Program-made: the position numbers and the translations under genes
Notes under the pieces: model-generated
What the model was told of the DNA's origin: nothing
Database searches by the model: none
Seen by the model: only the letters and a program-made list of their open reading frames with translations
In this document: positions 1-64,000 of the stretch, piece by piece
Layout of the letters: each line of letters starts with the position of its first letter
How positions within the stretch are numbered: the stretch's first letter is position 1
Virus record (IMG/VR): IMGVR_UViG_3300025133_000033
Reading direction: 5' to 3' (one strand)
Source of the DNA: a virus
DNA length: 64,000 nucleotides

Positions 1-324
1 TTTCTTGTACCTTTCCTTAATTGTACTCTGGCTTTCCCCTTTTGGCCTCTCACCCCTAGAAGATTCTGCTTCGGTCATAATGCTGACACCTGTGCTATTT
101 TTCATCATAGTTTTACGAACAAAGAGTCCCTTGTTTTTACCTTTCGGCTTTTCTTTTTCAGTCTCTTCTACCTCCGCCTCGGCCAGACTACGTAGATGCT
201 TCTCAATAGTAGCTTCCTTGCGACCTGTCTCTTCTTCTATTTCTGCGAAGCTATATCCGTCCTCAAACATACCCTCTATCACATACTTCTCTGACTTTCC
301 TAGTCTACCTTTTGCTGTCATCAT
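1..324 (-). CDS. Partial hypothetical protein with possible N-terminal HTH (runs off window)
   Basis: Manual translation MMTAKGRLGKSEKYVIEGMFEDGYSFAEIEEETGRKEATIEKHL; start overlaps the stop of the upstream ORF. Confidence 0.6.
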   Translation of the reverse strand, partial: MMTAKGRLGKSEKYVIEGMFEDGYSFAEIEEETGRKEATIEKHLRSLAEAEVEETEKEKPKGKNKGLFVRKTMMKNSTGVSIMTEAESSRGERPKGESQSTIKERYKK

Positions 325-731
325 ACTTCCCTTTCTGCGTTGTTAAGCCATGCTGCATTTCTACTACGGAGAAACTTGATATAGTAGGTAAAAACCTTTT
401 GGGTCGCTTCTTTAAACTCCCATGCTGGCTTACCCGCATGACGGTGTTGTTTACGTTGAGTCCCCTCGCTGTATAGTCCGATGGGATTAAATAGCTTTCC
501 GTACTTTCCTCTTTTCACATAATAGCGAATTCGAGTTCCTGTATCTACCCTTATTGCATAGGCATCAGGAAGGGCGAAGATATCTGTCCCTTCGTCAAGG
601 GCATTTATATCAACCATAGGATATTCTTCAGCATTTAAATAGTCTTCTGTGCCTTTAAATGTGAATACTTCTGTGGCCTGATCCCTGACTGTATCATTAG
701 CATCATCATTTTTGATTTGAAAATAACTCAT
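321..731 (-). CDS. Hypothetical phage protein
   Basis: 136 aa ORF, translationally coupled on both sides. Confidence 0.75.
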   Translation of the reverse strand: MSYFQIKNDDANDTVRDQATEVFTFKGTEDYLNAEEYPMVDINALDEGTDIFALPDAYAIRVDTGTRIRYYVKRGKYGKLFNPIGLYSEGTQRKQHRHAGKPAWEFKEATQKVFTYYIKFLRSRNAAWLNNAEREV

Positions 732-1129
732 TTCTTTTTCTTTCTCTTCTTTATAGCCTGTTTCTTAGTAATAGGAGAAGGCATACTGCCGTCCTCGGTC
801 ATTCGGGTCATACCAGTAGGCAATTCTTCCATCCCTCCGCTGCGATTTTCCCTTTTATCAAACTTATTAAAGTCCTGGCTCATTTCTTCGCATTTATCTT
901 TGCCGTATTTTTTAGTTTGTTTGTCCGCATATTCACCAAGTGTCGCACACTCGTGGAGACCCTTGATATAATTAGTGACCATAGTATCCGAAGAGTAATC
1001 CCTATAGACCTTACTACTAGAACACTCAGGGCACTCAGCATCATTAAGCTTCTTTTCATAGTCGTTAAAGCTCCATAATTCGCTCCAGGGTTGATCGCAA
1101 TCCTCGCATCTTAAACTATACTCAGGCAT
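728..1129 (-). CDS. FmdB-family zinc-ribbon protein
   Basis: MPEYSLRCEDC...CPECSS pattern; start reassigned to MPEY. Confidence 0.75.
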   Translation of the reverse strand: MPEYSLRCEDCDQPWSELWSFNDYEKKLNDAECPECSSSKVYRDYSSDTMVTNYIKGLHECATLGEYADKQTKKYGKDKCEEMSQDFNKFDKRENRSGGMEELPTGMTRMTEDGSMPSPITKKQAIKKRKKKK

Positions 1130-1772
1130 TTTTTGCTCCTTTAGCAAGGATATCTGCCGCACGAGCCATTACATCCCATCGAGCATCCTTGCAATACATT
1201 AGCTGGAAATCAATAGCAGAGCTAACAGGCTTCTCTTCTTTTGGTTCTGTCCAAGACTTGGTATTCCCAACCATTGTTATTTCTTCTGTAAAGTCATCAT
1301 CAACAGGAAAGATTAGATGCCTACGGTAAGGGCCTCTGCGACCTAATTCATGAATCTCTTCCCTGTCTAAGTCTTTACATACACCAATTGAGCTTCCATG
1401 CATATGAGCTATTTCCGAAGAGTTACTTAATATTTCTTTTCGTGTTTCTTCGTCTATTTGATCGACACTCCAGTTTTTAATGTCCTCCATAGCCTCTGGA
1501 GATATATATAAATCGGAAAGATTACCTTTATCCCAGTAGTAAGAAGGATTTGCTTTCTGCTTTTTCATGACCTCTTTCATTCTTTTAGTGAAACCTTCTC
1601 CATAATCGAATTCCACTAGATTTTCGTCTACCCCTAATGATGCAGGCTCGACCCCCTTTGTGTGGTCTACTAGGTCTTTAGCTTGTCCCGAACGGGAAAG
1701 AGGGCTCGCTCCAACAGCAGCCGCCAAGCCTATAGCACACGTTCTAAAGAAGCTTCTTCTGTTTATATTCAT
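1122..1772 (-). CDS. Tat-signal protein containing capsid-like and tail-tube-like segments
   Basis: NRRSFF, hydrophobic stretch and GQA cleavage site; DLYISPEAMEDIKNW, REEIHELGRRGPY and DARWDVMARA resemble recalled structural-protein motifs. Confidence 0.65.
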   Translation of the reverse strand: MNINRRSFFRTCAIGLAAAVGASPLSRSGQAKDLVDHTKGVEPASLGVDENLVEFDYGEGFTKRMKEVMKKQKANPSYYWDKGNLSDLYISPEAMEDIKNWSVDQIDEETRKEILSNSSEIAHMHGSSIGVCKDLDREEIHELGRRGPYRRHLIFPVDDDFTEEITMVGNTKSWTEPKEEKPVSSAIDFQLMYCKDARWDVMARAADILAKGAKNA

Positions 1773-1974
1773 TTACTACATCCTCGTAAGAAATTCTTGC
1801 TCGTCCTCTTTTAGTTTTCATAACTTTTAGAAAACGCTTTCGTTGCCATTCAATAAAGTATAGCACAGATTCAGTCAATTCGTGGCCATCCAGAAAATAA
1901 TGTTCTGCCAGAATGGGGTCATCAATTAGGTTGTCTGTAAAATGACGGAGAACATCATCTATTTCAATAGCCAT
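1744..1974 (-). CDS. Hypothetical protein
   Basis: 76 aa ORF within the operon. Confidence 0.6.
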   Translation of the reverse strand: MAIEIDDVLRHFTDNLIDDPILAEHYFLDGHELTESVLYFIEWQRKRFLKVMKTKRGRARISYEDVVNEYKQKKLL

Positions 1975-2559
1975 TTAGATAGTAGCCTTTGCTAGTTCTT
2001 TAGGAGGGATAGGAGACCATTGTAAACAGCATAATTTTAGATCAGAGATGGTGCATCTCCTATAGGTATTCCCTCCTTCACTGTTTATTCCACCGTCTTT
2101 TATTATCATAATCAGCTCATACTTCTCACCATAAGGAGTGGCAGGATGGTCTTCCAGAAGATCATATATAGGCTTTCCGTCACGTCGAAGAATATGATAA
2201 GGTTCATCTCGATTATGGAAGGACTTTTGAGCAGGAGACTCGTCCCATCTCATATTTTGATCTCCTAGTGCCTGTAATGTCATGATCGTGACAATACCCT
2301 TGTACTCTATCTCTATCTCAACATCAATTGTACGAAAACGGTCAGGGTTTTCATATAAAGCTATTTGACCAAGCTCAAAGACTTGCTCTAGATCATAAGA
2401 GATAGTAATATTCACGCTTTTAATATTATCTGATGAGATATATTTGGGACCACGACCCTTGACTAGAGGCTCTGCTTTAGCAGCCTTCTCGCCTAAAAAA
2501 GGCAACGCCCCCAGAAAAGGAAGCGTTGCCATAGACTTAAGTAGATTTCTTCTCTTCAT
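1975..2559 (-). CDS. Tat-signal protein with tail-tube-like segment
   Basis: KRRNLLK, h-region and AKA site; SVNITISYDLEQVFELGQIALYEN motif. Confidence 0.65.
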   Translation of the reverse strand: MKRRNLLKSMATLPFLGALPFLGEKAAKAEPLVKGRGPKYISSDNIKSVNITISYDLEQVFELGQIALYENPDRFRTIDVEIEIEYKGIVTIMTLQALGDQNMRWDESPAQKSFHNRDEPYHILRRDGKPIYDLLEDHPATPYGEKYELIMIIKDGGINSEGGNTYRRCTISDLKLCCLQWSPIPPKELAKATI

Positions 2560-2779
2560 CCTCTTGTTCCTCCAGAATATATCCTGAGTAGTTTAAACAT
2601 TTCTTACAGTACAGCTTAGCCGCTCTTAGTTCAACGGCGTCAGGAGACATTTTGAGGCGAACAGATGCGTCAGATTTATTATATCTGTTCGTAACTTTAA
2701 CATTTGGGATGAGTACCGTTACATTATCACCATCGTCGAACATGCGATTACAGCCATCACAACGATTTTCGTGCGTCAT
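2537..2779 (-). CDS. Small zinc-finger protein
   Basis: CDGC...CKKC. Confidence 0.6.
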   Translation of the reverse strand: MTHENRCDGCNRMFDDGDNVTVLIPNVKVTNRYNKSDASVRLKMSPDAVELRAAKLYCKKCLNYSGYILEEQEDEEKKST

Positions 2780-3330
2780 ACTTTAACGAAATCCTTCCAT
2801 TCTTCTGGCATGGACTGCCAAGGGGATAGCCCCACATAGAACGAACCACTCTCAGGTTCTTTAGGCACGGCCAATAGACGCATATTGGCCTGCTTTGGAG
2901 TTCTGTTTCCTTTTGAAGAGTTGCAACGCCAGCAAGCAATAACTGTGTTGTTCCAAGTATGAGCCTCTACAGGGTCATCAAAGTGAGACTTTGGTACAAC
3001 ATGGTCAATAGTAGATTTCCCCGGCTGTACTCCCTCTCCACAGTATTGACAAGAGCGATTATCGCGAATCAATAGGTTCCGCTTTTTCAATGCAATCTTA
3101 CGACGACGCTTAACGTATCGGTTAGATACAGCTACGGCAGGCAGAGGGAACGGATCTCCTCCTGCGGAGATAACATAGTCGTCATCGTAGTATGAGATAA
3201 CACGGATGCCTTCTCCTGGCATTTCTTTACCGATAATGTCCAAGCATAGTGCTCTCTTCCAACTAACAACCAGCAAGGGTCGATAGTCTTGGTTTAAGAT
3301 TAAACATGGTTGGTGCTTTATTTCAAGCAT
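2776..3330 (-). CDS. HNH endonuclease (McrA/HNH_5-like)
   Basis: RDNRSCQYCG...TIDHVVPKS...CWRCNSSKGNRTP. Confidence 0.92.
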   Translation of the reverse strand: MLEIKHQPCLILNQDYRPLLVVSWKRALCLDIIGKEMPGEGIRVISYYDDDYVISAGGDPFPLPAVAVSNRYVKRRRKIALKKRNLLIRDNRSCQYCGEGVQPGKSTIDHVVPKSHFDDPVEAHTWNNTVIACWRCNSSKGNRTPKQANMRLLAVPKEPESGSFYVGLSPWQSMPEEWKDFVKV

Positions 3331-3424
3331 TTTAAAACTCCGGCGAAAGGATTATAAAAACAGCCCTACAAAGATAATTATAGCGGCTTATCACACCTCA
3401 AGGGCATTTTCTAGGGATTCATGT

Positions 3425-3454
3425 AAAAAAAGGGGCCGTGTTTCCACAACCCCT
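3425..3454 (-). terminator. Probable intrinsic terminator
   Basis: AGGGGTTG..CGGCCCC hairpin followed by a U7 tract on the minus strand. Confidence 0.6.
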
Positions 3455-3620
3455 AAGTCACTAATCTGTGTCTATTTTTACTTGGATATTTTTTAACTTA
3501 ATATTAATTTCAACCCCATCAGGAGTCTCTTTAACATCAACTTTATCCCATAGTTTGGTCGCCTTTGCAACATGCTCGCGAGTAATTCCAAGTTCAAGCA
3601 AGAACTTGTCTATCATCCAA

Positions 3621-3950
3621 CTACGTAGTGACCCCGCTCTCTCTTCTCTCTTTTTCGACATCGTTTTCTTCTTCCTCTTTGTGTGCGTCAACTAACATAG
3701 GGAAGACTTCTTTAAGCTTAACGCAAGCCTCGTCTAAGCCGTGCTCACGACAACCATCAGCAAGACATTCCCATTTACATACTAGATCGGCCAACTCAGA
3801 TTCATTATGCACGACAGGCTTTTTCTCTGAGTCATCCCAGAAGTCACCTAAGTACCCTTGGATGGTAGGCCATAGTAAAAACGCACCCGCCGCAAGAAGA
3901 ATAAGTTGAAAGGTATCAAGGTTTTTTACAAATCCTAAAATATTATCCAT
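3621..3950 (-). CDS. Single-pass membrane protein
   Basis: TM segment FQLILLAAGAFLLW. Confidence 0.65.
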   Translation of the reverse strand: MDNILGFVKNLDTFQLILLAAGAFLLWPTIQGYLGDFWDDSEKKPVVHNESELADLVCKWECLADGCREHGLDEACVKLKEVFPMLVDAHKEEEENDVEKERRESGVTT

Positions 3951-3965
3951 TACTCGCCCCTTCTC

Positions 3966-4145
3966 TTATTTGGTTTCACGAACAGCATCACCGATGATCC
4001 ATGCCACAACTATAGTAGAGATAGCAACCAGTTGCTCGGTATCTAATTCCACACCAAACACATCTTGACCAACTACAGCCACCAAACCTGCTGCTGCTGC
4101 CCAGAATCTACGGGATTTTAAAAGCGTTGATAGTTTATTTTTCAT
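3966..4145 (-). CDS. Holin-like two-TM small protein (59 aa, not in ORF track)
   Basis: MKNKLSTLLKSRRFWAAAAGLVAVVG...EQLVAISTIVVAWIIGDAVRETK; KSRRFW motif is typical of small phage holins; preceded by AAGGGG RBS. Confidence 0.7.
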   Translation of the reverse strand: MKNKLSTLLKSRRFWAAAAGLVAVVGQDVFGVELDTEQLVAISTIVVAWIIGDAVRETK

Positions 4146-4163
4146 TATGTTCCCCTTTCAGGA

Positions 4164-4541
4164 TTAATACGATTTAAACCAAAGTTTACGTTCATCGTCA
4201 GTAAACTTATACACCATACCCACAACACCGTCATACAAATAGGCTCTTTCTTTTCTCGGAACCTTGCGTGCTACGACAGTCCATAGGATAAATCTTTGAA
4301 AAATTGAAAGCTTACAGCTTTTTCTAATAGCCAGCTCTTTATCTCGATGATACCAGTTCCAGATTATCATTCCAATCCGGTATAATAGATTCACTAACAT
4401 GATTATAGTGACTATATCAAAGGTATAATTGTCTTCTTTTGCATCTTCACTAGCTAGATCATAGACCTTTGCTGCTAATGGAAGTAGCTCAGGATGATCA
4501 ACTTCTGACCCAAACCGAGCCTGTATTTCTTCTAATTTCAT
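4164..4541 (-). CDS. Hypothetical membrane-associated protein
   Basis: 125 aa with a hydrophobic segment. Confidence 0.65.
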   Translation of the reverse strand: MKLEEIQARFGSEVDHPELLPLAAKVYDLASEDAKEDNYTFDIVTIIMLVNLLYRIGMIIWNWYHRDKELAIRKSCKLSIFQRFILWTVVARKVPRKERAYLYDGVVGMVYKFTDDERKLWFKSY

Positions 4542-5359
4542 CGTCTAAATAGACCTCCGAAAATACCCCTACGTCTATATCTTCTATTAGACGAGGGTGG
4601 TGAAACTTTAGGTGGAGATGCCTTCTTACAAGAGACACACTCTTTCTTCTTTGGAACCTCTACAGGAGGAGCCTCAGTACCACACTTAGGGTTATGGGTG
4701 CATTTCTTACCAGATTCTATGCATGGGCATGGAGTACGGTGCCCATCTCCATGAATAATATATCCCAGCCCCTCGCACGGACAGTCTTCGTCTTCGTCTT
4801 CGTCTGGAGGGTCGGGCTCTACATTAGCATATTCCTTAATCGCTGACAATGCCTTCGCTTTATACGACTCGTATTCTTTATCTTGTTCAGACTTATATAG
4901 TTTCCATGACAAGCCATAGAAGAGTCGAGCTAATCTTCTTTTTTTATCTCCAGTTATAGGGTCCGTATCAGTCTGTGGCCCTAAAACTTTAGTCATAGCT
5001 TTCGCAACGGATGGAGAGAACTTTGGATATTTAGGAGACCCGTTGTCCATAAGCTCCGAACCAAATGTTTTCTTGCCAATAAAATCCATAAGGTATTGGA
5101 CTTGGAGATTCGTGTTAAGCGTAACCTTATCGAGCTTCTCTGATAAAGCATTGAACAGTCCTGCCAGCTTACTAGAGCCAGCATCATCTGAAACACTAAT
5201 ACCGTCAACAAGTGCAACGATATCTGCTTCTGGCTTCTCCAGCTTTGCATCACCTAGAGGTAATATTCCTCCAGACTTATACAAAAACGCTATAGCGATA
5301 AGCAAAATTCCTAGCAGCCCCCTAAAATTTAACCTACTCTCTTTTTCCATTATACCCAA
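4538..5359 (-). CDS. Membrane-anchored protein with Cys-rich C-terminus
   Basis: N-terminal TM; CPCEGLGYIIHGDGHRTPCPC. Confidence 0.7.
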   Translation of the reverse strand: MGIMEKESRLNFRGLLGILLIAIAFLYKSGGILPLGDAKLEKPEADIVALVDGISVSDDAGSSKLAGLFNALSEKLDKVTLNTNLQVQYLMDFIGKKTFGSELMDNGSPKYPKFSPSVAKAMTKVLGPQTDTDPITGDKKRRLARLFYGLSWKLYKSEQDKEYESYKAKALSAIKEYANVEPDPPDEDEDEDCPCEGLGYIIHGDGHRTPCPCIESGKKCTHNPKCGTEAPPVEVPKKKECVSCKKASPPKVSPPSSNRRYRRRGIFGGLFRR

Positions 5360-6276
5360 CCTCCTAAGCCATAATTTGGTAACTGACGTGCAGGAAATCC
5401 TTTTACATCGCTGAACGCAAAGGAACCGCGAGCATTCAAAATGGATCGAGCATCACGCTCACGCACCCAAAAGCTTCCATCAGGTTGACCGTGACGCTTG
5501 GGACCACCATTCCATTTTCCCCAGCTATTCTGAATTAAAAACAACATCTCATCAAAAAGTTCGCGAGTATCATCACAGGCTATCCAGGCCATCGCATGAT
5601 TCCAAGAGCCAGAGCGTCTTGCAATGCCCTGAGCATCACGAGTAGACGAAAAGCCCAGACTACTACAGCATGACAAGGCGTATCCATTACCTAATGCGTC
5701 TCTAGCCTCTTCAACAGTTGACACTAAAGAGATAGTATTAACAGGATGCTTACGTGCCTCTGTTCTATATACTGAATCTGGTATCCGATGCTTAGCACCA
5801 CTAGATGAATCATAAACAGACAAGTCGAAATCAGGATATGCTTTACGAAGCAATACTCCTCCTGTTTGATTTACATATCGTGCCGCACCAGAACAAGACA
5901 TTCCTTGTCCTCTGTGGTCTCTTGACTGGTAAATCCCCTCAGTAGCACCTCGTGCTTCCCAAGATTCAGCCTCTCCTTTAATATCTATTTCTACAGCCCG
6001 AGTAATATCAACGGCACCTCTAGTAGCATGGCTTACACAGTCGCCCGTAGTTTGACGCTCCGAAGGACCATACCCAGGATCAAATTTTATTAAAGATTTA
6101 AACGGCAGACTGAGCTTTCCAGCCCCGCTCTCAGATAGTTCCCACGCTGCCGCACCAAACATAGGCATAGGCAGCTCTCCCAAAAGAGCCTTTAGGTCTT
6201 CTGGATCACACTCTGCTCCCGCAAAGCCCTGTGTATAGGCTTCAACGAGTTCTTCTGGAGAATTATAGTCATCCAT
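5350..6276 (-). CDS. Papain-like (C1) cysteine peptidase
   Basis: Q..GDCVSH catalytic Cys, WNHAM His, QNSWG Asn. Confidence 0.85.
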   Translation of the reverse strand: MDDYNSPEELVEAYTQGFAGAECDPEDLKALLGELPMPMFGAAAWELSESGAGKLSLPFKSLIKFDPGYGPSERQTTGDCVSHATRGAVDITRAVEIDIKGEAESWEARGATEGIYQSRDHRGQGMSCSGAARYVNQTGGVLLRKAYPDFDLSVYDSSSGAKHRIPDSVYRTEARKHPVNTISLVSTVEEARDALGNGYALSCCSSLGFSSTRDAQGIARRSGSWNHAMAWIACDDTRELFDEMLFLIQNSWGKWNGGPKRHGQPDGSFWVRERDARSILNARGSFAFSDVKGFPARQLPNYGLGGWV

Positions 6277-6346
6277 TAAATCTTTCCCTTTTTATTTTAT
6301 TATAAAAATTAGATAGGCAAAGCAAGCCATACCTAATATAAATACA

Positions 6347-8899
6347 CTAAGCACACTTCGAAAAGCCACATTGAGTACAGGTAATACATCCTTCTTGACG
6401 GATCAGACTCTCTTTTCCCTCGCATTCAGGACAAGCACAGTTTTCTTTAGCACCATCAGGGATGTATTTTTTAATGGCTCTAGCCATACTTTTCGCAAAG
6501 CATGTCATATCGCCCTTTACCTTCTCAAGCTGCTGTACAATCAGATGTATATCTGCACCATGTCGTAGACCTAGTGAGGTCATACGGGTCAAGGCATCTT
6601 CTTCAGCGGAACACGTTTGGTTTATTGGGGAAAGTTCTAAGCCGTCTTCTAAAATGGCCTTGTACACCCCTTTAGGTCTACCCAACTTTATTATAGTTCC
6701 ATTTAATACCTTTTTGTCTATGAATCCATTCTTACCCGCAAATACTTCATAAGGATCACCATTATATAATCCAACTAAAACGAAGTATGACTCGCCCTTT
6801 ACCTTAATGTGGTAGACATCACACGGTAATTCGCGGGGACGGTCGGGTGAAACGGTAGGTTTGATTTTGTCCTCGTTATCATCCAAAGATGATTCCGCAG
6901 CGAGAACAAAGGTCATGGTGCCTGCTCTATAGGTAGTAAAACCCTTGATACCATTTTTCCACGCCTTGGTATACACCATTTTAAAGTCATCATATGGGTA
7001 TTCTTTGGTCAGGTTAATGGTTTTAGAGATGGCAGAGTCTACCCATTTTGCGAAGATTGACATTGTATTAACATGGGCATCTACATCTAGCTCCATAGAA
7101 CATGATGCCCACTGAGCTTCAGGATTCCACTTGTCGAGCCCCTTCAGAATAGACACTCCATAGTCTTCGACCCACTCCTCTTTAGTTAGACCTCTATTAC
7201 GGTCAAACTTCCAGGTCTTATCTTCAAATGAAGTAGCTAAGAGATTTTCATCTCCTTCTTTTATCCATTTCCAATCAGTATGAGGGCTTCCGTTATAACT
7301 GTCTATATCAAACTTCTTGTTTTCCCAGCTCACATTTTTTGGAACAGCTAACCCTTCTGGAGGAACAGGCTGTATGGAAGTTCTGACATAACCATGCATA
7401 AATAAGGGCTCAAGACCACCGCTAACAAGGTTCGCGAAACACGAACTATTGCCGGTAGGTTGAATTGAGGTGACATGAGAATTTCTCATTCCATGCTTCT
7501 TAATCAATGCTATAGTTGATGGGTCAAGCTTCTCAATAAACTCTCCCCTTAAGTACTGTTCTTCATCATATAGGTCAAAAGACCCCTTCTCTTTTGCTAA
7601 TAAAGCAGATGCCTTGTACGCCTCATTGGTAAAGAATTCCATTAGTTCTTCTGTCATCTTCAACGCTTTTGGACTACCATATTTAACACGAGCCATGAGC
7701 ATAGCAGAGCCATAGCCCAAGACACCGAGACCAATACGTCGTTTGTCTTTCAGGTTTTTCTTTTGAGAAGACAATGGAACGTTTGTAATATCATTTACAT
7801 TATCCATAAACCTTACGGCTGTATGTATATTTTCCTTTAGCTCTTTCCACTTCCATTCTTTTGTTAACGGATCAATGAAGTGAACTAAATTAATAGAACC
7901 AAGTAGACAAACAGCACCTATAGGAAGAACTTGTTCTCCACAGGGATTGGTCGCATTTATCCATTCCAACCAGTGCAAATTATTCATGCGATTCATAGTA
8001 TCAACAAACAATACTCCCGGTTCGTTCCGGTTATATGTATTGCTCATGATAAGATCCCATAGCTCACGAGCCGAATCAAATTTATGGTGAACAACCAAAG
8101 GGTCTTTTGGTTCCTCTAGGCGTATGATAGAGTTGAATGACTCCGCTTTCTCTACGTTATCAACCCACCTCTCTATGCTCCCATCCCAGCCCTCTTTGTA
8201 TAGCTTTGGATATGCCTCATAGTTAGGAAAGACTAGCTCCCAAGGCTGATCGTTTTCTACAGCATTCATAAATTCATCAGTACATAGCACCGACATATTG
8301 AACTTAGTCAGACGACCAGGGGTTTTCTTGGCCTCTATAAACTCTAGAACATCGGGGTGCCAGCATGACATTGTTACCATCTGGGCACCTTTACGAATGA
8401 AGTTCTTTTCATTCTTATTTGACTTTTTATTTGAGCCAGCAGTAATAATTTCAGAAGACTTGTCCCATAGCTCTAAGAACTTAACTGAGCCAGGAGATTG
8501 GTTGGCTATGCCGTGAATATGAGACCCGCAAGGACGCATAATATCAGCACAGAAGCCATAGCCACCCTCTGACTTAAGGATTTGGGCTTGCTTTGTAAGA
8601 GTGCCGTAGATACCCTCTATGGAGTCTTTGTCTCGGCCTTCGAACCCATCAACGAAGCAGTTGATATAGGTCGTTCCTTTGATTCCGGTCCCAGCATTTG
8701 AGGTAATGCGACCGCCAGGAACAAATTTGAAATTTTCTAGAGCTTGATAGAATTTCTTAGTCCACTTTTCTTTATCTTTTTCTACCCCTGCTAGGTTGAC
8801 TGCTACTCTCTTCCATGTGTCCTCTACACAAGTATCATCCTTGAACTTATACTTCTGAAACCACGTCTCTTCCGAGAACGAATTGGTAAACGCACTCAT
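6347..8899 (-). CDS. nrdJ: Adenosylcobalamin-dependent ribonucleotide reductase (class II)
   Basis: PGGRI, NCFV, TNPCGEQ, CLLGSINL, QPTG; C-terminal TSCPD-like domain and Zn ribbon; no beta subunit nearby. Confidence 0.92.
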   Translation of the reverse strand: MSAFTNSFSEETWFQKYKFKDDTCVEDTWKRVAVNLAGVEKDKEKWTKKFYQALENFKFVPGGRITSNAGTGIKGTTYINCFVDGFEGRDKDSIEGIYGTLTKQAQILKSEGGYGFCADIMRPCGSHIHGIANQSPGSVKFLELWDKSSEIITAGSNKKSNKNEKNFIRKGAQMVTMSCWHPDVLEFIEAKKTPGRLTKFNMSVLCTDEFMNAVENDQPWELVFPNYEAYPKLYKEGWDGSIERWVDNVEKAESFNSIIRLEEPKDPLVVHHKFDSARELWDLIMSNTYNRNEPGVLFVDTMNRMNNLHWLEWINATNPCGEQVLPIGAVCLLGSINLVHFIDPLTKEWKWKELKENIHTAVRFMDNVNDITNVPLSSQKKNLKDKRRIGLGVLGYGSAMLMARVKYGSPKALKMTEELMEFFTNEAYKASALLAKEKGSFDLYDEEQYLRGEFIEKLDPSTIALIKKHGMRNSHVTSIQPTGNSSCFANLVSGGLEPLFMHGYVRTSIQPVPPEGLAVPKNVSWENKKFDIDSYNGSPHTDWKWIKEGDENLLATSFEDKTWKFDRNRGLTKEEWVEDYGVSILKGLDKWNPEAQWASCSMELDVDAHVNTMSIFAKWVDSAISKTINLTKEYPYDDFKMVYTKAWKNGIKGFTTYRAGTMTFVLAAESSLDDNEDKIKPTVSPDRPRELPCDVYHIKVKGESYFVLVGLYNGDPYEVFAGKNGFIDKKVLNGTIIKLGRPKGVYKAILEDGLELSPINQTCSAEEDALTRMTSLGLRHGADIHLIVQQLEKVKGDMTCFAKSMARAIKKYIPDGAKENCACPECEGKESLIRQEGCITCTQCGFSKCA

Positions 8900-8912
8900 T
8901 TATTTCCTCCAT

Positions 8913-8955
8913 AAAAAAAGACCCACTCCGTATGCGTGTACAGACAGAGTGGGTC
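8913..8955 (-). terminator. Intrinsic terminator immediately upstream of the nrdJ RBS
   Basis: GACCCACTCTGT...ACGGAGTGGGTC followed by U7. Confidence 0.8.
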
Positions 8956-8965
8956 GTAATTTTTA

Positions 8966-9105
8966 AAAGCGACACGTATGATGGCTGAAGTCAGACTACT
9001 AGGGGTTAATTGTAAGTTTGTTGTTCATTAAAAGTAATCATCCAACCTGACGCTTATCATGGTAGCCTTACAACCATTCTAGAAATGATCGGGATGTGTC
9101 GCTTT
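8966..9105 (-). ncRNA. Candidate rod-shaped RNA or structured nrdJ leader
   Basis: AAAGCGACAC/GTGTCGCTTT closing stem and inner GGTTGTAAG/CTTACAATT stem, between a promoter motif and the terminator. Confidence 0.45.
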
Positions 9106-9145
9106 AACGGTGAGAATTTGACTCGCTCGTTTCTTCCCGACCTCT

Positions 9146-9157
9146 ATAATATACACC
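9146..9157 (-). promoter_or_regulatory. GGTGTAWWWTA putative phage promoter
   Basis: GGTGTATATTAT; related copies at 11029-11040, 20251-20262, 61591-61602 and 61737-61748. Confidence 0.55.
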
Positions 9158-9195
9158 GTTACTCTACCAAAAAAAGTTACGCTCAACTTTTAAAA

Positions 9196-9693
9196 TTAAG
9201 ATTTGTACAAGTTTCTAATATCATACTCAGAAGAAACTGGAACTATGGTTCTTTTGATGCCCGCATGAACCAACATTTCTTTTGCAATAGCTAAGTTGTC
9301 ATCCCACTGCTTTCCCTTTCCGGTAAACTTAAAGTCTGTTCCTCGAACCTCGACAATCCCCGCCTGAATCACACCCCTAGTACAATCGGTGCATGGAGTA
9401 GGCTCAAACGGCAAGTACATAATGGAGCCCTCTAGACGAACACCTTTGCGGGCCGCGTTATAGATAGCATTACGCTCCGCATGTTCTGTAATGCTGTATT
9501 TCATAGGGCGAAGGTGATATTCTTTGATCTCGTCATCAAGACCACGCGGAAATCCATTAAAACCAATAGACAATACGGTGTTGTCTGGAGAAACTATAAC
9601 TGCTCCCAGCTTAGTACTCTTATCCTTTGATTTTTTAGAAGCATGTAGGCACATTCCAATAAAAAATTCATCCCATGACAGTTCTTTATTCAT
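9196..9693 (-). CDS. dCMP deaminase
   Basis: HAERNAI and PCTDC zinc motifs; SKDKSTKLGAVIV. Confidence 0.92.
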   Translation of the reverse strand: MNKELSWDEFFIGMCLHASKKSKDKSTKLGAVIVSPDNTVLSIGFNGFPRGLDDEIKEYHLRPMKYSITEHAERNAIYNAARKGVRLEGSIMYLPFEPTPCTDCTRGVIQAGIVEVRGTDFKFTGKGKQWDDNLAIAKEMLVHAGIKRTIVPVSSEYDIRNLYKS

Positions 9694-9932
9694 CCATATT
9701 TCCTTTGATTCTTTCTGACGCACTGACAGTAATTAATAGACTGAATTACAGAGCCTCCACGTCTAATAGTCCCTCCTCCAGTCCCCTGTTGTGAGCGAAC
9801 TACTCCCTTGCCAAAGCACTCCTTGCAGTTGCTCTTAGCATACATTTCTGCTACTTCTTCATCTACTTTAAATCTATAGCGAAAACTCTTTGATTCCTTG
9901 TCATCCATATCTTCCCCAATAAAAAAAGGCAA
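9690..9932 (-). CDS. Small zinc-binding protein
   Basis: CKECFGKG...CQC. Confidence 0.6.
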   Translation of the reverse strand: MPFFIGEDMDDKESKSFRYRFKVDEEVAEMYAKSNCKECFGKGVVRSQQGTGGGTIRRGGSVIQSINYCQCVRKNQRKYG

Positions 9933-9967
9933 AGTACAAAACCCGTTAAGGAATTGTACTCTGCCTT
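9921..9967 (-). terminator. Intrinsic terminator
   Basis: AAGGCAGAGTACAA...TTGTACTTTGCCTT followed by a U-tract. Confidence 0.75.
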
Positions 9968-9986
9968 ATGCAGTTTCTCGATAGGA

Positions 9987-10337
9987 TTATTCGCGACCGT
10001 TTCGACGATCAATCCGGTCAAGGATCTCAACGCATCTTTCCATTGTGTTGGCTAGTAAGGCTTGGGTATGAGCCACTTCGCTAACAGTTTGTAAGATTTC
10101 TTTTTGAGTCTTTGTCCATGATCTAGGAACGTACCAAATAGGAGTCCCATCGCCGTCTACCTTGTCATGCATTTCATACAACCTATTCAAATACGATAAA
10201 GCCCTGTCTTTCTCTTCTTCTTGCCACCCATCACTAGGGAATAGCTTTTTAATGAAAGAGCTAACTACAAGGTCTAGTATCTTAACCAGGGCTATTGAAA
10301 TAGCAACTATCCCTCCAATTATTGCAGGATCACTCAT
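9987..10337 (-). CDS. Membrane protein with N-terminal TM
   Basis: AIIGGIVAISIALVKIL. Confidence 0.7.
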   Translation of the reverse strand: MSDPAIIGGIVAISIALVKILDLVVSSFIKKLFPSDGWQEEEKDRALSYLNRLYEMHDKVDGDGTPIWYVPRSWTKTQKEILQTVSEVAHTQALLANTMERCVEILDRIDRRNGRE

Positions 10338-10369
10338 GATGATTTCCTCAAAGGAGTTAAAGGGCTAGC

Positions 10370-10963
10370 TTAAAATAGGGTCTTGGCTGCGTAGTCATCC
10401 TGTACTGGAGTTGGACTACCATCACGATAAACGAATTCACCAGGAATAGCAGCAGTTGGGTGAGCTGCATCATCAGTGGTGTTGGTTCTGGCATCATCAC
10501 CTTGATCGGCATCAGTTGCTTGATCCCAAATACCAGAGTTCGCAGTTTCAGGAAAGCCAGCTTCCCATACTCCAGAGAAATGATTCCAGTGATTTTCACG
10601 GATACCTCTCTTGTAGTATACGACAGCATTCTTGAATACAGTATGGATAGATTGACCATTCGCAGAGTTAGAAGCACCGGCCAAGAGAACATTGTTCGCA
10701 ACATTAGCGATATCGGTTGTCACCCGACGGATAACTTGGTCACCACCATTGAAAGGACCAGCACTCAAAATGCCACTTAATCCATCAACACCAGATACGA
10801 GGGTTGTTACGCGGTTTGGCCCACCCAATGCTGTTGCATTGAAGAAGGTTGAGTCTGCAACATTGCCACCATATCGAATGGTTCCAATGTCGTTGTCTCC
10901 AGATGTAGGCAGACCATTGGTTATTCCGTGGTCTATACCTAGCGAGATATTAAAATCAGTCAT
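10370..10963 (-). CDS. Probable virion structural protein
   Basis: G/A/T/D-rich 197 aa; ends PGEFVYRDGSPTPVQDDY; downstream of a GGTGTA motif. Confidence 0.55.
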   Translation of the reverse strand: MTDFNISLGIDHGITNGLPTSGDNDIGTIRYGGNVADSTFFNATALGGPNRVTTLVSGVDGLSGILSAGPFNGGDQVIRRVTTDIANVANNVLLAGASNSANGQSIHTVFKNAVVYYKRGIRENHWNHFSGVWEAGFPETANSGIWDQATDADQGDDARTNTTDDAAHPTAAIPGEFVYRDGSPTPVQDDYAAKTLF

Positions 10964-11008
10964 AATATTACTCCGACTTTTAGTCGTAGTGTCCCTTTAA
11001 TTCCAACA

Positions 11009-11653
11009 TTACAAGTCCTGTTCCTGCTTATATTTACACCAAAGGGATAGATTATACAGTCTAGCACCAAATAACTTAGATTTTTTAATTATTTCCATGT
11101 GTTCGGGGGTCCACATATACCCATTAAAGATGACGGAAAGGCTAGTTTGTTTCTCTACCATCTTTGCATTAAGTAGGTTATCAAAAAAATCGTCATGATG
11201 ATATCCAAGAGTAGGAAAGACTATCTCTACCCCTAGTTTCTCCAATTGACGAGAGAATGTGATGATATTACTGATATGATGATAGTCTAAAAATACCCTT
11301 AGAGTGGCCCCATAGTCCTTGCACATTGCCAGAGCAGTCTTAACCTCTTCGCTTACCTCAGTGAACTTATTGCGAACGAAATATTGGTTGGGTACGTAGT
11401 CAATGGCTGTGACGTTCGATTTAAGAGCAGTGAGCACAGCATGACTACGGGTCTTGGGGGAGCTATAGCCAGAAGGATAGTCTATGGCCGTAGCTAGGAC
11501 CGTTCCTGCTGGCATATATTCTTTCACTTCGCGAATCAGATGGATAGGTAGGGCTAAGCCCCCTAACCCTTTATCAACGGCCCCAAAGATATGGGTAAGC
11601 TCTTTGCCGTAATCATCTATATATTTATTGTAGTTGCAGTATTCAAAGTACAT
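11009..11653 (-). CDS. Divergent DeoC-like TIM-barrel protein
   Basis: ATAIDYPSG and AIDYV resemble DeoC VIGFPLG and EIDMV; no KTSTG motif. Confidence 0.55.
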   Translation of the reverse strand: MYFEYCNYNKYIDDYGKELTHIFGAVDKGLGGLALPIHLIREVKEYMPAGTVLATAIDYPSGYSSPKTRSHAVLTALKSNVTAIDYVPNQYFVRNKFTEVSEEVKTALAMCKDYGATLRVFLDYHHISNIITFSRQLEKLGVEIVFPTLGYHHDDFFDNLLNAKMVEKQTSLSVIFNGYMWTPEHMEIIKKSKLFGARLYNLSLWCKYKQEQDL

Positions 11654-12326
11654 GGCTTTTGATTGCTTCTAAGGACTCGTAGTTTTCTGTGCCCCATATG
11701 GCATCAGCAAAACCGTGACTTACAGCGTCCCCGGACGATAGCCACCAATCCTGTTTCTTCTCAAGCTTCTTAGCGATGTGGTTTTTGATTTGTCTTTCGC
11801 TCATTTCCTTATAGACAGCCCCATTTGCACATGCTCCCGCATATATGTTCATCATCTCTTTGCCTGTGATATCTTCCCAGTTTGCCCATGCCTTTGCCAT
11901 TCTGATAGAGAAGTCGGATTGAACATCTGTTGTCCCATCATGGATTAGCCACCAACAATTAGGCATATTTATGCGAAGGTCTGCTGCCTGGGGGATTATG
12001 CTGCCCATAGAAGCAGCTATACCATGCATAATTATAACTACTGGACAAGTGCATGTAGCAATAGCATCAAAGATCATCATACCCTCTGTCCACTCACCAC
12101 CAGTCGAATGCTGATGTACAATGATAGGTTTTTGATCGTCTATACGATCTAGCAAGGTCATATTTTTAACAAAGTTATTAGACATGCGATAATCGACACC
12201 AGGGTCACCATCATTGTCAAAACACGCATGTAAAAAAACTTCTCTTGACTCTAACAGGATATTAAAGCGATGCATCTCATCAACAATATATCCCTTTGAT
12301 ACCCTATCACGATTTTTTAGACTCAT
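11643..12326 (-). CDS. clpP: ClpP-like protease
   Basis: STGG...GMMIFDAI...GIAASMGSIIPQA...LIHD...WLSSGDAVSHGFADAI. Confidence 0.85.
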   Translation of the reverse strand: MSLKNRDRVSKGYIVDEMHRFNILLESREVFLHACFDNDGDPGVDYRMSNNFVKNMTLLDRIDDQKPIIVHQHSTGGEWTEGMMIFDAIATCTCPVVIIMHGIAASMGSIIPQAADLRINMPNCWWLIHDGTTDVQSDFSIRMAKAWANWEDITGKEMMNIYAGACANGAVYKEMSERQIKNHIAKKLEKKQDWWLSSGDAVSHGFADAIWGTENYESLEAIKSHVL

Positions 12327-12810
12327 TTTTTAACGCCTCAAGAAGTGCCTCTTTTACTTTTTCCTTAACCTCATTATCCTGAAACATCTTTCCTACCGCT
12401 ATCCTAAAACGAAGCGGAGTTAGTATATCAACGGATTCTACGCCTAGAACATTTCCAATAACTTCGTAGTAGTGCTCCCATAATTTAAAGTTGGTATGTC
12501 CTACCCAAAACTTAAAGTGCTTGCTTGCAAAAGAATCTTCTGTTAGAGGCAGCACTCCAAAGGGGGTCATCATTGTTTTTATTTGAGGATTAAAAAAAGG
12601 TATATCCTCTTCATCGAAGTCGTCATTATAAGCAACAGGTTCTCCTGCCAGCATTGCATCTGTCTCTTCTTCAATCTCTTGAATCATTTTTTTTGTGTTG
12701 TCAATACCTTCATTGTTATAGGCATCAACCCAATGCTCCCAATAAACATCATTCCCTGATGGGTATGGTACAAGTTCACCATTAACAGTTAACTCATTGT
12801 GCTCGCTCAT
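12307..12810 (-). CDS. Hypothetical phage protein
   Basis: 167 aa ORF within the operon. Confidence 0.7.
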   Translation of the reverse strand: MSEHNELTVNGELVPYPSGNDVYWEHWVDAYNNEGIDNTKKMIQEIEEETDAMLAGEPVAYNDDFDEEDIPFFNPQIKTMMTPFGVLPLTEDSFASKHFKFWVGHTNFKLWEHYYEVIGNVLGVESVDILTPLRFRIAVGKMFQDNEVKEKVKEALLEALKNESKKS

Positions 12811-12819
12811 CTGCTCACC

Positions 12820-13773
12820 TCATACTGCGACTTTGCCAAAGTCTATTTTTGGATGGGGGTCGTAATTATTTAAACTATAATCCTCATGCGTCCAATTAAA
12901 GATATCAAAGCCACCATATGGGATCGTGATAGTCGGTAATCGTCTGGGGTCACGCTCAAGCTGCTGGACTGCACCTTTCATTTTGTCTTCATAGATATGA
13001 CAATCCTCTAAAATACCTACCAACTCTCCCGGTATTAAGCCACTTTCTTTACAAATCAACTCTAAAAGCAGTGCATAGCTGGCAATATTAAACGGTACTC
13101 CTAGCATAAGATCGCAGGATCTTTGCTTCCAACATAAATTTAATACACCATTGATATGAACTAAAGTAAAGGCGTAATGGCAGGGAGGAAGTGCCATCAA
13201 GTGTATTTGGTTAGGATTCCAGGCAGATATGACCATCCTGCGGTCGTCTGGATTAGTTTTTAATGTATTAATTACATTTTTTAGTTGGTCACACCCCTTC
13301 TCTATTCCGTTTACCGGCCAATCTAGAGAAGCTCTATCCCCAAAGTCTTCTGGTCCTGCGTCCCATTGTACAGGATAATGCTCATCAAAATTACGCCATT
13401 GATAGCCATATATAGGACCGAGATCATTGGCTATCTCCTGTACCATCTCTGTTGAGTAGTCTTCCTTAGTAGGATGAGCCTCCTTTAACTCTGCCTTCAT
13501 ACTCTCTACCGACTTAGGGTTTGCCCACTCGTTCCATATCTTACATCTCCGCTCCTGATACCATCCCTTACTTGTTATACCGTTGAGAAAGCCTTCTAGT
13601 TCGACAGCAATCCCATGCATATATGTTTTTTTGGTTGTTAAAAGTGGAAAACCGTCAGCCATATTATGTCTGAATACTTCACAAAAAGTGGTCTTTGCTC
13701 GCACTCCGGTACGATTCCCTTTCAAGTGTCCGTTCTCCATAACGTTCCGCACTATGTCAAGATACTGCTTCAT
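12820..13773 (-). CDS. thyA: Thymidylate synthase
   Basis: LGPIYGYQWR, MALPPCH, QRSCDLMLGVPFNIASY, DCHIY. Confidence 0.97.
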   Translation of the reverse strand: MKQYLDIVRNVMENGHLKGNRTGVRAKTTFCEVFRHNMADGFPLLTTKKTYMHGIAVELEGFLNGITSKGWYQERRCKIWNEWANPKSVESMKAELKEAHPTKEDYSTEMVQEIANDLGPIYGYQWRNFDEHYPVQWDAGPEDFGDRASLDWPVNGIEKGCDQLKNVINTLKTNPDDRRMVISAWNPNQIHLMALPPCHYAFTLVHINGVLNLCWKQRSCDLMLGVPFNIASYALLLELICKESGLIPGELVGILEDCHIYEDKMKGAVQQLERDPRRLPTITIPYGGFDIFNWTHEDYSLNNYDPHPKIDFGKVAV

Positions 13774-14243
13774 TCTTTTATGTTCCTAAAATCAAAAACT
13801 TGTGAGGGGTCAACTGCCAGCTTCTTTTTACCTTTCTCTGTACCACGAAGCTCCATTAGTCGTATCGCTACCTTCTCCATAAATTGCAATCTATGAATAT
13901 CTTCCTGTGCCCATACACTGAGAGCCTGATATACAAACTCTGCTATCTCTCCAGTCTCTATTCGAAGACAAGTACGAGCCAGTAGATCAGCAGATGTTTC
14001 GGAAGCATCCTCTACCGCTGCTGAGACATATAGCTGCCCATCCTTACAGCTATACTCAATACCTATCTTGCCATCGCACTCCTCGTCTTCTCCCATACGA
14101 GCATTATGACAATCAGTACATCGTGCTGAGGTTCCAGCCCAGTAGACAGGGTCGCAGGACTTACCACAGTCGGCACAATCTACGGAGGCAGGGGGCTTGG
14201 CATTATAATCAAAGATTAGTGATACTAACTTTCGCAAAACCAT
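13770..14243 (-). CDS. Hypothetical zinc-binding protein
   Basis: CADC...CTDC. Confidence 0.6.
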   Translation of the reverse strand: MVLRKLVSLIFDYNAKPPASVDCADCGKSCDPVYWAGTSARCTDCHNARMGEDEECDGKIGIEYSCKDGQLYVSAAVEDASETSADLLARTCLRIETGEIAEFVYQALSVWAQEDIHRLQFMEKVAIRLMELRGTEKGKKKLAVDPSQVFDFRNIKE

Positions 14244-15060
14244 CTTGATCCTTTCCGCTTAAAAATGTCCCAATCTTACGTGCCACCCCTAATCGAAACT
14301 CTTGAGGTACTGAGCTATCGCTATAGTCGGTTGTTATATAAGAGCCATTAGCATAGGCGTTGGCTCCTGGGGTAGGTTCTCCCAAAGGTCTCGTAATGAT
14401 TGTGCCTTTTCGCAACACCTGAACCTTACCGCCCTTCATAACATCTGAGGCAAGAGGGTAGTGAGAATTGGTTAAATCAATGTTTACTACATCGTTTAGA
14501 AGAATACCTGCAACAGGCTCGTCTCCTTGTTGTAGTCTAACGCATTCTACTGGGCACTCAGGATGACTTATCCCATCGTAGGTTACTACAGAGCCTTTCT
14601 CTGCCACCTGATCCATAAAAAAGGATGAGTCCACCTCTCGAATATCTCTCTGTGCCCTTAAGCCTTTCGCCGTACCAGTGTCCCATAGATCAAGAGTTCC
14701 CGAAAGAGGAGAAACTCCATAGTTGTGGGTCGTCATAGGAGAGGGGCTGTCAGGACTATGTATCTCATGGATACAATCATCAAGGCTTTCATAATACTCA
14801 ATTTTAAAATCTTCGCCAAGAGGAAGAAGATTTCCCGACCCACCGTTTATGACCTTATTCTCTAGCCACTTTGGCCACTCTGTTCTAACTCCGTTAACGG
14901 AAGTTGTTTCGTCTGGAAACGTAGTCTTAGTATAGGTGACTGCGGCATCCTTTTCAATCGTCGCCTGCTCTATCGCTTCTACTTTTTTTACTAAAGGTGC
15001 TGCTGCTAGAGCACCAATGCCAAGTCCTAATTTTTTAAAAAAATCTCTGCGTCCTGTCAT
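14209..15060 (-). CDS. Tat-signal protein fused to a head-decoration-like domain
   Basis: GRRDFFKK, h-region and VEA site; C-terminal half has SFFMDQVAEKG, GILLNDVVNIDLT, KGGKVQVLRKG, GTFLSGKDQDGFAKV. Confidence 0.7.
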   Translation of the reverse strand: MTGRRDFFKKLGLGIGALAAAPLVKKVEAIEQATIEKDAAVTYTKTTFPDETTSVNGVRTEWPKWLENKVINGGSGNLLPLGEDFKIEYYESLDDCIHEIHSPDSPSPMTTHNYGVSPLSGTLDLWDTGTAKGLRAQRDIREVDSSFFMDQVAEKGSVVTYDGISHPECPVECVRLQQGDEPVAGILLNDVVNIDLTNSHYPLASDVMKGGKVQVLRKGTIITRPLGEPTPGANAYANGSYITTDYSDSSVPQEFRLGVARKIGTFLSGKDQDGFAKVSITNL

Positions 15061-16142
15061 TTCATAATCCCCATTTTATTTACTGTTGAATTGAATAGAT
15101 CTATATCTACATCTGCATATGTTAGTGGTCTACGCTGACTAACATCAGACGATAATGCCGCAGCAATAAACCCTGCGGCTGTAGCCTTTTGCATAGCACT
15201 ATACCCATCTGTTTCAAAGTCAGCATGGATAGCGTGAGAGACGCGATACTCGAAACGATCTGAGTATCCCCATACATCTAAAATAACAATATCTTTTTCT
15301 CTATGAGGGGCAAACAATTCTGATAATCCCTTTGGAGAGAATCCTTTGGTATGAATAAAGTAGTGGACAAGATCTCTATGTCCTTGGTATCTTAGTGTCT
15401 TGTATGAGCAATGCTTAACCCCTCTGTCTTTCATTAACTGGAGAGTATGCGATGCTCCACCGCTAGTAAAAAAGGCTTCAAGCGGGGTATGACACCCCTG
15501 CCAATTGAGAACCCCCTGAGTTTTTACATCCTCTAGCCCCAACATTCCCGGCACTGTAGTAATCTTTCCGCCCTCTAGCACTTCACAGTCGTCTGCATAC
15601 TCGTTGTACAATCCATCAGCAGACCATGTTTTTGCATACCCGAACGGATCTTCGTGCTTTGGTAGCTGCTGTGCTGAAAGACCTCCGCAACGCATTCTTA
15701 TTTCTTCTACTGCACCTGTACGAGACAGCTCTCTATAGGCTTCCTCTGCCATTATATTTACCCATCCCGGTGCAAGCCCTAGATCAGTGAATACTGTAGC
15801 ATTTTTATATCTCTCGTTGATTTTGCGGCTGATAGGTACTGACCCACCAAGATCAAAATACGGAACGTCTGCCGCTACCGCTAGGCTTGCAACCTTGGGA
15901 TTATAGAAGTAGGGCAGGGCCGAGAATACAAGGTCAAAATCTTTTCCATATATAGGACTTGTCTCATGACTATATGATTGATTAACATCAATACTATGAT
16001 ATTCATCACACTGTAAACCTCTAGGGCATTCCTCTTCTCTATCAAACGCTACTATAGAAATAGGTTCTGAGAAGTAGACCGTTTTCAGTAGGTGGATGAT
16101 GGCCTTTCCCATTCCACCTGTTCCGAATATAGCTATCTTCAT
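15057..16142 (-). CDS. Saccharopine dehydrogenase / lysine 6-dehydrogenase family protein
   Basis: GTGGMG Rossmann motif, SALPY, YFDLGG, GLAPG, WSADGLYNEY, KTLRY. Confidence 0.85.
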   Translation of the reverse strand: MKIAIFGTGGMGKAIIHLLKTVYFSEPISIVAFDREEECPRGLQCDEYHSIDVNQSYSHETSPIYGKDFDLVFSALPYFYNPKVASLAVAADVPYFDLGGSVPISRKINERYKNATVFTDLGLAPGWVNIMAEEAYRELSRTGAVEEIRMRCGGLSAQQLPKHEDPFGYAKTWSADGLYNEYADDCEVLEGGKITTVPGMLGLEDVKTQGVLNWQGCHTPLEAFFTSGGASHTLQLMKDRGVKHCSYKTLRYQGHRDLVHYFIHTKGFSPKGLSELFAPHREKDIVILDVWGYSDRFEYRVSHAIHADFETDGYSAMQKATAAGFIAAALSSDVSQRRPLTYADVDIDLFNSTVNKMGIMK

Positions 16143-16172
16143 AACTCGCGTGCCTCCAAATGAGCCTGACTA

Positions 16173-17342
16173 CTAGATTGTTTGATCATAATGTGTTCGT
16201 GCTACGCGAACGAAATCTGCACACTTGCTCATATCTTTAATTGATGTTGAACCAATATACGAACAGCAGCTACGTATACCTCCTACTATATCTCTTAATA
16301 CGTGTTCTGCTGATCCCTTATAATCAATATATTTTACTCGACCTTCGCTGGTCTTATAGTTTTTCATTTCACCACAGTGTTTGTCTTGTGCGTGCTCTGA
16401 TGACATTCCATAGAATTCAAGCTGTGCTTTTACTAGACTTTCCGAGCTTATGATACTCTCCCTCTCTAGTTCTTCTAGAAGAGAAAGGTCTTTTAGGGTG
16501 TTTTTGGGGAAGGTAGGATCACGATATAACCATTTACCCTCACACTCGTCTGTACCAGCCAACATGCCCCCAAGCATCACAAAATCTGCGTTCGCCGCGA
16601 AAGCCTTACAAACATCTCCAGGCGTGCGACAACCACCGTCAGCACAGATCAGTCCTAGCCGTTTCTCGTAGCTCTTGAGGCCGTGGGCAGCATGAGAACA
16701 CTCTGCTATGGCCGAGAGCTGAGGATAGCCCACTCCTGTCTTGAGGCGTGTCGTACAGGCTGAGCCAGGACCGATGCCAACCTTGACAATATCCACTCCT
16801 CCATGCAAGATTAGCTCTTGAACCATCTCAGGAGTACAGACGTTGCCAGCCATAATAATAGGGTACTCATCATTGGTGGCATAGTGTTCTCTAATCTTAG
16901 AGCAATGCTTAACAAAATCGTCTGTGTATCCATTAGCTACATCAATACATATATTAGGAACGCCTTCTATCTCAGTGACTAGTGCGTCCAGTCTATCAAA
17001 ATCATGGTCTTTGATGCCTATACTAACCCAGGCGTGAGCCATTAGCCAGCTCTTTTCTGCTTCGTGAACATCGTTAAAGAACTCTGCTAATTCGGGATAG
17101 GTATAATGCTTATGAAGACACGTAATCATGTCATGAGCCCATAAACGATCAGCCATATCTATAGTTCCTGTAGTATCCATGTTAGCAGCCATGATAGGCG
17201 TGCCACTCCAGGTTCTATTCGAGTGATAAAACTGAAAGTCTCTCTCGACAGATACGCTCTTGCGAGATGCTGCCCTAGTACGCTTAGGGACCAAGAGAAC
17301 ATCATCAAAGTCAAGCTTCAGATCATTCTTTATTAGCGACAT
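16173..17342 (-). CDS. guaC: GMP reductase
   Basis: [44 protein letters not shown]. Confidence 0.95.
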
Positions 17343-17556
17343 TACTAGCAAATCCTATCTTGTGTTTTTCAGAACGGGCGTGATCACGAACTTCATACTC
17401 AGCCAACCATTTATCATGTCTAGCATCACCATTCCACCAAACGACATTGTATATAACCCCCGATTCACGAATAGTTATAGCATGAACATGCCCCTTGATG
17501 CTCTTTCCATCAGATTGCCATATCTCTACTTCGGTTCCGATTTTGTATAGAGTCAT
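17323..17556 (-). CDS. Small hypothetical protein
   Basis: 77 aa coupled ORF. Confidence 0.6.
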   Translation of the reverse strand: MTLYKIGTEVEIWQSDGKSIKGHVHAITIRESGVIYNVVWWNGDARHDKWLAEYEVRDHARSEKHKIGFASNVANKE

Positions 17557-18005
17557 TTTCCACTGCTCCCAAACCCAGAGCCTCCACGTTCAGAGGTTGT
17601 TAGTTCTGATACTGCGTGCATTTTAAACTGATAAGTCTCATGGAATAGTATTTGTGCTATTCTATCTCCCTTCTTAATCCTCACTTGAACATTCTCATCT
17701 TGAGGGGTTTCAAAAAGAGGAAGAGGTATAGTAGAGTTGAACAGGCACACCATGATCTCTCCACGGTAGCCCTGATCTATTACTCCTGCCAGTACATCTA
17801 TTCCTTTTTTAACAGCAAGTCCTGATCGAGGCCAGATAAGACCGGCATAGCCCTCTGGTATCTCAATAGAAATTCCTGTCTTAACCGTCTTCCTTTCCCC
17901 TCCATTTATTGTAACGTCTTCGATGGCATACAGATCCCAGCCTGCATCAGATTTATTGGCTTTTGTTGGAACCTTTGCGTCTTCATGTAGAAGTTTGACT
18001 TTCAT
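17553..18005 (-). CDS. dut: Trimeric dUTPase
   Basis: AGWDL, PRSGLA, GVIDQGYRGEI, RIAQ, RGGSGFGSSG. Confidence 0.97.
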   Translation of the reverse strand: MKVKLLHEDAKVPTKANKSDAGWDLYAIEDVTINGGERKTVKTGISIEIPEGYAGLIWPRSGLAVKKGIDVLAGVIDQGYRGEIMVCLFNSTIPLPLFETPQDENVQVRIKKGDRIAQILFHETYQFKMHAVSELTTSERGGSGFGSSGK

Positions 18006-19093
18006 GCAGTAGTTATCTCCAATAATGAGGCGGCTGTTTTTTCCCAAGAGAGTTCTTTTGCTGTTTCGATACCTGCCTCGTTAGGCATCTCACGATCACT
18101 CTGCCATCGCTTATATACTTCTCGTAGACGGTTGATTAACTCATCATAAGCGTCACCTTCTAGTGATGCCCATGTACCATTATCTCCCGTGAACCAGTAC
18201 CCATCAAACATAGGTTCTTCTTCTGTTATTTTAACTAGGTTGCAATTGTCCTTATTGCAGAACTCAGTATGTGCTGAGTAGTCCGTAGCAATAACTTGCT
18301 TGCCCATACTCATAAGCTCTAATATCTCAAGGTTCCAGCCCTCAGCACGAGCAGGGAAGACCCCGCAGTTAATTCTAGCCATAATTCTTGCTAGTTCGTC
18401 CTGGTATTGAACCTTCTCTATCAGCTTGATTCGATAGTCTCCCTTATAAGAAGACTCCCATTGACTCTTCTGATTCTCATTGAGGAATGGATTGTCTGCC
18501 ATCATCCATAATTCTACGTCATGAACGTTCGGAAACGCATCTTTGAAAGCTTTATGTAGAATATCATGGCCCTTACGAACCTCCCACTTGCCGCAATTAA
18601 AAAAGATACACTTATGGGGATCAGTGTTATTAAACGTCTCGTTAAAGATGGTGCGGTCCACGCCCATAGGTACGATATGAGGCTTCTCGTCAGCAGGTTT
18701 GATCTTTAGCTGGTCAATAACAATGGCAGCGGCCCAGAGAGAGGGGACTGCTATTCGATCTGCCGACTTAAGATGAGACTTGCGGCGAGCATCAAACTTA
18801 TTTACTTCAAAGAAAGAAAGATTTGTTAAAGGACCAACCCCAATACGTTCCCCTAGATGGTTCTCATGCCAAATCTTCAAGCATGGAGCAGTAGGATCAA
18901 ACTCATTTTGCTTCATGATATCAATCTGAAACTGATGAGTCTGCTCCTCGTTCATTTTAATAGGAGTGCTTATCTGATTACTGACAGGCCAGAGAGTCAC
19001 ATCATCAGTCTTGTTTAGCTCCTTCCATACATTATAACTTACTACTCCATATCCCAGAGAATTGATGGGGCAAAACAGATTTACTTTCTTCAT
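18002..19093 (-). CDS. Glycosyltransferase (GT4, GT-B fold)
   Basis: GKWEVRKG, EGWNLEILELMSMGK. Confidence 0.88.
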   Translation of the reverse strand: MKKVNLFCPINSLGYGVVSYNVWKELNKTDDVTLWPVSNQISTPIKMNEEQTHQFQIDIMKQNEFDPTAPCLKIWHENHLGERIGVGPLTNLSFFEVNKFDARRKSHLKSADRIAVPSLWAAAIVIDQLKIKPADEKPHIVPMGVDRTIFNETFNNTDPHKCIFFNCGKWEVRKGHDILHKAFKDAFPNVHDVELWMMADNPFLNENQKSQWESSYKGDYRIKLIEKVQYQDELARIMARINCGVFPARAEGWNLEILELMSMGKQVIATDYSAHTEFCNKDNCNLVKITEEEPMFDGYWFTGDNGTWASLEGDAYDELINRLREVYKRWQSDREMPNEAGIETAKELSWEKTAASLLEITTA

Positions 19094-19128
19094 ATTAGAT
19101 CCTTATATATTAGATGGTTACTGCAACT

Positions 19129-19416
19129 CTACTCTTCCTTTTTGCCAGCCTCGTACAGATGATCGAAGAACATCTTAGCACAAGTATTATCAGTCAATAT
19201 TAATCCCATCAAGTCTCCTGTCTTGGCTGCATCATACAGTCGGGGAACATAGAGTGCGGGAAATTTCTGAACTAATCGAAAATTCCAAATATCATCGGCT
19301 GTTAAGAATATAATATCTTTAGCACCGCGACCCTTTGCTGCCTCCTGCTCCCGATTCCAGTCTTGTGCGACAGCTTCGCACATTTCTCTATATGTTATCT
19401 GTTCAGTAGAACCCAT
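19129..19416 (-). CDS. Hypothetical protein
   Basis: 95 aa ORF with RBS. Confidence 0.6.
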   Translation of the reverse strand: MGSTEQITYREMCEAVAQDWNREQEAAKGRGAKDIIFLTADDIWNFRLVQKFPALYVPRLYDAAKTGDLMGLILTDNTCAKMFFDHLYEAGKKEE

Positions 19417-19420
19417 ACCT

Positions 19421-19642
19421 CTATCCTCCCCACGGTAAATGAACAGCAGTCAATACAACCTTTGTCTTTCCCAGGTACTCCAATGTCTGTTCCTGTGAGG
19501 GAAGGGGACTGTCTGCTTTATGCGGATAGTCGTCCACAACCTCCACCTCTCCGCCAGCGTCCTCGATCAACTTCTTAATCGAATCCATCTGTGGCCAGAT
19601 AGTCCCGCCAGGACCACGAACCTCAATATGTATAGGATACAT
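19421..19642 (-). CDS. Hypothetical protein
   Basis: 73 aa ORF with AGGAG RBS. Confidence 0.6.
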   Translation of the reverse strand: MYPIHIEVRGPGGTIWPQMDSIKKLIEDAGGEVEVVDDYPHKADSPLPSQEQTLEYLGKTKVVLTAVHLPWGG

Positions 19643-19662
19643 TAGTCTCTCCTATATGTAAT

Positions 19663-19695
19663 AAAAAACCGCAAGAGGAAAAGCCTCTCACGGTT
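19663..19695 (-). terminator. Intrinsic terminator
   Basis: AACCGTGAGAGG..CCTCTTGCGGTT followed by a U-tract. Confidence 0.6.
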
Positions 19696-19713
19696 AATTG
19701 TACTCTGCTAGGT

Positions 19714-20232
19714 TTATAGTGACCGCCTCACCGCTTCACAAAACCCTATAACTTCTTCGTCAGAAAATTTATTTCGTGCTAGATTAAACATCACAGAGAC
19801 AAATCTAACATTGCCCTTTACGTATCCCCTTCCATTGTCGATACGGTCAAGCGATGCATGTTCTGGCCTAAGAGCTTCAGTCTTATAAGACTGATGGTTT
19901 CTGAGGATTAAATTCCACCCAGTAAAAGGACAACTTCCTGCCTGATCTTCCCAAAGACACTTCAAGTATTTTGCATCAAGGTCAAAACTTTTATTTCTTT
20001 GTTTGCATAGCTTGATGTAATATCTGAAGTTTGAAAATTCGTCACGTCTATTTTCTGGTATTAAGTTGTCAGAGTTATTGTGTTGTTTAAGATGATCGCA
20101 GTGCTTCGATCCCGAACACTTGAGGCTACAAAAAAAGGCCGTTCTGCCCCTCTTACGCTGACGGACAATCTCGGCCTTTCTTTTTTCGCATTTTTGACCA
20201 CAGTGATCGCAAACAATTTCAATATATTTCAT
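19714..20232 (-). CDS. HNH-type homing endonuclease with N-terminal zinc finger
   Basis: CDHC..FCSLKC; CPFTG...ASLDRIDNGRGYVKGNVRFVS..N; lies right after tmRNA. Confidence 0.8.
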   Translation of the reverse strand: MKYIEIVCDHCGQKCEKRKAEIVRQRKRGRTAFFCSLKCSGSKHCDHLKQHNNSDNLIPENRRDEFSNFRYYIKLCKQRNKSFDLDAKYLKCLWEDQAGSCPFTGWNLILRNHQSYKTEALRPEHASLDRIDNGRGYVKGNVRFVSVMFNLARNKFSDEEVIGFCEAVRRSL

Positions 20233-20286
20233 ATCAGCATCCTCCTTGGCTAATTATACACCAATAGTGGAGATACTGTGAATTTT

Positions 20287-20591
20287 TGGTGGAGCCGGGG
20301 GGGATTCGAACCCCCCGTCCCTAATTGTTTTCAATAAAGCGTCTACGTGTTTGTGTCGAGCTAAGCCCTGCACGACCAAGGGGCAGGATAGTTTAATGAC
20401 CTCTTACAGTCCAGCTTCAAAACAGGTATCTAGCTTTGGTTAACAGGGTGCTAGATAACCCCTACTGCTTACGCAGCTAAAGCAAAGTTTTCGTTTGCAA
20501 TTAAATGTTAGTCAATTTTTTAGGTAGCCCTTTGACCAACTACCACACGCAACTTTACATCCGTCCAATAGGTCGAAACCAAGTCGGCCCC
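20287..20591 (-). ncRNA. ssrA: tmRNA with tag (A)ANENFALAA
   Basis: 5' GGGGCCGACTTGGTTTCGAC; 3' GTTCGAATCCCCCCCGGCTCCACCA; tag ORF at 20469-20498. Confidence 0.96.
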
Positions 20592-20597
20592 AAACAG

Positions 20598-20669
20598 AGA
20601 GCGAAGAGGGATTCGAACCCCCGTAGATCTGAGTTGCAGTCAGACGCCTTGCCTCTCGGCCACTCGCTC
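20598..20669 (-). tRNA. tRNA-Cys(GCA)
   Basis: Cloverleaf; anticodon loop CTGCAAC. Confidence 0.9.
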
Positions 20670-20675
20670 TAAAAG

Positions 20676-20747
20676 TGCAGCTACGGAGAATCGAACTCCG
20701 ATCTCAACGTTGGCAACGTTATATACTAGCCTTTGTACGATAGCTGC
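20676..20747 (-). tRNA. tRNA-Gly(GCC)
   Basis: Anticodon loop TTGCCAA. Confidence 0.9.
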
Positions 20748-21107
20748 CTATTCTTCCTCAATTGCTTCTCTAACAATTCCTACCCACATATCATCAAGTT
20801 CGTGATCGGTAAAGTCGCCAGGAAACATCTTGCGAATCTGATTCCTAACAGCCATACCCTCTCGAAAATGAACAGGGTGAGGGACTGCCCCGTTAAAGAT
20901 TACAGGATCAACTCTGCCATACTCTCTATAGTAGTCACGGAAAAGTTCGATACCTTCAGGCTTTAACCAGCCCCTAACTCTCTCAACAATATCTTGTCGT
21001 TGAGTTTTCCTGTTGTTTTTAATGACTATGATCCTTGACTTGCTTGCTCCAATGACAAACCTCTCGTCTTTGATACCAGTGTACCATTTTATGACCGTGT
21101 TCATCAT
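20748..21107 (-). CDS. Hypothetical protein
   Basis: 119 aa ORF. Confidence 0.55.
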   Translation of the reverse strand: MMNTVIKWYTGIKDERFVIGASKSRIIVIKNNRKTQRQDIVERVRGWLKPEGIELFRDYYREYGRVDPVIFNGAVPHPVHFREGMAVRNQIRKMFPGDFTDHELDDMWVGIVREAIEEE

Positions 21108-21214
21108 GCTCTACGATCACCAACCAAAACGGAAGGGAAAGTAGGCGTCTGCGTGCATTCTTATGTTCGAATGTCTTACCGCACTTAAGTGCAACATTAA
21201 TAGTATTCATAATA

Positions 21215-21544
21215 CTACCTCCGATAGTACCGTGTTTTTCCAGCTCTAAAATCGAACGTACTATATCCCCGGTACTGAGAAAAATTAACATTAACGCCAA
21301 ATCTTACATACCTCTGTGGCGAGATGTAAGTTGGCCCGATACTCATGTATGTCCCGGTTGGATACCAAGTAACAACTGGGCGATAGGCGATCACAGGCCC
21401 ATGCCTGTGTAGCCCTGCGTGGGGATGTGCGTGCCAGTGTCCGTTGTGATGGTGCTGACCAAAGGCATCGCTTGCAAAGAAGCCAAGGGAAAAGAACATC
21501 AATTGGACAAAGAAAAAGAACAAGATTAAAAGTAGCTTCTTCAT
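21215..21544 (-). CDS. Secreted His-rich small protein
   Basis: MKKLLLILFFFF signal; HHHNGHWHAHPH; start reassigned because the longer ORF overlaps a tRNA. Confidence 0.65.
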   Translation of the reverse strand: MKKLLLILFFFFVQLMFFSLGFFASDAFGQHHHNGHWHAHPHAGLHRHGPVIAYRPVVTWYPTGTYMSIGPTYISPQRYVRFGVNVNFSQYRGYSTFDFRAGKTRYYRR

Positions 21545-21562
21545 TACATCACCTTTATAGAG

Positions 21563-21633
21563 TGCAAGATATCGGAATCGAACCGATGACCTTTGAGTGG
21601 AAGTCAAATGTTTTACCACTAAACTAATCTTGC
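21563..21633 (-). tRNA. tRNA-Gly(TCC)
   Basis: Anticodon loop CTTCCAC. Confidence 0.85.
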
Positions 21634-21705
21634 CAATGTTCCTTTGCGTGACAGTTGGCACATAGAACTACACATTTTTCAATTTCTTTGAAGATTTTGG
21701 AAACG
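21633..21705 (-). pseudogene. HNH endonuclease C-terminal relic
   Basis: Reads SKIFKEIEKCVVLCANCHAKEHW with no upstream gene body. Confidence 0.7.
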
Positions 21706-21788
21706 CCCCCAACGTCTTGAGGTAGGCCCGTCAGCCTATGATCTGCGTGGGAATCGAACCCACCTATGTCCGTTTATCAACGTTTCAG

Positions 21789-21861
21789 TGAGAGCGGTGG
21801 GAATCGAACCCACATTATCTTGGTTAAGAGCCAAGTGCATTACCTTATCTGCCACACTCCC
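21789..21861 (-). tRNA. tRNA-Lys(CTT)
   Basis: Anticodon loop CTCTTAA. Confidence 0.9.
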
Positions 21862-22144
21862 GTTAAAGCCCGCCTCGGCTGGTGGTACTAACGGACCCTC
21901 ATAAAGTCCTCCCACATTCTTATTTAAACGTCGGCTACAACGTACCGAATTTCGCATCCTTCTAGAACAGATGCCGAGCCTTATCATCACTCTTAGTCAT
22001 CCTGACTTAACGAAAACTTTTCAGCGTCCGAATAAGCCATACAACCGCTCACAGCGTCCATAGACGCCCCCGCTACCACAGCACTTCTTCAAGTTCACCA
22101 AAAGTTAAGGTATTCATCAAATTCTCCTTATCACGTTAGTGAAG

Positions 22145-22217
22145 TAGGCAATAAGGGAGTCGAACCCCTTCTTCTAGTTCCGTAGACTAGCGTGCTATTC
22201 CGTCACACTCATCGCCC
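22145..22217 (-). tRNA. tRNA-Arg(ACG)
   Basis: Anticodon loop CTACGGA. Confidence 0.85.
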
Positions 22218-22222
22218 AAATA

Positions 22223-22540
22223 TTATTCTCTAATCTCTATGTTTTCTAGTCCAGACTCAAATATCTCATCTAGCTTTTGCATCAAGAAAAAGCCAGCCAT
22301 ATAAGACTTCATACTTTCTTTATCTTGACTTAGAATTAAGAGGACAGGCCCCTCGGCATTATCAATAGATCCTGAATCTGCGAAGATAGTAAAGACCTTG
22401 CCCGACTGATTAAATTTCTCAATAAATTCCAGCGGAACCTCGTTCGTATAAACGTCATCGTCCATACTGTATTCATCGGAACCTACCTCTTTCCAAATGC
22501 GAAAGCGGTATAGTTGAGTAGTTTCTAGTGTATCTGTCAT
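22223..22540 (-). CDS. Hypothetical protein
   Basis: 105 aa ORF. Confidence 0.6.
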   Translation of the reverse strand: MTDTLETTQLYRFRIWKEVGSDEYSMDDDVYTNEVPLEFIEKFNQSGKVFTIFADSGSIDNAEGPVLLILSQDKESMKSYMAGFFLMQKLDEIFESGLENIEIRE

Positions 22541-22546
22541 AATAAA

Positions 22547-22735
22547 TTATCCTGTTGCTGAAATTGCTTGTCTTTTTCCAGATAGATACTGAGTGTATTC
22601 TATACTCCCTAGCTCGTAAGGAGGTTCTTCTTCGTTAGGAATATTAGGCTCGTCGTCTCGTCTCCCATATAAGTATACCACGTAACCACGGTCAAAAGGC
22701 TCTAAAGCTTCAAAATATTCCTGTGAGATAGTCAT
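22547..22735 (-). CDS. Hypothetical protein
   Basis: 62 aa coupled ORF. Confidence 0.5.
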   Translation of the reverse strand: MTISQEYFEALEPFDRGYVVYLYGRRDDEPNIPNEEEPPYELGSIEYTQYLSGKRQAISATG

Positions 22736-23067
22736 CTTTTCAAGCCCATTTGAGAACGTTCTAAGTCCTCCAATGCAATTTCACACAGGTTTTTAATGTC
22801 ATCTAAGTCTCCATTATCAACTATGCATTTATCCTCATACGGGTCCAAGAGCCTACGTCTGATCTCAGTTTCGGCAGAAGAGATATGACCTAACGCATTA
22901 CTTAGTTCGGTATATCCACGAGGGTCTAAAATCCCCAACGTCAATCGACAGATGATATAGTTCAGAGCACCTCCTCTTTTTTCCTTTGGGACGTGAAGAG
23001 AATCTTCTATTAATACATCAATACTATCGTCTATTAAGTTTCTATGTTCCTGTGGGATGTAAGGCAT
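22732..23067 (-). CDS. Conserved phage hypothetical protein
   Basis: MPYI..GALNYII..EIRRR..PYEDKC..NGD pattern, recognised as a common phage family. Confidence 0.75.
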   Translation of the reverse strand: MPYIPQEHRNLIDDSIDVLIEDSLHVPKEKRGGALNYIICRLTLGILDPRGYTELSNALGHISSAETEIRRRLLDPYEDKCIVDNGDLDDIKNLCEIALEDLERSQMGLKR

Positions 23068-23098
23068 GTCCTGTCCTTTCGAGTTCCAAGTAAGTAAG

Positions 23099-23184
23099 CG
23101 GAGGGTGAGGGAATCGAACCCGCCAACCCGTCTTAGGGGCTACTGCTTAGCAAGCAGCTTCCGTAGCCAATTTGGTTACCCTCC
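23099..23184 (-). tRNA. tRNA-Ser(GCT)
   Basis: Loop TTGCTAA; long variable arm; G73. Confidence 0.9.
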
Positions 23185-23189
23185 ATTAG

Positions 23190-23263
23190 TAGTACGGGAG
23201 GGAGTCGAACCCTCAAACACTAGTTCCTAAAACTAGTCGCTCTGCCAGTTGGCGTACCGTACC
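23190..23263 (-). tRNA. tRNA-Leu(TAG), short variable loop
   Basis: Loop TTTAGGA. Confidence 0.85.
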
Positions 23264-23268
23264 ATGAG

Positions 23269-23342
23269 TGGTGTGGGAGGGGGTCGAACCCTCAACTACT
23301 AAGGTTTGAGCTTAGCTCCTCTACCTGTTGGGATACCACACC
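23269..23342 (-). tRNA. tRNA-Leu(CAA), short variable loop
   Basis: Loop CTCAAAC. Confidence 0.85.
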
Positions 23343-23441
23343 TAACGAATACCTAGTCCCCTAAGTATTAAGTCTATCCAACAAATTAAAATATCACAAG
23401 TCCAGATTGCCAATCCTCGCCAATCAGGGTATCTCATTTAG

Positions 23442-23516
23442 TGATGCCGGTGGGGGTCGAACCCACAAACTACAAGATTTTAAGTCTTGTTCCTCTACCA
23501 GTTGGGATACGGCACC
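23442..23516 (-). tRNA. tRNA-Leu(TAA), short variable loop
   Basis: Loop CTTAAAA. Confidence 0.85.
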
Positions 23517-23530
23517 GTGTTATTAGCTAT

Positions 23531-23685
23531 ACCAGTGTGCTACTACGCCAAAGACCATGCTGCATGTTCGCATGACGCCCCCGCACATGCTTTCCGCGAG
23601 AGTTGGTTGTTACCATACGCCCCCTTCTTTCTACGGAAGGGAATCACTCTTTAAATGATGGCTGCTTCTAAGCCCACATCCTAGT
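23531..23685 (-). ncRNA. 23S rRNA GTPase-associated-centre (H43-H44, uL11-binding) mimic with internal insertion
   Basis: ACTAGGATGTGGGCTTAGAAGCAGCCATCATTTAAAGAGTG-[~96 nt]-GCGTAGTAGCACACTGGT, compared with 23S 1051-1108. Confidence 0.85.
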
Positions 23686-23704
23686 AGTCTTCGCTAATAA
23701 ATTG

Positions 23705-23784
23705 TCCCCTGCCCAGAACGTACACGGTCGCGACCCGTCCTAGAGGTTCACCAAGGTCACGGTCGAATTGAACGGCCTTCGGGG
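23705..23784 (-). ncRNA. Candidate small RNA with a 5'-proximal T-arm
   Basis: CCCC/GGGG termini; GGCCG-TTCAATT-CGACC T-loop hairpin. Confidence 0.4.
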
Positions 23785-23787
23785 TAG

Positions 23788-23860
23788 TGGGCAATGAGGG
23801 ATTCGAACCCCCGACCATTTGGATGTAAGCCAAACACTCTAGCCGCTGAGTTAATCGCCC
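23788..23860 (-). tRNA. tRNA-Val(TAC)
   Basis: Loop CTTACAT. Confidence 0.9.
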
Positions 23861-23862
23861 GC

Positions 23863-23925
23863 TTTATGTTCTTTTCTATGACAATTAGCACATAGAACTT
23901 CACACTTTTTTATCTCTTCTAGTAT
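23863..23925 (-). pseudogene. HNH endonuclease C-terminal relic
   Basis: Reads ILEEIKKCEVLCANCHRKEHK. Confidence 0.7.
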
Positions 23926-23926
23926 T

Positions 23927-24325
23927 CTACTTCTTCTTTATTTCCCTAAGTTTTCTTAGTCCTTTTCTATATTCTTTTGGTAAGAGTAGCCTCTCTTGTA
24001 TTTCAGGATCTTCCTGGGTCCAAGACTCGCGTACTATCTTACATTTTATTCTTCTAAGTAATTTCCCATCCATCCATATACACTCGTAAAGTCCCGTCTG
24101 ATAATTGTACGTTGGAATTTGGGATCTATCTTTCAAAAGTCTCCAGGCTTTAACTTGATAACGGTTGGAATAACAGGACCAGTCATAGAAGATAGCTTGG
24201 TCAAAGACCAGTCTAGCCTCATCATCATAAAAGTGATTGACCTCTATTAGATCTACTGTCTCTTCAAGGGCAACTTCTTCGTTGGGTTGTAATGCAAAAC
24301 AAAACAATAGGAGCAGTGCCGCCAT
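23927..24325 (-). CDS. Secreted hypothetical protein (Planctomycete-like)
   Basis: Signal-like N-terminus; ETVDLIEVNHFYDD..LVFDQ. Confidence 0.7.
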   Translation of the reverse strand: MAALLLLFCFALQPNEEVALEETVDLIEVNHFYDDEARLVFDQAIFYDWSCYSNRYQVKAWRLLKDRSQIPTYNYQTGLYECIWMDGKLLRRIKCKIVRESWTQEDPEIQERLLLPKEYRKGLRKLREIKKK

Positions 24326-24342
24326 TGAGCCAGCCTCCTTAA

Positions 24343-24711
24343 TTAATGTAGAAGATCAATCCTACCTTTCTCTAGCACTTCTTTCAAAGGAGCTGTCTTG
24401 CCGTTAGTATGGTTCGTGACAATTCCCTTTTTGAAATCGTATGTGCGAATCCTTGGAGTGTTTTTAATCTTATCGTCGCGTCTCGCCTTCTTCTCTGCTG
24501 CCTGCTGCTCGTCTTGTTGTTCTTTTATTTTTTCCTCGATACGCTTAAGAGCTATGCGATGATTCTGCTTGCGGGTACGCTGTTCGTCTATCTCCACCTT
24601 TAGTCCTGTGGGGATATGAACAATCCTACATCCTGTCTCTACCTTATTCTTATTCTGACCACCAGGGCCTTTCCCTTTGTAGTAAGAAATCTTTAGGTCT
24701 TTCTTATTCAT
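24343..24711 (-). CDS. RF-1 domain (GGQ) peptidyl-tRNA hydrolase, ArfB/PrfH-like
   Basis: GPGGQNKNKVETGCRIVHIPTG, RIRTY; no stop-codon recognition domain. Confidence 0.9.
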   Translation of the reverse strand: MNKKDLKISYYKGKGPGGQNKNKVETGCRIVHIPTGLKVEIDEQRTRKQNHRIALKRIEEKIKEQQDEQQAAEKKARRDDKIKNTPRIRTYDFKKGIVTNHTNGKTAPLKEVLEKGRIDLLH

Positions 24712-24735
24712 CTCTTCTTCCTTTTGTTAAGTAAG

Positions 24736-24808
24736 TCGTACTCCTGTGAGTCGAACACAGTACGTCTTCCTTATCAGGGAAAACCGCATAACCGATGCAG
24801 CGAGTACG
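24736..24808 (-). tRNA. tRNA-Ile(GAT), atypical D arm
   Basis: CGTACTC/GAGTACG acceptor stem; loop CTGATAA; T arm CTGTG-TTCGACT-CACAG. Confidence 0.75.
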
Positions 24809-24810
24809 GT

Positions 24811-24977
24811 GTGCAGGCTCACGAGTTCCTGCGTGCCCCTTGAACTGAACCTTGGCTGGCCAATTTAACTCTGTAAAGAGGACCAAGGTAGGGTAATGTT
24901 CCGACCTACATTCAAAGGCCGTATTGGTTGCGGACGACTACCCCCATGAAGAGTAGCCACTGATCAGGTTATCCGCA
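24811..24977 (-). ncRNA. Candidate structured RNA
   Basis: Multiple nested stems between two tRNAs; no credible ORF. Confidence 0.45.
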
Positions 24978-24978
24978 G

Positions 24979-25050
24979 TGGACAGTACGGGACTCGAACC
25001 CGTAAAACCAGCTTGCAAGGCTAGGATGATCCCAATTTCATCAACCGCCC
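24979..25050 (-). tRNA. tRNA-Ala(TGC)
   Basis: Loop CTTGCAA; G3:U70. Confidence 0.9.
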
Positions 25051-25061
25051 ATGATTGACAG

Positions 25062-25134
25062 TGGGGCCGGTGGGAATCGAGCCCACATTGCCTTGATTAA
25101 AAGTCAAGTACATTACCTTATCTGTCACAGCCCC
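25062..25134 (-). tRNA. tRNA-Lys(TTT)
   Basis: Loop CTTTTAA. Confidence 0.9.
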
Positions 25135-25327
25135 GTAATAAATGCCTGAATCCTACCGCTTAGGTCTGGCATTCCATCGTTTGCAGCCTCGTCTCTGAGT
25201 TCGACGAGCAAGTCCTTTAGTTCAGATAGCTCGTTGCGTCCTAGCTGAGCTAGATGACAATTCTGCGGATCATCACCATTAAAACCACCTCTTATAATTG
25301 CTTCAAGTACCCAGATAGCATGTTCCA

Positions 25328-25726
25328 TTAATAAACCTCGTGATGACATTCATCGTCTTCTTTATTATACACTTTACAGTAGTATTCTTCGTCGATTATT
25401 TGATGCTCAGACCATGCCCCGTCTTCACAAATCTCATAACCGCACTTGGCACAGTTAATTCTTATGTAGTCGAGCGGATTAGAACCAGAAATATCTGTTG
25501 TCCCCATCAGCCCTACTAGCCATTCTATCTTCTTTTGATCATCAGATAAAACTTCTAGGTCGTCCCAATCAAGCTCGCCACGGATCTCGGGGTGCTTGCC
25601 TAAAGCCTCTCCAAAATAAACTATTTCTCCTACGGCCCGCTCTACATCCTCTTCTTCGGCAACAAACAACCCATGTATATCACCGTGTCTTCCGCAGTCC
25701 CAATGAAACTTGTACAGTTTCTTCAT
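25328..25726 (-). CDS. Conserved phage hypothetical protein
   Basis: YKFHWDCGRHGDIHGLFVA..YFGEALGKH pattern. Confidence 0.7.
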   Translation of the reverse strand: MKKLYKFHWDCGRHGDIHGLFVAEEEDVERAVGEIVYFGEALGKHPEIRGELDWDDLEVLSDDQKKIEWLVGLMGTTDISGSNPLDYIRINCAKCGYEICEDGAWSEHQIIDEEYYCKVYNKEDDECHHEVY

Positions 25727-25760
25727 GCTTAAGATCCTTTCATAATAATGCCCTTTAAAG

Positions 25761-25845
25761 CGGAAGGTGAGGGACTCGAACCCATCAACCCGTCTTAGGG
25801 GCGGCTGTTTTCAAAACAGTCTGCTTTCCAATTCGCATACCTTCC
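25761..25845 (-). tRNA. tRNA-Ser(TGA)
   Basis: Loop TTTGAAA; long variable arm. Confidence 0.9.
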
Positions 25846-26177
25846 ATTTTTAAAGGTAGAACTTAACAACAATCACAACCATCGTAGCAAGGACAGCAAG
25901 GACTACTGAAGAATATATAGCCCAGTTTGCCGTAGCTATCTGATGATCTATCTTAGCCATACGCTCCTTAATCAATCTCTCTTGTTCCAGTATTTCTTTT
26001 TGCCAATCAGTCATTACCGACCCTCTCTATAAGTGTTAGTGCCACTACAACTCTTGCAAAGAAAAAACGTTCTAAACTCTGAAGTAGGTGAAACATCCAT
26101 CATATTAAAGGAACGACAGTCGTTACAGACTGGAAAAAACTTATTCAGTATCCAGTGAATCATATTCTCTCCTTGTA

Positions 26178-26235
26178 TGGTGGACTGATCGGGGAATCGA
26201 ACCCCGCAGCAACTAGTATAGATCCAACCCAGCCC
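26178..26235 (-). ncRNA. 58-nt alanine-identity minihelix (acceptor stem plus T arm, encoded CCA)
   Basis: GGGCTGG...CGGGG-TTCGATT-CCCCG-A-TCAGTCC-ACCA; G3:U70 and A73. Confidence 0.6.
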
Positions 26236-26240
26236 ATAAG

Positions 26241-26315
26241 AGGTTCCGATGGGACTCGAACCCACATATTCTTGATTACAAATCAAGACCGATTGCCATT
26301 TCCGGTCACGGAACC
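26241..26315 (-). tRNA. tRNA-Thr(TGT)
   Basis: Loop TTTGTAA. Confidence 0.85.
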
Positions 26316-26492
26316 ATACGGCGGTTTTAATTATCCTGGTATTGAGATAGTTACTTTTTTTGATCTAGGATGATCCCATCTGTCTTTGATCTTTTTTAGC
26401 CTGCCGTTAGGCATCTCTTGAAAAACGATATGACTTGACCATAGCAGCACTTCTTCTTGAGGCTCTAAGGAGTCTTCTTTTTCTAAAAGCAA

Positions 26493-26548
26493 AACCTACC
26501 ACAACGTGATTAACAGTCACGCTCCCCGACCTACGGCGATTCTCTGGA
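26493..26548 (-). pseudogene. Truncated tRNA-Asn(GTT)
   Basis: CGTGA-CTGTTAA-TCACG arm intact; sequence breaks off in the T loop. Confidence 0.6.
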
Positions 26549-26618
26549 ATAAGGCGGGCTACAGACAGTCTTACGCGATTTAACGCACTGTAGCTGGATT
26601 TTCAGCAACCCGCACAAG

Positions 26619-26704
26619 TGGGCCATTCGGGATTCGAACCCTCTTTCACCTAGCACTGCCGCATGTTACCGGAACAATGTGATCTAGGCTAACGCCAGTG
26701 ACCC
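26619..26704 (-). ncRNA. tRNA-like element with non-canonical centre
   Basis: GGGTCA/TGGCCC terminal stem and GGG-TTCGAAT-CCC; no standard anticodon arm. Confidence 0.45.
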
Positions 26705-26731
26705 AAAAAAAATGAGGTGCTTTCACACCCC

Positions 26732-26759
26732 ATTATAACATCTATTAGAGGTGAGTCAA
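26732..26759 (-). promoter_or_regulatory. Sigma70-type promoter driving the tRNA cluster
   Basis: TTGACT-16 bp-TATAAT. Confidence 0.7.
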
Positions 26760-26763
26760 TCCT

Positions 26764-27165
26764 TTAAAACGGAATTTCTTCGTCCGCTGGAACGTTCGTA
26801 TTTGCAGCAGGGGCGGAACCACTACTGGTTTTTGGGGAGGTCGAACGAGGGGCCAAGTGGATTCGATCTGCGACCACACGCAGCTTCGAACGCTTATTCC
26901 CATCGGTCTCCCAAGTGTCTAGCTTGAGCCTACCTTCTACCATAATGTATTGCCCCTTCTTTAAATACTCTGCAATTGCTTCTCCCTGCTTCCCCCAGAC
27001 GGTAACGTCTACAAAGCAGGCTTCCTCTTGTTTCTCACCATCCTTCGACCAGACACGATTACTGCATACCGAAACATCGGTAACAGCCGTACCTGCGGGG
27101 GTAAATCGTAGTTCAGCGTCTCGCGTTAATCTACCTGAACCCATCCATTTGTTAAGATCACTCAT
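26764..27165 (-). CDS. ssb: Single-stranded DNA-binding protein
   Basis: GRLTRDAELRFTPAG, VEGRL, acidic DEEIPF tail. Confidence 0.96.
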   Translation of the reverse strand: MSDLNKWMGSGRLTRDAELRFTPAGTAVTDVSVCSNRVWSKDGEKQEEACFVDVTVWGKQGEAIAEYLKKGQYIMVEGRLKLDTWETDGNKRSKLRVVADRIHLAPRSTSPKTSSGSAPAANTNVPADEEIPF

Positions 27166-27196
27166 TCTTTATCTCTCCTAGTACACCAACAAAAAA

Positions 27197-27430
27197 TTAA
27201 AGGGTCGAAAGGCCACGGTACTTCAAGGCTTTCCGAGCTAAACGACGACCATAAGTAGTGCCATTTTCACGCACTAGGTGCCTGAATTCACCAGCAAAGG
27301 TCGTATGTGCGAGTTGGCTAGATGCCTCTCGGGTTGTTAATTGGCCAGAACTCCAACGTCCAATGACCTTTTTTGCGTCATTGTCAGTCTCTAAAAGTAG
27401 TCGCCAGTCCACAGAATTCACTGTTTTCAT
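27197..27430 (-). CDS. Hypothetical protein
   Basis: 77 aa ORF with AGGA RBS. Confidence 0.6.
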   Translation of the reverse strand: MKTVNSVDWRLLLETDNDAKKVIGRWSSGQLTTREASSQLAHTTFAGEFRHLVRENGTTYGRRLARKALKYRGLSTL

Positions 27431-27492
27431 GTCCTAAAATCCTCTCTTTTTAAAAAGTGTTATGTCTTCACCCTATATTATACTCTGGAATC

Positions 27493-27774
27493 TCATTTTT
27501 TCTTGATCATCTCAAAAGGATTTGGTAATTTTATGCTTTCGGTCCTATCTTTAGGGTCAACGTGATGTTCGCTCAGCGGTCTCTCATCTTTACTATCAGA
27601 GAAGGTAGGGATCTCCGTTTGATTTCGGATCTCCTCAAGACACTCCTCTAGGTGTACTTCTAGATCCGCCAAACGCTTCCGGTGCTCGTCAGCAGTAAGC
27701 TTATGTCTATCTATCTCCAGACGTACACTAGCGATATATGCTTGAGCCATTTGTGTTACATTAGGTGCAACCAT
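27493..27774 (-). CDS. Coiled-coil hypothetical protein
   Basis: 93 aa. Confidence 0.55.
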   Translation of the reverse strand: MVAPNVTQMAQAYIASVRLEIDRHKLTADEHRKRLADLEVHLEECLEEIRNQTEIPTFSDSKDERPLSEHHVDPKDRTESIKLPNPFEMIKKK

Positions 27775-27783
27775 TTTTTCTCC

Positions 27784-28125
27784 TTACTGTATATAAGTTC
27801 GTACTTGTTTAATTTTACCCCAACTATCGAATAAAATAAGGCTTACTATAGGGGTTTCTGTTTCAATGTCTCCCTTTTTTTCTGTAAAAATAGAAGATTC
27901 AACACAAACAAGCTTGTCTCGATAACAGGTATTTTTGATTTGGATACTTATTGTATCGAACTCTTCCCAAACCCCACGATGATCCTCCATTAAATCAGCT
28001 TTCCCAACGAAGTGGGCTTCTGGATCAATGAATTCTACTTCGCTAGAGTACATTTCCTGAAGACCTTTTTCATCTTTTGCCGCAAAAGCTGCCAAATACC
28101 TCTTAGCTGCTTCATCCCATATCAT
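27784..28125 (-). CDS. SnoaL/NTF2-like protein
   Basis: RYLAAFAAKD...MYSSEVEFIDP...GK. Confidence 0.75.
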   Translation of the reverse strand: MIWDEAAKRYLAAFAAKDEKGLQEMYSSEVEFIDPEAHFVGKADLMEDHRGVWEEFDTISIQIKNTCYRDKLVCVESSIFTEKKGDIETETPIVSLILFDSWGKIKQVRTYIQ

Positions 28126-28795
28126 AACAACATCCTCCTACTGAGCCAATACCACGAGTTTCAGGGTCTATCTCTAGATCAGATAATATAGATCGTAGGG
28201 GCTTCCCGTTAAAATCCAAATAAGTATCACTCCATAACGAACCAGTAATAATATCAGAGACCGCATTATAAATCCCGCATCTCCAATAGGTTATCTTCAT
28301 GCTTGGCTGGTCTGATGCCCGATGAAAGAAGGCTCCGTCTATTTTTCCTACTTCTAATGATTCCCAATACAACATATTCTTGTCACGACTAGAGTTAATC
28401 CACTCATGAAATTCAGAGGTCTTCCAAATATGAGGAGTTAAGAAAAAACTTCCTCCTGCATCAGGACACAGGTTATCTGACCCCTCTATCTTTGTAAAGG
28501 AAGATCGACCTATCTTACGTAGTCGAACGTAAGATAAGTTTCTACTAATCATCTCTCCAGCTACTACCTCAAGAGCCTTAAAGTTAGGGGCTTCTAGCAA
28601 TACTGTCCAGGGAGGATTAAAAATAAGGCACTCTCCTAGATCCACGTCCTGTAGTGCTTGAAGAGTCTCTTTGTGGCTCTTGTTTATATCTGGGGCTAAG
28701 AACACCAAGTCTTTCTCATCAATAAATTTAAGAGCCTGAGACTTGATCACATCTTGTATGTCTTGGTCTACGGGAATAATAAATACGTGTTTCAT
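28112..28795 (-). CDS. Hypothetical protein of the glycan cluster
   Basis: 227 aa coupled ORF. Confidence 0.6.
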   Translation of the reverse strand: MKHVFIIPVDQDIQDVIKSQALKFIDEKDLVFLAPDINKSHKETLQALQDVDLGECLIFNPPWTVLLEAPNFKALEVVAGEMISRNLSYVRLRKIGRSSFTKIEGSDNLCPDAGGSFFLTPHIWKTSEFHEWINSSRDKNMLYWESLEVGKIDGAFFHRASDQPSMKITYWRCGIYNAVSDIITGSLWSDTYLDFNGKPLRSILSDLEIDPETRGIGSVGGCCYDMG

Positions 28796-29595
28796 TTTTT
28801 AATTCCTAATATATGATTAAGGGCTGGTCTGCCATGATAACCAAAGCTTAGTCTTTGGTCAATGCATTCACCTATTGGTAGGTGCTGCATCATAAAGCCT
28901 TCCTTGCGTGCTGTATATCTAGTAGCCTCTTCACTAACAGCTTCCAAAGAAAATCTAGAAGCCACGTCTACAGGAGCAAAATTAATTCCTCTTATATCAA
29001 AGTATGATCTTGCTCCGACACAGAAAAAGAAATCATCAAACTTCGGAGCAGTAGTAAAATGGTTAAAGTGTACAGGACAAACATGCAAAGGGTAAGTTGA
29101 TTTAGAGCTGACCTCTAAGAACTTTCTACTCCTTAAGCAGAACCCGCTATTGCCAACTAGATATCTATTGGGTACTGTTTCTAAGTCTATTTCATCGTCG
29201 CCCACGTTATAGTAATTATCTAAGTGAGCTTTTAAATTTACCGGGCTCCACGGAGCACCTATGTAATCATACTCTAGGAATTCCTCTTTCCAGTTTTCTG
29301 GATACAGAGGAAAACCATCCAACTGACAGGATACGACAAAATCCTCGGTGAACATATCATATAACTTAAAGACAGAAAGAAGCTGGTACTCCTCATAAGA
29401 CAACTGGGGCATAGGCATATAAGCTATACCTTTAACGCGATAGTCTCTATCAATTTTAGTATGGGTGGCAAAATAAATCTTATCGAAGCAGCTAAAATCT
29501 TGCAGATGCTCCCCAAGAAACCCACAGAAGCTATTAAAGTTCTCTAACGCAAGATCTTCATGAACAGCACAGTCAATTAAAACGCACGATATCAT
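28792..29595 (-). CDS. DUF5672-like putative glycosyltransferase
   Basis: QLDG, WKEEFLEYDYIGAPW, VGNSGFCLRS, FGYHG. Confidence 0.8.
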   Translation of the reverse strand: MISCVLIDCAVHEDLALENFNSFCGFLGEHLQDFSCFDKIYFATHTKIDRDYRVKGIAYMPMPQLSYEEYQLLSVFKLYDMFTEDFVVSCQLDGFPLYPENWKEEFLEYDYIGAPWSPVNLKAHLDNYYNVGDDEIDLETVPNRYLVGNSGFCLRSRKFLEVSSKSTYPLHVCPVHFNHFTTAPKFDDFFFCVGARSYFDIRGINFAPVDVASRFSLEAVSEEATRYTARKEGFMMQHLPIGECIDQRLSFGYHGRPALNHILGIKK

Positions 29596-30314
29596 GAGAA
29601 TCTCTTTGTGTAAGTGGCAGTATCTAAGTCTTTGTTAGGAGTCTCTTGAAGAATCGAAACACCGTAAGGTTTTCTAATGAGCTTAATATTCTGAGCTACT
29701 AGATGCCATAGTAAAATATTTTCAACTTGAAGATAACAGCCTTGCTCAAGATAGCTATATAGATTATCTAATATTCCACAATGATACTTCTTCATCTGTA
29801 GTTCAGATCCTACAGCAAAAACATCGCATAGACCACCCTTCCAGTTTCCAAATTGAGGAATAAGAATTCCACGTCCATATTCTCCTACTGGAGGCAAGGC
29901 ATGATCTAGCTGATGAGATAGTAATATCCTATCTCTATACCTAACCACATAGTCATAGTTGTATAATGAATGTTTCTCGAATGTTTTATATACACGGTCT
30001 AGCTTATAGAGCGTTGAAACCGTACTGATAGGATTTGACTCTGGCCACTTATCATAGTGTGTCTTTTGAAGATCTAGCATAGCCTCTTGTGATTTGGCGG
30101 TGACTTTCTCTAGGCTCTCTACATCTATATGAACAGGCTGATAAAGTTCAGTAAATTCTTCCACATCTTCGGACTCATAGGTGCTAACATATAGATCTAC
30201 CTCAAGATCGTTGTCTCCATGCCTACAAGATTGCAGGATAGCCCCCCTATAATTTGACCATGTGCGTCTGAAGTCACGAATGCCTCCAGCCCACAAGACT
30301 GCTACCTTTGTCAT
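29592..30314 (-). CDS. Putative glycan-modifying protein
   Basis: KVAVLWAGGIR, YDYVVRYR, DVFAVG..M..Y pattern. Confidence 0.55.
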   Translation of the reverse strand: MTKVAVLWAGGIRDFRRTWSNYRGAILQSCRHGDNDLEVDLYVSTYESEDVEEFTELYQPVHIDVESLEKVTAKSQEAMLDLQKTHYDKWPESNPISTVSTLYKLDRVYKTFEKHSLYNYDYVVRYRDRILLSHQLDHALPPVGEYGRGILIPQFGNWKGGLCDVFAVGSELQMKKYHCGILDNLYSYLEQGCYLQVENILLWHLVAQNIKLIRKPYGVSILQETPNKDLDTATYTKRFS

Positions 30315-31042
30315 AAGTTTGTGTTCCGTTGAAAATACTGAAGATCTTCCGGTGTACCAAGCCCCCACATCTTAGCCGCTTCAGAAGTACGTATGATCTT
30401 CCCATCAGAGATAGCCTCATTAAATACGGGACATACATAGAACTCTCCGTTCACCGTAAGATTCTTCTCTATCATTTGTTGAGCATATTTAATATAATCC
30501 CATGCTCTTTTCCAGTAGTAGATACCTGCTGTAGCATTGGTACTGATAGGTCTTTTCTCTGCTACCTCAACCACCCTTCCCTTGCTATCCAGTCTGGCAT
30601 AGCTCCATTTAGGATGAACTGATTGAAAAGTTAGCATTCCCCCATCAGCATTCTCTTCCTCCATCTCTTCAATAAAGTAGGCTAAGCCTCTCCATTCTAC
30701 AAGCTGATCAGTATTAGCAATAACAAGAGGTTGCTTCTCTACTAGATGTGGCTTTGCGAGCAGAGTAGTACATGCTGCTCCAGCAGTGAGACCATTAACT
30801 AATACTACCTGCATTGTAGTGTTGATAGGGATAATACGCTTTAGCATTTCTTTTATATGATATTTTTTTTCATGCTCTGCCCGAACAAGAAAGATGTAGT
30901 TCGCATAGGGATAAGTGAGATTGTTTACCACTGCCTGGATCATAGGCACTCCATGACCGACCTCGATTAAAGGTTTGGGGAATGTGTATCCCGCAGATTT
31001 AAAACGGCTTCCCTCACCAGCCATAGGGATCACAATATTCAT
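30311..31042 (-). CDS. Sugar-phosphate nucleotidyltransferase-like protein
   Basis: IVIPMAGEGSRF..GYTFPKPLI, AEKRPIS, LGTPEDL. Confidence 0.88.
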   Translation of the reverse strand: MNIVIPMAGEGSRFKSAGYTFPKPLIEVGHGVPMIQAVVNNLTYPYANYIFLVRAEHEKKYHIKEMLKRIIPINTTMQVVLVNGLTAGAACTTLLAKPHLVEKQPLVIANTDQLVEWRGLAYFIEEMEEENADGGMLTFQSVHPKWSYARLDSKGRVVEVAEKRPISTNATAGIYYWKRAWDYIKYAQQMIEKNLTVNGEFYVCPVFNEAISDGKIIRTSEAAKMWGLGTPEDLQYFQRNTNL

Positions 31043-31662
31043 TGCATTTTTCCTACTAAATCTAAAAGACCTTGGTTGATATCTTGAGGACCATTAACAC
31101 GATACATATAAGCACCGCTTCTATATCCCGCTAATATGCCTGTATTAGAATCTTCAACGACAATGCACTCATCGGGAGCTACTCCTAGTCTTACCATTGA
31201 TAAGTTATACATCAGAGGGTCAGGCTTTGTTTTAGCTATAGAATAGCTACCAATAACAGAATCAAAAAACAAGGAAATCTCTTTGCGTTTCAATACCTCG
31301 TGGACAAACTCGTCCGATGCATTGGATGCTACGGCATACTTGAGATTATATTTATCTTTACCCTGATGAAGCAAGTCTATAAGGTTATCGTCTCGGCCCA
31401 TTTCAGATATTAGATGCTGAGTATTTCTCTTCTTAGCATCATGTAGTGCAGCTACTTTCTCTTTATCATATAAGATATAGTCCTTATCACACAAGAACTC
31501 TGTGCGTCCTCTGGTAGGAATGTTTCCCATAGACTCATACAACTCTGACGAGACAACAAGGTTGTATACCTTTTTTACTGCGGCTATATATGCCTCATAG
31601 TGGAGAAGATGAGTATCGCTAATGACCCCATCCAGATCAAACAGAATAGCTTTTATTGACAT
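31039..31662 (-). CDS. HAD-family phosphatase
   Basis: FDLDGV, KPDP, EDS..G. Confidence 0.9.
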   Translation of the reverse strand: MSIKAILFDLDGVISDTHLLHYEAYIAAVKKVYNLVVSSELYESMGNIPTRGRTEFLCDKDYILYDKEKVAALHDAKKRNTQHLISEMGRDDNLIDLLHQGKDKYNLKYAVASNASDEFVHEVLKRKEISLFFDSVIGSYSIAKTKPDPLMYNLSMVRLGVAPDECIVVEDSNTGILAGYRSGAYMYRVNGPQDINQGLLDLVGKMQ

Positions 31663-32786
31663 GGCTTATAGCTCCTCAATACATCTATAATGTATTCGAT
31701 GGATTCATCTGCCAGCTTTGGATAAAGGGGAACGTAGAATCCTCTTGATGCCAACTCTTCTGAATGAGGATAGGTCCATGCTCCTACGAACTCTTTTAGA
31801 AAGACTTGTTCGCTCATTGGCTGGAAATATGTGCGAGAATCAATGCCATGACTAGCAATATGCTGCCTAATATTATCACGCTCCTCTAAGCTGTCTGCCA
31901 GTAGAGGCATGACCCAATAAGCAGAGTGCTCTGTGGTGACGGGGATAGTTAGATGCGGAACATCTCCCAGTCCTTCCTCATACTTTATTCTAATCTCAGC
32001 ACGCCTCTTCATAAAATCAGGAGCCCTCTTTAGTTGCTCTAGACCAATTGCTGCCTGCATATCAGTCATTCTATAGCCAAATGCTCTCTCGGTATGACAG
32101 AAGTGTTGCCCTGGAGTAAAGGCGTGCATACGTACACGGTCTAGACGAGCCTTTGTGTCTGGACAATCAGTTGTTACCATTCCCCCTTCACCAGTTGTAA
32201 TATTTTTATTAGAATAAAAAGAGAAGATAGAAACATCTCCAAATGATCCTAACGGCCTATCCTTATACTGCCCAAAATGACACTCGGCACAATCTTCAAT
32301 AACATCAATGTTATTTCTATGGCAGTAGTCCGTTATCTTTTCTATCTCTTCTACTGGCTCACCGTATGTATGGACAAGAATTACAGCCTTAGTTCTTTTT
32401 GTTATCTGCTCATAGACAGATAGAAAGTCTAGGTTTCCCACCTCACTATAAGCAGAAGAGTCTGCAAATACCGGAGTAGCACCAGTCAATAGGACAGCAT
32501 TAGCAAGAGCTATCATTGTCAAGTTTGGTATGATGACCTCATCACCAGGACCAACATCGCATACATGCAGAGCGAGATGGAGAGCGGTAGTACCTGAGTT
32601 ACAGGCAGAACCATAAGTCTTTCCTGTCTGGTTCGCAACCTTTTGCTCAAACTCCTTAACTCTTGGGCCTTGAGAAATCCAGTTGTCAGTCACAGCATTA
32701 GCTACAGCGGCAGCTTCCTCTAAGCCTAGCCACGGTTCAGCGATCCAGATTAATTTCTTAGCCTCTAGATTTAATACGGGGTCCAT
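31653..32786 (-). CDS. DegT/DnrJ sugar aminotransferase (perosamine synthase-like)
   Basis: SGTTALHLAL, EDCAE, SFYSNKNITTGEGG. Confidence 0.92.
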   Translation of the reverse strand: MDPVLNLEAKKLIWIAEPWLGLEEAAAVANAVTDNWISQGPRVKEFEQKVANQTGKTYGSACNSGTTALHLALHVCDVGPGDEVIIPNLTMIALANAVLLTGATPVFADSSAYSEVGNLDFLSVYEQITKRTKAVILVHTYGEPVEEIEKITDYCHRNNIDVIEDCAECHFGQYKDRPLGSFGDVSIFSFYSNKNITTGEGGMVTTDCPDTKARLDRVRMHAFTPGQHFCHTERAFGYRMTDMQAAIGLEQLKRAPDFMKRRAEIRIKYEEGLGDVPHLTIPVTTEHSAYWVMPLLADSLEERDNIRQHIASHGIDSRTYFQPMSEQVFLKEFVGAWTYPHSEELASRGFYVPLYPKLADESIEYIIDVLRSYKPCQ

Positions 32787-33385
32787 TACGTCTCCAATTT
32801 TATGTATTGTTTGTTACCATTGTTATCATAGTAATAGCAGGATTCTTTGCCAGTAAAAGTAAAAGCTCTTATAATATGAGTTATATCCTTTGCTTCCTCT
32901 AAATCTTTACGAAAATATAGATGCCCTCCTTCGTTCGGACGAAGAGAGTAAGTTCCATAAATAATGTTATAGAAATGATCACGAAACATAACATATAATA
33001 GCATCATGCAGCGTGTGAATAACGATTCAGCAGTGTCTCCTGGGTAGATTATAGTTTTGCGGACCTCTATGATAGCTCCGCTGTCTATACCGCAGTCCAT
33101 CTCATGAACAGTGACCCCCGTTTCTTTCTCTTTATTAATCAACGCCCAACTATAAGCCCCTGAGCCACGATAGTCTGGTAGAACTCCTGGGTGGAAGTTG
33201 ATACATCTTTTCTTACTGCTAATAAAGTCTTGGCTTACAAGAGAATCATATAGAATAGAGATAAAAATATCACAGTCGTCAGGATCTTCTACTAGAGAAA
33301 ACTTTGGGGGTATAGCACTGCGTGCATATTCCTTGCACAAAGCCCCTATCTCTTCGTCTCGTGATGATGCTATATGAATCTTCAT
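32786..33385 (-). CDS. Sugar N-formyltransferase
   Basis: INFHPGVLPDYRG, GVTVHEM..GIDSG. Confidence 0.88.
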   Translation of the reverse strand: MKIHIASSRDEEIGALCKEYARSAIPPKFSLVEDPDDCDIFISILYDSLVSQDFISSKKRCINFHPGVLPDYRGSGAYSWALINKEKETGVTVHEMDCGIDSGAIIEVRKTIIYPGDTAESLFTRCMMLLYVMFRDHFYNIIYGTYSLRPNEGGHLYFRKDLEEAKDITHIIRAFTFTGKESCYYYDNNGNKQYIKLET

Positions 33386-34248
33386 GCTTTATTTAATTCC
33401 AAAAACTTATCGTGAAGTCTTTTGGCAAACGACTCTAATGCAAATTCTATACAGAACTCTTTCCTGTCCGACAAAGGATATGGAGAGTCCTTCTTGCGAT
33501 TATCCCACATTAATTGTAGGTTTTCCTTAAGGGATTCGTAGGTAGGATCAAAGTAATGAGCCCTATCTCCAAAGTAATCCGCTGCTCCTTGATAAGGTGT
33601 ACGGCAGATTAGAACTTCCTTCCCTAAATGATACCCCTCAAGTAACGACATTCCTCCAGTAGAAGCCTCGTACCAAGGACAAACAATGAAGCTGGCACCA
33701 GCAATGAAGTCTTTATACTCTTCCCATGTTGTACCTCTCTGTCCTCTTTTTCTACCACCATGTTTATAGGGAATATTTAATTCAGCACATGCCTTTGCTA
33801 TCCATCCTCTATGCCTATCAGGTATTTCTCTTAGCGGGTCACATACATACCCCCCATCATGAACATTAGAATGATTAAAAAATTGAGCATAGCACTTGAC
33901 CACATCATATTTTTCAATACCCCAGTGCTGCTTTAAACGTAGAACTTGACCATGAGAGGGCACCCATACCTCATCGCTAACCTTACACAGGTCTCCATAA
34001 CCCTTCCAATCATAGTGACGCTCATGCTCCCAAATCCATTCATAACAATCCCAAGCATACGTAATAAACTTGACATGGGGAAATGTTCTTCGAATCCTAA
34101 TCAGCTCAGCATGATCTCCCATCTGCAAGGAGAAGAAAAAATCACAATCACTGTCTGGTTTGGTGGCAATTTCTACATGCTCTCCAAGAGCCCTTACTAT
34201 TTTCTTTACAAACTCTGTATGTCCTGAGTGGTAAATAAAAATTTTCAT
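33382..34248 (-). CDS. Putative GT-B glycosyltransferase
   Basis: EASTGGMSLLEG motif shared with 39739-40608. Confidence 0.65.
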   Translation of the reverse strand: MKIFIYHSGHTEFVKKIVRALGEHVEIATKPDSDCDFFFSLQMGDHAELIRIRRTFPHVKFITYAWDCYEWIWEHERHYDWKGYGDLCKVSDEVWVPSHGQVLRLKQHWGIEKYDVVKCYAQFFNHSNVHDGGYVCDPLREIPDRHRGWIAKACAELNIPYKHGGRKRGQRGTTWEEYKDFIAGASFIVCPWYEASTGGMSLLEGYHLGKEVLICRTPYQGAADYFGDRAHYFDPTYESLKENLQLMWDNRKKDSPYPLSDRKEFCIEFALESFAKRLHDKFLELNKA

Positions 34249-35480
34249 ATAATCTCCAGCTTAGGACAAGGGACAATAAACCGACCCCCTTCACGCAGGA
34301 AGGAGCTTTCTCGGGAAGTAAATTCGTGGACAAAATGCCAAGGAAGCATTAGCAGGTAGTCAGGCTTAGCCTTACGCATTTCTGCTTCAGAGTAAATAGG
34401 AATCTCTGTTCCAACTGTACGTAGTCCATATTTAATCTTTTGGCGTTCAGCAATACCGTCAATCTTAGTATGATCTAGACCAAAGAATTGTAGAAGAGTA
34501 TTTCCTTTTGTTGAAGCTCCATAGCCCCACACGGTCTTACCCGCTGCTCTTACTTCATCTATCATAGAGGTCACATCTTCTCGTAGGCGTAGCAAGTCAT
34601 AATAGAACATATCATATGTCTGCTTTGTGTCTAGATTTAACCAAGTCTCTAGCTCTAGTATAGAATCTATTCGGAAATTAGCTACGTCTCGGAAAGGGGC
34701 GGTATGAAATGACTTGAGGCTTGCTGATGTTTTTTGAGCGAACACACGAAAGCTGCCGCCATTAGTATCGTTTATTTCACAGTCCCTAATAGTTAGCCCT
34801 GCTTCTTCAAAGAGAGGCCTTAATATCTCTAGGGAATAATATGTCAAATGCTCATGGCAAATATTATCGAAGGCGAGCTGTCGTATCATAAGAGGAAGGT
34901 AGCTCATTTGAACTACGAAGAGTCCCTCGTCATCAAGAGCTTTATGAATGTCTTGTAGAAATTCCAAGGGCTTATCTAAGTCATAGAACATAGCAATCGC
35001 TGTGATGAATTTAAATTTACCCTCGTCCTTAACCGCCTCATAATTAAAGTAGTCTGGAATAAGGCGGTCCGCTACATACTTTGCCTTCAGAGCACTACTA
35101 GAAGGATCTATCCCCACTGTTCTCATTGAGATTGGAACAGAGTTCAATAAGGTTCCATCGTTGCATCCTATATCAAGCCACTGATCCCCTTCCTTCCAGT
35201 CAATATGATTTAGGCATGTCTCGACTATATTGTTTAGCTCATTAGTCATAGAGGTATTAGTCCCTGAATTATACCAATACTTTCGATACATAACATCAAG
35301 GTCTACGCTCTTGGCTAGTTGAACGAGCTTACTCTTCTTCCCAATAGTCAGAGTTAGATCTCCTCGCTGGAAATCTTCAGACTTTTCGTCTGGACGCATA
35401 AAGTTGGAGACATACATCTCACCTAAAGAAAATAGCTCATCAACCTCGCCGCCATCTATCCTGCACTTGGGATCAGTCAT
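34245..35480 (-). CDS. NDP-sugar C-methyltransferase
   Basis: LDIGCNDG, ICHEH, YGASTKGNTLL, LPWHF, FIVPCP. Confidence 0.9.
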   Translation of the reverse strand: MTDPKCRIDGGEVDELFSLGEMYVSNFMRPDEKSEDFQRGDLTLTIGKKSKLVQLAKSVDLDVMYRKYWYNSGTNTSMTNELNNIVETCLNHIDWKEGDQWLDIGCNDGTLLNSVPISMRTVGIDPSSSALKAKYVADRLIPDYFNYEAVKDEGKFKFITAIAMFYDLDKPLEFLQDIHKALDDEGLFVVQMSYLPLMIRQLAFDNICHEHLTYYSLEILRPLFEEAGLTIRDCEINDTNGGSFRVFAQKTSASLKSFHTAPFRDVANFRIDSILELETWLNLDTKQTYDMFYYDLLRLREDVTSMIDEVRAAGKTVWGYGASTKGNTLLQFFGLDHTKIDGIAERQKIKYGLRTVGTEIPIYSEAEMRKAKPDYLLMLPWHFVHEFTSRESSFLREGGRFIVPCPKLEII

Positions 35481-36105
35481 CTAAGTGTTCCTCGCGTACA
35501 TAAAAATCATTAACAAAAAATCTTTTTACCTTGACCCAACCGAAATCTTTAAGATAGTTTTCAATATGGGGTTCGTCATGATTATTTTCTATTACTAATA
35601 AACCAATATCATAATACCTTCCAGTTAGCTCTAGTCCTTGAAGTACATCTATCTCTGTGCCCTCTGTATCAATAGAGATGAAGTCTATAGACTCTAGCTC
35701 TAGCTCCCGAATTATAGCATGAAGAGGACGGACGGGCACCTTAATTGTGCGACAGCCATTAATTAGATGGGCATGAGATGTTATTAGTTTTGGATCGGGC
35801 TTCAGACCGCTTAGAGTGGACATGATATTTCTTTCACCAATATCGAATACATAGAAGTCTCGACTCCTACTATAATTCGATCCACAAGCAACCTCCATCA
35901 CCTCTTTTCGTATCTTCTTTGCCGCCTCAACATGCTCTGGGATAGGGTCAATGCATATTGCTCTCCACCCTCTTTCTTCAAAGTGTAGAGTATTAGATCC
36001 TCTTTGACCATCAGATACTCCTACCTCAATACACACCCCATTTGCTACGCCTTTGAAGTAGTCCGCTATATGTTTGTCTGTTTCTTTTTGTCCATGCCAA
36101 GTCAT
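35473..36105 (-). CDS. FkbM-family methyltransferase
   Basis: EVGVSDG..SNT, IDFISIDTEGTE. Confidence 0.88.
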   Translation of the reverse strand: MTWHGQKETDKHIADYFKGVANGVCIEVGVSDGQRGSNTLHFEERGWRAICIDPIPEHVEAAKKIRKEVMEVACGSNYSRSRDFYVFDIGERNIMSTLSGLKPDPKLITSHAHLINGCRTIKVPVRPLHAIIRELELESIDFISIDTEGTEIDVLQGLELTGRYYDIGLLVIENNHDEPHIENYLKDFGWVKVKRFFVNDFYVREEHLDD

Positions 36106-36332
36106 TTCTTTTTCCCATATATTTTAGTGTTCAGTCCAGAAGATTTCCCATCTATCTTCTCGTCAATTGCCGCGATAAGCTGGTTCCTCTGAGGGTTTAA
36201 CGAGTTAGTCTTACGGCAGGCTTCGGCAATCTCTGCGTCGTCTTCACTATCTCTTTTTATATCTTCCAGCATCCATATCTTGAGATTAACAATAGTCAGT
36301 TGATCAATAAGGTTTCCAATTGTGATTTCCAT
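36102..36332 (-). CDS. Small helical hypothetical protein
   Basis: IGNLIDQLTIVNLKIW..ED..N..RN.LI..ID pattern. Confidence 0.65.
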   Translation of the reverse strand: MEITIGNLIDQLTIVNLKIWMLEDIKRDSEDDAEIAEACRKTNSLNPQRNQLIAAIDEKIDGKSSGLNTKIYGKKK

Positions 36333-37022
36333 CTACTTAAATACCTCTGCTGTGGCTTGTTCAAATACTTCTCGGTCTTCAGGACAGGTTACACGCTTGT
36401 CCCAGAACTCTTTATTAGGTCTTCTGCGACGGACAACATCTGCTACAGGCCAAGGCTCTGGGCTCTCCCTGTAGATACATCTCCAATTCTTCGCAAGCGA
36501 GGAGTCATTATTGGAGGTCTCGAAAGCCCAAGCGTCAAGGTTCTTTCCTGCGTGTAGAAGCTCTACGAACAGATTGGTACGCCAAATACTGGGCTGTAAT
36601 GACGACACGAGGTTACACTCAGGGGTCATTGAGTAATAGCGAGAGTCATGCTCAAAGGGCTTATAGCCAGACCTTTTTCCTATCTGGAATCCCATCTTAT
36701 CAATCAATCTCTCCTCCATATACCTTATACCATCCCAAACGGCACTCTGGTCTACATAATCATAAAGAAAATGGTCTTCCATACAGGCGAAGAAGTATTC
36801 TTCTTTAAATTGTTCAAAAAAAGGCTTCAGATCATTACACCACGATAAACTATACCCTGGTAATTGAAACCCTGTGAAGTTGTCTGGCAACCCTTTAGGC
36901 AGAGGTCTTGGGCTAAGCACAACCACTTCATCAAAATCGCTGGCATATTTATTGTATTGATGAGCGAAGTATGGTAATAGCTTATTATACTTACAGCTAA
37001 ACACTATAGTTTTCATTATCAA
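36333..37022 (-). CDS. Putative GT-A-like protein
   Basis: MEDHF, SLQPSIW, AWAFE. Confidence 0.55.
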   Translation of the reverse strand: MIMKTIVFSCKYNKLLPYFAHQYNKYASDFDEVVVLSPRPLPKGLPDNFTGFQLPGYSLSWCNDLKPFFEQFKEEYFFACMEDHFLYDYVDQSAVWDGIRYMEERLIDKMGFQIGKRSGYKPFEHDSRYYSMTPECNLVSSLQPSIWRTNLFVELLHAGKNLDAWAFETSNNDSSLAKNWRCIYRESPEPWPVADVVRRRRPNKEFWDKRVTCPEDREVFEQATAEVFK

Positions 37023-37734
37023 TTATCTCCTGTAGGTCTAAGGTATAACCATACCTCTCAAAGTCCTCCTTGTGTTTTTCAGCTATCATGTCTACACAGG
37101 CTTGAGTAATATTCTTATGGATAATCTTACGCTCAGAACGCCACTTATTTGTGGCACAAATAGTACGAACGTCTAAGCCCCACTGGTATAGGTTATTATA
37201 TACGGAGAGGTCATCATACAGTGTTTCCAGCTTCATTATATTAGCATCTCTTGGCACATAGTCTGACTGTGATGTAAAATGACCGTCTTCTAGGTCAATA
37301 AAGTTATTAAGAAAATAGTAGAAGGTGGAATCCTTCTTTATTTCTGCGTCTTTAAGTCGTTGCTCCCACTGCTCCCTACCCCCTGATCCTAGCAAGGTTT
37401 TGTACATCGAAAACAATTTTAGCACAGGATGCCTAACGCAGGCAAAGCATGTATATGTTGCTAATTGCTCCTTTAATATTCTATTAGGGACATGCTGAGG
37501 GTTTCTACTTTCATAATAGCCTCCTCTTATATTATATATAACGGAGGGAAAGTGGTCACGAAGATTCCTGTTCGCCGCTCTCGGCACTAAAATCAATAAC
37601 ATCTTTTTATCACGCATAAGACATGCACTGCACGAGGAGTGCTCCGTTTTGACAGGAGTAAAAAGATGAGTACCTTTAGGAGGACGATATAACATAGTAT
37701 GTACTAGACTCCGTATCTGTGTCTGCCGTACCAT
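36997..37734 (-). CDS. Sulfotransferase family 2-like protein
   Basis: VPRAA, FACVRHP..S.Y, HFTSQ, EDFERYGY; start uncertain. Confidence 0.7.
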   Translation of the reverse strand: MVRQTQIRSLVHTMLYRPPKGTHLFTPVKTEHSSCSACLMRDKKMLLILVPRAANRNLRDHFPSVIYNIRGGYYESRNPQHVPNRILKEQLATYTCFACVRHPVLKLFSMYKTLLGSGGREQWEQRLKDAEIKKDSTFYYFLNNFIDLEDGHFTSQSDYVPRDANIMKLETLYDDLSVYNNLYQWGLDVRTICATNKWRSERKIIHKNITQACVDMIAEKHKEDFERYGYTLDLQEIIDNENYSV

Positions 37735-38227
37735 ATTCTAAACATAAAACATTCTTAGAGACACGCAGCAATTCGTTTTGAATAGCCTCCCACTTTGACC
37801 AGCCAAGATTCTGAACCACCATAATCATAACGCTGATACAAAAGGCCCAATCAAAAGTATTGTCTTCAAAGGGTAGATTTGTCAAGTCTTCTACTCTAAA
37901 GTCTTTGCCGGGATACATTTGCTGAGCAATAGAGATGAAGTCTGGGGACTGATCAACCCCTACATACCCTCCTCCTGCATCGGGATTTATATTTATCAGC
38001 TCTGAGGCACGACCATAACCACAGCCAGCATCAAGGACCATACAGTCTGGATCTATAAGGTCAGAGAGGATCTTTTTATGATGCTCCGTCACCTCCTGCC
38101 ACATATGTTCTGGTACTCGGAATACAGAGTGTCTTATATTGCCGACCCCTATTGCCTCCTTGATACGTTTGTTCCAAAACTCAGGAGTATCTACAGGCTT
38201 TTGCCTTTCAATTATCTCGTCATTCAT
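37676..38227 (-). CDS. Class I SAM methyltransferase
   Basis: VLDAGCGYG, LPFEDNTFD. Confidence 0.9.
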   Translation of the reverse strand: MNDEIIERQKPVDTPEFWNKRIKEAIGVGNIRHSVFRVPEHMWQEVTEHHKKILSDLIDPDCMVLDAGCGYGRASELININPDAGGGYVGVDQSPDFISIAQQMYPGKDFRVEDLTNLPFEDNTFDWAFCISVMIMVVQNLGWSKWEAIQNELLRVSKNVLCLEYGTADTDTESSTYYVISSS

Positions 38228-39123
38228 ATTTGCTCCAACATTTTTTCGACTCGATGAATATAACAGTGTCTATCTAAAACAACGGCCTGAGTTCTCTGTG
38301 CTTTTCCCTTACAATGCTCTGGACTAGCTAGTGAGTCACGAATTAAAGAAACCAAATGATCATAGTTATGAAACATAGTTAATTCTGTGGGAGAGAACTG
38401 CTTTGCTAGATCAGCAGAGTAGGGGTGTAATATATAGGCTCCATAACCACCAAGGATATAGACTCTGTTTGACCAGTAGCTATCACTGACAGGAGGCAAG
38501 GCCAACATTATCTGTGTATTTTCAATAGTATATTTAAGTTCGTGCTGGAATATAGTATACTGAAGATGAGCCATAGGCCCAAAGTCGCTGGATAGCCTCA
38601 TGATTATTTCTGCCCGCTCACGATAGCCATTGCCTGGAGTCTGCCCAATAAATAATAGCTTTCTCCAAGTAGTCTCTCCTCTATGAGCAGTATATTTGTC
38701 ATGTATATGGTCTGTAGTAATTCCTATCATGCGGCTATCAAAGCCTTGTTTTAAGTCAATGACATTGGGTCTATTTTTAATTCTTACGTAATCACCATCA
38801 GTATAGAATCCTCTATAGACATGCTCATCTATGGCCTCAATATATTTATCGTTCCACGGGAATCCTTTATAGAGAGGATCAAAGAACCAGACTATACCTT
38901 TCCACTTATTGCAGACCCATCGAGCATAGTCTACGGGCAGCTTATGGAACAGGACAAAATCGAACTCTTCATTATCAAAGCTGTCTAACGTAGGCTGGTC
39001 CTGAGCAAGAGTGCGGAAGTCCATAGTATGAACCTCGTGACCAAGCTGTCTGAAGGACCATGTAATTGCTCCTTCGTCGTCATTATTTTGCTGGCCATGT
39101 CTGCCTAGATATAAGATTTTCAT
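38224..39123 (-). CDS. CgeB-like glycosyltransferase
   Basis: YWSNRVY..G, HCYIHRV. Confidence 0.75.
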   Translation of the reverse strand: MKILYLGRHGQQNNDDEGAITWSFRQLGHEVHTMDFRTLAQDQPTLDSFDNEEFDFVLFHKLPVDYARWVCNKWKGIVWFFDPLYKGFPWNDKYIEAIDEHVYRGFYTDGDYVRIKNRPNVIDLKQGFDSRMIGITTDHIHDKYTAHRGETTWRKLLFIGQTPGNGYRERAEIIMRLSSDFGPMAHLQYTIFQHELKYTIENTQIMLALPPVSDSYWSNRVYILGGYGAYILHPYSADLAKQFSPTELTMFHNYDHLVSLIRDSLASPEHCKGKAQRTQAVVLDRHCYIHRVEKMLEQI

Positions 39124-39680
39124 TGCTCTCTAACCTTAAATAAACCTATTTGCTTAACACGTTCTACTGGCTCTAACCAACCCATCACTACATCATAGTA
39201 GGTGCGATGAGATAGGTGTGGATGGTATGCCTCTGGCCCAAAGTCATGGATTAGTACTCGGCTATTAGAGTCTCGCAATAAAGCCTTAGCTAAGGAAGCA
39301 CATGCTACCCTCGCCCTTCCATCTATATACATTAGGTCGAAAGGTTTATTTAGAGACAAGAGAGGTGCGGTGACATAAGATGCGAAGTCCATAAAATCGC
39401 CGTCATCTCCTGCGGGAGTCTTTCTTCCCGATCCATCAAACTGATCTTCCCATAGCATATTGTCAGGGGGGACAAATAAATATTCTACATTGTCATTAAG
39501 CTTTGACTTTATCTTGTTGTACCACTTGGCAGTATGCTCTACAGAGGTTAGGTGCTCTGCCTTATTCTGTAATACTGTGGTTGAATGCCCTGATCCATAC
39601 TCAAGTATGCTTTTCGGATTATTCTTTTCTATCCAATCAAGTATAAACTTCTGTTCGTCTGGATCAGTCCAAAATTCCAT
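39120..39680 (-). CDS. SAM-dependent methyltransferase
   Basis: ILEYGSGHST, SVEH, IDGRAR, IHD. Confidence 0.85.
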   Translation of the reverse strand: MEFWTDPDEQKFILDWIEKNNPKSILEYGSGHSTTVLQNKAEHLTSVEHTAKWYNKIKSKLNDNVEYLFVPPDNMLWEDQFDGSGRKTPAGDDGDFMDFASYVTAPLLSLNKPFDLMYIDGRARVACASLAKALLRDSNSRVLIHDFGPEAYHPHLSHRTYYDVVMGWLEPVERVKQIGLFKVREQ

Positions 39681-39738
39681 TATTATCTCCTGTTTCTGCT
39701 ACGCATTTGTCCTAGTAAGGCTATTCTTCGTATGCCCT

Positions 39739-40608
39739 TCATTTTATAATATCTTTTAACTGCCCTGCAAAGGCTGGGCCACTAAAGTGGCTACAGTAGG
39801 CTTGCTGGTCTAATAAATCCGTGTCTGGAGGATTCATCCATAATTGACTTATCTCATAGCAAAGATCGTCATAAGAATCAAATTGATACCTGTATCCACG
39901 ATCCTGAAAGATATCATTAGCTCCTTGAGTGACTGAATTGGGGAATAGTACAGGCTTTCCTAAATTATACGCTTCTAATAAAGACATTCCTCCAGTCGAA
40001 GCCTCGTTGTTTGTTGTTGCAATAAAGGAACAGCCAGAGAGAATGTCTTTGTATTGTTCAAAGGTCCACCTCTTATCTCTATTGCACATATAAGGGATAT
40101 TTAGCTCCGTACACGCCCTAATCCCCCATTCTGCCGTCATATCCCAAGGATATTGTCTTTGAGCAAAACATACATAATGACGATTGCAAACACTACGTCC
40201 TTCAAAGTATTGTGCAAAAGTCCTAACACAATGAACGTTGGTAAACCCAAAGCTTTCTAGGCATAGTTTACTACCAGCATTAGGACACATGATAGTGATA
40301 TAATCTTTGTATGGCTTTAATAATCTTGCTACTAGGCTGTCGTCCTGTTGTCTATTCTCAAAGTAAAAATCCCAAATAAAAATGAATGTTGGCTTAGGCC
40401 GTGTTTCTAGTAAATATACTAGCTGGTCTAGTTCTCCTTCGGTAAATAGAGACAGGTATATATCAGCATCCTCCTGCCGAGACAACTGTAAGTAAGAAGG
40501 CAGGGCTTGAAAGACGGGGGATAAAAAAGAGCTGGTATTAGTTACGTCTGCTCGTTTCTGGGGGCCTACCTGCGTTACTAAGTATACTTTTTTGCAATTC
40601 CCTGACAT
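39739..40608 (-). CDS. Putative GT-B glycosyltransferase (paralog of 33382-34248)
   Basis: EASTGGMSLLEA, ACTELNIPY. Confidence 0.65.
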   Translation of the reverse strand: MSGNCKKVYLVTQVGPQKRADVTNTSSFLSPVFQALPSYLQLSRQEDADIYLSLFTEGELDQLVYLLETRPKPTFIFIWDFYFENRQQDDSLVARLLKPYKDYITIMCPNAGSKLCLESFGFTNVHCVRTFAQYFEGRSVCNRHYVCFAQRQYPWDMTAEWGIRACTELNIPYMCNRDKRWTFEQYKDILSGCSFIATTNNEASTGGMSLLEAYNLGKPVLFPNSVTQGANDIFQDRGYRYQFDSYDDLCYEISQLWMNPPDTDLLDQQAYCSHFSGPAFAGQLKDIIK

Positions 40609-40756
40609 ATGTTTCCTCTAGTCTTATCAATTCTTTTCTATACTCAAGCATCTCCTTCTCTTTATCTTCTATAAGCGAACGCATACCTAAAATATGCCTA
40701 AATGCCAAAGATTTAGATAGAGCTATTTTATTATTATCGGCGTCAAAACCAAACAT
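40538..40756 (-). CDS. Hypothetical protein
   Basis: 72 aa. Confidence 0.45.
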   Translation of the reverse strand: MFGFDADNNKIALSKSLAFRHILGMRSLIEDKEKEMLEYRKELIRLEETYVRELQKSILSNAGRPPETSRRN

Positions 40757-40765
40757 ATTATTTTT

Positions 40766-41761
40766 TTATCTTAGCACCTCATCATATCTTGGCTTTAGCT
40801 TATCCCCCTGGTTAGCCTTAGCCCACAGAGCACCCTCTTTCGACTGCTTGCTAATGTCCTGACCAGCCCATTTGTCTATCGTCTCAGCTATAGATTGTGG
40901 TCGTATCATCGCGTTTTTAATCTCAACCCCTGTCCACGGCTGAACTGTTTTAAAATAGCCGCTTACGGGGATCAGGGGCTCTCGTGGAAGCCATTCGTTG
41001 ATGGGGAACCTATCTCCTGCCATCACACACATACCGGCAGCAGAAGCCTCCTGAAGAGGTAGTGATAGCCCGTTAAATTTCTCTGGAAATAGAAATACAT
41101 CCCCAGTCTTCCATAGCTCTTGGAAGGGGATCTGCTCTTTGACTATCTCGACTCTATCATCTTTAATTTCATCAACAAGACTTAGCAGCTCAGGCTTAGC
41201 GTCTGGTTGTATTCGTATGATCAGTTTTATATCTGATTTAATCATTGGAAGAGCCTGCACTACCTCTACGGTCCCATTACGTGAGAAGATTCCCCCATGA
41301 CCCACATTATGTACGAAGACGTTAGCCTTCTCACGAAGGTTCCACTCCACATCATTAGGTGCAGGCACAGGAATATAGCAGGCATTAAAGTCCTGGTAAT
41401 ACTCTAGATCGAGAGGAGAGGGACAAATGAACTCGTCCACAAGAGCCAAGGACTGCGTTGGAGTAGACTCATACATAGGCATAAGAACAACCTTCTTACT
41501 CTTGTATTTTGCACGCTGAACAAGAGACCAATCAAATGGATTGGGCATAGGTGCCTCTAATAACAGAAGAGTATCAATGGAGTCTAAGAACTCATCTGCG
41601 GCAAGGATGATATCCTCAGTAGGATACCATTCTAAATGTGATTCAAATTTTGGATGCTGTACTACTAGAACCTTGTCTATTATCTTTGACTCATAAAGAA
41701 GCTTCGCTAAGATACCTAGACCAGATTTAGTAGCATAGACTATAGAGCCTACAACTGACAT
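40766..41761 (-). CDS. Glycosyltransferase (GT4)
   Basis: DVFLFP..NGLSLPLQEASAAG. Confidence 0.8.
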   Translation of the reverse strand: MSVVGSIVYATKSGLGILAKLLYESKIIDKVLVVQHPKFESHLEWYPTEDIILAADEFLDSIDTLLLLEAPMPNPFDWSLVQRAKYKSKKVVLMPMYESTPTQSLALVDEFICPSPLDLEYYQDFNACYIPVPAPNDVEWNLREKANVFVHNVGHGGIFSRNGTVEVVQALPMIKSDIKLIIRIQPDAKPELLSLVDEIKDDRVEIVKEQIPFQELWKTGDVFLFPEKFNGLSLPLQEASAAGMCVMAGDRFPINEWLPREPLIPVSGYFKTVQPWTGVEIKNAMIRPQSIAETIDKWAGQDISKQSKEGALWAKANQGDKLKPRYDEVLR

Positions 41762-42654
41762 TCCTTTTCCTCGCTAACATTTTTTTTCATAGCAACTACA
41801 GCACGCCCCACTAGATCTTCCCAATCCTTCTCGGGCCTGACCTTATTATTATACTCTCGGGCTGTTTCTAACAATGCTGCATCTACCCCGTTATCTTTAA
41901 ACAAGGTAATCATTCCGCTTAAGTCTTTTGGAAAACAGCTTCCCCCAAAGCCCAGCTTACCATCTGGTCCTGGCACCTCCCAATGAGTAGGTTCGATACG
42001 ACGGTCTGCGATGACTGCCGACTTAATAAACTTAGAGTAGTCAACTCCTAGCTCCTGACAAAGCTGATACATATGATTAGCAAATGTTACCTTGACAGAG
42101 AAGTATGAATTCGTAATGTATTTAATAAGCTCCGCTTCTATAGGCGACACAAAGATACACTCTGCCTGCGTCCATAGATTTTTATGATAGTCCTTAAGCA
42201 CTGTTCTAACTTGAGGATTGTTATGCGGATTAGCAATTCCTAGAACATGACGATCAGAGTTCTTAAAATCTTCGTAGGCATTACGCTCAGTCAAGAATTC
42301 TGGGTTCGTAACTAAAATCAGACTATTAAATAAAGACTGTAGCCTTTCGCTTGTCCCAGGCACCATAGTAGATTTGATTAGGACAAGAGGCATCTTGTTG
42401 GCGGCAGAAGCACAGTTGTTGAGAAGCCTCAAGGCATCTGTCACAATATCTAGGTGGCATCTACCCTCCTTATCCATAGGGGTAGGCAGGCAGAGATAAA
42501 TCATCTCACTGTTCCTAACTACATTATGATACCCTATATCAAAAGGAATATCGTCTTTGATATCATAAGTAGTAATAGAATGATCACACCACTCTTCAAG
42601 AAAGGTTCTGATTGCTGTCCCTACAAATCCTTGGCCTATAATTCCTATCTTCAT
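41749..42654 (-). CDS. UDP-glucose/GDP-mannose dehydrogenase family protein, C-terminally short
   Basis: GQGFVG, CLPTP, KST, NPEFL, GFGGSCFPKD. Confidence 0.9.
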   Translation of the reverse strand: MKIGIIGQGFVGTAIRTFLEEWCDHSITTYDIKDDIPFDIGYHNVVRNSEMIYLCLPTPMDKEGRCHLDIVTDALRLLNNCASAANKMPLVLIKSTMVPGTSERLQSLFNSLILVTNPEFLTERNAYEDFKNSDRHVLGIANPHNNPQVRTVLKDYHKNLWTQAECIFVSPIEAELIKYITNSYFSVKVTFANHMYQLCQELGVDYSKFIKSAVIADRRIEPTHWEVPGPDGKLGFGGSCFPKDLSGMITLFKDNGVDAALLETAREYNNKVRPEKDWEDLVGRAVVAMKKNVSEEKECQL

Positions 42655-43508
42655 GCCTTTATCTCCACTAAATCCCAGAATTTATTTTTAGACTCATCGC
42701 ACCGCTTACGGAACTCTTGAAGCCCGTAACTATTATAGTCATGCACTGCCCCTATATTATCTCCAACCTCTAGGTCAATACCACAGAGGACAGCCTCTCC
42801 AACCGCACGACAGAACGCTTCAAAGCCAATGGGGTGATAGTATAAGGTCTTGTACTTGTTATATAATACAGGCATGTAGTCGTAGCTTACAGTACCTAGA
42901 AATTCTACATTAGGAAATCTCCTAACAGTATTCTCCATGTTCGGGTCACCCCAAGCGGCAACAACAAATTGCTTATCAGGATTATGGAGGACATGAGAGA
43001 AAAAGTTCTGAGTCCCTTTAAGAAAATGCATGAACCCAATATATAAGGTCTTGTCTTGTCTTTCTTCTGGACTCTTGGTTACCTTAAACTTTTTAGTATT
43101 AATAGGAGGAGTTATGATGCTGACATTATGAAAGATGGGTCCAAATCTTTCAACAAACATCCGGTGATGATAATCGGATAGAAAAAAAGACTGCTTAGCA
43201 CTACCGTATAATAGCTTACGGTCTTCTACAGAGAGATATGAGCAAGAGTCATGCTCTAGTCGCACATGATTAGGGAACTGGCATATGAACTGAAACACCT
43301 CGGGACGACGTAATCTCAGGTGCTCTAGGTTGTTACTGACTAGTAGATCAAAGGTATTGGCCTGTATTAGTTCATCTCTATCATTTAGATTAAAGCAAGT
43401 GATCTCATGACCCCTCTTCCTTCCCTCTTTAATGATCTCGTCATCTGTCCTTTGCGACCCACCAGGATTATTATTGATGTTGAAGTCGCTTATCCATAAT
43501 ACTTTCAT
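42651..43508 (-). CDS. Glycosyltransferase (GT4)
   Basis: KGT, EAFCRAVGEA. Confidence 0.8.
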   Translation of the reverse strand: MKVLWISDFNINNNPGGSQRTDDEIIKEGRKRGHEITCFNLNDRDELIQANTFDLLVSNNLEHLRLRRPEVFQFICQFPNHVRLEHDSCSYLSVEDRKLLYGSAKQSFFLSDYHHRMFVERFGPIFHNVSIITPPINTKKFKVTKSPEERQDKTLYIGFMHFLKGTQNFFSHVLHNPDKQFVVAAWGDPNMENTVRRFPNVEFLGTVSYDYMPVLYNKYKTLYYHPIGFEAFCRAVGEAVLCGIDLEVGDNIGAVHDYNSYGLQEFRKRCDESKNKFWDLVEIKA

Positions 43509-43516
43509 ATTGGTCC

Positions 43517-44137
43517 TTATCTTAATGGTGCTGGCAGGTATGGGCTTGGTTCACTTTTCGTAGCCATACGACCAAAGATCTTATCGTAATCAAAAAATCG
43601 CCAGCGATTTTGGTGATCAAAATTAGGGGCGTAACAAGCCTCAGTTATATACTTATGAGTATCTATCCAATTATCGAAAAACATATCATGCTTGCAAATT
43701 CCAAACATCCAGTGAGGTATTTCTTTCTTTCCTTGAGGACAGCAGATAATAACGGGCTTGCGTTGGTAGGAAGATAGGCATGACTCATGGTAGCTACCAC
43801 ACATATGAGCTGTCTTGTCTATATAAAGAAGAACCGCATCGGCCTTATCAACCATGCGGTAATCGTCTGCTACGACAGTCTTAATGATCTCGTGCATCTC
43901 ATCGTAGCGTCCTTCCTCTTTCATATCGAGGATCATTTGATAGTATCCATCGTCCTCATCTAGTCCGTAGGTTGCCTTATTGTATGGGCAAAGTACTCCT
44001 ATGCCATGAGAATGGAGGAATTTAGTCTCTTCCTGTCTCCATGTAGCACCACGATCAGCTACATCATCCATAGGACCAGCCAAGTAAAACATGGCCCCAT
44101 CTAATCTATGTCTCATTAAATTATCCTGTAGTACCAA
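43517..44137 (-). CDS. Nucleoside 2'-deoxyribosyltransferase-like protein
   Basis: YLAGPM..WR, D...VDKAD, GSYHE. Confidence 0.8.
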   Translation of the reverse strand: MVLQDNLMRHRLDGAMFYLAGPMDDVADRGATWRQEETKFLHSHGIGVLCPYNKATYGLDEDDGYYQMILDMKEEGRYDEMHEIIKTVVADDYRMVDKADAVLLYIDKTAHMCGSYHESCLSSYQRKPVIICCPQGKKEIPHWMFGICKHDMFFDNWIDTHKYITEACYAPNFDHQNRWRFFDYDKIFGRMATKSEPSPYLPAPLR

Positions 44138-44636
44138 CCACTACCAGCGTAAATGCTGCTCCTGAACCAACTGCCCCATCCCCCAAGATGACTTCTCGAT
44201 TGGTCCCATCTACCACTAGTCCAGCCGTAGGATCGGAATAAATATAGCAGGACTTAGGCTTTATCAGCACATTTCCAGTTCCGCCATTAAACAAAGTGTC
44301 TAAAGCCAATGTTCCTGTAGAGTATACATGAATATCTACTCCAGACAATGTTTGTCTGTTCTCAAAAATTATACTCTTGACTTGATTGAATTGAACAGAT
44401 GTGACTAAATCAAAAACTTCTTTTTCTAGTGCCCTAAGATCGAAGTACTGCTTACCCCCTGAAGGAAGGTTCCCGCTCGCAATTACACCGTAGTTAATTT
44501 CCTCAGAGCCAGTGCCATTAGTAAGAGCCTGACTATAGGCTAGACCAGCGGACTCATTCTGTAGATTTGATCCTGCTTTAATTAAAGTAAAATTAATATC
44601 ACTTTCTAGAGTGGCTGTTGCCGTTACGTTTGACAT
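44121..44636 (-). CDS. Probable virion structural protein
   Basis: S/G/T-rich beta-type sequence. Confidence 0.5.
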   Translation of the reverse strand: MSNVTATATLESDINFTLIKAGSNLQNESAGLAYSQALTNGTGSEEINYGVIASGNLPSGGKQYFDLRALEKEVFDLVTSVQFNQVKSIIFENRQTLSGVDIHVYSTGTLALDTLFNGGTGNVLIKPKSCYIYSDPTAGLVVDGTNREVILGDGAVGSGAAFTLVVVGTTG

Positions 44637-45075
44637 TTTTATCCCTTATCTTTCTCTTTCTTACTTGTTTGATTCGATGAGGCTCTAAGTTCATGCCTGT
44701 ATGTGGTGACACGCACGTTGGTCCCATATAGATGAATGCAAAACCTGCATTTTTATGAGAGGCCCCATAGGTATGTAGTCCCTTATTGTCCATTCCTACT
44801 ACCTTAAATACACCAGTATGACCCATTCTAATCCGTTCTCCAGCTCTCCCGTCCTCTGAGTCATATTGGGCTAAGAAGTATGGTCCTGTACCTTGTACAA
44901 CCTTAATATAAGTATCTATTTCGAGATTTTTCCAATCCATTATCTCATTTTTAATAGGAGTTTTCTTAGCAACAAACTCATGGCGACAATATTTGCAGAT
45001 AAAGCTGCGTGAAGCACTTACTCCTCCGCACTCAGGGCATAGCTTTTGTCCACGTTTTAGCTTTAGATTAGTCAT
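44599..45075 (-). CDS. Zinc-finger hypothetical protein
   Basis: CPEC..CKYC. Confidence 0.65.
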   Translation of the reverse strand: MTNLKLKRGQKLCPECGGVSASRSFICKYCRHEFVAKKTPIKNEIMDWKNLEIDTYIKVVQGTGPYFLAQYDSEDGRAGERIRMGHTGVFKVVGMDNKGLHTYGASHKNAGFAFIYMGPTCVSPHTGMNLEPHRIKQVRKRKIRDKNVKRNGNSHSRK

Positions 45076-45104
45076 TAAAAGTGTCCTATTAAATTAGTAT
45101 TGTA

Positions 45105-45410
45105 TCATCCGTTCACGCTATCGTCAAGATCCTTCTCCCTAAGAAAAGCACCGATCCCTGCCAGCAGGACCGATTCAGTGCCCCACAGCTCGTCACGACT
45201 TCTCTTGCTCATTTTTGCCGCCACCTCGTCCTTTGACCAGCGAACGAGCGTAGAGTCCCCCTTCTTGGCGACAAAGGCCCACTTGGATTCTTCGTCCTCT
45301 TCGGGTTTCTCGGGTATGGTTTCTTCGTAGCCAAAATAAAAGTAATATTGACCAGCAGTTAATATTGCATAATCATCACTGGTAGCCAGTGTGGTTTTCT
45401 TTGTTTTCAT
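45105..45410 (-). CDS. Hypothetical protein
   Basis: 101 aa. Confidence 0.6.
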   Translation of the reverse strand: MKTKKTTLATSDDYAILTAGQYYFYFGYEETIPEKPEEDEESKWAFVAKKGDSTLVRWSKDEVAAKMSKRSRDELWGTESVLLAGIGAFLREKDLDDSVNG

Positions 45411-45411
45411 T

Positions 45412-45969
45412 TTACCCTCTATGGTAAGTTAATTCTTCAGATTCAAAATAATTTTCATACTCTTTATCGTAAATTCGTAAGCAGATTTTCCCGCCGAATT
45501 TAAATTCGCTGTAATACTCCTCTTTTTTATCTTCAAGCATCTTAGCAATAGACTCTGGAGATATAATGGCCCAACGAGCACTATCATAATTCATATTGCT
45601 TAGATCATAGTTAATATTTCCAGTATCGTAGAATAACAGGATAGAAGCACCCGCCTCGACATACTTTTGTAAATTATACACCTTGAACGTACACTTGTGT
45701 CCTACATAGGAATTCTTAACCTCTAGCTCTACATCATCTCCGTCAATAGTCGCCGCATAGTCAGCATCACAACTAGCCTTACCCTTTACAACCTTACCGG
45801 AGTTATCCACCCCATTATCACGCACGTCAATTTTGTGACCACGATGTTTCATTTCCCTTTTAAATGTTTGAATAAGAAACTTCTCCTTCTTAGTCCTCGA
45901 ACTAATGTCTCGTTTAAATTCAGCATCAGTCCTAACATCTCGTCTCTGGTTGTAACTTCGTTTGCTCAT
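45412..45969 (-). CDS. PD-(D/E)XK nuclease-like protein
   Basis: DADY...LEVK. Confidence 0.6.
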   Translation of the reverse strand: MSKRSYNQRRDVRTDAEFKRDISSRTKKEKFLIQTFKREMKHRGHKIDVRDNGVDNSGKVVKGKASCDADYAATIDGDDVELEVKNSYVGHKCTFKVYNLQKYVEAGASILLFYDTGNINYDLSNMNYDSARWAIISPESIAKMLEDKKEEYYSEFKFGGKICLRIYDKEYENYFESEELTYHRG

Positions 45970-46067
45970 ATTCTCTTTTCCAAAAAATTTTTATGAATAG
46001 CTAATTAAAAGACCACTTTTAGGATTCAACAAAAAAATTTTATGCTGACCTGACTAAATGGCAACTT

Positions 46068-46607
46068 TTAGTCCAAATACCTCAAAACATTTTTTACAGC
46101 AGCATTATCATCATTGTCTCGCGGCCCGCTCATGAAGGCTATCTTTATATCGTTTTTTACAAGCAGATCTGCTAGATTAGCATCTAGTTCAAGTGCCTCT
46201 TTTGCCGTTTGAACTCGTCCTATGGAATTATAGGTTTTTCGCCGTCTGAGGAAAAAGTTCAGATTATCGAATTCATTGAATTGGTCGATTACGTACTTAG
46301 AAAACGATTTTGGGAACATTCCCGGCTTTTCATAAAGTAGCGAAAGCAAGATTGGAGAGTCTGTTACGACAACATCCACTTTTCCCTTTAATCGCCATAA
46401 ATTCCGCATTTGCTTCGAAAAGATGTAGGGTTGGCACTCTAGCGTTTTTGCTCGTTCTTCCCAAACCAGTTCTTTCGCCTCCTCATGGACATATTCGACT
46501 TTCACCCCTTTCTTCTTCAAGAAATAAGATACACCATATGCCAGAGTAGACTTTCCTGCTCCTGGTCCCGCAAAAAGGTTAATTACCTTCATTCTATTGA
46601 CTCCCAA
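46068..46607 (-). CDS. NadR/AAA_28-like P-loop kinase
   Basis: GPGAGKST, TDSP, GRVQ. Confidence 0.8.
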   Translation of the reverse strand: MGVNRMKVINLFAGPGAGKSTLAYGVSYFLKKKGVKVEYVHEEAKELVWEERAKTLECQPYIFSKQMRNLWRLKGKVDVVVTDSPILLSLLYEKPGMFPKSFSKYVIDQFNEFDNLNFFLRRRKTYNSIGRVQTAKEALELDANLADLLVKNDIKIAFMSGPRDNDDNAAVKNVLRYLD

Positions 46608-46780
46608 ACAAGTATCACCTCTCCCTTTTTATAGGGAGTGGCAACTTGCATAAAAAGGGTTTCGCCCTTATTCACTCCTTCAAGCAATTTGACCTTTGCT
46701 CTACCACAGTGAATACCGTGAAAAAACATTTCATACTCTAGAACCTTAGCCTTAACTTGTTTACGCATCCTACTTTCTCC

Positions 46781-48142
46781 TTAAAAGGGAACGGGGGGGC
46801 ACCAATCTGTTCCCGTAAGTGCCCTTTTGATAACAACCTTGGCTGTTCTACAAGCCCCATTTTGCTGGTTTTGAGGACCATGAACCTGGATAATGACACC
46901 TTTGTTATTCATTTCTATGGTAGCCTTATTTCCTGATTTCTCATAATGATAGATGAAGCTTTGGCCTTGAGCTGCTTTATATGCATAAGAGCCAACACAA
47001 TGACTCATCTTTTTGCCTTCTCCACGAACTTCTCCCACAGTTTTCAAAAGGGTAAGTCCAGAGATATCTAGTTCTCCCCAAGGAGGATCAGGAAGAGCAT
47101 AACTATCTTTATAACGAGACTCATACATAGTGGTCATGGGTCCATTCAATCTTACCTGGCCTTCATGCCACCTAAAACTTCGCATAAATAAACCCTTCAG
47201 ATCTCCATGATAAGTTTCAGGATAGTCATTCAAGTATCTTTTAAAGTCCTCTATCCTAGACATTCTGTTCATTTTATAATCCAGACCTCGATAACGAGCC
47301 ATACGTGCTACACGCAAAATGTCTTCATTTGTACTACGACGAAATACGGAAAGATGCCTATCAGAATGTATAAAGTCTCCGCGATCTGTAAGCATGAATA
47401 AGATCTTTACCTTACCATACCAAGGCGTATCTAAGCGATGACGCCGTACATCCTCAACTATACCACCGTACATACATCTTGGAAAGCTCATTAGAGTTTT
47501 ATTCAAAGACCTATAAGGCTTTCCTGTATCAGAATACATCTCCATCCAATTAACATCGTCTGGTACAACCTTACTATGCACGCGAAGACTTCTCAGTGCG
47601 TATGCTGCCGCAGGATACTTAAGAAGATCGCTAAGCCAATATTTCGATTGAAATGCCGATTCTAAAAAGGAACTAGAAAAGGCTCCAAGGGCACCAGGAC
47701 CAAAGGCGGAACAAAGAGCCCTAGAAAGAGTCCGGCGAGCGGGATCTTGGTATTTCTCCATCATTTCGTTCCAATGAGTAGCAAACCTCTTGCGGATATT
47801 ATAAACCGCTTTACCATGCCACCACTTCTTTAGCTTGCGAGGCAAATCCTTTCCTGTATTCTTTTCTTTCCAAAAATCAGGCTGATAACTGGGCTGAGTA
47901 AAACGATTAGTATGATCATAGGGCCAATTAAGCAATATCTCCATACATTGTTTTTGTAGCTCGCGATACTGAGCCGCGAAAAAGAATTGCGATACCCCGT
48001 ATGTACAGCCCTGCTCGTATTTTGCAACATCAACCATCACAACGCCAAAGTCGCGTGCTAGGATACTCACCTGACTGCCCGTTACTTTATTAGTAACGGT
48101 GAACCCGCCATCAGTTTTTTCAAAAAGAAATTTAAATAACAT
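46781..48142 (-). CDS. PcfJ-like domain protein
   Basis: EGKKMSHCVGSY...TIE..Q.HGPQN. Confidence 0.8.
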   Translation of the reverse strand: MLFKFLFEKTDGGFTVTNKVTGSQVSILARDFGVVMVDVAKYEQGCTYGVSQFFFAAQYRELQKQCMEILLNWPYDHTNRFTQPSYQPDFWKEKNTGKDLPRKLKKWWHGKAVYNIRKRFATHWNEMMEKYQDPARRTLSRALCSAFGPGALGAFSSSFLESAFQSKYWLSDLLKYPAAAYALRSLRVHSKVVPDDVNWMEMYSDTGKPYRSLNKTLMSFPRCMYGGIVEDVRRHRLDTPWYGKVKILFMLTDRGDFIHSDRHLSVFRRSTNEDILRVARMARYRGLDYKMNRMSRIEDFKRYLNDYPETYHGDLKGLFMRSFRWHEGQVRLNGPMTTMYESRYKDSYALPDPPWGELDISGLTLLKTVGEVRGEGKKMSHCVGSYAYKAAQGQSFIYHYEKSGNKATIEMNNKGVIIQVHGPQNQQNGACRTAKVVIKRALTGTDWCPPVPF

Positions 48143-48150
48143 AGTTTATC

Positions 48151-48315
48151 TTAAGTAAGAATACCTATTGTTGTTGCGATAATACCTAATATAGTAGCAA
48201 GATACAGGAAGCAGAAATACTCTGTCTGCGTTCTGGACCCATGCATAACTACGAACATTGCCACAGAGAGCCCCATAAACAGGAGTCCTGATATTTGGAG
48301 TGGTGTAAGAATCAT
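48151..48315 (-). CDS. Small two-TM protein (54 aa, not in ORF track)
   Basis: MILTPLQISGLLFMGLSVAMFVVM...FLYLATILGIIATTIGILT. Confidence 0.5.
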   Translation of the reverse strand: MILTPLQISGLLFMGLSVAMFVVMHGSRTQTEYFCFLYLATILGIIATTIGILT

Positions 48316-48686
48316 CATTTTATTACGCCTGCTTTCTTATAAAAGGAACGACGGTAATTTTCGCTATATACGTTAAACTCTTTTTCTTTTTTACATCTCG
48401 CCTTAGCTTTATGAATAAGACTGGTCCCAATCCCTCGTCTACGATATTTCGATTTTACATAGACCATAAGGTTGCAATCCCATACATGGGACTCTGTAAT
48501 AATAGCCACTCCTATAGGAGTCTCCCCATCAAAAGCCATAGCCATAGAGTAGACTGGATAACCAGGAATTGCACATGCTACTTTGATCCCGCTAGAGCCC
48601 CACTGAAAGTGTAGTCGGTGGGCGATGACTAGACCTTTCCACTCTTTTATTTTTCGGCTACTTTTAGTTGTCTTATACTTTATCAA
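48315..48686 (-). CDS. GNAT acetyltransferase
   Basis: VYVKSKYRRRGIGTSL, FYKKAG. Confidence 0.8.
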   Translation of the reverse strand: MIKYKTTKSSRKIKEWKGLVIAHRLHFQWGSSGIKVACAIPGYPVYSMAMAFDGETPIGVAIITESHVWDCNLMVYVKSKYRRRGIGTSLIHKAKARCKKEKEFNVYSENYRRSFYKKAGVIK

Positions 48687-49624
48687 ATCAATTTCCTCCC
48701 ACCTTTGGTCTTAATGATCTTATGATGTTGGATCAGCCACGGCTCAATTGTACTCTTCACTGTCTCTATGTCAACATTAATTCCAGAACAAATTGAATCT
48801 ACTCCAACCGGACCTCCTCCATTTTTCAACAAAAAATCAAGATAGAGACGGTCGTTCTCGGTCGATCCATCTAGGCCAATTCCACGAAGTGCCAATGCAC
48901 GCTCTACGTGGCTCGCTGAGAGCCTTGAGACCCTTTTGGCGATACCGTAGTCGCGAATCCACTCCAGTAGCCCATTGGCGATCCTGGGGGTTCCTCGGCT
49001 GGATTTGGCAATTGTCGTCAAACCCTCCTGTCCGATGGGAACTTCTAGCTTTTTGGCGTTATTTATCAACAAAATAACCAATTCCTCTGGATCATAGAGA
49101 CGCAGAGGGAACTTCAGCTTGAATCGGTCGCGGAATGGAGCAGCAAGACTTCCCATTTCAGTCGTTGCACCCACTAAAGTGAATTCTGGCAGTTGCTCGC
49201 TGATTACTTCACCCACTTGTCCCTTTTTTCCTTCCACAGAGATATCTAAGCGGAAATCTTCCATTACAGGATACAGGAACTCTTCAACTAGATTGGTGAT
49301 TCGGTGAATTTCATCAATAAAAAGAATCGAGCGTCGATAGCGAGCAGGATTAGCCACCATCTTCCATAGGAGAGGTAGCAGCTTACTTACAGTTCGGAGA
49401 TTTGCCCCATTAGCCACCTGAATGTCAACATTTAGCTCATTGGCCAGTGCATTAGCCAGAGTGGTCTTGCCAAGTCCTGGTGGACCGTGGAATAAGCAGT
49501 GATTGAGAGCAGCATCTCGCTGATTAGACGATACTACAGCGATCTTTAGCGACTCAAGAAGTTCTTCCTGGCCAACTAGGTCATTAAACCGTTCGGGTCG
49601 TAGTATATTCATCGGAACTTTCAT
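48683..49624 (-). CDS. ruvB: Holliday junction branch-migration ATPase
   Basis: LRP..F..VGQ, GPPGLGKTT, FIDEIHR, GATT, RGTPRIAN. Confidence 0.95.
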   Translation of the reverse strand: MKVPMNILRPERFNDLVGQEELLESLKIAVVSSNQRDAALNHCLFHGPPGLGKTTLANALANELNVDIQVANGANLRTVSKLLPLLWKMVANPARYRRSILFIDEIHRITNLVEEFLYPVMEDFRLDISVEGKKGQVGEVISEQLPEFTLVGATTEMGSLAAPFRDRFKLKFPLRLYDPEELVILLINNAKKLEVPIGQEGLTTIAKSSRGTPRIANGLLEWIRDYGIAKRVSRLSASHVERALALRGIGLDGSTENDRLYLDFLLKNGGGPVGVDSICSGINVDIETVKSTIEPWLIQHHKIIKTKGGRKLI

Positions 49625-49982
49625 GTGCCAAAGCTAGTTTAACTAAGACAGAAGCTTTGGTGTTTTTAGGTAGAGATTTTTTTGTTAAAGCCGCAAGCAG
49701 AAGAGAATACGCCTCTTTAGCATCATAGCCCAGACCTACCAACGTCCATTTTGCTGCCGATAAAGAAGTATGAGGATAAGTGTCCTTGGCAGGAGCCCTC
49801 TTTTCCCTTTCTTCAACCATAACAACAACAGGCTCTATATCAATCGACTCCCAGCAATTAACACACTCGTGTTTGATCTTACGAGCTGTTGGGATCTGAT
49901 CATTACGAAACTTGAAGGCTAACCTGCAATTAGGACATTGATAGTTAATGTCTACTTCGTAGTTGATTATTTTTGCTTTCAT
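49584..49982 (-). CDS. Zinc ribbon fused to a RuvA C-terminal-like domain
   Basis: CPNC..CVNC; A..TLVGLGYDAKEA...LVKLAL; directly upstream of ruvB. Confidence 0.65.
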   Translation of the reverse strand: MKAKIINYEVDINYQCPNCRLAFKFRNDQIPTARKIKHECVNCWESIDIEPVVVMVEEREKRAPAKDTYPHTSLSAAKWTLVGLGYDAKEAYSLLLAALTKKSLPKNTKASVLVKLALAHESSDEYTTTRTV

Positions 49983-50050
49983 TTTAAAAGAGGGGCTAGT
50001 TTCCTAACCCCTCCCCCTAATGAGATGCTCGCGATAGAAAGAGCATACTC

Positions 50051-50416
50051 TTATTCTGTGTCTGTTTCCGGCGATGGATCAAGAACCTCAATCTCATCAC
50101 GCTCAGGCATCACGAAGCCCTCTGGATCAGGAACAGGAGGAACCGTTGACACTTCTTTTTCTAAAAGAATAGAGTAATTCTCAAAGTCTTTGCCGCTATT
50201 TCCCGCTCTAAACACGGTAGACTGATTAGCTTCATTCTCATGCTTATAGTCTACCCTTACCTCCTGACCTTCCTGAACGGGTATAGTATACACGTACTCG
50301 TTTTCATCAAGATCGTATTCGAACCTGGGATCTGCTTTCACTGAAACCTTTACACGTCGAGTAAAGCTTTCATCTTCAGGAACGTTGACCTTCTTCACAA
50401 TTAAAACATATTGCAT
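50051..50416 (-). CDS. Hypothetical protein
   Basis: 121 aa with GAGGAG RBS. Confidence 0.65.
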   Translation of the reverse strand: MQYVLIVKKVNVPEDESFTRRVKVSVKADPRFEYDLDENEYVYTIPVQEGQEVRVDYKHENEANQSTVFRAGNSGKDFENYSILLEKEVSTVPPVPDPEGFVMPERDEIEVLDPSPETDTE

Positions 50417-50437
50417 CTGTTTCTCCTCGCTTTTTAT

Positions 50438-51313
50438 TTAATAACCAAACTCGTCGTAGCTATCATCATCATCATAGCTATCGTCGTAATCATCATCATC
50501 ATCGTCATCATACTCGTCACCTTCATCGGTGGCAAGAGTATAGGCTAGTTCGCCTTCGTAATCCTTAACTACATAGTACTCTTCAGTCCTTAGTTTCTGA
50601 CAGTCAGAACATAGAGGAACCGAAACAACATGCATCGGATTAATCTTGACGATGATACATTTATCAGAAGTCTCGGTAAAGCTGAGATCTCCTTCGTCGT
50701 CCTTTTGAAAACTTCCAAAAGATTCAACATACGATAGAGTACCGGCATGAAGACCTCTGGAGCATCCGTTCTCACGATTGTCGTCAATCTTACGACGAGC
50801 CTCATTCACTGTCGAACCTACGCTATTGTCCTTGGTGCCAGTCCTCTTGTCTCTATAGTCACAAGTAACTGCCTTATACGCAAGGAAGTCGCCGTCTTCA
50901 CAGATGGGCAGACTACGATGGTCTAGAAAGTCGTACAGTTCCTTGGCCGACTGATAGCTAGGGTTCTGCATTATCTTCTTGATAAAATTAACCAGACCTT
51001 GCACAGGAAGATCCTCCTTAACAAAATCTAGCAGACGATCAATCATAGTTCCATGAATGGGCTCTTCGTCGCCATCTTCGTCAGTATAGACAACTTCGCC
51101 GTTCTCTACACGAAGACTTTCATCTTGAATAGACAGATAGCTCTGCACTCGTGCAGACCGATCAATGATATCCACAAGATCGTCTTCTGTAGCACCTTCT
51201 CGTAGTGCGTCCAAGGCTTTAGGATGAGCCTCGTCAGTTACACTAACGTAATACTGGCGATGGTTCAATACCAAGCTAAGATTACCACTTCCATCTTTTG
51301 TCCACGCAACCAT
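50438..51313 (-). CDS. rIIB: rIIB-like protein
   Basis: NPS..ELYDFL, DGDFLAYK, CSRGLH, VKINP..VVSVP; acidic tail. Confidence 0.88.
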   Translation of the reverse strand: MVAWTKDGSGNLSLVLNHRQYYVSVTDEAHPKALDALREGATEDDLVDIIDRSARVQSYLSIQDESLRVENGEVVYTDEDGDEEPIHGTMIDRLLDFVKEDLPVQGLVNFIKKIMQNPSYQSAKELYDFLDHRSLPICEDGDFLAYKAVTCDYRDKRTGTKDNSVGSTVNEARRKIDDNRENGCSRGLHAGTLSYVESFGSFQKDDEGDLSFTETSDKCIIVKINPMHVVSVPLCSDCQKLRTEEYYVVKDYEGELAYTLATDEGDEYDDDDDDDYDDSYDDDDSYDEFGY

Positions 51314-51315
51314 GA

Positions 51316-53355
51316 TTATTCTCCAGAGTGTAAAGTTGCCAAATCTAACATATTAATAGTATCCACCAACATTGATGAATGCGAAGAAAGTTGCCAGTCT
51401 CCAATCTCGTCAAGGAAAGAGATTAAGATAGGGTATCTTTCTCTTACTGCGTCTTCCAACTCTTCAACTTTAATCGAGTCTTTCTTGTATTCAAAATTAT
51501 ACCCCGCTAGACTCGCAAGAGATACAAAAGAGCTGACAAAATTATCAGTTTTTACATTTTTTAAATCCTTCGTATAGTCAGCCAAGAGCTTAGCAGGGCT
51601 GTTTGGGTCGATGAACTCCCCTCCGCCAGCAATAGTGCATAGCCGTTTTCCTAGACCCATGATGCCCAATGCGTACATATTGGAGGCACGCTCTTGAAGG
51701 TTGTCTCCATCCAACTCTGCCAGTTCCGCCTTAATCCAGTCTCGGAAATGAATAAAGTTCGACTTGTTAGACAGCTTACTTGTTTGGTTATTAAGCCCGA
51801 TAATATCTGGAACATCCAAGCCTAAAGAAACGCATTCGTTTCTAGCACTATGAACGTTAAAGTCCATATCATATCTGTCCAGGTTAATATACACCTGATC
51901 CTCAGACACATCAATTTCGCACTCAGTATCCCAGTATCGAGACTCATAGACGTTACTACGAGTTGAACTGTTCCCTTTAGGACAATACCCTTTTACTGTT
52001 CTAGTGGTCTTTCTAACACGAGACCCACGAGCCGCTGGTGCAGGCTTAGGTAGCTCACTAGACAGGAAGACAACATTGTCGGGCTCTGTAGCACCAACCG
52101 CTGTCAGGGCCTCAGCCTTTGTTATTCCTTTTACTAGATAAACAAAAAGGTCCGAATCAGTGCTTGCCAAAAGACGACAGGCTTTATCAAACCCACGCTC
52201 CTCGTCTTGAATTACAATCTTAGAGTAGGGAGATACTGGACAACTATTCTTATATTCCAGAGTATTCCTTTTAACCTTGGTTCCAGTACCAACGCCGCTA
52301 TACTTGAATCTCCAGGTAGCCTCAAGCTCTATGCTCTTAACAATGTCCCACTTCGAAGAAGAGAAGTCAAGGTTAAGATTAGTAAGCTTAGTTCTCCACC
52401 TTTTAGCAAGTAGAGAGGCATCCCACTGGCTTTCGCATTCGTCTAACTGCTTAGTTACTTGTATTCCTACTTCACTAGCAATCTCTTCACAACGACGCTT
52501 AATTGTCGCAATTGTTTCGTCGTTGTATTCTAATTGCTCACGAGAGGGAGTCATATGAACCTCTCCCATGTCAACAGTGAAGTGAACACCTTTATCTAAG
52601 ATCTTCTCTGCAACGCTGCCATATGGCATCTGACTTGAATTAACAGGATAAGCAATGTTACCCATAACCACATACGATCTCTCATAACTCCCAGTCATAT
52701 ACCAAGAGTCACCTTCAAGAGTTTTTTCGTATGTCTTAAGAGCAAATTCATCGCTCCCATTAACTACAGGTGAAGTAGAGAAGAACGAATAGACATGCTC
52801 TGCCGACTTGCGGAAGCGGGTATGGTCATCTTCTTTTACAGCAAAAGAAATCTCAACCCCATTAGGTTCGTCCGTTGGATGTTCACCGTACACATTGAGT
52901 TCTGGAATACCAGACTCATTGTAGCACATAGTGTACATTCGTAGGCAACCATCAATGTAGGTTGTCACATTGAAGCTGTCGCTGTATGCGAGAGGAGTCT
53001 TAGACCCGATACCAAAGTATCCAGTTTCATCATTGGTATGCTGCTTGTCAGACTTCATGTACTCTGCGTACACGTTTCTCATAGTGTCTGGAGACATACT
53101 CACACCAAAGTCACGAATCCGCAAATGAGGATCGAGCTGAGTGGGTAACTGGACACGAAACGGAGTATCGTTAATCTCCGCCCGATAATGGGAATCCATC
53201 GCATTGGCACCCAACTCTTGCAGGATCGCTTTAATAGGATCAGAGTATTGGCGTGCCAACATTTTAAAAGAATGGGCAGTTGGTGCCAGACCGCAAGTAA
53301 TGCGTTCTACGATACCATGTCGTTCAATATCGTTCGGCGTGTTTTGAACTTTCAT
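51316..53355 (-). CDS. rIIA: rIIA-like protein (GHKL ATPase N-terminus)
   Basis: YSDPIKAILQELGANAMDS, IRDFGVSM, GYFGIGSK, PSREQL. Confidence 0.88.
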   Translation of the reverse strand: MKVQNTPNDIERHGIVERITCGLAPTAHSFKMLARQYSDPIKAILQELGANAMDSHYRAEINDTPFRVQLPTQLDPHLRIRDFGVSMSPDTMRNVYAEYMKSDKQHTNDETGYFGIGSKTPLAYSDSFNVTTYIDGCLRMYTMCYNESGIPELNVYGEHPTDEPNGVEISFAVKEDDHTRFRKSAEHVYSFFSTSPVVNGSDEFALKTYEKTLEGDSWYMTGSYERSYVVMGNIAYPVNSSQMPYGSVAEKILDKGVHFTVDMGEVHMTPSREQLEYNDETIATIKRRCEEIASEVGIQVTKQLDECESQWDASLLAKRWRTKLTNLNLDFSSSKWDIVKSIELEATWRFKYSGVGTGTKVKRNTLEYKNSCPVSPYSKIVIQDEERGFDKACRLLASTDSDLFVYLVKGITKAEALTAVGATEPDNVVFLSSELPKPAPAARGSRVRKTTRTVKGYCPKGNSSTRSNVYESRYWDTECEIDVSEDQVYINLDRYDMDFNVHSARNECVSLGLDVPDIIGLNNQTSKLSNKSNFIHFRDWIKAELAELDGDNLQERASNMYALGIMGLGKRLCTIAGGGEFIDPNSPAKLLADYTKDLKNVKTDNFVSSFVSLASLAGYNFEYKKDSIKVEELEDAVRERYPILISFLDEIGDWQLSSHSSMLVDTINMLDLATLHSGE

Positions 53356-53397
53356 CTTGTGTCTCCGGTTTTCGTTAAGTGTTTCACTGATGCATTC

Positions 53398-53425
53398 ATT
53401 TTAGCATAGGAATCAGTGAAGTCAA
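53398..53425 (-). promoter_or_regulatory. Sigma70-type promoter for rIIA
   Basis: TTGACT-16 bp-TAAAAT. Confidence 0.65.
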
Positions 53426-53649
53426 CCCGTACTGGGAAAAATTTTTACGTATTCTTCATTTACTTCGTCTGAGTCAATTTTTTGGGTATCGGGATGCACA
53501 CCAAAACCCTGCTCTGATACCCAGTAGTGCCCGCCAACCATAATCGTTGAAAAACGAAATAGATGTAAAGCTTTAGCACAGGCAACAACTGGATTATCAG
53601 CCTCTACGATAGTAGTCTCTTTACCGTCTCGGATATAATACTTAGGCAT
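53422..53649 (-). CDS. Hypothetical protein
   Basis: MPKYYIRDG..VSEQGF. Confidence 0.6.
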   Translation of the reverse strand: MPKYYIRDGKETTIVEADNPVVACAKALHLFRFSTIMVGGHYWVSEQGFGVHPDTQKIDSDEVNEEYVKIFPSTG

Positions 53650-54424
53650 GAGACAATTCCTTCCTTGCCTGAGCCGCTTCCTTAACAGCCTTCTTAGTTT
53701 TACGAATAGTCTTTCCAACTTCCTGAACAGAACTATCTAAGTCCTCAGCAGTTAATCGGGTCTTGTTATTCTTATGGATATAACGCAACCAGTGGAAGAA
53801 GGTCTCCTTCTCGCTTTCGTCCTCAACTGTTTCTTCTACTAACTCAATCAACTCTGCTAAGCAACCATCTATATTAGTTCTGGTATCAGACTCCAACGCC
53901 TCCTGGTTATGAAGCCTCATATTCAGTACTGTATAGTCGATTCTCTTTGAAGACATGATACGCATCAATAGCTTGATACGCTTTACAGTCAACCCTGTAC
54001 TCTTGCGGATAGTCTCAATATCCTCACTGCCAGAGTCTCTGATTTTCTTCATGTCGTCGCAGGACTGACGACTCATTTCAAACTTATTTTTAATTGAATA
54101 CTTACTTTCTTTGATCATATCAATCAAAGAGTTACGAACATACCAAGTCGCTACTGTACTCAACTTTGCTCGACTAATATCCCATCCATCAACTGCACGA
54201 ATCAAAGCAATGTTTCCATGCTGAATCATATCTTCCAGGTCGATGTGTCGGTTATTCTTTCGAAACTTTTGAGCAAGGTCGTAAACCAGCGGCAAGCAGC
54301 TCGCAATCAATTGATCTCGGGCTACTTGATCTCCTTCCTTCATCTTGTCATACAATATGCGGTGGTCTGAACTTTTCACTTGGCTATATGCGGTGGTAAG
54401 GTCGATTTTGTATTGATCTGTCAT
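53642..54424 (-). CDS. Sigma70-family sigma factor
   Basis: GDQVARDQLI..LPLV, EDMIQHGNIALIRAVD.WD, STVATWYVR. Confidence 0.85.
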   Translation of the reverse strand: MTDQYKIDLTTAYSQVKSSDHRILYDKMKEGDQVARDQLIASCLPLVYDLAQKFRKNNRHIDLEDMIQHGNIALIRAVDGWDISRAKLSTVATWYVRNSLIDMIKESKYSIKNKFEMSRQSCDDMKKIRDSGSEDIETIRKSTGLTVKRIKLLMRIMSSKRIDYTVLNMRLHNQEALESDTRTNIDGCLAELIELVEETVEDESEKETFFHWLRYIHKNNKTRLTAEDLDSSVQEVGKTIRKTKKAVKEAAQARKELSHA

Positions 54425-54476
54425 GACGATCTCCTTTAGTTTTGTGAGCAAAAATCTACGAGTACACTGTTCTTTT

Positions 54477-54504
54477 ATTATAGCATCGGCAGGCTATATT
54501 TCAA
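54477..54504 (-). promoter_or_regulatory. Sigma70-type promoter for the sigma factor gene
   Basis: TTGAAA-16 bp-TATAAT. Confidence 0.65.
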
Positions 54505-54546
54505 GCCCCCGATTCATTTTTTTTGTATTATTGTCGCTTTCGTTTA

Positions 54547-54987
54547 TTACTCAAATTTTTCTAGGTCATGTAGGGGGTATGCAATCACATTTGTCTGTGG
54601 GCATTCAAGGTCGTAGTATACTTTGATTGCATCTTCTGTAATACTCTCATCCCAATCGCGAGAGTCACGAAATTCTTTAAACGACAGGGTTCTCTGCATA
54701 GTCTCAAACTTAACATAACAGATAGGAGACAGGAACCATTCAGGATAGAGGTCGTCCCAGAGGGTGTACGGGTTTTCACCGTTCCGGTTGACACATTTAA
54801 GAAGTTCTTCACCATCAGCATCTTCTTTGCCCATGATGACGTACTTATGTTGGGCTACAAATAAAGGCCCAGAGAGAATACCTACAACCTTACCCATTCC
54901 AGGCAGGCCAGTTCTTCGGGTTACAACAGTATCCCCAAGAGTTAGTCCGGTATCATAACTAATCTTATCTTCGTTTAATTCAGGCAT
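54547..54987 (-). CDS. Hypothetical protein
   Basis: 146 aa. Confidence 0.6.
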   Translation of the reverse strand: MPELNEDKISYDTGLTLGDTVVTRRTGLPGMGKVVGILSGPLFVAQHKYVIMGKEDADGEELLKCVNRNGENPYTLWDDLYPEWFLSPICYVKFETMQRTLSFKEFRDSRDWDESITEDAIKVYYDLECPQTNVIAYPLHDLEKFE

Positions 54988-55330
54988 CTTCGTCTACCTC
55001 ATTACATGATGAACAAATCCAAGCCACAGGAATATCACTATTCATTTTTGTTAAATAAAACCATCCTTTAGCAGGAGGCTGGCGATCATCCTCCGGTTTG
55101 AATCCTGGCATCCTTTCTCCGCAATCCACGCAGAGACCATTCTTTAACGAGTAGTCATGGAATACCTCAATCTCTTTAATTATATCTAGATGTTCCTCTG
55201 TAACTTCCTCGTCAGGTAGATCACCGAGAAAGACGATCTTCTTATCAGGGAACATCTTCTGCAACTTTGCTACCATATCCATGTCCATGTCATCGCGGTG
55301 AGGAAGTCCTTGATTATTGTCTTGGATCAT
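54980..55330 (-). CDS. Zinc-binding hypothetical protein
   Basis: CVDC..CSSC. Confidence 0.6.
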   Translation of the reverse strand: MIQDNNQGLPHRDDMDMDMVAKLQKMFPDKKIVFLGDLPDEEVTEEHLDIIKEIEVFHDYSLKNGLCVDCGERMPGFKPEDDRQPPAKGWFYLTKMNSDIPVAWICSSCNEVDEDA

Positions 55331-55354
55331 AGCTTTTCTCTATTAAAAGTAAAG

Positions 55355-55436
55355 TGTGCCGAGAGGGATTCGAACCCCCAACGTTTCTTTGTAACTGATT
55401 TACAGTCAGCGTGCTTCACCATTTGCATATCGACAC
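55355..55436 (-). tRNA. tRNA-Tyr(GTA)
   Basis: Loop CTGTAAA; long variable arm. Confidence 0.9.
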
Positions 55437-55444
55437 ATACTAAG

Positions 55445-55516
55445 TAGGACTGGAAGGAATTGAACCTTCAAGGCCAGCCTTATAAGAGCTAGTGGAGTAC
55501 CATCTCGCTCAGTCCC
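55445..55516 (-). tRNA. tRNA-Ile(TAT)
   Basis: Loop CTTATAA; GGGACTG/CAGTCCT acceptor stem; A73. Confidence 0.75.
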
Positions 55517-55521
55517 ATAAG

Positions 55522-55593
55522 CTGACCCCCTGCGATTTGAACGCAGAATACGAGGACCAAAACCTCGTGTGTTACCTGTTACACCAAGGGCCA
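55522..55593 (-). tRNA. tRNA-Gln(TTG)
   Basis: Loop TTTTGGT; U1:A72, G73. Confidence 0.88.
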
Positions 55594-55606
55594 ATAAAAA
55601 GCCTAG

Positions 55607-55679
55607 TATCGCGGACGGGAATTGAACCCGCATAGCCCAGCTTGAAAGGCTGAGTGCCTAACCAATACAGCACCGCGAC
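55607..55679 (-). tRNA. tRNA-Glu(TTC)
   Basis: Loop CTTTCAA. Confidence 0.85.
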
Positions 55680-55688
55680 ATATATAAG

Positions 55689-55802
55689 TCTACCCTGCGG
55701 GAATCGAACCCGCTTGCGTTTCACACTCTTACGCCTTATGTTTCGAACCACTCAACTTATCGAGCCTAGCTAGTTACGCACGCCACCACGGTTCAAGAGC
55801 AG
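55689..55802 (-). ncRNA. tRNA-like RNA with expanded anticodon region
   Basis: CTGCTCT/AGGGTAG acceptor stem and perfect T arm; TGCGT/ACGCA stem encloses ~55 nt. Confidence 0.5.
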
Positions 55803-55871
55803 ATAAAAAGTGACTCGTAAAAGAATCAGTGGGAGAAGCAAGAGGGGCTTTGTACCCTCTCCGGTCTACCA

Positions 55872-56060
55872 ATGATACTTCCTCATTCAAGTTCTTCTCA
55901 TTCTAATACTAACGATCCTTGTCTCGCCAGCATTGATCGTATCAATCCTAATAAAGGGTATATAACTGATAACATTCAATGGGTTTGCTTAATAGGTCAG
56001 TATTGTAAAAATATATACTCTATGGAAGATGTAATTAAATTTTGCAATGCTGTAAGCAAA
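55872..56060 (+). pseudogene. Inverted HNH endonuclease relic
   Basis: ASIDRINPNKGYITDNIQWVC..KN..EDVIKFCNAV, homologous to the C-terminal half of 19714-20232. Confidence 0.75.
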
Positions 56061-56061
56061 G

Positions 56062-56135
56062 GGGCTGGAGGAGGATTTGAACCTCCAAACACTTGATTTA
56101 ATACAAGCCGCTTTGATCTATTAGCGTACCCAGCC
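56062..56135 (-). tRNA. Degenerate tRNA with 8-nt anticodon loop, identity undetermined
   Basis: Acceptor and T arms intact; loop TATTAAAT. Confidence 0.5.
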
Positions 56136-56145
56136 AAAATAAAAG

Positions 56146-56214
56146 CAGCGAGCGATGGACTTGAACCACCATATCCTGTGCCCAGGCAGCATTAGACTTA
56201 TGCCGAACTCGCTG
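56146..56214 (-). pseudogene. Degenerate tRNA-like element
   Basis: CAGCGAG/CTCGCTG stem and T arm; shortened anticodon arm. Confidence 0.5.
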
Positions 56215-56276
56215 TAAATTAAGATAAGTGTTTATGGGTTTTCCACTATAGTTGACCCTTTATTTTTTTTTCTGAG

Positions 56277-56351
56277 TGGTACGAGGAGGATTTGAACCCC
56301 CGACAACCGAACGCTTCAAGATCGTGCTCTACCAAGCTGAGCTATCGTACC
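56277..56351 (-). tRNA. tRNA-Phe(GAA)
   Basis: Loop TTGAAGC; canonical D arm. Confidence 0.85.
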
Positions 56352-56357
56352 ATATCG

Positions 56358-56590
56358 TGGATAAGCCCTGAATCATAGCTATTCGCTCCTCAAGTACCCC
56401 ATAGGACTTATTGTTGTGCCTATCGAGCTTGCCCCTGTTAGTGGGTCTCTTACTGGGACGCCACGACGCCCCCGGTATCCGCCGAACCGACCTCTTTACC
56501 TTATGGCTTTCACGTTACGGGCTAATAACTCATAAAGCTGGGGCAATCACCCCCCTTCCATCATCTAGCTCAGGAGCTAGACTAGCTACT
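56358..56590 (-). ncRNA. Candidate structured RNA with partial RNase P-like motifs
   Basis: GTAAGAG, GGGGCAAG, CTTGAG and terminal GGCTTAT in RNase P order; 5' P4 strand not found. Confidence 0.3.
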
Positions 56591-56592
56591 AA

Positions 56593-57432
56593 TTAAGTAG
56601 CGTGGATTTCATCGCAGTCATAAATTCTATACTCACATACCCCAATACCTGAAGGATTAGGGGAATCGTCGTCCCACCTATTGTTTGTGATTTGTAAGTT
56701 TTTCTCGTGACTGACCTTCTTGTCTTTTTCTTTATAATGCTCAGTTCTTAAGCTTTCGTGATGATTCATTTGAAGAATAAGGGGATGCCCTTGGGTTTCC
56801 TGGAACGTATATAGTTGATTCAATCTATCATACATATCGTTGTCTTCCCAGCCCCACCCCTCCATTAGCTCGTCGTACCCTCTTACCGCTAAAAAGGCAG
56901 TCATAGTCATACTCATAGTGCCTTTGCCCGGAATCGGAACTCTTAGCACCGGAGCCCGCAGAGCACGGCGACTCTTAGCATCCCACAATCGGGTTCTTCG
57001 TTGTGCCGCACCCCCAGGTCCATATTCGGAGCGATACCAAGCCCCTGGTTCAGTTAAATGTGCTCCGCCTCGCAATATAGGAAGAGAGGCATTGATTAAC
57101 CAAAGAGGCTCAACTAATACATCAGAATCTAAAAAGTTAATGATATTAGCATCTGCCAACATAGCCCCACAATTCCTTGCCCTAGACAAGTTAAAGTAAT
57201 CGGTTTTATCCTCTACTTTTATTACTCGTAAATTGGGCAGGGGATTGCGATGGAAATATTCAAATGTACCGTCAGGACAGCCATAGTCTACAAGCACCAC
57301 TCTATAGGTAAACGTATCCCTGGTATCTTGGCTGCACATCTTAGGCAGCGTATCTTTAAGGAAGTCCAGCCTACCTTTACACGTAACAACAATAGCTACG
57401 TCTTTAGTAGTCTCGGGCGTATCTGACCCCAT
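56593..57432 (-). CDS. GT2/GT7C glycosyltransferase, copy 2
   Basis: VLVDYG, SRARNCG, DSD, GYDELMEGWGWEDND. Confidence 0.88.
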   Translation of the reverse strand: MGSDTPETTKDVAIVVTCKGRLDFLKDTLPKMCSQDTRDTFTYRVVLVDYGCPDGTFEYFHRNPLPNLRVIKVEDKTDYFNLSRARNCGAMLADANIINFLDSDVLVEPLWLINASLPILRGGAHLTEPGAWYRSEYGPGGAAQRRTRLWDAKSRRALRAPVLRVPIPGKGTMSMTMTAFLAVRGYDELMEGWGWEDNDMYDRLNQLYTFQETQGHPLILQMNHHESLRTEHYKEKDKKVSHEKNLQITNNRWDDDSPNPSGIGVCEYRIYDCDEIHAT

Positions 57433-57533
57433 TAAGCCACCTCCAATTCAGGTTGAGCCTCGAATAGCTTGGTAAAGGTATCCTTTTTCAATTTATCCAG
57501 CCACCTACCTCCGCAATCTTGACAGTAAAACAT
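57432..57533 (-). CDS. 33 aa chimeric leader ORF
   Basis: MFYCQDCGGRWLDKLKKDTFTKLFEAQPELEVA, with GGAGG RBS and TAATG overlap. Confidence 0.5.
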   Translation of the reverse strand: MFYCQDCGGRWLDKLKKDTFTKLFEAQPELEVA

Positions 57534-57674
57534 TACCTACCTCCAATGAATAAAGTATCCCAATCCGCTCCGACCTCGTTGCCTTATACTTTCCCGATTA
57601 AAAATCTTCCAGTATAAAGCTGGGGCAATCACCCCCCTTCCATCATCTAGCTCAGGAGCTAGACTAGCTACTAA

Positions 57675-58520
57675 TTAAGTAGCGTGGATTTCATCGCAGT
57701 CATAAATTCTATACTCACATACCCCAATACCTGAAGGATTAGGAAATCCTCTTCTATTGTTTGCGATTTGCATATTTATCTCATGACTGCGATGCCTATT
57801 CTTTTCTTTATAATGTTCAGTCCTTAACTCTTCATGATGATTCATTGACGAAATCAAGGGATGCCCCTCGATTTGATGGATAATATACAACTGATTCAAT
57901 CTCACGTACATATCGTTGTCTTCCCATCCCCATCCCTCCATTAGCTCGTCATACCCTCTTACCGCTAAAAAGGCAGTCATGGTCATAGCCATAGCACATT
58001 TACCCGACATTAAAACATCTTTGATATGATTAATGGCAGATATATCTGTAGCTCTCTCTCCCTCGCTATAAATAGCTTCTCCTGCCGCATACATAGTGCC
58101 TCCAAGACCATACTTAGAGCAATACCAGTCTACAGGATTAACTACGTGTGCTCTATCGTATCGTATAGGCTTAGTAATATTATACAGCCAAAGAGGTTCT
58201 ACTAATGTATCGGCATCTGAAAAGTTAATGATATTAGCATCTGCCAACATAACCCCACAATTCCTTGCCCTAGACAAGTTAAAGTAATCGGTTTTATCCT
58301 CTACTTTTATTACTCGTAAATTGGGCAAGGGATTGCGATGGAAATATTCAAATGTACCGTCAGGACAACCATAATCTACAAGCACCACTCTATAGGTAAA
58401 TGTATCCCTAGTGTCTTGGCTGCACATTTTCGGCAGCGTATCTTTAAGGTAGTCCAGTCTACCTTTACACGTAACAACAATAGCTACATCTTTAGTAGGC
58501 TCGGGCGTATTTGACTCCAT
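57675..58520 (-). CDS. GT2/GT7C glycosyltransferase, copy 1
   Basis: Same motifs as copy 2; DAD. Confidence 0.88.
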   Translation of the reverse strand: MESNTPEPTKDVAIVVTCKGRLDYLKDTLPKMCSQDTRDTFTYRVVLVDYGCPDGTFEYFHRNPLPNLRVIKVEDKTDYFNLSRARNCGVMLADANIINFSDADTLVEPLWLYNITKPIRYDRAHVVNPVDWYCSKYGLGGTMYAAGEAIYSEGERATDISAINHIKDVLMSGKCAMAMTMTAFLAVRGYDELMEGWGWEDNDMYVRLNQLYIIHQIEGHPLISSMNHHEELRTEHYKEKNRHRSHEINMQIANNRRGFPNPSGIGVCEYRIYDCDEIHAT

Positions 58521-60304
58521 TAAGCTACCGCCAATTCAGGTTGAGCCTCAAATAGCTTGGTAAAGGTATCCTTTTCCAATTTATCCAGAGACAGATCAAC
58601 ATCTGCTTCATCAGCTTCGTCAACAAACTGAACACCCAGATCCAACAGTAGCTCGTTAAAGCTAAGAGGATTAGACCATTGCTGGTATAGTGCATTGATA
58701 GCTTGCTGTGGGTTACGACCAGACACTCTCGCGTGACCTGCACCAAAATTCAATAGCACAAAGGCATGTTGCTTTACACCTCCAAGCTTAGGAGGCAGTA
58801 ACATTCCAACTACAGTTTGTTTTTGTACAGAATTACACTTAACTTCCATAAACAGGTTGTTAGGGTTCATCATGTACTTCATATTAATACGATCTCCACG
58901 ACCGACAATGATCTTGTAGCCCGCATCAGGATTACCGCTATACACGTTATTCATGATCAGGTATGCCTGAGACAAACCCTCCGATGAATATAGGTATTCT
59001 ACCGCACCATCTGGAGCATTAGTAATATCTCCAGAATACGCTAGAACATCATCGCTATAGCTAGAGTTCCATCCAATCTTACCTCCCTGAACATCCAATG
59101 CCGACAGGTCATGATCGTTAGCACCCCAATCATTACGCCAGTATACTCCGCAGGCCAATCTCTCACCATAGAACTTAGTTCCAGTTGGGACATTTCCCAC
59201 GAACATCTTTTCAGATGTAGGTATAGCATACTCTACGTCACGAGGCAATAAGACCTTAGTACCAGTCAAATCGAATCTCAGCTTAAGGTAATCGTACAGA
59301 ATACCAAAGTTAGTCACAGGAATAACAACCGAACTAGTTGCTTTGTCTGCAATCCAACTCTTACCATTTCTAATTCTGTAAACAAAATCAGTCTGGCGAC
59401 CCATACGATTATAGCACGCAGTAAGTGCCTTGAACAACGCAAACGGAGTCGCATTGTCCAACCAGTGTCTATCTGCATCTGTCAGCTTACGCTGAGTTAC
59501 CAAGTTCAGAGGGTTAGTCACAAGAGGCTTATGGTTGCTCTTGGACAGCTTACTGATCTTGTTAATTACTTTAGGACATTGACCCTTGAACGCTAGGAAT
59601 AAAGGCTTAAATCTATTGAAGATTTCCGCCAGCTTACCAAGACCAAAGCTTTTTAGTTGAGCCGCAGGATTAAAGTTAGTATCTTTAATCTTAGCGATCA
59701 TCTCTGGACTCTTAATCAGCAGGGACTCTCCAGTCGCTCTGAAGAGAATGTAACGAAAAAACTCCATTGTATCTGTAGGTAAGATACCATACATATCGGC
59801 AATCTTAATGATAGCCTCCTTGTTCTTGATACCTTCCTTGCCAGTAAACGAGTAGTCTAGCTCGTCAACAAGCACCGACAGTACGTCGTTAATTGTTTCT
59901 TCTGTTAAAGCAATACCGCTTTGCAACATACCAAGACACTTCTTAGTCATCGCAGTCTTGCAGTACGATTTAATAACCGTATACTTTAACTCCAGACCAG
60001 GAACCTCAAGTTCCTCGTCAGGGATGTATATTTCTCCCTTAAGGTCAGTACCATAGGTAGACAGATAGTGTCTGATCTGCTCGACCAACAACTCGTAACG
60101 AGACGAGCTGATCACCTTCTCCCATGACTTATGGAAGGTTTTGTTCAGATCATTACCGCTCAGCTTTTGCTCAGCATAAAATGCTACAATATTATCCTTA
60201 GCCCACATAGCATCAGACTGGATAACATACCCTTCGTCAGATACGAATACTTCTGCCTTAGATGGCTTAGCAATAACAGCATTAAACAACTTCAGTGTCT
60301 TCAT
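58520..60304 (-). CDS. Large helical protein with C-terminal TerD-like domain (594 aa)
   Basis: GVYW..DHDLSAL..IGWNS..YSGDITNAPDGAVEYL; start reassigned to MKTLKLF. Confidence 0.65.
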   Translation of the reverse strand: MKTLKLFNAVIAKPSKAEVFVSDEGYVIQSDAMWAKDNIVAFYAEQKLSGNDLNKTFHKSWEKVISSSRYELLVEQIRHYLSTYGTDLKGEIYIPDEELEVPGLELKYTVIKSYCKTAMTKKCLGMLQSGIALTEETINDVLSVLVDELDYSFTGKEGIKNKEAIIKIADMYGILPTDTMEFFRYILFRATGESLLIKSPEMIAKIKDTNFNPAAQLKSFGLGKLAEIFNRFKPLFLAFKGQCPKVINKISKLSKSNHKPLVTNPLNLVTQRKLTDADRHWLDNATPFALFKALTACYNRMGRQTDFVYRIRNGKSWIADKATSSVVIPVTNFGILYDYLKLRFDLTGTKVLLPRDVEYAIPTSEKMFVGNVPTGTKFYGERLACGVYWRNDWGANDHDLSALDVQGGKIGWNSSYSDDVLAYSGDITNAPDGAVEYLYSSEGLSQAYLIMNNVYSGNPDAGYKIIVGRGDRINMKYMMNPNNLFMEVKCNSVQKQTVVGMLLPPKLGGVKQHAFVLLNFGAGHARVSGRNPQQAINALYQQWSNPLSFNELLLDLGVQFVDEADEADVDLSLDKLEKDTFTKLFEAQPELAVA

Positions 60305-60326
60305 GATCCTGGTCCTCGATAAAAAA

Positions 60327-60713
60327 GGTGGAGAGTAAAGTTTGGCAGGCCCGTTCCCCGAGGGGTGGGCCAATCAGTGAAAATAGGAACTCTCGTTACC
60401 CGTTCGTTTCCTTGTTTTATTAAAGTGATGGAGAGTAAATTAAGGCGGGGTTACCGCCAGTTTTCATAGATAGGAACTCTCTTTACCACTCCTTCAATTG
60501 TACTATTTGTTTCGTATAAAGCAACCCCTAAAAATAAAAAGATGGAGAGTAAAATCTGACATATATATAGGAACTCTCTTTATCTTTTGTTGTTTTAGAA
60601 AGGCGGGAAGTAAGGATTCGCCATTGAAAAGAATAGGAACTTCCGGTGCCCATTGGTTAAAAAGGCGGGGGATAAGGTACTTACAATAGTTATATATAGG
60701 AATCCCCGTTGCC
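60327..60713 (-). repeat. Array of five covarying RNA hairpin units
   Basis: Units at 60327-60400, 60425-60489, 60541-60584, 60602-60650 and 60664-60713; invariant TAA...ATAGGAA on the + strand. Confidence 0.85.
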
Positions 60714-60884
60714 GTTATACTCTACGACTCGTTGGTTGGTTGTGATTCTCTTAACTCTTCCAACCATTGCATAAGCTTTTCTACCTTTTCTTCTGTAGTC
60801 TCTTCTTTTTTAGTTGACATTAGCCTTCACTTTTGCCTCCACCTTGATTTCAGTGATGCATGTAAAACTTATCCAAAAAATGAG

Positions 60885-60959
60885 CGACCCCAACCGGAAT
60901 CGAACCGGCAACCTCTAGATCGACAGTCTAGTGCTCTAACCTGATTGAGCTATGAGGCC
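60885..60959 (-). tRNA. tRNA-Asp(GTC)
   Basis: Loop CTGTCGA. Confidence 0.9.
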
Positions 60960-61115
60960 AAATTATTAGTGGAAGTAAAAATCGCTTACAACTTCTTCTT
61001 CTACATACTTCTTTATATATATACGCTAGGATGAACCAACTTGTTAGGTATCTCATACATAAGACAAAAAGCCCTATGCCTAGCGTAAGTCTCAAAATAT
61101 AACTCCAATATTTCT

Positions 61116-61388
61116 TTAGTCAACATAAGGCTCTGCCACTGTAATACACTTTGATGTATCTTCGTAACTTGAACCAGCAGTCATCGCACCAGGACTCTCA
61201 ACGCCACTATAGTAGTAACTTTGATTGATGCTACTAATACCCTGTGACACATTCTCAAACTCATTAATGACAGCAGTACGAACACTGTTCAAACCAGTCA
61301 CCAAACCTGCGACTAGAATACCACTCACCATAATATATTCAGCGGATATGATGCCGCCAATTTCATCAGCCCATAGTTTTCTCAACAT
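61116..61388 (-). CDS. Flp (type IVb) pilin-like protein
   Basis: LWADEIGGIISAEY followed by a hydrophobic helix; INQSY. Confidence 0.75.
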   Translation of the reverse strand: MLRKLWADEIGGIISAEYIMVSGILVAGLVTGLNSVRTAVINEFENVSQGISSINQSYYYSGVESPGAMTAGSSYEDTSKCITVAEPYVD

Positions 61389-61427
61389 AATTGATCTCCT
61401 ATTTTCATAAAATTTACCCTTTATAAG

Positions 61428-61501
61428 TCTGGATGAAAGGAGTTGAACCTTCGACCCCTTGGTCCCAAACCAAGTGCTCTACCAAGCTGAGCTACATCCA
61501 G
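61428..61501 (-). tRNA. tRNA-Pro(TGG)
   Basis: Loop TTTGGGA. Confidence 0.92.
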
Positions 61502-61506
61502 TCAAG

Positions 61507-61580
61507 CATGTGCGGCAGGAATCGAACCTGCAACCGGCAGTTTTGGAGACTACTGCTCTCCCTAATTGAGCTACGCACAT
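61507..61580 (-). tRNA. tRNA-Trp(CCA)
   Basis: Loop CTCCAAA. Confidence 0.9.
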
Positions 61581-61652
61581 ATACAACAGCTTATTCTACA
61601 CCAACTGTACCATCCGATGTACCGTTTGTCAGCATTTAAATTCCAAAAAAAG

Positions 61653-61724
61653 TAGGGACAGAAGGATTCGAACCCTCAATGTCTGGTTAGAAGCCAGAAG
61701 TGATTTCCATTTCACCATGTCCCC
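61653..61724 (-). tRNA. tRNA-Arg(TCT)
   Basis: Loop CTTCTAA. Confidence 0.9.
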
Positions 61725-61803
61725 TCAGTATGTCCTTAATTATACACCATGTTTTCCAAAAAGAGATAGAAAAGAATAGGGGCCGAAACCCCCATCCTAG
61801 TGG

Positions 61804-62046
61804 CTACTTCAAGGCACTCTCCATGTCTCTTTTCACCTTTTCTCCACAAGCCTTAATATCATCCATCTCGGTCTTAAGACCAGCGACCTCTTTCTCCACT
61901 TCCTTCATTCCAGCCTTAAAACTAGGCAGAACTTTACCGGCGTTACGGGCCAGTTTAGGAAGGGCACTTGCTCCGAACAGCAGAACCACAATTCCACCTA
62001 TGATCAAGAGTTCAGTTACTCCAGGCATAGCGAATGCAAACATCAC
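61804..62046 (-). CDS. tatA: Twin-arginine translocase subunit TatA
   Basis: PGVTELLIIGGIVVLLFG..LPKLAR..GK....FK.GM. Confidence 0.9.
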   Translation of the reverse strand: MMFAFAMPGVTELLIIGGIVVLLFGASALPKLARNAGKVLPSFKAGMKEVEKEVAGLKTEMDDIKACGEKVKRDMESALK

Positions 62047-62594
62047 TTGTCCTCCACATTAATTACCATTGCTGGCGGGGTTGAAAGTTTAAGTGGCTTA
62101 TCGCAGAGCATATATGTGCCTGCCCACTCAACGTAAGTTCCATCAGTTGTAAAGAAGAAAATAGCATCCCCATTCGATCCGTATGAACCATCTAAGTCAG
62201 GAGATGCCACTACCTGCGTATGAAGTCCTCTTTCAAAATTACTCGTTTCAATAATCTGCTCGGGAGTGGTCAATAAGGAGTTTACCGAACTCACCTTGCC
62301 TTTAACAGTATAAAATGCCATTACCTTTCCATAGTCAACCAGATAGATATAGGACACTTTTGAATCTACATTAAATCGCCTAAGTCTCTCAATCAGGTTC
62401 TTTCGTTCCTGCGATGCTTTTAACAACGGAGGAGGAGTCGTCTTTAAGTGGACTGTCTGTTGAGCCTCAGTCTTTTGCTGTTCGGCCAACTGGGTCTGTG
62501 CTTTTCTTTCATTAGAGCATCCTGAGCTAAGAGTAAAAGCAACCGCAAAGCCAAAAGCAAACACTATCACCCACACAATGTGTAATTTCTTCAT
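62043..62594 (-). CDS. Lipoprotein
   Basis: Signal peptide with LSSGC lipobox. Confidence 0.75.
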   Translation of the reverse strand: MKKLHIVWVIVFAFGFAVAFTLSSGCSNERKAQTQLAEQQKTEAQQTVHLKTTPPPLLKASQERKNLIERLRRFNVDSKVSYIYLVDYGKVMAFYTVKGKVSSVNSLLTTPEQIIETSNFERGLHTQVVASPDLDGSYGSNGDAIFFFTTDGTYVEWAGTYMLCDKPLKLSTPPAMVINVEDK

Positions 62595-62603
62595 TACTTT
62601 TCC

Positions 62604-63068
62604 TTATTCAGTAGGGATTGATTCGGGCAGTGTTACATCTCCTGCCTTAAATATTGATCTGTTGACCATACGAGACCTAGCATTGTACTCAGCCGCCAGA
62701 TCTGCCTTCTGCTGCTTTAGACCCATCGCCACGCTCGATAGTCGAGCAGACTCCTCACGGTCCTCACGGTGCCAATCAGGGCGAGGTCCAGCGTCCTCTT
62801 TAAATTGTTCAACAACTTTATCTGCCTGGACGATCTTGGTATCAATAGCACCAATATCTTCATGGCGTTGCTTGAACCATTCATAATTGTAGATTACATT
62901 ATCGGCATCAATTGTCTTGTTGATAATATTAGCCCCTTGCCTAAAGGGATTAGCAACAAATCCAATACCTCCAATAACAATAGAGAAGAACACTACAAAG
63001 CCAATAACCTTCCACATTAACGCTCCAGGTCCACGTTCCGCAGCACTTTCCCATTTATTCCAACTCAT
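62604..63068 (-). CDS. Membrane-anchored coiled-coil protein
   Basis: TM segment; NYEWF..AEYNARS. Confidence 0.7.
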   Translation of the reverse strand: MSWNKWESAAERGPGALMWKVIGFVVFFSIVIGGIGFVANPFRQGANIINKTIDADNVIYNYEWFKQRHEDIGAIDTKIVQADKVVEQFKEDAGPRPDWHREDREESARLSSVAMGLKQQKADLAAEYNARSRMVNRSIFKAGDVTLPESIPTE

Positions 63069-63141
63069 ACTTTCTCCTTCTTTTGTTTTGTTTAACCTAC
63101 TCTTTGCTAAATTGTACTTTACAAACGCAGAAAAATTGTCG

Positions 63142-63546
63142 CTACCATGATACCTTCATATCAATCCAGCTACGCACCCCTATCCCATCGTGACCGTATG
63201 CTAGCTGACACTCTAACTCTGTCTCTTGACAGGCATCCCAAACTAAGGCAGCTACCCCTCTCAACTCAGTAGGATGCGAGATAACATAGTAAAGGTCTGC
63301 TACCTCATAGTCTCTTTCGGGACGAAGACGCATAACCCTGGTAGAGCATCTGCCTATCCTCGCTTCCATTAAGCATTGATTAGGAAGATTATCAATAATT
63401 CCTTGGGCTAAAATCCTATGCTTAGCCTCAGTTAGCCTTCTTTCCTTCTCCTTACGCTGAACAACCAGCTCCTTGATATGCTTATCGTTCTCAACTGCCT
63501 CTTGAGTTGTTGCTTGTAGATGTTCTAGATTGATTTCAACTTTCAT
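63142..63546 (-). CDS. Hypothetical protein
   Basis: 134 aa. Confidence 0.6.
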   Translation of the reverse strand: MKVEINLEHLQATTQEAVENDKHIKELVVQRKEKERRLTEAKHRILAQGIIDNLPNQCLMEARIGRCSTRVMRLRPERDYEVADLYYVISHPTELRGVAALVWDACQETELECQLAYGHDGIGVRSWIDMKVSW

Positions 63547-63728
63547 TTAATCTCAACCTCCACTGCGGGTCGAGCATTTCTTCCTATTCGTCGTTTCAGA
63601 ATAGCTTTCACTTTGTCCTTCGTTAGTCGCTCGCCCACGTTCCATTCCACAGTATTAAGAATCTTCAGAATCTTATAGGGAGCGGAAGCATGACTGTCTT
63701 CTTTAAGAAAGAGCTTTTGAGTTTTCAT
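63543..63728 (-). CDS. Hypothetical protein
   Basis: 61 aa coupled ORF. Confidence 0.5.
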   Translation of the reverse strand: MKTQKLFLKEDSHASAPYKILKILNTVEWNVGERLTKDKVKAILKRRIGRNARPAVEVEIK

Positions 63729-63937
63729 GCTAATAGCTCCATTGCTGCGTCCGTGAACTCCAATTCGCCATCAACTCGCTTGGTATAACGATTGAGCAGA
63801 CTACTCTTATTCTCACTAACCCAATGCTTAAAGTGCTGAGATAAGAGCAATACCTTTGCCTCATCACCATTAGGGGGAAAGGCTTGCTTTTGTAAAAAAC
63901 GAAACCTACGTCTTAATGTGCCCTTGCTGATCTTCAT
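63725..63937 (-). CDS. Hypothetical protein
   Basis: 70 aa with GGAGG RBS. Confidence 0.55.
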   Translation of the reverse strand: MKISKGTLRRRFRFLQKQAFPPNGDEAKVLLLSQHFKHWVSENKSSLLNRYTKRVDGELEFTDAAMELLA

Positions 63938-64000
63938 GCTTTATGCCTCCATTTCAATTTTGTACATAACAAAGTTAGAAGTCTTTTTAACGATAGGATA

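Follow-up and report, generated by a model that had tools for sequence, protein, structure and literature searches.

Tat-Type Leaders and a TatA-Type Gene in the Window

The 64,000-nucleotide stretch of viral DNA analysed here (IMG/VR record IMGVR_UViG_3300025133_000033), which will be referred to as the window, belongs to a large uncultured marine phage and carries three ORFs with candidate twin-arginine (Tat) leaders and a tatA gene, all on the minus strand and at the positions reported in the initial annotation:

1122..1772, minus strand: ORF1, 216 aa, a Tat-type signal and then a capsid/tube patchwork
1680..1772, minus strand: leader-coding segment of ORF1 (signal peptide, residues 1-31), NRRSFFR ... 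GQA; TIGR01409 14.8 bits (cut-off 16.7)
1744..1974, minus strand: 76-aa ORF located between ORF1 and ORF2, without a family match
1975..2559, minus strand: ORF2, 194 aa, Tat-type signal and the N-terminal conserved motif of a putative tail-tube protein (residues 37-97)
2473..2559, minus strand: leader-coding segment of ORF2 (signal peptide, residues 1-29), KRRNLLK ... AKA; R3 and R4 invariant in the family alignment
14209..15060, minus strand: ORF3, 283 aa, Tat-type signal, ~100 residues of no assigned origin and a complete cement/decoration protein (residues 132-283)
14974..15060, minus strand: leader-coding segment of ORF3 (signal peptide, residues 1-29), GRRDFFK ... VEA; TIGR01409 15.8 bits (cut-off 16.7)
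61804..62046, minus strand: TatA/E-type translocase subunit, 79-80 aa, PF02416, TIGR01411

The initial annotation had read the N-termini of ORF1, ORF2 and ORF3 as Tat-type signals, and this reading was borne out. An RR motif of the S/T-R-R-x-F-L-K type is located within the first 10 residues of each (RRSFFR, RRNLLK and RRDFFK, respectively). The ORF1 leader continues from NRRSFFR into an Ala/Gly-rich h-region with a GQA end, and the c-regions of all three contain a basic residue and a site of the A-x-A type, preceded by a moderately hydrophobic h-region. Searching the window in six frames and with all start codons for an RR motif plus a hydrophobic stretch yielded ORF1, ORF2 and ORF3 only. Among the 107 minus-strand ORFs, three matches were observed versus a mean of 0.118 in shuffled N-termini, and three or more matches occurred in 0 of 2000 shuffles. 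ORF1 and ORF3 score just under the cut-off of the NCBIfam Tat signal model TIGR01409; ORF2 gave no match to this model, and none of the window leaders matched Pfam TAT_signal (PF10518). Two homologues of ORF1, P0002 and P0003, reach 21.5 and 16.4 bits against the same 16.7-bit cut-off. Both arginines are retained in every diverged homologue, including the ORF2 homologues P0076, P0077 and P0083, with bodies that are merely 30-46% identical. The three leaders are dissimilar to each other, as are generic signal peptides. Shine-Dalgarno-like GGAGG or GAGGA motifs precede ORF1, ORF2 and tatA, and a weaker GGGGA precedes ORF3. Counting a fourth gene described below, at least four putative cargo genes have N-termini with the full set of sequence features of a Tat signal peptide.

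The claim that the phage encodes TatA was likewise upheld, as the product exceeds the curated cut-offs of both PF02416 (E 4e-14, 52 bits, cut-off 21) and TIGR01411 tatAE (56.0 bits, cut-off 53.9), while the TatB model gave 24.8 bits (cut-off 56.5). The protein has the expected layout of an N-terminal membrane helix (a single hydrophobic segment from residue 1), an F-G hinge and an amphipathic helix, and a 77% identical copy is present in G001, a complete syntenic relative of 130.8 kb. No TatC was found in G001, and no multi-spanning membrane ORF in the window; a TatC would have to be supplied by the host. By these profile matches the phage encodes one TatA/E-type twin-arginine translocase subunit. 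Of the sequence-level arguments to date, its presence is the strongest for the leaders being genuine Tat signals. The start of tatA overlaps the stop of an upstream 183-aa envelope-type gene, and the nearest cargo gene is ~47 kb away. Host inference based on TatA pointed to scattered phyla. A reading of positions 61116-61388 as a Flp pilin obtained no family support and was rejected.

Virion-Protein Origin of the Cargo Bodies

A likeness of the mature parts to capsid, tail-tube and decoration proteins had initially been suggested; alignment confirmed pieces of all three. The accompanying description of the ORFs as otherwise unrelated has to be given up, as pieces of one tube protein occur in both ORF1 and ORF2, and the three ORFs share one design with a fourth gene just beyond the window.

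Following the signal, ORF1 consists of segments corresponding to capsid ~157-239, tube ~240-280, tube ~132-153 and capsid ~111-141, the last representing a strand plus the spine helix. The two capsid segments are therefore in swapped order and flank the two tail-tube segments. Residues 47-114 align to capsid residues 157-231 with 47% identity (E 9e-19), and residues 183-209 to capsid 111-137 (E 4e-6). A full-length collinear match to the HK97-fold major capsid family (phrog_2522; phage G gp27-like) was not obtained; judged by these alignments, ORF1 is capsid-derived and not a capsid protein. The homologues P0002 and P0003 have the patchwork plan and an intact RR signal in common with ORF1 at 35-46% identity. 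In ORF2, residues 37-97 align to tube residues 27-85, i.e. ~60 residues are common with a ~370-aa family without a full-length match; the rest of ORF2 has no assignment. The tube family itself is tied weakly to PF18906 Phage_tube_2 (E 0.003), shows a language-model likeness of 0.97 to Phage_tube_2 clusters, and is encoded 5-6 kb downstream of the capsid gene; a PDB profile search and a search of cultured phages gave no match for it.

In ORF3, residues 132-283 align to a whole cement protein (38% identity, E 2e-22). The score against PF22758 (phage cement; E217 gp24 / Pam3 gp6) was 18.4 bits with a cut-off of 27, and ORF3 aligns end to end with proteins carrying PF22758 (E 4e-14). ORF3 lies between thymidylate synthase and dehydrogenase genes and not next to a capsid gene, whereas the true cement gene of relatives is located directly upstream of the capsid gene. 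A portal-like motif in the ORF3 extension was not significant (shuffle P about 0.35) and was dropped.

The fourth cargo gene, P0085, is located 1.5 kb outside the window and comprises a signal and a full-length capsid paralogue; the capsid family was named via phrog_2522 and the phage G major head protein. In other phages the bodies of the homologues are reshuffled and include portal pieces, which are present in P0076 and in Tat102 of G001. Neither the window DNA nor ORF3 matched a cultured phage. AlphaFold2 models of ORF1 (pLDDT 51.6, segment-wise alignment) and ORF3 (pLDDT 41.8) were too poor for fold searches and carry no weight for or against folding of the bodies, and the ESM Atlas model of ORF2 was likewise poor (pLDDT 0.36), rendering its structure neighbours meaningless. 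On the evidence of the alignments, the cargo bodies derive from the major capsid, cement/decoration and putative tail-tube proteins of the phage's own lineage, either as diverged copies or as patchworks of reshuffled segments.

Genomic Context and Occurrence in Relatives

The cargo genes are placed among replication, nucleotide-metabolism and lysis genes, away from the structural module; ORF1 and ORF2 are located 1.4 kb downstream of a holin-like gene. The 76-aa ORF lies inside a block that is absent from G001 or present there as a remnant only. The same open frames, uninterrupted and identical, recur in 13-16 independent contigs and across marine runs. Contigs from four marine runs are near-clonal, with 0 variants in ORF1, ORF2 and ORF3.

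The structural module of G001 contains ordinary genes for cement, capsid and tube proteins, separate from the Tat-tagged paralogues of this phage, which excludes for this phage the possibility raised at the outset that the tagged proteins are the sole virion copies. Capsid genes from the metagenome scan belong to relatives and not provably to the window phage. The Tat-tagged virion paralogues of G001 occupy the same three loci as in the window and are partly decayed (two paralogues and a remnant): at the ORF1/ORF2 locus a stop-interrupted remnant is found, and at the ORF3 locus an out-of-frame cement half. Due to this partial decay, the cargo genes appear to be dispensable in G001. Pfam and PHROGs gave no match for the tail-region genes of G001 and a second contig, L003.

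Every credible Tat-type ORF in G001 and the window is a virion paralogue. In five further complete relatives there is a single capsid gene per genome, TatA is lacking and no credible Tat-type ORF contains a virion paralogue; TatA is also absent from the remaining 48 contigs that belong to this tube and capsid group. A further related contig, G037, encodes truncated capsid paralogues without leaders. The proposed link between cargo and TatA is strengthened by this distribution: both occur together in G001 and both are absent from the five complete relatives, but the association is confined to one clade, i.e. one evolutionary event. Within this clade the cargo genes diverge far faster than their neighbours, the two Tat-capsid orthologues sharing 24% identity where neighbouring genes share 44-78% and the true capsid genes about 68%. 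The three cargo loci are conserved between relatives, and their content changes by loss, fusion and decay.

Proposed Function of the Export-Tagged Paralogues

The reading that we favour, tentatively, is a fast-evolving accessory export or conflict module in which virion mimics act against host sensors or rival phages. The functions suggested in the initial annotation, decoys for structure-sensing defences or superinfection-exclusion factors, are likewise hypotheses. The cargo proteins would be made in the cytoplasm and directed to the host TatBC receptor, and would subsequently be exported or retained at the inner membrane, with the phage TatA raising the capacity of the translocon. They are probably mimics that bind whatever normally binds the copied virion segments, because even short linear pieces, whatever their order, are retained. 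The bound partner could be a host protein that recognises virion proteins, or the virion subunits of a co-infecting relative before their assembly. Tat prefers folded cargo, and the patchwork bodies may not fold, which argues against such a module; moreover, a mimic binding a host sensor might activate rather than disarm it. A bound partner may be moved to or across the membrane by Tat 'hitchhiker' export, as the pathway can carry bound partners through the membrane (PMC4273604). The most specific version ('bait and expel') is doubtful in our view: Tat-tagged capsid, portal, tube and cement mimics, produced away from the late structural module, would capture cytoplasmic recognisers, either host abortive-infection sensors or subunits of rival phages, and expel them via the TatA-enlarged translocon. 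Literature searches retrieved no paper that describes Tat-tagged virion paralogues or a phage TatA, and the public runs listed as containing the sequence include no RNA run.

Periplasmic superinfection exclusion appears less likely than the conflict module, though it is the strongest of the alternatives. Exported tube, portal or capsid mimics would block DNA entry of related phages, for instance by capping the penetrating tail tube. Phage envelope proteins encoded at accessory loci are classically exclusion factors, the cargo genes turn over quickly and diverge, and ORF1 and ORF2 both contain tube pieces and lie close to the holin-like gene, which suggests that envelope functions are neighbours. 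Nevertheless, most of the cargo derives from capsid, cement and portal, which never reach the periplasm of an infected cell, and the retention of very short linear pieces in any order would be left unexplained.

Somewhat less probable still is that the leader anchors the protein in the membrane or tags it for other machinery, TatA being an unrelated host-takeover gene and the bodies acting as cytoplasmic dominant-negatives against rival virion assembly. In such a case the bodies would be comparable to Tab or to the capsid-size factors of satellites. The profile scores of the leaders (ORF1 and ORF3 below the curated Tat cut-off, ORF2 without a match), the distance of tatA from the cargo genes and the leaderless capsid paralogues of G037 would fit this explanation, as would the known interference of phage-encoded proteins with assembly (PMC10884400). 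It is at odds with the complete set of Tat features and the invariant arginines, and also with the restriction of credible Tat ORFs to virion paralogues in G001 and the window and their absence from TatA-less relatives. That the genes are functionless duplicates of virion genes being lost, the patchworks representing debris, is improbable: the stop-interrupted remnant and out-of-frame cement half in G001 and the low-confidence structure models would agree with it, but ORF1, P0002 and P0003 have kept patchwork order and signal despite their divergence, the open frames are intact and identical across contigs and marine runs, and four separate duplicates would not each acquire a complete Tat signal by chance.

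Comparison with Known Systems

In Bacillus subtilis, the TatAd-TatCd system with its substrate PhoD includes a dedicated TatA-type paralogue that is encoded alongside its cargo. The present arrangement resembles it in that an extra TatA-type gene accompanies particular cargo genes; it differs in that the phage supplies TatA only and no TatC, that tatA and cargo genes are not adjacent, and that the carrier is a large phage of lytic type. The Lit protease with the Gol peptide of T4 gp23, as well as capsid- and tube-sensing defences, are examples of host sensors recognising short conserved segments of major virion proteins. Here, in contrast, the phage itself would make such segments as separate export-tagged proteins. 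The periplasmic superinfection-exclusion proteins T4 Imm and Sp and HK97 gp15 rely on a Sec-type signal or a membrane anchor and are not known to be virion-derived. The predicted targeting would make the cargo proteins similar to these as envelope-directed phage accessory proteins that vary between relatives, whereas the cargo is virion-derived and carries Tat-type signals.

A Tat-type signal at the N-terminus, divided into the usual n, h and c regions, is common to the phage cargo and to bacterial Tat substrates and hitchhiker complexes such as E. coli PaoABC (PMC4273604), and the pathway is known to transport folded proteins together with bound partners (PMC4273604). Unlike substrates of the PaoABC type, the phage cargo is virion-derived, often a patchwork of short segments, and without a cofactor enzyme. 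Accessory proteins directed at the virion assembly proteins of other phages comprise the satellite capsid-redirecting proteins and Tab, with which Pseudomonas prophage JBD26 blocks tail assembly (PMC10884400). The abstract on Tab does not describe it as a virion-protein copy or as a carrier of an export signal (PMC10884400), and an action on assembly is hypothetical for the genes presented here.

The combination of a TatA with export signals on copies or scrambled patchworks of a phage's own virion proteins was found in none of the literature searched. If the proteins are exported, these phages would have turned the host's folded-protein export to their own use, sending copies of shell and tail proteins to the envelope. 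To our knowledge, no described phage strategy does this. If true, the system would provide a testable handle on how phages respond when defences or rivals recognise conserved virion proteins.

Twin-Arginine Signals and TatA

The initial annotation described three ORFs starting with a twin-arginine signal together with a phage-encoded TatA, and both were found as claimed when the sequence was re-read and the TatA models were applied:

1122–1772, minus strand, ORF1
1975–2559, minus strand, ORF2
14209–15060, minus strand, ORF3
61804–62046, minus strand, TatA gene

Each ORF carries at its start a twin-arginine motif that fits RRxF(F/L)(K/R) or, in ORF2, reads RRNLLK; an Ala/Gly/Leu-rich stretch follows, and then a c-region that contains a basic residue and closes in the A-x-A manner. 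When a simple Tat pattern was applied to the window in all frames and with all start codons, it matched exclusively these three ORFs; the chance expectation, obtained by shuffling the N-termini of 107 minus-strand ORFs, was a mean of 0.118 matches, and three were never reached in 2000 trials. Using a curated Tat-signal model with a cut-off of 16.7 bits, ORF1 and ORF3 scored 14.8 and 15.8 bits, respectively, ORF2 gave no match, and the ORF1 homologue P0002 scored 21.5 bits.

The window TatA scored above the cut-offs of PF02416 and TIGR01411 (tatAE), but below that of the TatB model. The genes flanking it (61116–61388 and 62043–63068) look like envelope protein genes. Nearby are encoded a 90-aa protein that has a hydrophobic, pilin-like N-terminus and no family match, a 183-aa protein with a lipoprotein-like start, the stop codon of which overlaps the TatA start, and a 154-aa protein with one membrane helix; none of the three is conserved in G001 (IMGVR_UViG_3300023199_000021), a complete syntenic relative.

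Virion Origin of the Cargo Bodies

The resemblance of the mature parts to capsid, tube, and decoration proteins, suggested in the initial annotation, proved real in alignments to the genes of relatives, which served as virion references in all body comparisons: ORF1 contains capsid and tube segments, ORF2 a tube motif, and ORF3 a complete cement protein. Contigs recruited by the ORF3 search showed the gene order portal, protease/scaffold, 160-aa protein, 335-aa protein. By sequence similarity, the 335-aa family, matching phrog_2522 (E 3.6e-6) and the protein annotated as major head protein in Bacillus phage G, is assigned as the major head protein, and the 160-aa family, homologues of which carry PF22758, as the cement/decoration protein. 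The latter, from residue 2 through its C-terminus, aligns with ORF3 residues 132–283; for the ~100 residues of ORF3 ahead of this part, no relatives were detectable. A ~370-aa family, whose gene follows the capsid gene at a distance of 5–6 kb in contig L003 and in G001, showed a weak match to Phage_tube_2 and similarity in language-model features to the Phage_tube_2 and Phi812 tube clusters, and is putatively the tail tube protein. Its N-terminal conserved motif corresponds to ORF2 residues 37–97.

ORF1 holds two head-protein blocks in swapped order, with residues 47–114 corresponding to capsid residues 157–231 and residues 183–209 to capsid residues 111–137; between them sit two segments of the putative tube family, likewise order-swapped. 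Structure models of ORF1 and ORF3 were both of low confidence.

A fourth cargo gene, encoding P0085, is located outside the window, 1.5 kb from its start (L005:5071–6207). Its product starts with KRRDFVK and an h-region; the part after the leader aligns with the head protein across 326 residues (E 5e-44).

Conservation and Reshuffling

Homologues of ORF1 (254, 206, and 216 aa) and of ORF2 (277, 224, and 198 aa) all start with an RR signal, and the alignment of the ORF2 family shows no variation at the two arginines, with bodies 30–39% identical. The patchwork order of ORF1 recurs in P0002 and P0003, P0067 has the capsid blocks in native order, and the ORF2-related P0076 combines pieces of capsid, portal, and tube. 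One type of leader can precede different bodies; that of P0002, for instance, is similar to the leader of Tat102, a 102-aa cargo protein of G001. Two short IMG/VR contigs (L019 and L020) carry two or three such genes in side-by-side arrays, one gene with three capsid blocks in reverse order and another with the last ~20 capsid residues only. Deletions inside tandem arrays would yield both the swapped order and the mixed origin of the bodies.

G001 (130,845 bp, terminal repeats, rated complete) is syntenic with the window at 30–78% protein identity, and its TatA is 77% identical; no TatC was found in this complete genome. Its structural module has ordinary cement, capsid, and tube genes, which for this relative excludes that cargo genes are the only virion copies. 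Its cargo loci are as follows:

After recA: 343-aa RR-signal protein, a full-length capsid paralogue, only 24% identical to P0085
ORF1/ORF2 locus: 49-aa leader remnant and 83-aa ORF (one tube piece, capsid spine helix)
ORF3 locus: 102-aa RR-signal protein ending in a portal piece, then the out-of-frame C-terminal half of a cement protein

At the last locus (G001:125590–126110, L109), the portal-piece gene continues into the cement half in another frame, which could be a frameshifted fusion, a pseudogene, or a programmed shift. Compared to the 24% identity of the two Tat-tagged capsid paralogues, genes neighbouring the cargo are 44–78% and true capsid genes of the group about 68% identical; thus, cargo genes evolve much faster than their neighbours, being gained, fused, and lost.

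Among 49 IMG/VR contigs carrying the putative tube family, TatA was present in one, G001. Extra capsid-like matches were restricted to four contigs: G001, L019, L020, and one with a leaderless truncated paralogue. The latter (234 aa, L141:6145–6849, related phage G037) has genes for DNA polymerase III and an exonuclease as neighbours. The survey of related phages proposed initially thus found RR-signal paralogues and TatA together in G001 and both absent from five other complete genomes; no Tat-pattern ORF with a virion paralogue was detected in these five, where the pattern matched short off-frame ORFs, a prepilin-type protein, and a lipoprotein. Judged from these genomes, the two traits co-occur within one clade, which therefore counts as a single evolutionary event.

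The prepilin-type protein has 374 aa (G018:73782–74906, L159). Proteins with such N-termini are abundant in Planctomycetota, a possible hint to the host of this phage group.

Genomic Setting

All genes of the window are on the minus strand, including 24 tRNA genes in three islands (20287–26315, 55354–56351, and 60884–61724) and a tmRNA with the tag ANENFALAA. Ribonucleotide reductase, dCMP deaminase, ClpP, thymidylate synthase, an IMPDH-family gene, and glycosyltransferases are encoded, and no capsid or portal gene was found within the 64 kb. Its proteins also occur on metagenome contigs from marine samples that reach 175.7 kb in length, and a DNA-level search revealed no similar cultured phage. 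The window therefore belongs to a large uncultured marine phage and covers its non-structural half. The populations sampled were near-clonal, and no RNA data for the phage were found among public runs.

A likely lysis cassette (3621–6276) lies 1.4 kb upstream of ORF2, encoding a 59-aa holin (phrog_9987, E 1.6e-5), membrane-anchored proteins of 109 and 273 aa, and a well-conserved 308-aa protein, papain-like by its motifs and lacking a family match. ORF3 is adjoined by a saccharopine-dehydrogenase-like gene (15057–16142), absent from G001, and an IMPDH/GMP-reductase-family gene (16173–17351). The 617-aa protein at 58520–60713 has no Pfam match. Outside the window, about 4–7 kb from its start, L005:7822–10326 encodes a DnaB helicase with a LAGLIDADG-type insertion (precomputed Pfam matches), probably an intein.

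Proposed Function

Neither Tat-tagged virion paralogues nor a phage TatA turned up in a literature search, and in a 2026 Tat review phages appear in other contexts only. The main alternative, periplasmic exclusion of incoming phages by exported cargo, accounts for the tube pieces but leaves the capsid, cement, and portal pieces unexplained. We rather suggest that the cargo proteins are directed to the TatBC receptor of the host and then either exported or retained at the membrane, with the phage TatA adding translocon capacity. The reason for using the Tat route would be that it transports folded proteins along with their bound partners (PMC4273604). As short linear pieces from four different virion proteins are kept in any order, the bodies may be mimics binding the partners of the copied virion segments; host proteins that sense virion proteins and subunits from rival phages are both candidates for such a partner.

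What the first reader, a model, noticed from the sequence alone, without database searches (positions are those of the whole stretch)
1122..1772. One Tat protein looks like a mosaic of capsid and tail-tube segments
Seen: after the signal come short blocks GFTKRMKEVMKK, GNLSDLYISPEAMEDIKNWSVDQIDEETRKEI, DLDREEIHELGRRGPYRR..FPV and AIDFQLMYCKDARWDVMARAADIL, separated by linker-like sequence. From recall, blocks 1, 2 and 4 match conserved major capsid segments (apparently out of native order) and block 3 matches a tail-tube segment. At 216 aa it is too short for an HK97 fold. Inference: a concatenated epitope decoy.
Basis: partly seen in the sequence, partly recalled or inferred. Interest (0 to 1): 0.85.

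Follow-up and report, generated by a model that had tools for sequence, protein, structure and literature searches.

The report
Export-tagged capsid/tail-tube patchwork protein
A large marine phage encodes a small protein with a Tat (folded-protein export) signal whose body is stitched, out of native order, from conserved pieces of the phage's own major capsid and tail-tube proteins; it belongs to a large undescribed family, and its function is untested.

Summary
ORF 1122-1772 (-) encodes 216 aa. It has a twin-arginine signal followed by four modules. Residues 48-116 match major capsid protein (MCP) profile positions 179-232. Residues 117-158 match tail-tube protein (TTP) positions 219-257. 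Residues 155-186 match TTP 136-162, and 183-216 match MCP 111-140. Scores are 26-56 bits against at most 3.6 for shuffles, and both parents are out of native order. The same mapping holds against the phage's own MCP and TTP, recovered from sister contigs. The capsid parent is an HK97-type MCP. The tube parent is a duplicated-domain tube of the T5 pb6/P74-26 kind. AlphaFold gives no confident fold. At least 62 diverse Tat-signal proteins in metagenomes reuse the same modules in other orders. The same phage also carries Tat-tagged copies of its MCP (full length), its decoration protein and a tube piece, plus its own tatA. A relative, G004, has the same set, while 9-11 other phages of the lineage have neither. 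The 'decoy' function is untested; the best guess is an exported virion-segment mimic. No precedent was found in the literature. The scan has noted similar Tat-led capsid fragments on other DNA (e1-5740632, e1-5344612; not checked here).

The parts
1122..1772 (-). Gene for the 216-aa Tat-signal mosaic protein (P0001)
   Evidence: ORF and translation. SD GAGGA at 1785-1781 and overlaps with both neighbouring ORFs. The DNA is 100% identical in four other metagenome contigs.
1680..1772 (-). Twin-arginine signal peptide, residues 1-31 (NRRSFFR, h-region CAIGLAAAVGASPL, c-region SRSGQA)
   Evidence: TIGR01409 gives 14.8 bits, just under the 16.7 cut-off; homologue P0002 gives 21.5 bits. This is the only hydrophobic stretch of the protein.
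1425..1631 (-). Module M2, residues 48-116: copy of MCP A-domain start (MCP profile 179-232; own MCP 152-231)
   Evidence: 56.4 bits against the MCP profile. 53% id, E 6e-21 to P0013. E 4e-16 to own MCP P0222.
1299..1424 (-). Module T2, residues 117-158: copy of the first strand plus hairpin of TTP domain 2 (TTP profile 219-257; own TTP 231-266)
   Evidence: 38.6 bits against TTP and -1.5 against MCP. 43% id, E 1e-9 to own TTP.
1251..1310 (-). Module T1, residues 155-174: copy of the TTP domain-1 hairpin (TTP profile 136-162; own TTP 138-157). It joins T2 at a shared FPV tripeptide.
   Evidence: 31.1 bits. 55% id, E 2e-6 to own TTP. P0002 keeps a longer version of both pieces.
1137..1226 (-). 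Module M1, residues 183-212: copy of the MCP spine-helix region (MCP profile 111-140; own MCP 108-134)
   Evidence: 25.9 bits. 52% id, E 1e-7 to own MCP.
1975..2559 (-). Neighbouring 194-aa Tat-signal protein carrying a TTP N-terminal module, in the same operon
   Evidence: Residues 46-102 match own TTP 29-85, 37% id, E 2e-9. TTP profile 33-82.
1744..1974 (-). 76-aa ORF between the two Tat genes, overlapping P0001's start; no homologues outside this phage
14209..15060 (-). 283-aa Tat-signal protein whose C-terminal 147 aa is a full copy of the head decoration protein
   Evidence: Residues 134-280 match own decoration protein 3-148, 38% id, E 2e-20. It hits the small genes directly upstream of MCP genes in about 100 loci. 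TIGR01409 15.8 bits. Weak Phage_cement match.
61804..62046 (-). Phage-encoded TatA/E
   Evidence: PF02416 E 4e-14, 52 bits, above cut-off. TIGR01411 56 bits against a 53.9 cut-off.

Best explanation
P0001 is a real accessory gene of a ~150-175 kb marine tailed phage. Its product is a hydrophilic, probably loosely structured protein. A twin-arginine signal directs it to the Tat pathway, which the phage's own TatA probably supplements. I infer that it is exported across the inner membrane during the early/middle, replication-gene phase of infection. Its body is a string of short modules, each a diverged copy of one of the most conserved segments of the phage lineage's MCP or tail-tube protein. 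These are the MCP A-domain helices, the MCP spine helix and two tube hairpins. The proposed mechanism is inferred and not shown. Outside the cytoplasm, these modules would act as competitive mimics of the corresponding virion segments. They would occupy whatever envelope-located factor binds those segments, either a host gatekeeper or a component of a superinfecting related phage. Shown: gene, signal, module origins and order, family, and linkage with tatA and the other Tat-tagged virion copies. Inferred: export, timing, mimicry and target.
For: Module origin and scrambling. Parents identified. The MCP family profile hits PDB 6wkk 'Gp27 major capsid protein' at E 6.7e-16 and phrog_2522. The TTP model (pLDDT 71, pTM 0.77) matches T5 and P74-26 tail tubes at E 1e-9 to 1e-7. 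The two parent genes lie 3-9 kb apart in more than 35 IMG/VR phage loci. Constraint on modules: P0001 and P0002 are collinear at 46% id, with about 70-84% identity in modules and about 20% in linkers. In about 55 Tat proteins the 28-aa core keeps the canonical invariant residues (S, D, W, D, T at 0.93-1.00), with a sharp fall-off at both edges. Family: 62 Tat-signal representatives, 29 with two or more modules, 17 mixing MCP and TTP, 13 out of native order. System: Tat-tagged full MCP (P0215), decoration protein, tube piece and tatA are all in one phage. Relative G004 has tatA, a Tat-MCP and a mosaic at the syntenic HNH / Zn-finger / [mosaic] / Zn-ribbon locus. TatA is absent from 11 other large records of the lineage, and the 8 of these checked for extra copies (G001-G003, G005-G009) have a single MCP; a ninth, G010, has only a signal-less MCP-like remnant. 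The mature part has pI 5.0, GRAVY -0.75 and no hydrophobic segment, which is compatible with Tat export. The gene sits in an overlapping-ORF operon among HNH, RNR, RecA and DnaB genes. The candidate late motif TGGTGTA is found before the structural genes but not upstream of it.
Against: Export, expression and binding were not tested. P0001's own signal scores just under the TIGR01409 cut-off. The AF2 model is not confident, and the Tat pathway normally prefers folded cargo. MCP spine-helix pieces, and in one family member a terminase Walker-B piece, have no obvious business in the periplasm. In G004 the mosaic and the Tat-decoration copy are each split between reading frames, so the genes can decay. 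The tatA co-occurrence rests on one clade, because the window phage and G004 share 88% MCP identity. Family ascertainment started from P0001 itself.
Confidence: 0.4

Rival explanations
1. Cytoplasmic trigger decoy with Tat disposal. The modules copy the conserved segments of late proteins that host abortive-infection sensors recognise. The protein is made before the real virion proteins. It binds such sensors, and the Tat signal sequesters the complex at the membrane or carries it out ('hitchhiker' co-export).
For: The modules are the most conserved parts of MCP and TTP. One family member carries a terminase Walker-B segment, and terminase is not a virion surface protein. The gene has an early/middle genomic position. 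From established knowledge: MCP triggers CapRel and Lit, tail tube triggers DSR2, terminase and portal trigger Avs, and Tat can co-export signal-less partners.
Against: There is no precedent for Tat-based removal of an immune protein. No sensor is known for the unknown host. A trigger mimic might activate rather than blunt a sensor. The terminase piece is a single case at E 7e-7.
Confidence: 0.2
2. Non-functional debris. The ORF is a rearranged, decaying remnant of once-complete Tat-tagged paralogues of MCP and TTP. Illegitimate recombination at microhomologies such as FPV joined the pieces. It is kept only because it sits inside an operon.
For: No confident fold. The T2/T1 junction lies at a shared FPV, and P0002 keeps longer flanks. 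The G004 homologues are frameshifted. G010 carries a signal-less, collinear, degenerate MCP remnant. Module content differs even between relatives.
Against: The ORF is intact, with an SD and translational coupling. Dozens of deeply diverged members all keep the Tat signal plus modules that retain the parents' invariant residues, while linkers have diverged beyond recognition. The modules are more canonical than the same segments of the full-length Tat-MCP copy (against 82).
Confidence: 0.15
3. Assembly or lysis device. The Tat signal tethers virion-like fragments to the membrane or translocon. This would nucleate or poison assembly, or overload Tat together with extra TatA and so depolarise the membrane as a lysis timer.
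For: The phage supplies only TatA, the pore-forming or membrane-weakening subunit. Several cargo genes exist.
Against: The gene lies far from the structural and lysis modules. Nothing requires virion-derived sequence for Tat overload. There is no evidence of binding to MCP or TTP.
Confidence: 0.05

Closest known systems
HK97-fold major capsid proteins (this lineage's ~335-aa MCP; Phage G gp27, PDB 6wkk)
   Same: Two modules (residues 48-116 and 183-212) are clear homologues of the A-domain start and the spine-helix region, and they keep the family's invariant residues.
   Different: Only about 100 of 335 positions are present. Their order is reversed, they are interrupted by tube sequence, they follow an export signal, and the gene lies outside the head module. 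It is not a capsid protein.
Duplicated-domain tail tube proteins (T5 pb6, P74-26 TTP)
   Same: Modules 117-158 and 155-174 copy a domain-2 strand-hairpin and a domain-1 hairpin of the phage's own 381-aa tube protein.
   Different: About 60 of 354 positions are present, in reversed order. It cannot form a tube domain.
Dedicated Tat component encoded beside its cargo (Bacillus subtilis TatAd/TatCd with PhoD)
   Same: Cargo genes with twin-arginine signals travel with an extra Tat subunit gene.
   Different: Here the carrier is a phage, only TatA is supplied, and the cargos are copies or fragments of virion proteins rather than an enzyme.
Envelope-located superinfection-exclusion proteins of lytic phages (T4 Imm/Sp, T5 Llp)
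   Same: They are phage-encoded, non-structural, expressed before the late genes and act outside the cytoplasm.
   Different: They use Sec or lipoprotein signals and show no similarity to virion proteins or any mosaic build.
Phage structural proteins as triggers of bacterial immunity, and phage blockers of such sensing (CapRel-MCP, Lit-Gol peptide, DSR2-tail tube/DSAD1, Avs-terminase)
   Same: The same protein classes (MCP, tube, perhaps terminase) supply the modules, and the Gol peptide shows that a short linear capsid segment can be recognised.
   Different: Known sensors and blockers are cytoplasmic. No known blocker is a fragment mosaic or carries an export signal.

Membership tests
Tat (twin-arginine) substrates | N-terminal S/T-R-R-x-F-L-K-like motif followed by a moderately hydrophobic h-region and an Ala-ended c-region | tested here: met
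   NRRSFFR, then a 14-aa Gly/Ala-rich h-region, then SRSGQA. It is the only hydrophobic window of the protein.
Tat (twin-arginine) substrates | Score at or above the curated cut-off of TIGR01409 (16.7 bits) | tested here: inconclusive
   P0001 scores 14.8 bits, just below the cut-off. Collinear homologue P0002 scores 21.5 bits, above it.
Tat (twin-arginine) substrates | Tat-dependent translocation of the protein | not testable with these tools
   Needs an export assay. Indirect support only: phage tatA in the same genome and in relative G004.
HK97-fold major capsid protein | Collinear full-length match to an MCP family | tested here: not met
   Only MCP profile positions 179-232 and 111-140 are present, in reversed order.
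HK97-fold major capsid protein | Predicted HK97 fold | tested here: inconclusive
   AF2 gives pLDDT 45.5 and pTM 0.21, with local helices only, from a shallow 8-row alignment.
HK97-fold major capsid protein | Gene in the head module next to the decoration, scaffold and portal genes | tested here: not met
   The gene lies among HNH, RNR, RecA and DnaB genes. The real MCP, P0222, sits after the decoration gene in L185.
Tail tube protein (pb6-like) | Complete tube beta-sandwich domain, collinear with the family | tested here: not met
   Two pieces, TTP 219-257 and then 136-162, in reversed order.
Superinfection-exclusion / decoy proteins | Demonstrated block of a second infection, or binding to a host or phage factor | not testable with these tools
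   The host is unknown and there is no assay.

The most novel reading that the evidence does not exclude
Phages of this lineage run a Tat-based counter-defence. Early in infection they make export-tagged strings of the conserved 'trigger' segments of their late proteins (capsid, tube, decoration, perhaps terminase). These capture host sensors or periplasmic gatekeepers that recognise those segments. A phage-supplied TatA then helps expel or sequester them. This would be a natural 'string-of-beads' decoy with disposal built in.
Probability: 0.12. Interest if true: 0.95.

Novelty: categorically new. Interest (0 to 1): 0.8.

Why it matters
If the family is functional, it is a previously undescribed way for viruses to reuse their own structural proteins. 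Short conserved segments are cut out, reshuffled, fused to a folded-protein export signal and sent out of the cytoplasm with a virus-encoded translocase subunit. That would point to an unknown envelope-level, or export-coupled, layer of phage-host or phage-phage conflict in the ocean. It would also mark which capsid and tube segments something else recognises. Even without a function, the family is a clear natural case of protein evolution by module shuffling between unrelated folds. It is also a caution for annotation, because such genes would be mis-called as capsid or tail fragments.

Tried and rejected
- **Family libraries:** Pfam, PHROGs and NCBIfam give no family for P0001 beyond the Tat signal.
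- **Reference phages:** tblastn against 50,697 deposited phage records found no match.
- **IMG/VR scans:** the scan with P0001 alone returned nothing. The 8-row alignment A3 had no usable pattern. The scan with A4 returned only canonical MCPs.
- **Paralogues in the window:** none, and no canonical MCP or TTP there.
- **Whole genome:** not held for this window.
- **AF2 of P0001:** not confident, so no fold search was run on it.
- **Complex prediction:** P0001 (32-216) with own MCP and own TTP gave no verdict, score 0.00. This is not evidence either way.
- **ESM Atlas look-alikes:** scores of at most 0.80, uninformative.
- **Selection test:** impossible, because all four other contigs are 100% identical in the gene.
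- **Recent gene conversion from own genes:** rejected. G004's mosaic modules are not closest to G004's own TTP, and P0001's modules are only 43-55% identical to its own proteins.
- **Block 3 as a collinear continuation of MCP:** rejected, -1.5 bits against 38.6 bits.
- **P0067 match to an ERCC4 nuclease:** judged spurious, because it overlaps the better MCP spine-helix assignment.
- **Literature:** five full-text searches found no description of Tat-tagged virion-protein copies or mosaics. One hit describes a host periplasmic defence against phage DNA entry, which is context only.

Full report
**The gene**

Window 1122-1772 on the minus strand is an intact 216-codon ORF. It has a GAGGA Shine-Dalgarno 8 nt before the ATG. 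It overlaps the stop of the upstream 76-aa ORF and the start of the downstream zinc-ribbon ORF. It therefore sits in a tightly coupled operon: HNH endonuclease, an 80-aa zinc-finger ORF, a Tat-signal tube-fragment gene, the 76-aa ORF, P0001, then the zinc-ribbon gene. All 64 kb of the window is coded on this strand. Sister contigs that are 100% identical in DNA show ribonucleotide reductase upstream and RecA, DnaB and primase downstream. The gene thus lies in the replication/nucleotide module of a large marine phage. The longest contig carrying it is 175,725 bp.

**The signal**

Residues 1-31 read as a twin-arginine signal: NRRSFFR, a Gly/Ala-rich h-region and SRSGQA. TIGR01409 gives 14.8 bits, just under the 16.7 cut-off. 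The collinear homologue P0002 gives 21.5 bits. The rest of the protein is acidic (pI 5.0) and hydrophilic (GRAVY -0.75), with no second hydrophobic stretch.

**The parents**

P0001 has no Pfam or PHROG family. Two exhaustive protein searches found two sets of full-length relatives.

- **Capsid parent.** A ~335-aa family matches P0001 in two places. A profile of it hits the solved Phage G 'Gp27 major capsid protein' (PDB 6wkk) at E 6.7e-16 and phrog_2522, major head protein. Its gene follows a decoration/cement gene. It is an HK97-type MCP.
- **Tube parent.** A 340-440-aa family has an internal repeat and no family or PDB sequence match. Its AlphaFold model (pLDDT 71, pTM 0.77) matches the T5 tail proteins, an Acinetobacter phage major tail protein and the P74-26 tail tube at Foldseek E 1e-9 to 1e-7. 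Single-domain tubes and Hcp follow at about 1e-4. It is a duplicated-domain tail tube protein (TTP).

In more than 35 IMG/VR loci the MCP gene lies 3-9 kb upstream of the TTP gene on the same strand. Both parents therefore belong to one phage lineage.

**The mosaic**

I scored each piece of P0001 separately against the two profiles.

| P0001 residues | Parent and profile positions | Bits |
|---|---|---|
| 48-116 | MCP 179-232 | 56.4 |
| 117-158 | TTP 219-257 | 38.6 (MCP: -1.5) |
| 155-186 | TTP 136-162 | 31.1 |
| 183-216 | MCP 111-140 | 25.9 |

Three hundred shuffles of each piece never exceed 3.6 bits. The order is M2-T2-T1-M1, so both parents are represented by two pieces in reversed order. 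T2 and T1 meet at a shared FPV tripeptide. The longer homologue P0002 keeps more of both flanks.

I then recovered the phage's own virion genes. The MCP of relative G004 was used as bait. It found P0222, a 332-aa MCP whose longest contig is the same 175,725 bp and which occurs in the same samples. Its contigs carry, in order, the large terminase gene, a 718-aa and a 516-aa gene with no family match (by position probably portal and scaffold), the decoration gene, the MCP gene and, further downstream, a 381-aa TTP gene. The layout matches the scan's notes on the earlier windows.

| P0001 residues | Own protein and residues | Identity and E-value |
|---|---|---|
| 45-116 | MCP 152-231 | E 4e-16 |
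| 183-209 | MCP 108-134 | 52%, E 1e-7 |
| 123-168 | TTP 231-276 | 43%, E 1e-9 |
| 155-174 | TTP 138-157 | 55%, E 2e-6 |

**Fold**

AlphaFold on an 8-row alignment gives pLDDT 45.5 and pTM 0.21. It shows only local helices, in the MCP-derived modules. No HK97 fold is predicted, but a shallow alignment makes this weak evidence.

**A family, not a one-off**

Among the hits under 300 aa, 62 representatives of 50%-identity clusters start with a twin-arginine signal and carry at least one MCP or TTP module. Of these, 29 carry two or more modules, 17 mix both parents and 13 have a parent's modules out of native order. Example architectures:

- MCP 293-331 | MCP 199-247 | TTP 216-279
- TTP 5-53 | MCP 202-263 | TTP 229-264
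- MCP 312-334 | MCP 32-65 | MCP 101-147

P0067 has the P0001 capsid modules in native order.

The 28-aa core around SPEA-EDIRNW keeps the MCP family's invariant residues in about 55 of these proteins. Conservation falls away sharply on both sides. P0001 and P0002 are about 70-84% identical inside modules and about 20% in linkers. One member, P0159, carries a piece of the terminase Walker-B region (37% id, E 7e-7; the same region is hit in 13 terminases). The census started from P0001, so module frequencies are biased towards its own modules.

**A system in this phage**

- The neighbour at 1975-2559 is a Tat signal plus a TTP N-terminal module.
- The ORF at 14209-15060 is a Tat signal, a linker and a complete copy of the decoration protein (E 2e-20 to the phage's own).
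- About 1.5 kb beyond the window start lies P0215, a Tat signal plus a full-length but diverged MCP (30% id, E 3e-49).
- The ORF at 61804-62046 encodes TatA (PF02416 E 4e-14; TIGR01411 above cut-off).

The 130,845-bp relative G004 shares 88% MCP identity. It has tatA, a Tat-tagged MCP copy and a differently composed mosaic (TTP N-terminus, TTP 220-279, MCP 125-157) at the syntenic locus. It also has a second decoration copy behind a Tat-like signal.

TatA was not found in 11 other large records of the lineage. The eight of these checked for extra MCP copies (G001-G003, G005-G009) have only one MCP. A ninth, G010, shows no full-length MCP in its 84%-complete record but carries a signal-less degenerate MCP remnant. 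The co-occurrence is clean but comes from one clade.

In G004 both the mosaic and the decoration copy are split between reading frames. These genes are therefore dispensable at least sometimes.

Other mosaics (P0077, P0067) also sit beside RecA/DnaB or other replication genes.

The candidate late motif TGGTGTA is enriched in the structural module (8 matches against 1.5 expected). It precedes the 718-aa (probably portal), Gp77-like and tube genes. It does not precede the Tat genes.

**Interpretation**

The descriptive claim is secure (about 0.9): this is a Tat-signal protein made of reshuffled capsid and tube modules, and it is part of a phage set of Tat-tagged virion copies. That it is exported is likely (about 0.7), given canonical signals across the family and a phage tatA.

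What it does is unknown. I favour an exported mimic of conserved virion segments acting at the envelope (0.4). The next option is a cytoplasmic trigger decoy coupled to Tat disposal (0.2). After that comes decaying debris of Tat-tagged paralogues (0.15), then an assembly or lysis device (0.05).

**Comparison with what is known**

Five full-text literature searches found no description of such genes. The scan's own notes list similar Tat-led capsid/tube mosaics in another genome (e1-5740632). They also list a Tat-led copy of a P22-type spine helix (e1-5344612). I did not check either note. If they are right, the theme recurs in unrelated capsid lineages.

**Limits**

- There is no expression, export or binding data, and the host is unknown.
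- The assignment of P0222/L185 as the phage's 'own' virion genes is by shared contig length, shared samples and layout, not by a contiguous sequence in hand.
- The complex prediction gave no verdict and carries no weight.

Noticed in passing
window 61804-62046 (-): The phage encodes a TatA/E subunit, above the curated cut-offs of PF02416 and TIGR01411. No TatC was seen. The only other TatA among 12 large records of the lineage is in relative G004.
   Followed up: yes
window 14209-15060 (-): Tat signal, a ~110-aa linker and a complete copy of the head decoration protein (38% id, E 2e-20 to the phage's own 151-aa decoration protein). It sits among metabolic genes.
   Followed up: yes
window 1975-2559 (-): A 194-aa Tat-signal protein with a duplicated LPFLG in the signal. 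Residues 46-102 copy the tail tube N-terminal strand-hairpin; the remaining ~90 aa match nothing.
   Followed up: partly
L001:5071-6207 (+), about 1.5 kb beyond the window's start: A 378-aa protein with a Tat signal, a ~60-aa linker and a full-length but diverged copy of the MCP (30% id to the canonical MCP). It follows recA.
   Followed up: partly
P0159 residues 120-162 (metagenome protein): A Tat-signal family member carries a segment like the terminase large-subunit Walker-B region (37% id, E 7e-7; the same region is hit in 13 terminases). Non-virion late proteins may therefore also be sampled.
   Followed up: partly
G004 (IMG/VR record, 130,845 bp): L183 8073-8324 (-) and L190, record positions 125590-126095 (-): In this relative the mosaic and the Tat-decoration copy each have the signal in one frame and the body in another. 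This could be a frameshift, decay or recoding. The Tat-MCP copy is intact.
   Followed up: partly
L182 3260-3910 (-) (G010): A 216-aa ORF without a Tat signal that keeps three collinear, degenerate MCP segments (148-185, 257-288, 318-335). It is a different kind of MCP remnant in another phage of the lineage.
   Followed up: no
L185 (structural module) and window: TGGTGTA is enriched in the head-tail module (8 against 1.5 expected, 0 of 200 shuffles reach 8). It lies just upstream of the 718-aa (probably portal), Gp77-like and tube genes. In the window there are 14 against 7 expected, nearly all on the coding strand, for example 25 bp before the ORF at 19714-20232. It is a candidate late promoter element.
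   Followed up: partly
L001 7822-10326 (outside window): The DnaB helicase gene carries LAGLIDADG homing-endonuclease signatures, suggesting an intein.
   Followed up: no
window 728-1162 (-) and 321-731 (-): A zinc-ribbon (Zn_ribbon_8) ORF and a 136-aa ORF follow the mosaic gene here and in G004. A Zn_ribbon_8 gene also lies beside the unrelated mosaic P0076 (L007), so the neighbourhood is conserved.
   Followed up: no

Follow-up and report, generated by a model that had tools for sequence, protein, structure and literature searches.

Predicted Tat signal peptides head a tail-tube-derived protein and other virion-protein copies in a marine phage

Why a phage should place an export-type signal in front of what looks like a piece of a tail tube protein, and keep the resulting gene among replication genes, is the question raised by a short open reading frame (ORF) named here P0001. 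The window, meaning the whole 64,000-nucleotide stretch of DNA analysed (IMG/VR virus record IMGVR_UViG_3300025133_000033), is phage-like, and every gene in it lies on one strand. Its genes include those for ribonucleotide reductase, an HNH endonuclease, dCMP deaminase, thymidylate synthase, a ClpP-like protease, a clamp loader, a sigma factor and RIIA, together with a tmRNA and 24 tRNAs; the presence of a sigma factor suggests that the host is bacterial. Contigs from many marine samples carry this DNA without any change, and the longest measures 134.7 kb. The answer favoured here, at a probability of roughly 0.45, is that P0001 would be a tube paralog exported by the twin-arginine (Tat) pathway, serving as an exclusion or sensing decoy against superinfecting kin phages.

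Several features of the window describe the phage more generally. The tmRNA gene (tag ANENFALAA) and the 24 tRNA genes occupy 20287-26315 and 55354-61724 (minus strand), while an RIIA-like protein (phrog_612, E 3.5e-98) and a sigma-factor-like protein are encoded at 51316-53355 and 53642-54451 (minus strand). The ribonucleotide reductase gene of the window (6347-8899) has no intein, unlike that of a related phage (L003:1352-5326), in which Pfam marks an intein with an HNH domain.

In the ORF list of the window, P0001 starts with ATG, encodes 194 amino acids and covers exactly 1975-2559 on the minus strand, to which all gene coordinates of the window given below also refer. A Shine–Dalgarno-like GGAGG, read from the sequence, stands at 2569-2573, 9 nt 5' of the ATG at 2559. 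Gene callers working on contigs from other samples called the identical 194-aa form, and one JGI gene call begins at M10; between M10 and the conserved block of the protein, the sole in-frame start is a GTG lying within that block. Upstream, a Cys-rich 80-aa ORF (2537-2779) overlaps the start of P0001 with its final 23 nt. Downstream, a 76-aa ORF (1744-1974) with no signal and no family separates P0001 from its neighbour P0002; it differs from the conserved ~75-aa gene found upstream of the P0001 homologue in related phages.

The relatives of P0001 were defined by phmmer and exhaustive HMMER search of 1.84 billion representative proteins, in which the phmmer relatives ranged from E 1e-12 to 8e-4 and the true relatives were of two kinds. 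The first kind consists of short proteins, P0005 (277 aa), P0006 (224 aa) and P0012 (198 aa), to which P0149 and P0150 were added by profile search. Together with P0001 they form a short family of six clusters in all, whose members are 25-35% identical. The second kind comprises proteins of about 370 amino acids without a signal. The giant repeat proteins P0004, P0007 and P0011, which stood atop the match list, were rejected as homologues, their scores being sums over dozens of sub-threshold repeat matches. A word-indexed search of 5.8 billion proteins recovered P0001 alone, and tblastn of P0001 against 50,697 phage records gave no match. Similarly, searches of Pfam, PHROGs and NCBIfam yielded no family above threshold for P0001 and no tube model.

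The N-terminus of P0001 had been read in the first-pass annotation as a Tat signal, and at the level of sequence all parts of such a signal are present: the motif, the hydrophobic stretch, and a basic c-region with an AxA site. The protein begins with MKRRNLLKSMATLPFLGALPFLGEKAAKA, followed by E at the predicted cleavage point. Residues 1-29 (2473-2559) thus divide into the n-region KRRNLLK, the h-region SMATLPFLGALPFLG and the c-region EKAAKA, with AxA before E30. The K-R-R-N-L-L-K string conforms to the Tat consensus (S/T)-R-R-x-F-L-K. The h-region has 15 uncharged residues with a mean Kyte-Doolittle value of 1.34, in keeping with the moderately hydrophobic stretch of ~12-20 residues expected of such signals, and the c-region supplies the basic "Sec-avoidance" residue ahead of the AxA site. 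The duplicated LPFLG reported earlier is also there, at residues 13-17 and 19-23.

The same architecture recurs in the homologues. All five, which come from other phages, start M..RR, with n-region motifs such as RRDFNK, RRELFK and RRRDFNK, and an alignment of four short-family members shows R3, R4, K8, L13, P14, G17 and L19 to be invariant. The short relatives keep L13, P14, G17 and L19 of the core as well as a common C-terminal part. Hydrophobic stretches span 11-19 residues across P0001, the five homologues and the neighbouring ORFs with an RR signal, the uncharged stretch being just 11 residues long in P0012 and P0150. The signal features are shared by seven further RR ORFs from the same gene neighbourhoods, and all 12 distinct signals match R-R-x-[FL]-[FLVN]-[KRG]. 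Among the 1,891 ORFs of all fetched loci, N-termini combining RR with an uncharged stretch are almost confined to these tagged genes. In the window, a crude scan of 854 start candidates left only three real ORFs of this kind, at 1122-1772, 1975-2559 and 14209-15060. The Tat models TIGR01409 and PF10518 returned no row for P0001 or its homologues at E values up to 10 or 1; HMMER filters discard most weak short matches, so that the missing row for P0001 weighs little. Residues 1-29 of P0001 therefore form a canonical-looking Tat signal peptide, as judged from its sequence.

Cleavage of this peptide bears on what the protein might do. The c-regions of homologues read KKAIA, KKAEA and DKSAKA, and a clean AxA site follows a basic c-region in four of the six short-family members, whereas P0012 has no AxA site. 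The latter would suit a protein that keeps its RR segment as an uncleaved signal anchor and acts as a membrane-bound accessory in lysis timing or envelope remodelling, directed at the host envelope and not at other phages. Its partners would be a papain-type peptidase and a block of membrane proteins encoded at 3461-6276, just upstream in transcription. Besides a papain-like (C1-peptidase-like) ORF with the motifs GDCVSHA, NHAM and NSWG, this block contains ORFs for a Cys-rich, membrane-anchored protein, for two membrane proteins and for a holin-like protein of 59 aa; it terminates at a strong terminator (3454-3431) and is possibly a lysis cassette. However, that terminator and the HNH gene separate the two blocks, the clean AxA sites of most family members speak for cleavage, and the use of virion-protein paralogs, described below, would be left unexplained. 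An accessory role in lysis or the envelope is consequently unlikely, and the exclusion or sensing role remains the preferred reading.

A second feature is superimposed on the signal codons. Codons 10-23 of P0001 (2491-2530) can fold into a hairpin resembling an intrinsic terminator, with a 12-bp stem and a U-run, at -27.2 kcal/mol (z -5.2; 0 of 200 shuffles equally stable). The GC-rich hairpin (2530-2501) lies 7-36 nt past the stop codon of the upstream ORF. The LPFLG repeat (LP-FL-G twice) arises because the two hairpin arms and two U-tracts are read as codons. The same stem is found in L108 (432-475) and L087 (8031-8076), with two compensatory pairs; L003 has a weak form of it and L109 lacks it. 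The hairpin nucleotides are conserved far more than the remainder of the gene. The hairpin looks like an intrinsic terminator of the upstream unit, set in a permissive h-region, and it probably limits transcription into P0001.

Such a structure invites the suspicion that the "signal" is merely an in-frame reading of a terminator and the body behind it a functionless remnant of a tube gene, whether as a decaying duplicate or as a mis-called ORF. The position of the hairpin behind the upstream stop codon, together with its encoding of the LPFLG repeat, would agree with this, as would the gene call starting at M10 and the lack of any Pfam, PHROGs or NCBIfam family above threshold. Nevertheless, the coding reading survives: the codons of the RR motif precede the hairpin, and L109 conserves the peptide without it. 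Moreover, six proteins of no more than 25-35% identity all retain an intact ORF with its RR start, h-region and C-terminal part, the homologues share one genomic position, and the only in-frame start between M10 and the conserved block is the GTG within that block. Decay or mis-calling is therefore very improbable, and P0001 is treated in what follows as a genuine protein headed by a predicted Tat signal.

The part behind the signal had been described as a tail-tube-like fragment, and this description agrees with profile comparison. Aligned with hhalign, the short family matches the ~370-aa family with a probability of 98% and E 2.2e-13, residues 45-88 of P0001 (2296-2427) falling on residues 34-77 of the tube proteins, which are the nearly invariant and most conserved block of the N-terminal repeat. 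Agreement between the short family and the C-terminal repeat is poorer (E 6.5e-6). In the opposite direction, tblastn of tube proteins against the window finds the P0001 block at E about 1e-8. The strings quoted in the first-pass annotation, DVEIEIE included, do lie downstream of the signal, within residues 46-85: residues 46-71 read IKSVNITISYDLEQVFELGQIALYEN and residues 79-85 DVEIEIE. Its statement that the pattern is typical of tail-tube beta strands is a general one, whereas the match found is to one particular tube family.

Beyond this block, the likeness fades. The family-specific C-terminal part, residues 89-194 (1975-2295), is beta-rich in a low-confidence model. Residues 90-194 give a collinear, non-significant alignment with the tube-protein strand that precedes the PVDG motif (E 0.1), and the last conserved tube strand (LVGN.K) is missing. 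The word "fragment" is thus fair, since 44 residues are robustly homologous and the remainder is merely weakly collinear. AlphaFold2 with a 64-row alignment produced a beta-rich topology at pLDDT 55 and pTM 0.40, and from the single sequence a pLDDT of 33. Searches with the pLDDT 55 model for similarity to the tube fold, a beta-sandwich with one helix, gave nothing significant in Foldseek (PDB, BFVD), VIA wide or Atlas. Lipocalin and designed-barrel rows appeared in the fold searches at chance level, and no fold conclusion was drawn from them. The best explanation of the mature protein (~165 aa) would be a diverged single-domain paralog of the tube N-terminal repeat.

The link from P0001 to named tube models is indirect, leading through the ~370-aa family to phrog_985, PF26461 and PF18906, so that the identity of this parent family matters. 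It comprises more than 2,800 clusters on contigs of up to 161 kb, although a tblastn search with one of its proteins found no member among 50,697 deposited phage genomes. Each protein contains two related blocks, near residues 45 and 255, and the two repeats match each other in profile-profile comparison (93.5%, E 2.2e-7). On this evidence, the ~370-aa family is a tandem duplication of a predicted tail-tube domain. Gene order is consistent with the assignment: in L002 the 2,376-aa PF10145 tape measure is encoded three genes downstream of a member, and in L025 and L068 the member is found downstream of the capsid gene and of small connector-sized genes.

Model matches point the same way. For nine of ten ~370-aa members tested, phrog_985 was the only PHROG matched (E 4e-4 to 5e-3), the first or the second repeat falling on profile positions ~20-70. 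The tail tube protein of phage K, identical to the solved tail tube chain 8q01_A, matches phrog_985 over its full length at E 2.8e-75. In addition, precomputed Pfam assignments place PF26461, named Phi812_tail_tube in Atlas, on part of the family, and 3 of 35 members give weak matches to PF18906 (Phage_tube_2). Direct hhalign comparison of the tube-family profiles with the single phage K tube sequence was not significant, and searches of PDB sequences with two tube-family profiles and with P0009 gave chance matches only. Taken together, the ~370-aa family is very probably a tail tube protein by its sequence relations. In a scan of genome collections, tube genes appeared in metagenome-assembled genome bins of many unrelated phyla, and this scatter gives no clue to the host. 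The native N-terminus of the parent tube family (loci L009-L086, tube genes at about 6001), M-x-N-[KR]-R-[IV]-F-[WY]-A, resembles an RR motif and reads NRRVFWA in some members; it may have been the seed from which the signal arose.

A tube-related protein could also be an authentic minor component of the tail that is encoded outside the tail module, for instance one that uses the tube fold to initiate or terminate the tube. Many phages do employ tube-fold paralogs as tube initiators, tail terminators or distal tail proteins. P0001 and its homologues, however, lie outside the tail module, whereas true tube genes precede the tape measure. The P0001 family sits in the replication module in all lineages, and the tail modules of about 80 related loci lack it. 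Synteny within the replication module extends over three phage lineages, and five other divergent phage proteins preserve the gene together with its signal and its place there. The N-terminus of P0001 is, moreover, of the export type, and companion genes carry the same tag on capsid and decoration paralogs. A minor tail component is accordingly a most improbable identity for P0001, and a predicted exported paralog of the tube fits its neighbourhood better.

The nearest of these companions is P0002 (1122-1772; 216 aa, MNINRRSFFR...GQA), which combines a predicted Tat signal with a mosaic of capsid and tube segments. Its signal has a 16-residue core and scores 14.8 bits against TIGR01409, for which the cutoff is 16.7. 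Residues 123-161 (1290-1406), which contain EEIHELGRRGPY, are homologous to the C-terminal repeat of the tube family (hhalign 95.7%, E 8.7e-9). The first-pass annotation had noticed that a motif of P0001 is echoed by EEIHELG in the neighbouring Tat ORF, and homology bears the echo out, as the EEIHELG block corresponds to the second tube repeat. Direct BLASTP of P0001 against P0002 is not significant, so the echo becomes visible only through the tube family; the two motifs are different yet related because each protein carries one of the two paralogous repeats of the tube.

The remainder of P0002 derives from another structural gene. Residues 45-155 match the capsid gene of related phages (E 4e-17) and residues 183-207 an earlier capsid segment, so that the capsid pieces stand out of their native order. 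The succession is Tat signal, capsid segment, tube C-repeat block, a 16-aa piece from the end of the tube N-terminal half, and the earlier capsid segment. The 16-aa piece is absent from the ortholog in L108, a 234-aa ORF that is otherwise collinear with P0002 (40% identity, E 2e-39). No relatives of P0002 were found in IMG/VR.

A whole capsid paralog is encoded nearby. P0234 (378 aa) was found on an identical contig from another sample (L091:5658-6794), its gene lying about 1.5-2.6 kb before the start of the window in the same phage. The protein starts with MKRRDFVKALGVLGISVPLAVDLEA and continues from the predicted Tat signal through a ~40-aa linker into the capsid paralog. From residue 69 to its end it aligns with the whole of a 328-aa protein of L025 (30% identity, E 6e-31), which is the major capsid protein (phrog_2522, E 9.5e-6; Atlas capsid clusters, TM 0.96). 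The counterpart of P0234 in L003 is P0235 (340 aa, MERRNFLKG), located after RecA.

The third Tat-signal ORF of the window, P0233 (14209-15060; 283 aa, MTGRRDFFKK...KKVEA), extends the pattern to a further class of structural protein. Its C-terminal domain is homologous to a small virion protein whose gene immediately precedes that of the capsid in L025 and L068 (E 1.3e-13 to L025:549-956), and the ORF L025:549-956 itself matches phrog_563, a virion structural protein (E 8e-5). P0233 would accordingly be a decoration-like virion paralog. The gene sits between the thymidylate synthase gene and a dehydrogenase-like gene, and its signal is a textbook Tat signal.

Related phages have equivalent genes, in each case between an HNH gene and the zinc-ribbon, RecA, DnaB and primase genes. 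L003, L005 and L008 have P0012, an 83-aa MNINRR ORF and a 340-aa RR ORF after RecA; L087 and L007 have P0005 followed by 186-aa and 202-aa RR ORFs; and in L108, P0149 is followed by RR ORFs of 217 and 234 aa. RR-signal ORFs of these relatives are located at L007:547-1737, L108:1223-2733 and L003:9756-10007. Members of the "MNINRR" family, 83-217 aa long, contain the N-terminal portion of the capsid protein. By sequence comparison, these genes are a conserved set of two to four per genome in which predicted Tat signals head copies or mosaics of virion proteins. Its members, classified in the same way, are the tube N-terminal repeat, the capsid and tube mosaic, the whole capsid paralog and the decoration-like domain. 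The set as a whole is located in the replication and nucleotide-metabolism region, outside the virion module.

What such a set might be for can be framed most concretely for P0001. The protein would be made alongside the genes of the replication module, with the hairpin in its signal codons throttling its transcription, and would fold in the cytoplasm before export. The host Tat translocase, presupposing that the host has one, would then carry it to the periplasm or to the outer face of the inner membrane. There, P0001 would keep a virion-type contact surface and bind incoming virion parts, such as the tube end or the tape measure, of the same or related phages, and this binding would block or report superinfection. 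The preserved binding surface is an assumption, since only 44 residues are robustly tube-like. In addition, exclusion fits the capsid paralog poorly, because a periplasmic capsid copy would have no obvious target on an incoming virion. A broader version covers the whole set: a lineage of large uncultured marine phages equipped with dedicated Tat-exported virion mimics, which would be expressed together with the replication genes and would use surfaces of virion-virion contact outside the cytoplasm to recognise, exclude or sense kin, or else to export or trap subunits. Such a lineage is a tentative proposal and, on balance, a doubtful one.

The capsid copies are better accounted for if the tagged paralogs act before export. 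Tat exports folded oligomers that bear a signal on one subunit only, a process known as "hitchhiking" and exemplified by the small and large subunits of hydrogenase. The paralogs could likewise co-assemble in the cytoplasm with genuine tube and capsid subunits, whether these belong to a co-infecting relative or to the phage's own virion, and drag them to the Tat translocon, with the result that the assembly of a competitor is poisoned or that small amounts of true virion protein are exported. Besides the established precedent, the full-length capsid paralog and the presence in the set of those tube and capsid blocks that are most conserved and likely form interfaces favour such trapping over periplasmic exclusion for the capsid copies. 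Nevertheless, P0001 retains just 44 clearly tube-like residues, the distance of the paralogs to the tube proteins is, for every phage sampled, as great as that among the paralogs themselves, and a phage that poisoned its own assembly would pay dearly. Trapping of subunits is thus rather unlikely as the role of P0001.

Bacterial immunity offers a different target. Capsid or tail tube proteins activate a number of defence systems, including DSR2 (tail tube protein) and CapRel (capsid), and the tagged copies could be decoys against a host defence that senses such proteins at the envelope. An anti-defence role would go well with early expression alongside the replication genes. The known sensors are cytoplasmic, however, so that export would take a decoy away from them, and P0001 matches no known anti-defence family in Pfam or PHROGs. 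A defence decoy is for these reasons distinctly unlikely, and exclusion or sensing of kin phages is retained as the leading proposal for P0001.

Virion proteins are not known to work outside the cytoplasm and the particle. The tagged copies of tube, capsid and decoration proteins depart from this picture in bearing predicted signals for the export of folded proteins, and their design and gene position are conserved across phages in which identity between the copies is only about 30%. Should export take place, these phages have turned the interfaces of their own assembly to a task in the envelope, most plausibly the recognition or blocking of related phages, and this would be an unusual viral use of the Tat pathway. 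If the proposal is true, export-tagged duplicates of structural genes would represent a new class of phage–phage interaction module, and superinfection control in abundant ocean phages would have a new and testable mechanism.

Comparison with known systems places P0001 between several of them. The tail tube of the Staphylococcus phages K/phi812 (PHROG 985, PF26461, PDB 8q01) and PF18906 are related to it through the ~370-aa parent family. Unlike that tube protein, P0001 bears a predicted export signal, has ~44 recognisable residues, is encoded among replication genes and matches no model. The tail tube protein pb6 of phage T5 reportedly consists of two fused tube domains, and in its domain plan it resembles the parent family, which is also a tandem duplication of the tube domain; P0001, in contrast, is a single truncated copy with a predicted export signal.

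For the proposed function, the closest parallels are exported phage proteins of superinfection exclusion, among them Imm and Sp of T4 and Llp of T5. Ltp, a lipoprotein of the Streptococcus thermophilus phage TP-J34, is reported to stop DNA entry by binding the tape measure protein (PMC3952083, citing Bebeacua et al. 2013). The likeness would be one of arrangement: a small phage protein outside the cytoplasmic membrane could meet incoming tail parts. Ltp, Imm/Sp and Llp differ from P0001 in using Sec or lipoprotein signals or membrane helices and in not being virion-derived, and searches of Pfam, PHROGs and NCBIfam gave P0001 no sequence similarity to exclusion proteins or to any annotated family.

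Tat-tagged paralogs of tube or capsid proteins did not turn up in full-text searches of the literature, in which the nearest case was WceF of Pantoea stewartii, a bacterial glycan-modifying enzyme with a phage-tailspike-like fold and a Tat signal (PMC7949094). WceF and P0001 are alike in placing a virion-type fold, in P0001 a predicted one, behind a Tat signal. WceF is nevertheless a cellular enzyme, whereas P0001 is phage-encoded, apparently derived from a tail tube and free of enzyme features.

Follow-up and report, generated by a model that had tools for sequence, protein, structure and literature searches.

To our knowledge, capsid decoration proteins have been known only as parts of virions that are assembled in the cytoplasm. 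In the solved capsids of Pam3 and E217, cement proteins form trimers on the three-fold axes, and their N-terminal arm makes most of the contacts with the major capsid protein (MCP). Encapsulins are HK97-fold shells that are used outside virions. T4 Imm and Sp and T5 Llp are envelope proteins made during infection that exclude superinfecting phages; their signals are of the Sec or lipoprotein type, and none of them is copied from a capsid protein. The twin-arginine translocation (Tat) system is a route for folded proteins, and the amidases AmiA and AmiC, as well as SufI, are cofactor-less bacterial substrates of it. We know of no capsid protein with a role in the periplasm. In addition, a search of the full-text literature returned no Tat substrate that is encoded by a phage and descends from a capsid protein; neither phage-encoded substrates nor capsid proteins come up in a 2026 review of Tat transport (PMC13673990), and a 2026 preprint about the envelope proteins of huge phages is silent on Tat and on the periplasm and refers to the capsid only as a phylogenetic marker.

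Here we describe a phage gene in which a predicted Tat signal precedes a capsid-cement domain (the Tat-cement gene). The window, that is, the whole stretch of DNA analyzed (64,000 nucleotides), belongs to a large marine phage; it has all genes on one strand, 24 tRNA genes and a tmRNA, and its gene content includes ribonucleotide reductase, thyA, dUTPase, dCMP deaminase and ClpP. The Tat-cement gene is sited in a nucleotide-metabolism operon, outside any head module, and neither a structural module nor a second cement copy was found in the 64-kb window. The features of the locus are as follows.

12820-13773: thyA, one flank of the Tat-cement region.
13770..14243, minus strand: conserved 157-aa ORF, directly downstream of the Tat-cement gene and overlapping its 3' end.
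14209..15060, minus strand: Tat-cement gene (P0001), an ORF whose 283-aa translation comprises Tat signal, linker and cement domain.
14212..14661, minus strand: beta-tulip capsid-cement domain, residues 134-283 (150 aa), including the N-arm motif LRAQRD; assigned by homology and fold.
14662..14973, minus strand: disordered acidic linker, residues 30-133 (104 aa; pLDDT 44-61).
14974..15060, minus strand: twin-arginine signal peptide, residues 1-29, with RRDFFKK, a G/A-rich h-region, a KK-containing c-region and VEA.
15057..16142, minus strand: saccharopine-dehydrogenase-like gene (Pfam PF16653/PF03435), directly upstream of the Tat-cement gene.
16173-17351: GMP-reductase-type gene, the other flank of the Tat-cement region.

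The preliminary description of this DNA had placed the ORF between thyA and guaC, away from any structural module, and this siting holds, with the saccharopine-dehydrogenase-like gene and the 157-aa ORF also lying in between. The stop codon of the saccharopine-dehydrogenase-like gene and the start codon of the Tat-cement gene overlap in an ATGA, as read in the sequence, with a stretch rich in purines 9-13 nt before the start codon; the Tat-cement start is predicted to be translationally coupled to the upstream gene. The same upstream gene was observed in four related contigs, directly adjacent in three of them; in the three contigs besides the window, it is adjacent in L165 and L181 and separated from the Tat-cement gene by two genes in the third. 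Homologues of the 157-aa ORF follow the Tat-cement slot in L165, L181 and the complete relative G001. We considered this ORF as a dedicated Tat chaperone and rejected the idea, because it is kept in relatives that lack the Tat-cement gene, as in L184. Scans for regulatory signals were uninformative: the late-promoter box (G/T)GTGTA(A/T) gave 27 matches against 28 expected, none of them ahead of the Tat-cement operon, and sigma-70 and terminator scans gave results at chance level. Among GenBank phages there was no match to positions 13000-17500 (megablast) or to the Tat-cement protein (tblastn), and the identical protein is encoded on at least 21 metagenome contigs from several samples, the longest of which is 175,725 bp.

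Residues 1-29 (MTGRRDFFKKLGLGIGALAAAPLVKKVEA) have the layout of a Tat signal, namely RRxFxK, a 14-residue Gly/Ala-rich h-region, a basic c-region and a VEA cleavage-like site. Set against the Tat consensus of S/T-R-R-x-F-L-K, h-region and AxA-type site, the protein reads T-G-R-R-D-F-F-K-K, LGLGIGALAAAPLV and KKVEA. The TIGR01409 (TAT_signal_seq) profile gives this signal 15.8 bits, under the curated cut-off of 16.7; P0106 scores 16.0 against the same cut-off, and the companion L167:9555-10001 passes at 18.0. In an alignment of 20 Tat-bearing relatives, the RR pair is invariant, F/L is conserved at 90% or more, and many members have a basic c-region and an AxA-like site. When a loose Tat pattern was applied to 155 family proteins (150 exhaustive-search representatives and five near relatives, of which two are near-identical), it matched 20, each with an N-extension; in control phage loci totaling 1.9 Mb it matched 9 of 2711 ORFs, every one a spurious antisense frame. 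The linker carries 17 D/E against 7 K/R; among relatives it varies in length and sequence, a GGSGxLDLxW-like motif is kept in the nearest subclade, and some linkers are very Lys-rich. The Tat signal claimed in the preliminary description is therefore borne out, by the reading of residues 1-29 and the invariant RR of 20 relatives with TIGR01409 at 15.8 against 16.7 bits, and the linker is present as claimed, its length being 104 aa and not the ~110 aa given there.

The C-terminal domain was confirmed as a member of the capsid-cement family with a predicted beta-tulip fold, on the basis of homology and a structural model. An exhaustive phmmer search of 1.8 billion representatives returned 188 matches at E<1e-3 (best 3.5e-17), most of which are proteins of 150-170 aa that start with MALKxDR. 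In the Tat-cement protein, the corresponding N-arm motif LRAQRD is at residues 134-139 and is preceded by 133 residues, and does not stand at the free N-terminus of a 150-210 aa protein. Phage_cement (PF22758) matches residues 156-280 at 18.4 bits (E=0.0025), below the 27-bit Pfam gathering cut-off; among relatives, P0112 is a weak match, P0014 and P0059 pass at 30 bits, and the nearest homologues, P0002-P0005, carry PF22758. The protein had no match in PHROGs, and a profile search of PDB sequences gave phiCD508 gp48 as its sole weak match (E=0.32). The predicted model of residues 131-283 has pLDDT mostly above 90, with 88-97 over most of the domain and dips to 66-77. All 22 top Foldseek matches in the PDB are capsid decoration or cement proteins or the C-terminal fragment of phi29 gp12, and they include Pam3, E217, TW1, phi29 gp8.5, P74-26 and lambda pD. 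Similarly, VIA-align gave Z 13.2 for HFTV1 8qsy_LJ (rmsd 2.7, 121 aligned), 11.9 for T1 and FCWL1, 10.6 for Pam3 8hdt_G (rmsd 6.9, 147 aligned), 9.6 for E217 8frs_f (rmsd 6.4, 149 aligned), 8.5 for TW1 5wk1_K, 7.3 for phi29 gp8.5 6qyy_A, 5.9 for P74-26 6bl5 and 4.5 for lambda pD in 5mfd_D, against at most 2.6 for unrelated chains, and the structural neighbors of the domain in the ESM Atlas are Phage_cement clusters. In IMG/VR loci, canonical homologues are found in the gene order portal, scaffold, cement, major head protein. The motifs quoted for this domain in the preliminary description are all present, its homology to phage proteins of 150-170 aa is clear, the Foldseek comparison with decoration proteins proposed there came out in favor, and the siting given there for such proteins, beside the major capsid gene in related phages, agrees with both the IMG/VR loci and G001.

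To compare the locus with close relatives, a conserved neighbor (window 5353-6276) was used as bait, and 80 IMG/VR relatives were returned. In the closest, L184 and L185 (bait 82% identical), the saccharopine-dehydrogenase-like gene is followed after 139 nt by the homologue of the 157-aa ORF, with no Tat-cement gene between them, and the gene is also precisely absent at this site in L188, L192 and L195. G001 (bait 79% identical), whose 130,845-bp genome is complete and bears terminal repeats, carries the following genes.

59783-60262 of G001: canonical, signal-less 151-aa cement gene, directly upstream of the MCP gene.
60272-61270 of G001: MCP gene, 333 aa.

At the syntenic metabolic site, G001 has a broken Tat copy, which consists of a 102-aa ORF (Tat signal and linker) and a separate 62-aa ORF (domain end). 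Because this copy has decayed, the Tat-cement gene is dispensable, and the canonical cement gene is kept in at least two relatives without an intact Tat copy (G001 and G002). The Tat-cement protein is 38% identical to the G001 canonical cement (E=1e-20), no closer than to any other family member, so that the paralogy between Tat-tagged and canonical cement is old. From these comparisons we infer that the Tat-cement protein is an extra, accessory copy and not the virion cement of the window phage, whose canonical cement is predicted from that of G001. A signal-less paralogue beside the capsid gene had been proposed as a check on the decoration-like reading of the domain, with the lack of both a paralogue and a decoration fold as grounds for giving it up; since the paralogue was found in this complete close relative and the model has a beta-tulip fold, the reading stands.

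The Tat-tagged form is widespread within the family. Nineteen other family clusters (50% identity) are N-extended with RRxFLK-type signals, and a maximum-likelihood tree built on the shared domain places every one of the 20 Tat rows on one side of a branch with SH-aLRT 93, together with three rows that have a different N-extension and nine short rows. The other side holds 97 canonical rows, none with a signal, and in 500 label shuffles no labeling clustered as well as the Tat label. The full-length N-extended members of the clade all begin with a Tat signal except P0014, P0059 and P0115, and several short members also have none; P0059 is sited in a replication region, and non-virion cytoplasmic roles therefore seem to exist in the clade. 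The arm motif aLKaDR is kept in the Tat clade. Its domains contain 3.7 cysteines on average against 1.07 in canonical ones, with two or more cysteines in 19 of 20 Tat rows and 31 of 97 canonical rows, an enrichment that fits an oxidizing compartment as the predicted destination. For L165 and L181, identity to the window is 39-74% in the flanking genes and only 31-36% in the Tat-cement domain. Scans of IMG/VR for Tat-bearing cement genes returned canonical genes only. Taken together, the predicted Tat-tagged form makes up a clade that is old and widespread, and putative Tat-tagged copies of capsid proteins accompany it.

These companions, and a phage-encoded component of the export machinery, were found in the window and next to it. 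Those in the window are as follows.

1122..1772, minus strand: 216-aa protein with a Tat signal and rearranged MCP fragments (MCP profile, E=1.7e-26).
1975..2559, minus strand: 194-aa protein with a Tat signal and a tail-module-related domain (Tat motif and phmmer).
61804..62046, minus strand: phage-encoded TatA, 80 aa (PF02416, E=4e-14, 52 bits against a 21-bit cut-off).

The MCP profile was built from 103 capsid genes, each located after a canonical cement gene; of the 40 MCPs that make up the reference alignment, 16 have a match to phrog_2522 (major head protein). A further companion, P0156, is encoded 1.5 kb before the window; it has 378 aa and a Tat signal, begins MKRRDFVKALGVLGISVPLAVDLEA, matches the MCP profile over the full extent of the profile (E=9e-47) as a full-length MCP homologue, and is 32% identical to the G001 MCP over 326 aa. 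By this homology P0156 is assigned as a capsid protein. Its AlphaFold model, with a mean pLDDT of 43.9, is too poor for structural use, and a homologue search with it returned only itself. In the 216-aa protein, the order is rearranged, with MCP positions 154-244 first and 109-137 after them; a homologue search with this fragment gave 67 matches, none from the 175,725-bp contig, and its relatives P0166, P0167 and P0231 also begin with Tat signals. The 194-aa protein matches ORFs located 4-6 kb downstream of the MCP gene in canonical loci (phmmer, E down to 4e-8), two of which weakly match phrog_290, minor tail protein. Elsewhere, Tat-MCP fragment and Tat-cement genes are adjacent and overlapping in L167 and 1.6 kb apart in L182, and further Tat-tagged capsid fragments occur in L204/L205 (four genes), G001 and G007. 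As judged from profile matches and signal motifs, Tat-tagged MCP copies or fragments accompany the Tat-cement gene in the window phage and in at least three further lineages of phages. A complex prediction for P0156 (60-378) with the cement domain (128-283) scored 0.00, run without controls, and speaks neither for nor against binding. A TatA orthologue was also found in G001, and the complete genome G006 (166.8 kb) has a single cement gene and a single capsid gene and lacks both TatA and Tat-tagged copies, so that TatA tracks the Tat copies across three genomes only (the window and G001 with both, G006 with neither). TatB and TatC would have to be supplied by the host.

We consider it probable that the Tat-cement protein is an accessory, diverged cement paralogue that is exported by Tat and, at the envelope, joins co-exported capsid-derived proteins to form an assembly like a capsid surface or a mimic of one. 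What we infer for its export, periplasmic partners and function runs as follows. The cement domain would fold in the cytoplasm, the protein would be recognized by host TatBC, and the phage TatA would add translocation capacity; as Tat carries folded proteins, a compact, fast-folding beta domain would be a natural cargo. The protein would then reach the periplasm, where it would be free if cleaved at VEA or else tethered by its long linker, and there the cement domain would meet the co-exported capsid-derived proteins and form with them the proposed assembly or mimic. Joint action is proposed because the capsid-binding arm is kept and capsid-derived Tat cargo occurs in several lineages. The benefit is most likely at the level of the envelope, either the exclusion of competing phages or the remodeling of the envelope of the infected cell, which fits the fast evolution and patchy distribution of the gene. 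In particular, the patchiness, the decay in one relative and the fast divergence resemble those of competition genes, for example genes of superinfection exclusion. A further-reaching scheme, in which TatA-boosted export would let the capsid copy, the fragments and the cement copy assemble an extracytoplasmic lattice or shell, a “pseudo-capsid” that could shield from phages or reshape the envelope, is possible, and we offer it tentatively.

An alternative that we regard as unlikely, yet worth keeping in view, is that the protein is exported by Tat and acts alone, with the beta-tulip re-used to bind a host envelope protein or glycan, perhaps blocking a receptor or changing the surface. Beta-tulip cement-like modules do recur in fiber and head-fiber proteins (BFVD matches and Atlas clusters), the Tat-cement gene evolves fast, L166 has no Tat-MCP partner within 10 kb, and glycosyltransferase or sugar genes lie within a few kb in all eight Tat-cement gene contexts, 4 of which are inside glycan clusters; this last proximity, however, may be due to chance, because large marine phages are rich in sugar genes. 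Against a lone binding module, the N-arm motif, which binds the capsid protein in solved capsids, is conserved, and Tat-MCP copies co-occur with the gene in at least four lineages, within 2 kb in two of them. Where the signal is taken to stay uncleaved, the protein becomes an inner-membrane anchor that holds its domain on a long tether, with a role in, for example, lysis timing or the holding of exported proteins. The long, variable and in part very Lys-rich linkers and the lack of a clear AxA site after a short h-region in P0031, P0093 and P0056 would suit such an anchor, but P0001 and its nearest relatives have good VEA/AxA-type sites, and Gly/Ala-rich h-regions of 12-14 residues, an established property of Tat signals, are short for stable anchoring, which makes this reading very improbable.

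The two remaining explanations dispense with export altogether or with present function. It is very improbable that the gene encodes a true capsid decoration protein that was merely relocated, with an N-extension that resembles a Tat signal by chance or serves as a removable assembly tag: conservation of the Tat motif extends over 20 diverged clusters, close relatives lack the gene or have it in decayed form and at least two of them (G001 and G002) keep the canonical cement, the complete relative G001 has that cement beside its MCP gene, the phage encodes TatA, and a Tat-tagged copy of the MCP exists in parallel with the real one. What speaks for a relocated decoration protein is that the domain is intact with its capsid-binding N-arm and that the canonical cement of the window phage is taken from a relative rather than read in its own head module. 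The split of the G001 copy into a signal-and-linker ORF of 102 aa and a C-terminal remnant of 62 aa, along with the loss of the gene in several relatives, would be expected of a decaying duplicate without present function; against this, the frame is intact here, one identical protein is encoded on at least 21 contigs drawn from several samples, 20 clusters that are <50% identical share a conserved signal, N-arm and set of core residues, and the start is apparently coupled in translation to the upstream gene, so that decay is the least probable of the explanations considered. The reading that we prefer, Tat export of an accessory cement copy together with other capsid-derived proteins, suggests that the phage sends capsid-surface parts into the host periplasm for a so-far-undescribed purpose. 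If the export is real, some large marine phages place parts of the capsid surface in the periplasm of their hosts, phages join the sources of Tat substrates, which would give a phage-encoded TatA a reason to exist, and several hundred residues of compact, self-folding export cargo become open to study.

In comparison with known systems, the encapsulins resemble the companion Tat-MCP copy in that a capsid-type protein is used beyond genome packaging; encapsulins are cytoplasmic and cellular and need no cement, whereas the Tat-MCP is phage-encoded and known from sequence only. The cofactor-less Tat substrates AmiA/AmiC and SufI share with the Tat-cement protein a signal of the S/T-RR-x-F-L-K type and the absence of an evident cofactor, a combination that fits Tat export of a domain folding fast in the cytoplasm; unlike these bacterial proteins, the Tat-cement protein is phage-encoded and derived from a virion protein. 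Similarly, T4 Imm and Sp and T5 Llp are accessory, fast-evolving and patchy phage genes, as is the Tat-cement gene, for which an action at the envelope is predicted; the latter differs in being a capsid-protein copy with a Tat signal, and its role in exclusion is putative. The likeness to decoration proteins of the lambda gpD type is at the level of the fold only, through the shared beta-tulip core. The closest system is the Phage_cement family (Pam3 gp6 and E217 gp24; PF22758; structural kin T1, FCWL1 and HFTV1), with which the domain, the fold and the N-arm motif are shared. In contrast to canonical members, to which it is only 38-40% identical, the Tat-cement protein is Cys-rich, has a Tat signal and a 104-aa linker ahead of the arm, is encoded in a metabolic operon rather than beside the capsid gene, is accessory among close relatives, and is described here from sequence and model. 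It looks like a member of an apparently undescribed set of Tat-targeted, capsid-derived proteins and, within the capsid-cement family, it is a new variant with a predicted export address and a non-virion genomic setting.

Besides the cement domain, sequences related to capsid proteins and to tail-region ORFs carry Tat signals in this phage and its relatives:

L013:5658-6794, about 1.5 kb ahead of the window start: P0156 (378 aa), a Tat-tagged copy of the entire major capsid protein (MCP)
Window 1122-1772, minus strand: 216-aa Tat protein built from MCP segments in rearranged order
L204:5094-10370 and L205:7071-12323, in one related phage: group of four Tat-signal genes, consecutive or close by
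Window 1975-2559, minus strand: 194-aa Tat protein with a mature part like tail-side ORFs of canonical phages

P0156 matched a profile of 103 MCPs at E=9e-47 and shares 32% identity with the MCP encoded by G001, the complete genome of a close relative. Within the 216-aa protein, MCP positions 154-244 precede positions 109-137, and Tat signals are also found on its database relatives P0166, P0167 and P0231. The L204/L205 genes, which encode products of 150, 186, 170 and 371-379 aa, all match the MCP profile (4/4); this relative thus carries an enlarged group of capsid fragments bearing Tat signals.

Relatives of the Tat-cement gene occur in signal-less and decayed forms, and a neighbouring ORF marks its position:

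L183:10001-10891, on a JGI contig of 252,763 bp: signal-less relative (P0059), between an HNH gene and recA
L266:1510-2039, minus strand, in G001: decayed Tat-cement gene, split into two ORFs
Window 13770-14243, minus strand: cysteine-rich ORF of 157 aa that has homologues in L165, L181, L184 and G001

P0059 differs in its N-extension (MK..RLTSVDIKVIEK…) and is rich in Cys at its C-terminus (…CCSG), a form without signal that is shared by P0014 and P0115, and its gene likewise lies outside any head module. In G001, the signal and linker remain on a stop-terminated 102-aa ORF and the domain end on a separate 62-aa ORF, the N-arm and the first half of the fold being absent. The Tat-cement slot always precedes the 157-aa ORF, which is retained where the Tat-cement gene is missing and which matches no known family. 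Across L165:10893-11543 and L181:8816-12562, thyX (PF02511) takes the position of thyA in relatives, and the L181 ribonucleotide reductase contains an intein (PF14890).

Glycan and envelope genes were also observed:

Window 18002-19093 and 27784-43508: glycosyltransferase and sugar-gene surroundings
Window 61804-63068, minus strand: TatA, then two envelope genes

In the second subclade of Tat-bearing cement proteins, the genes lie within glycosyltransferase or sugar-modification clusters on all four contigs (L166, L167, L182 and that of P0031), and for the subclade to which the window belongs, a GT1 gene is located 2-4 genes upstream; a link of Tat-cement genes to glycans is possible. After TatA come a protein of 183 aa whose signal is lipoprotein-like (…FTLSSGC) and a membrane protein of 154 aa, together forming a small envelope-gene cluster. 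The window also encodes 24 tRNAs and a tmRNA (tag ANENFALAA) in two islands (20287-26315 and 55354-61724), all on the minus strand.

The mature part of the 194-aa Tat protein resembles ORFs positioned 4-6 kb 3' of the MCP gene in canonical phages, two of which weakly match phrog_290 (minor tail protein).
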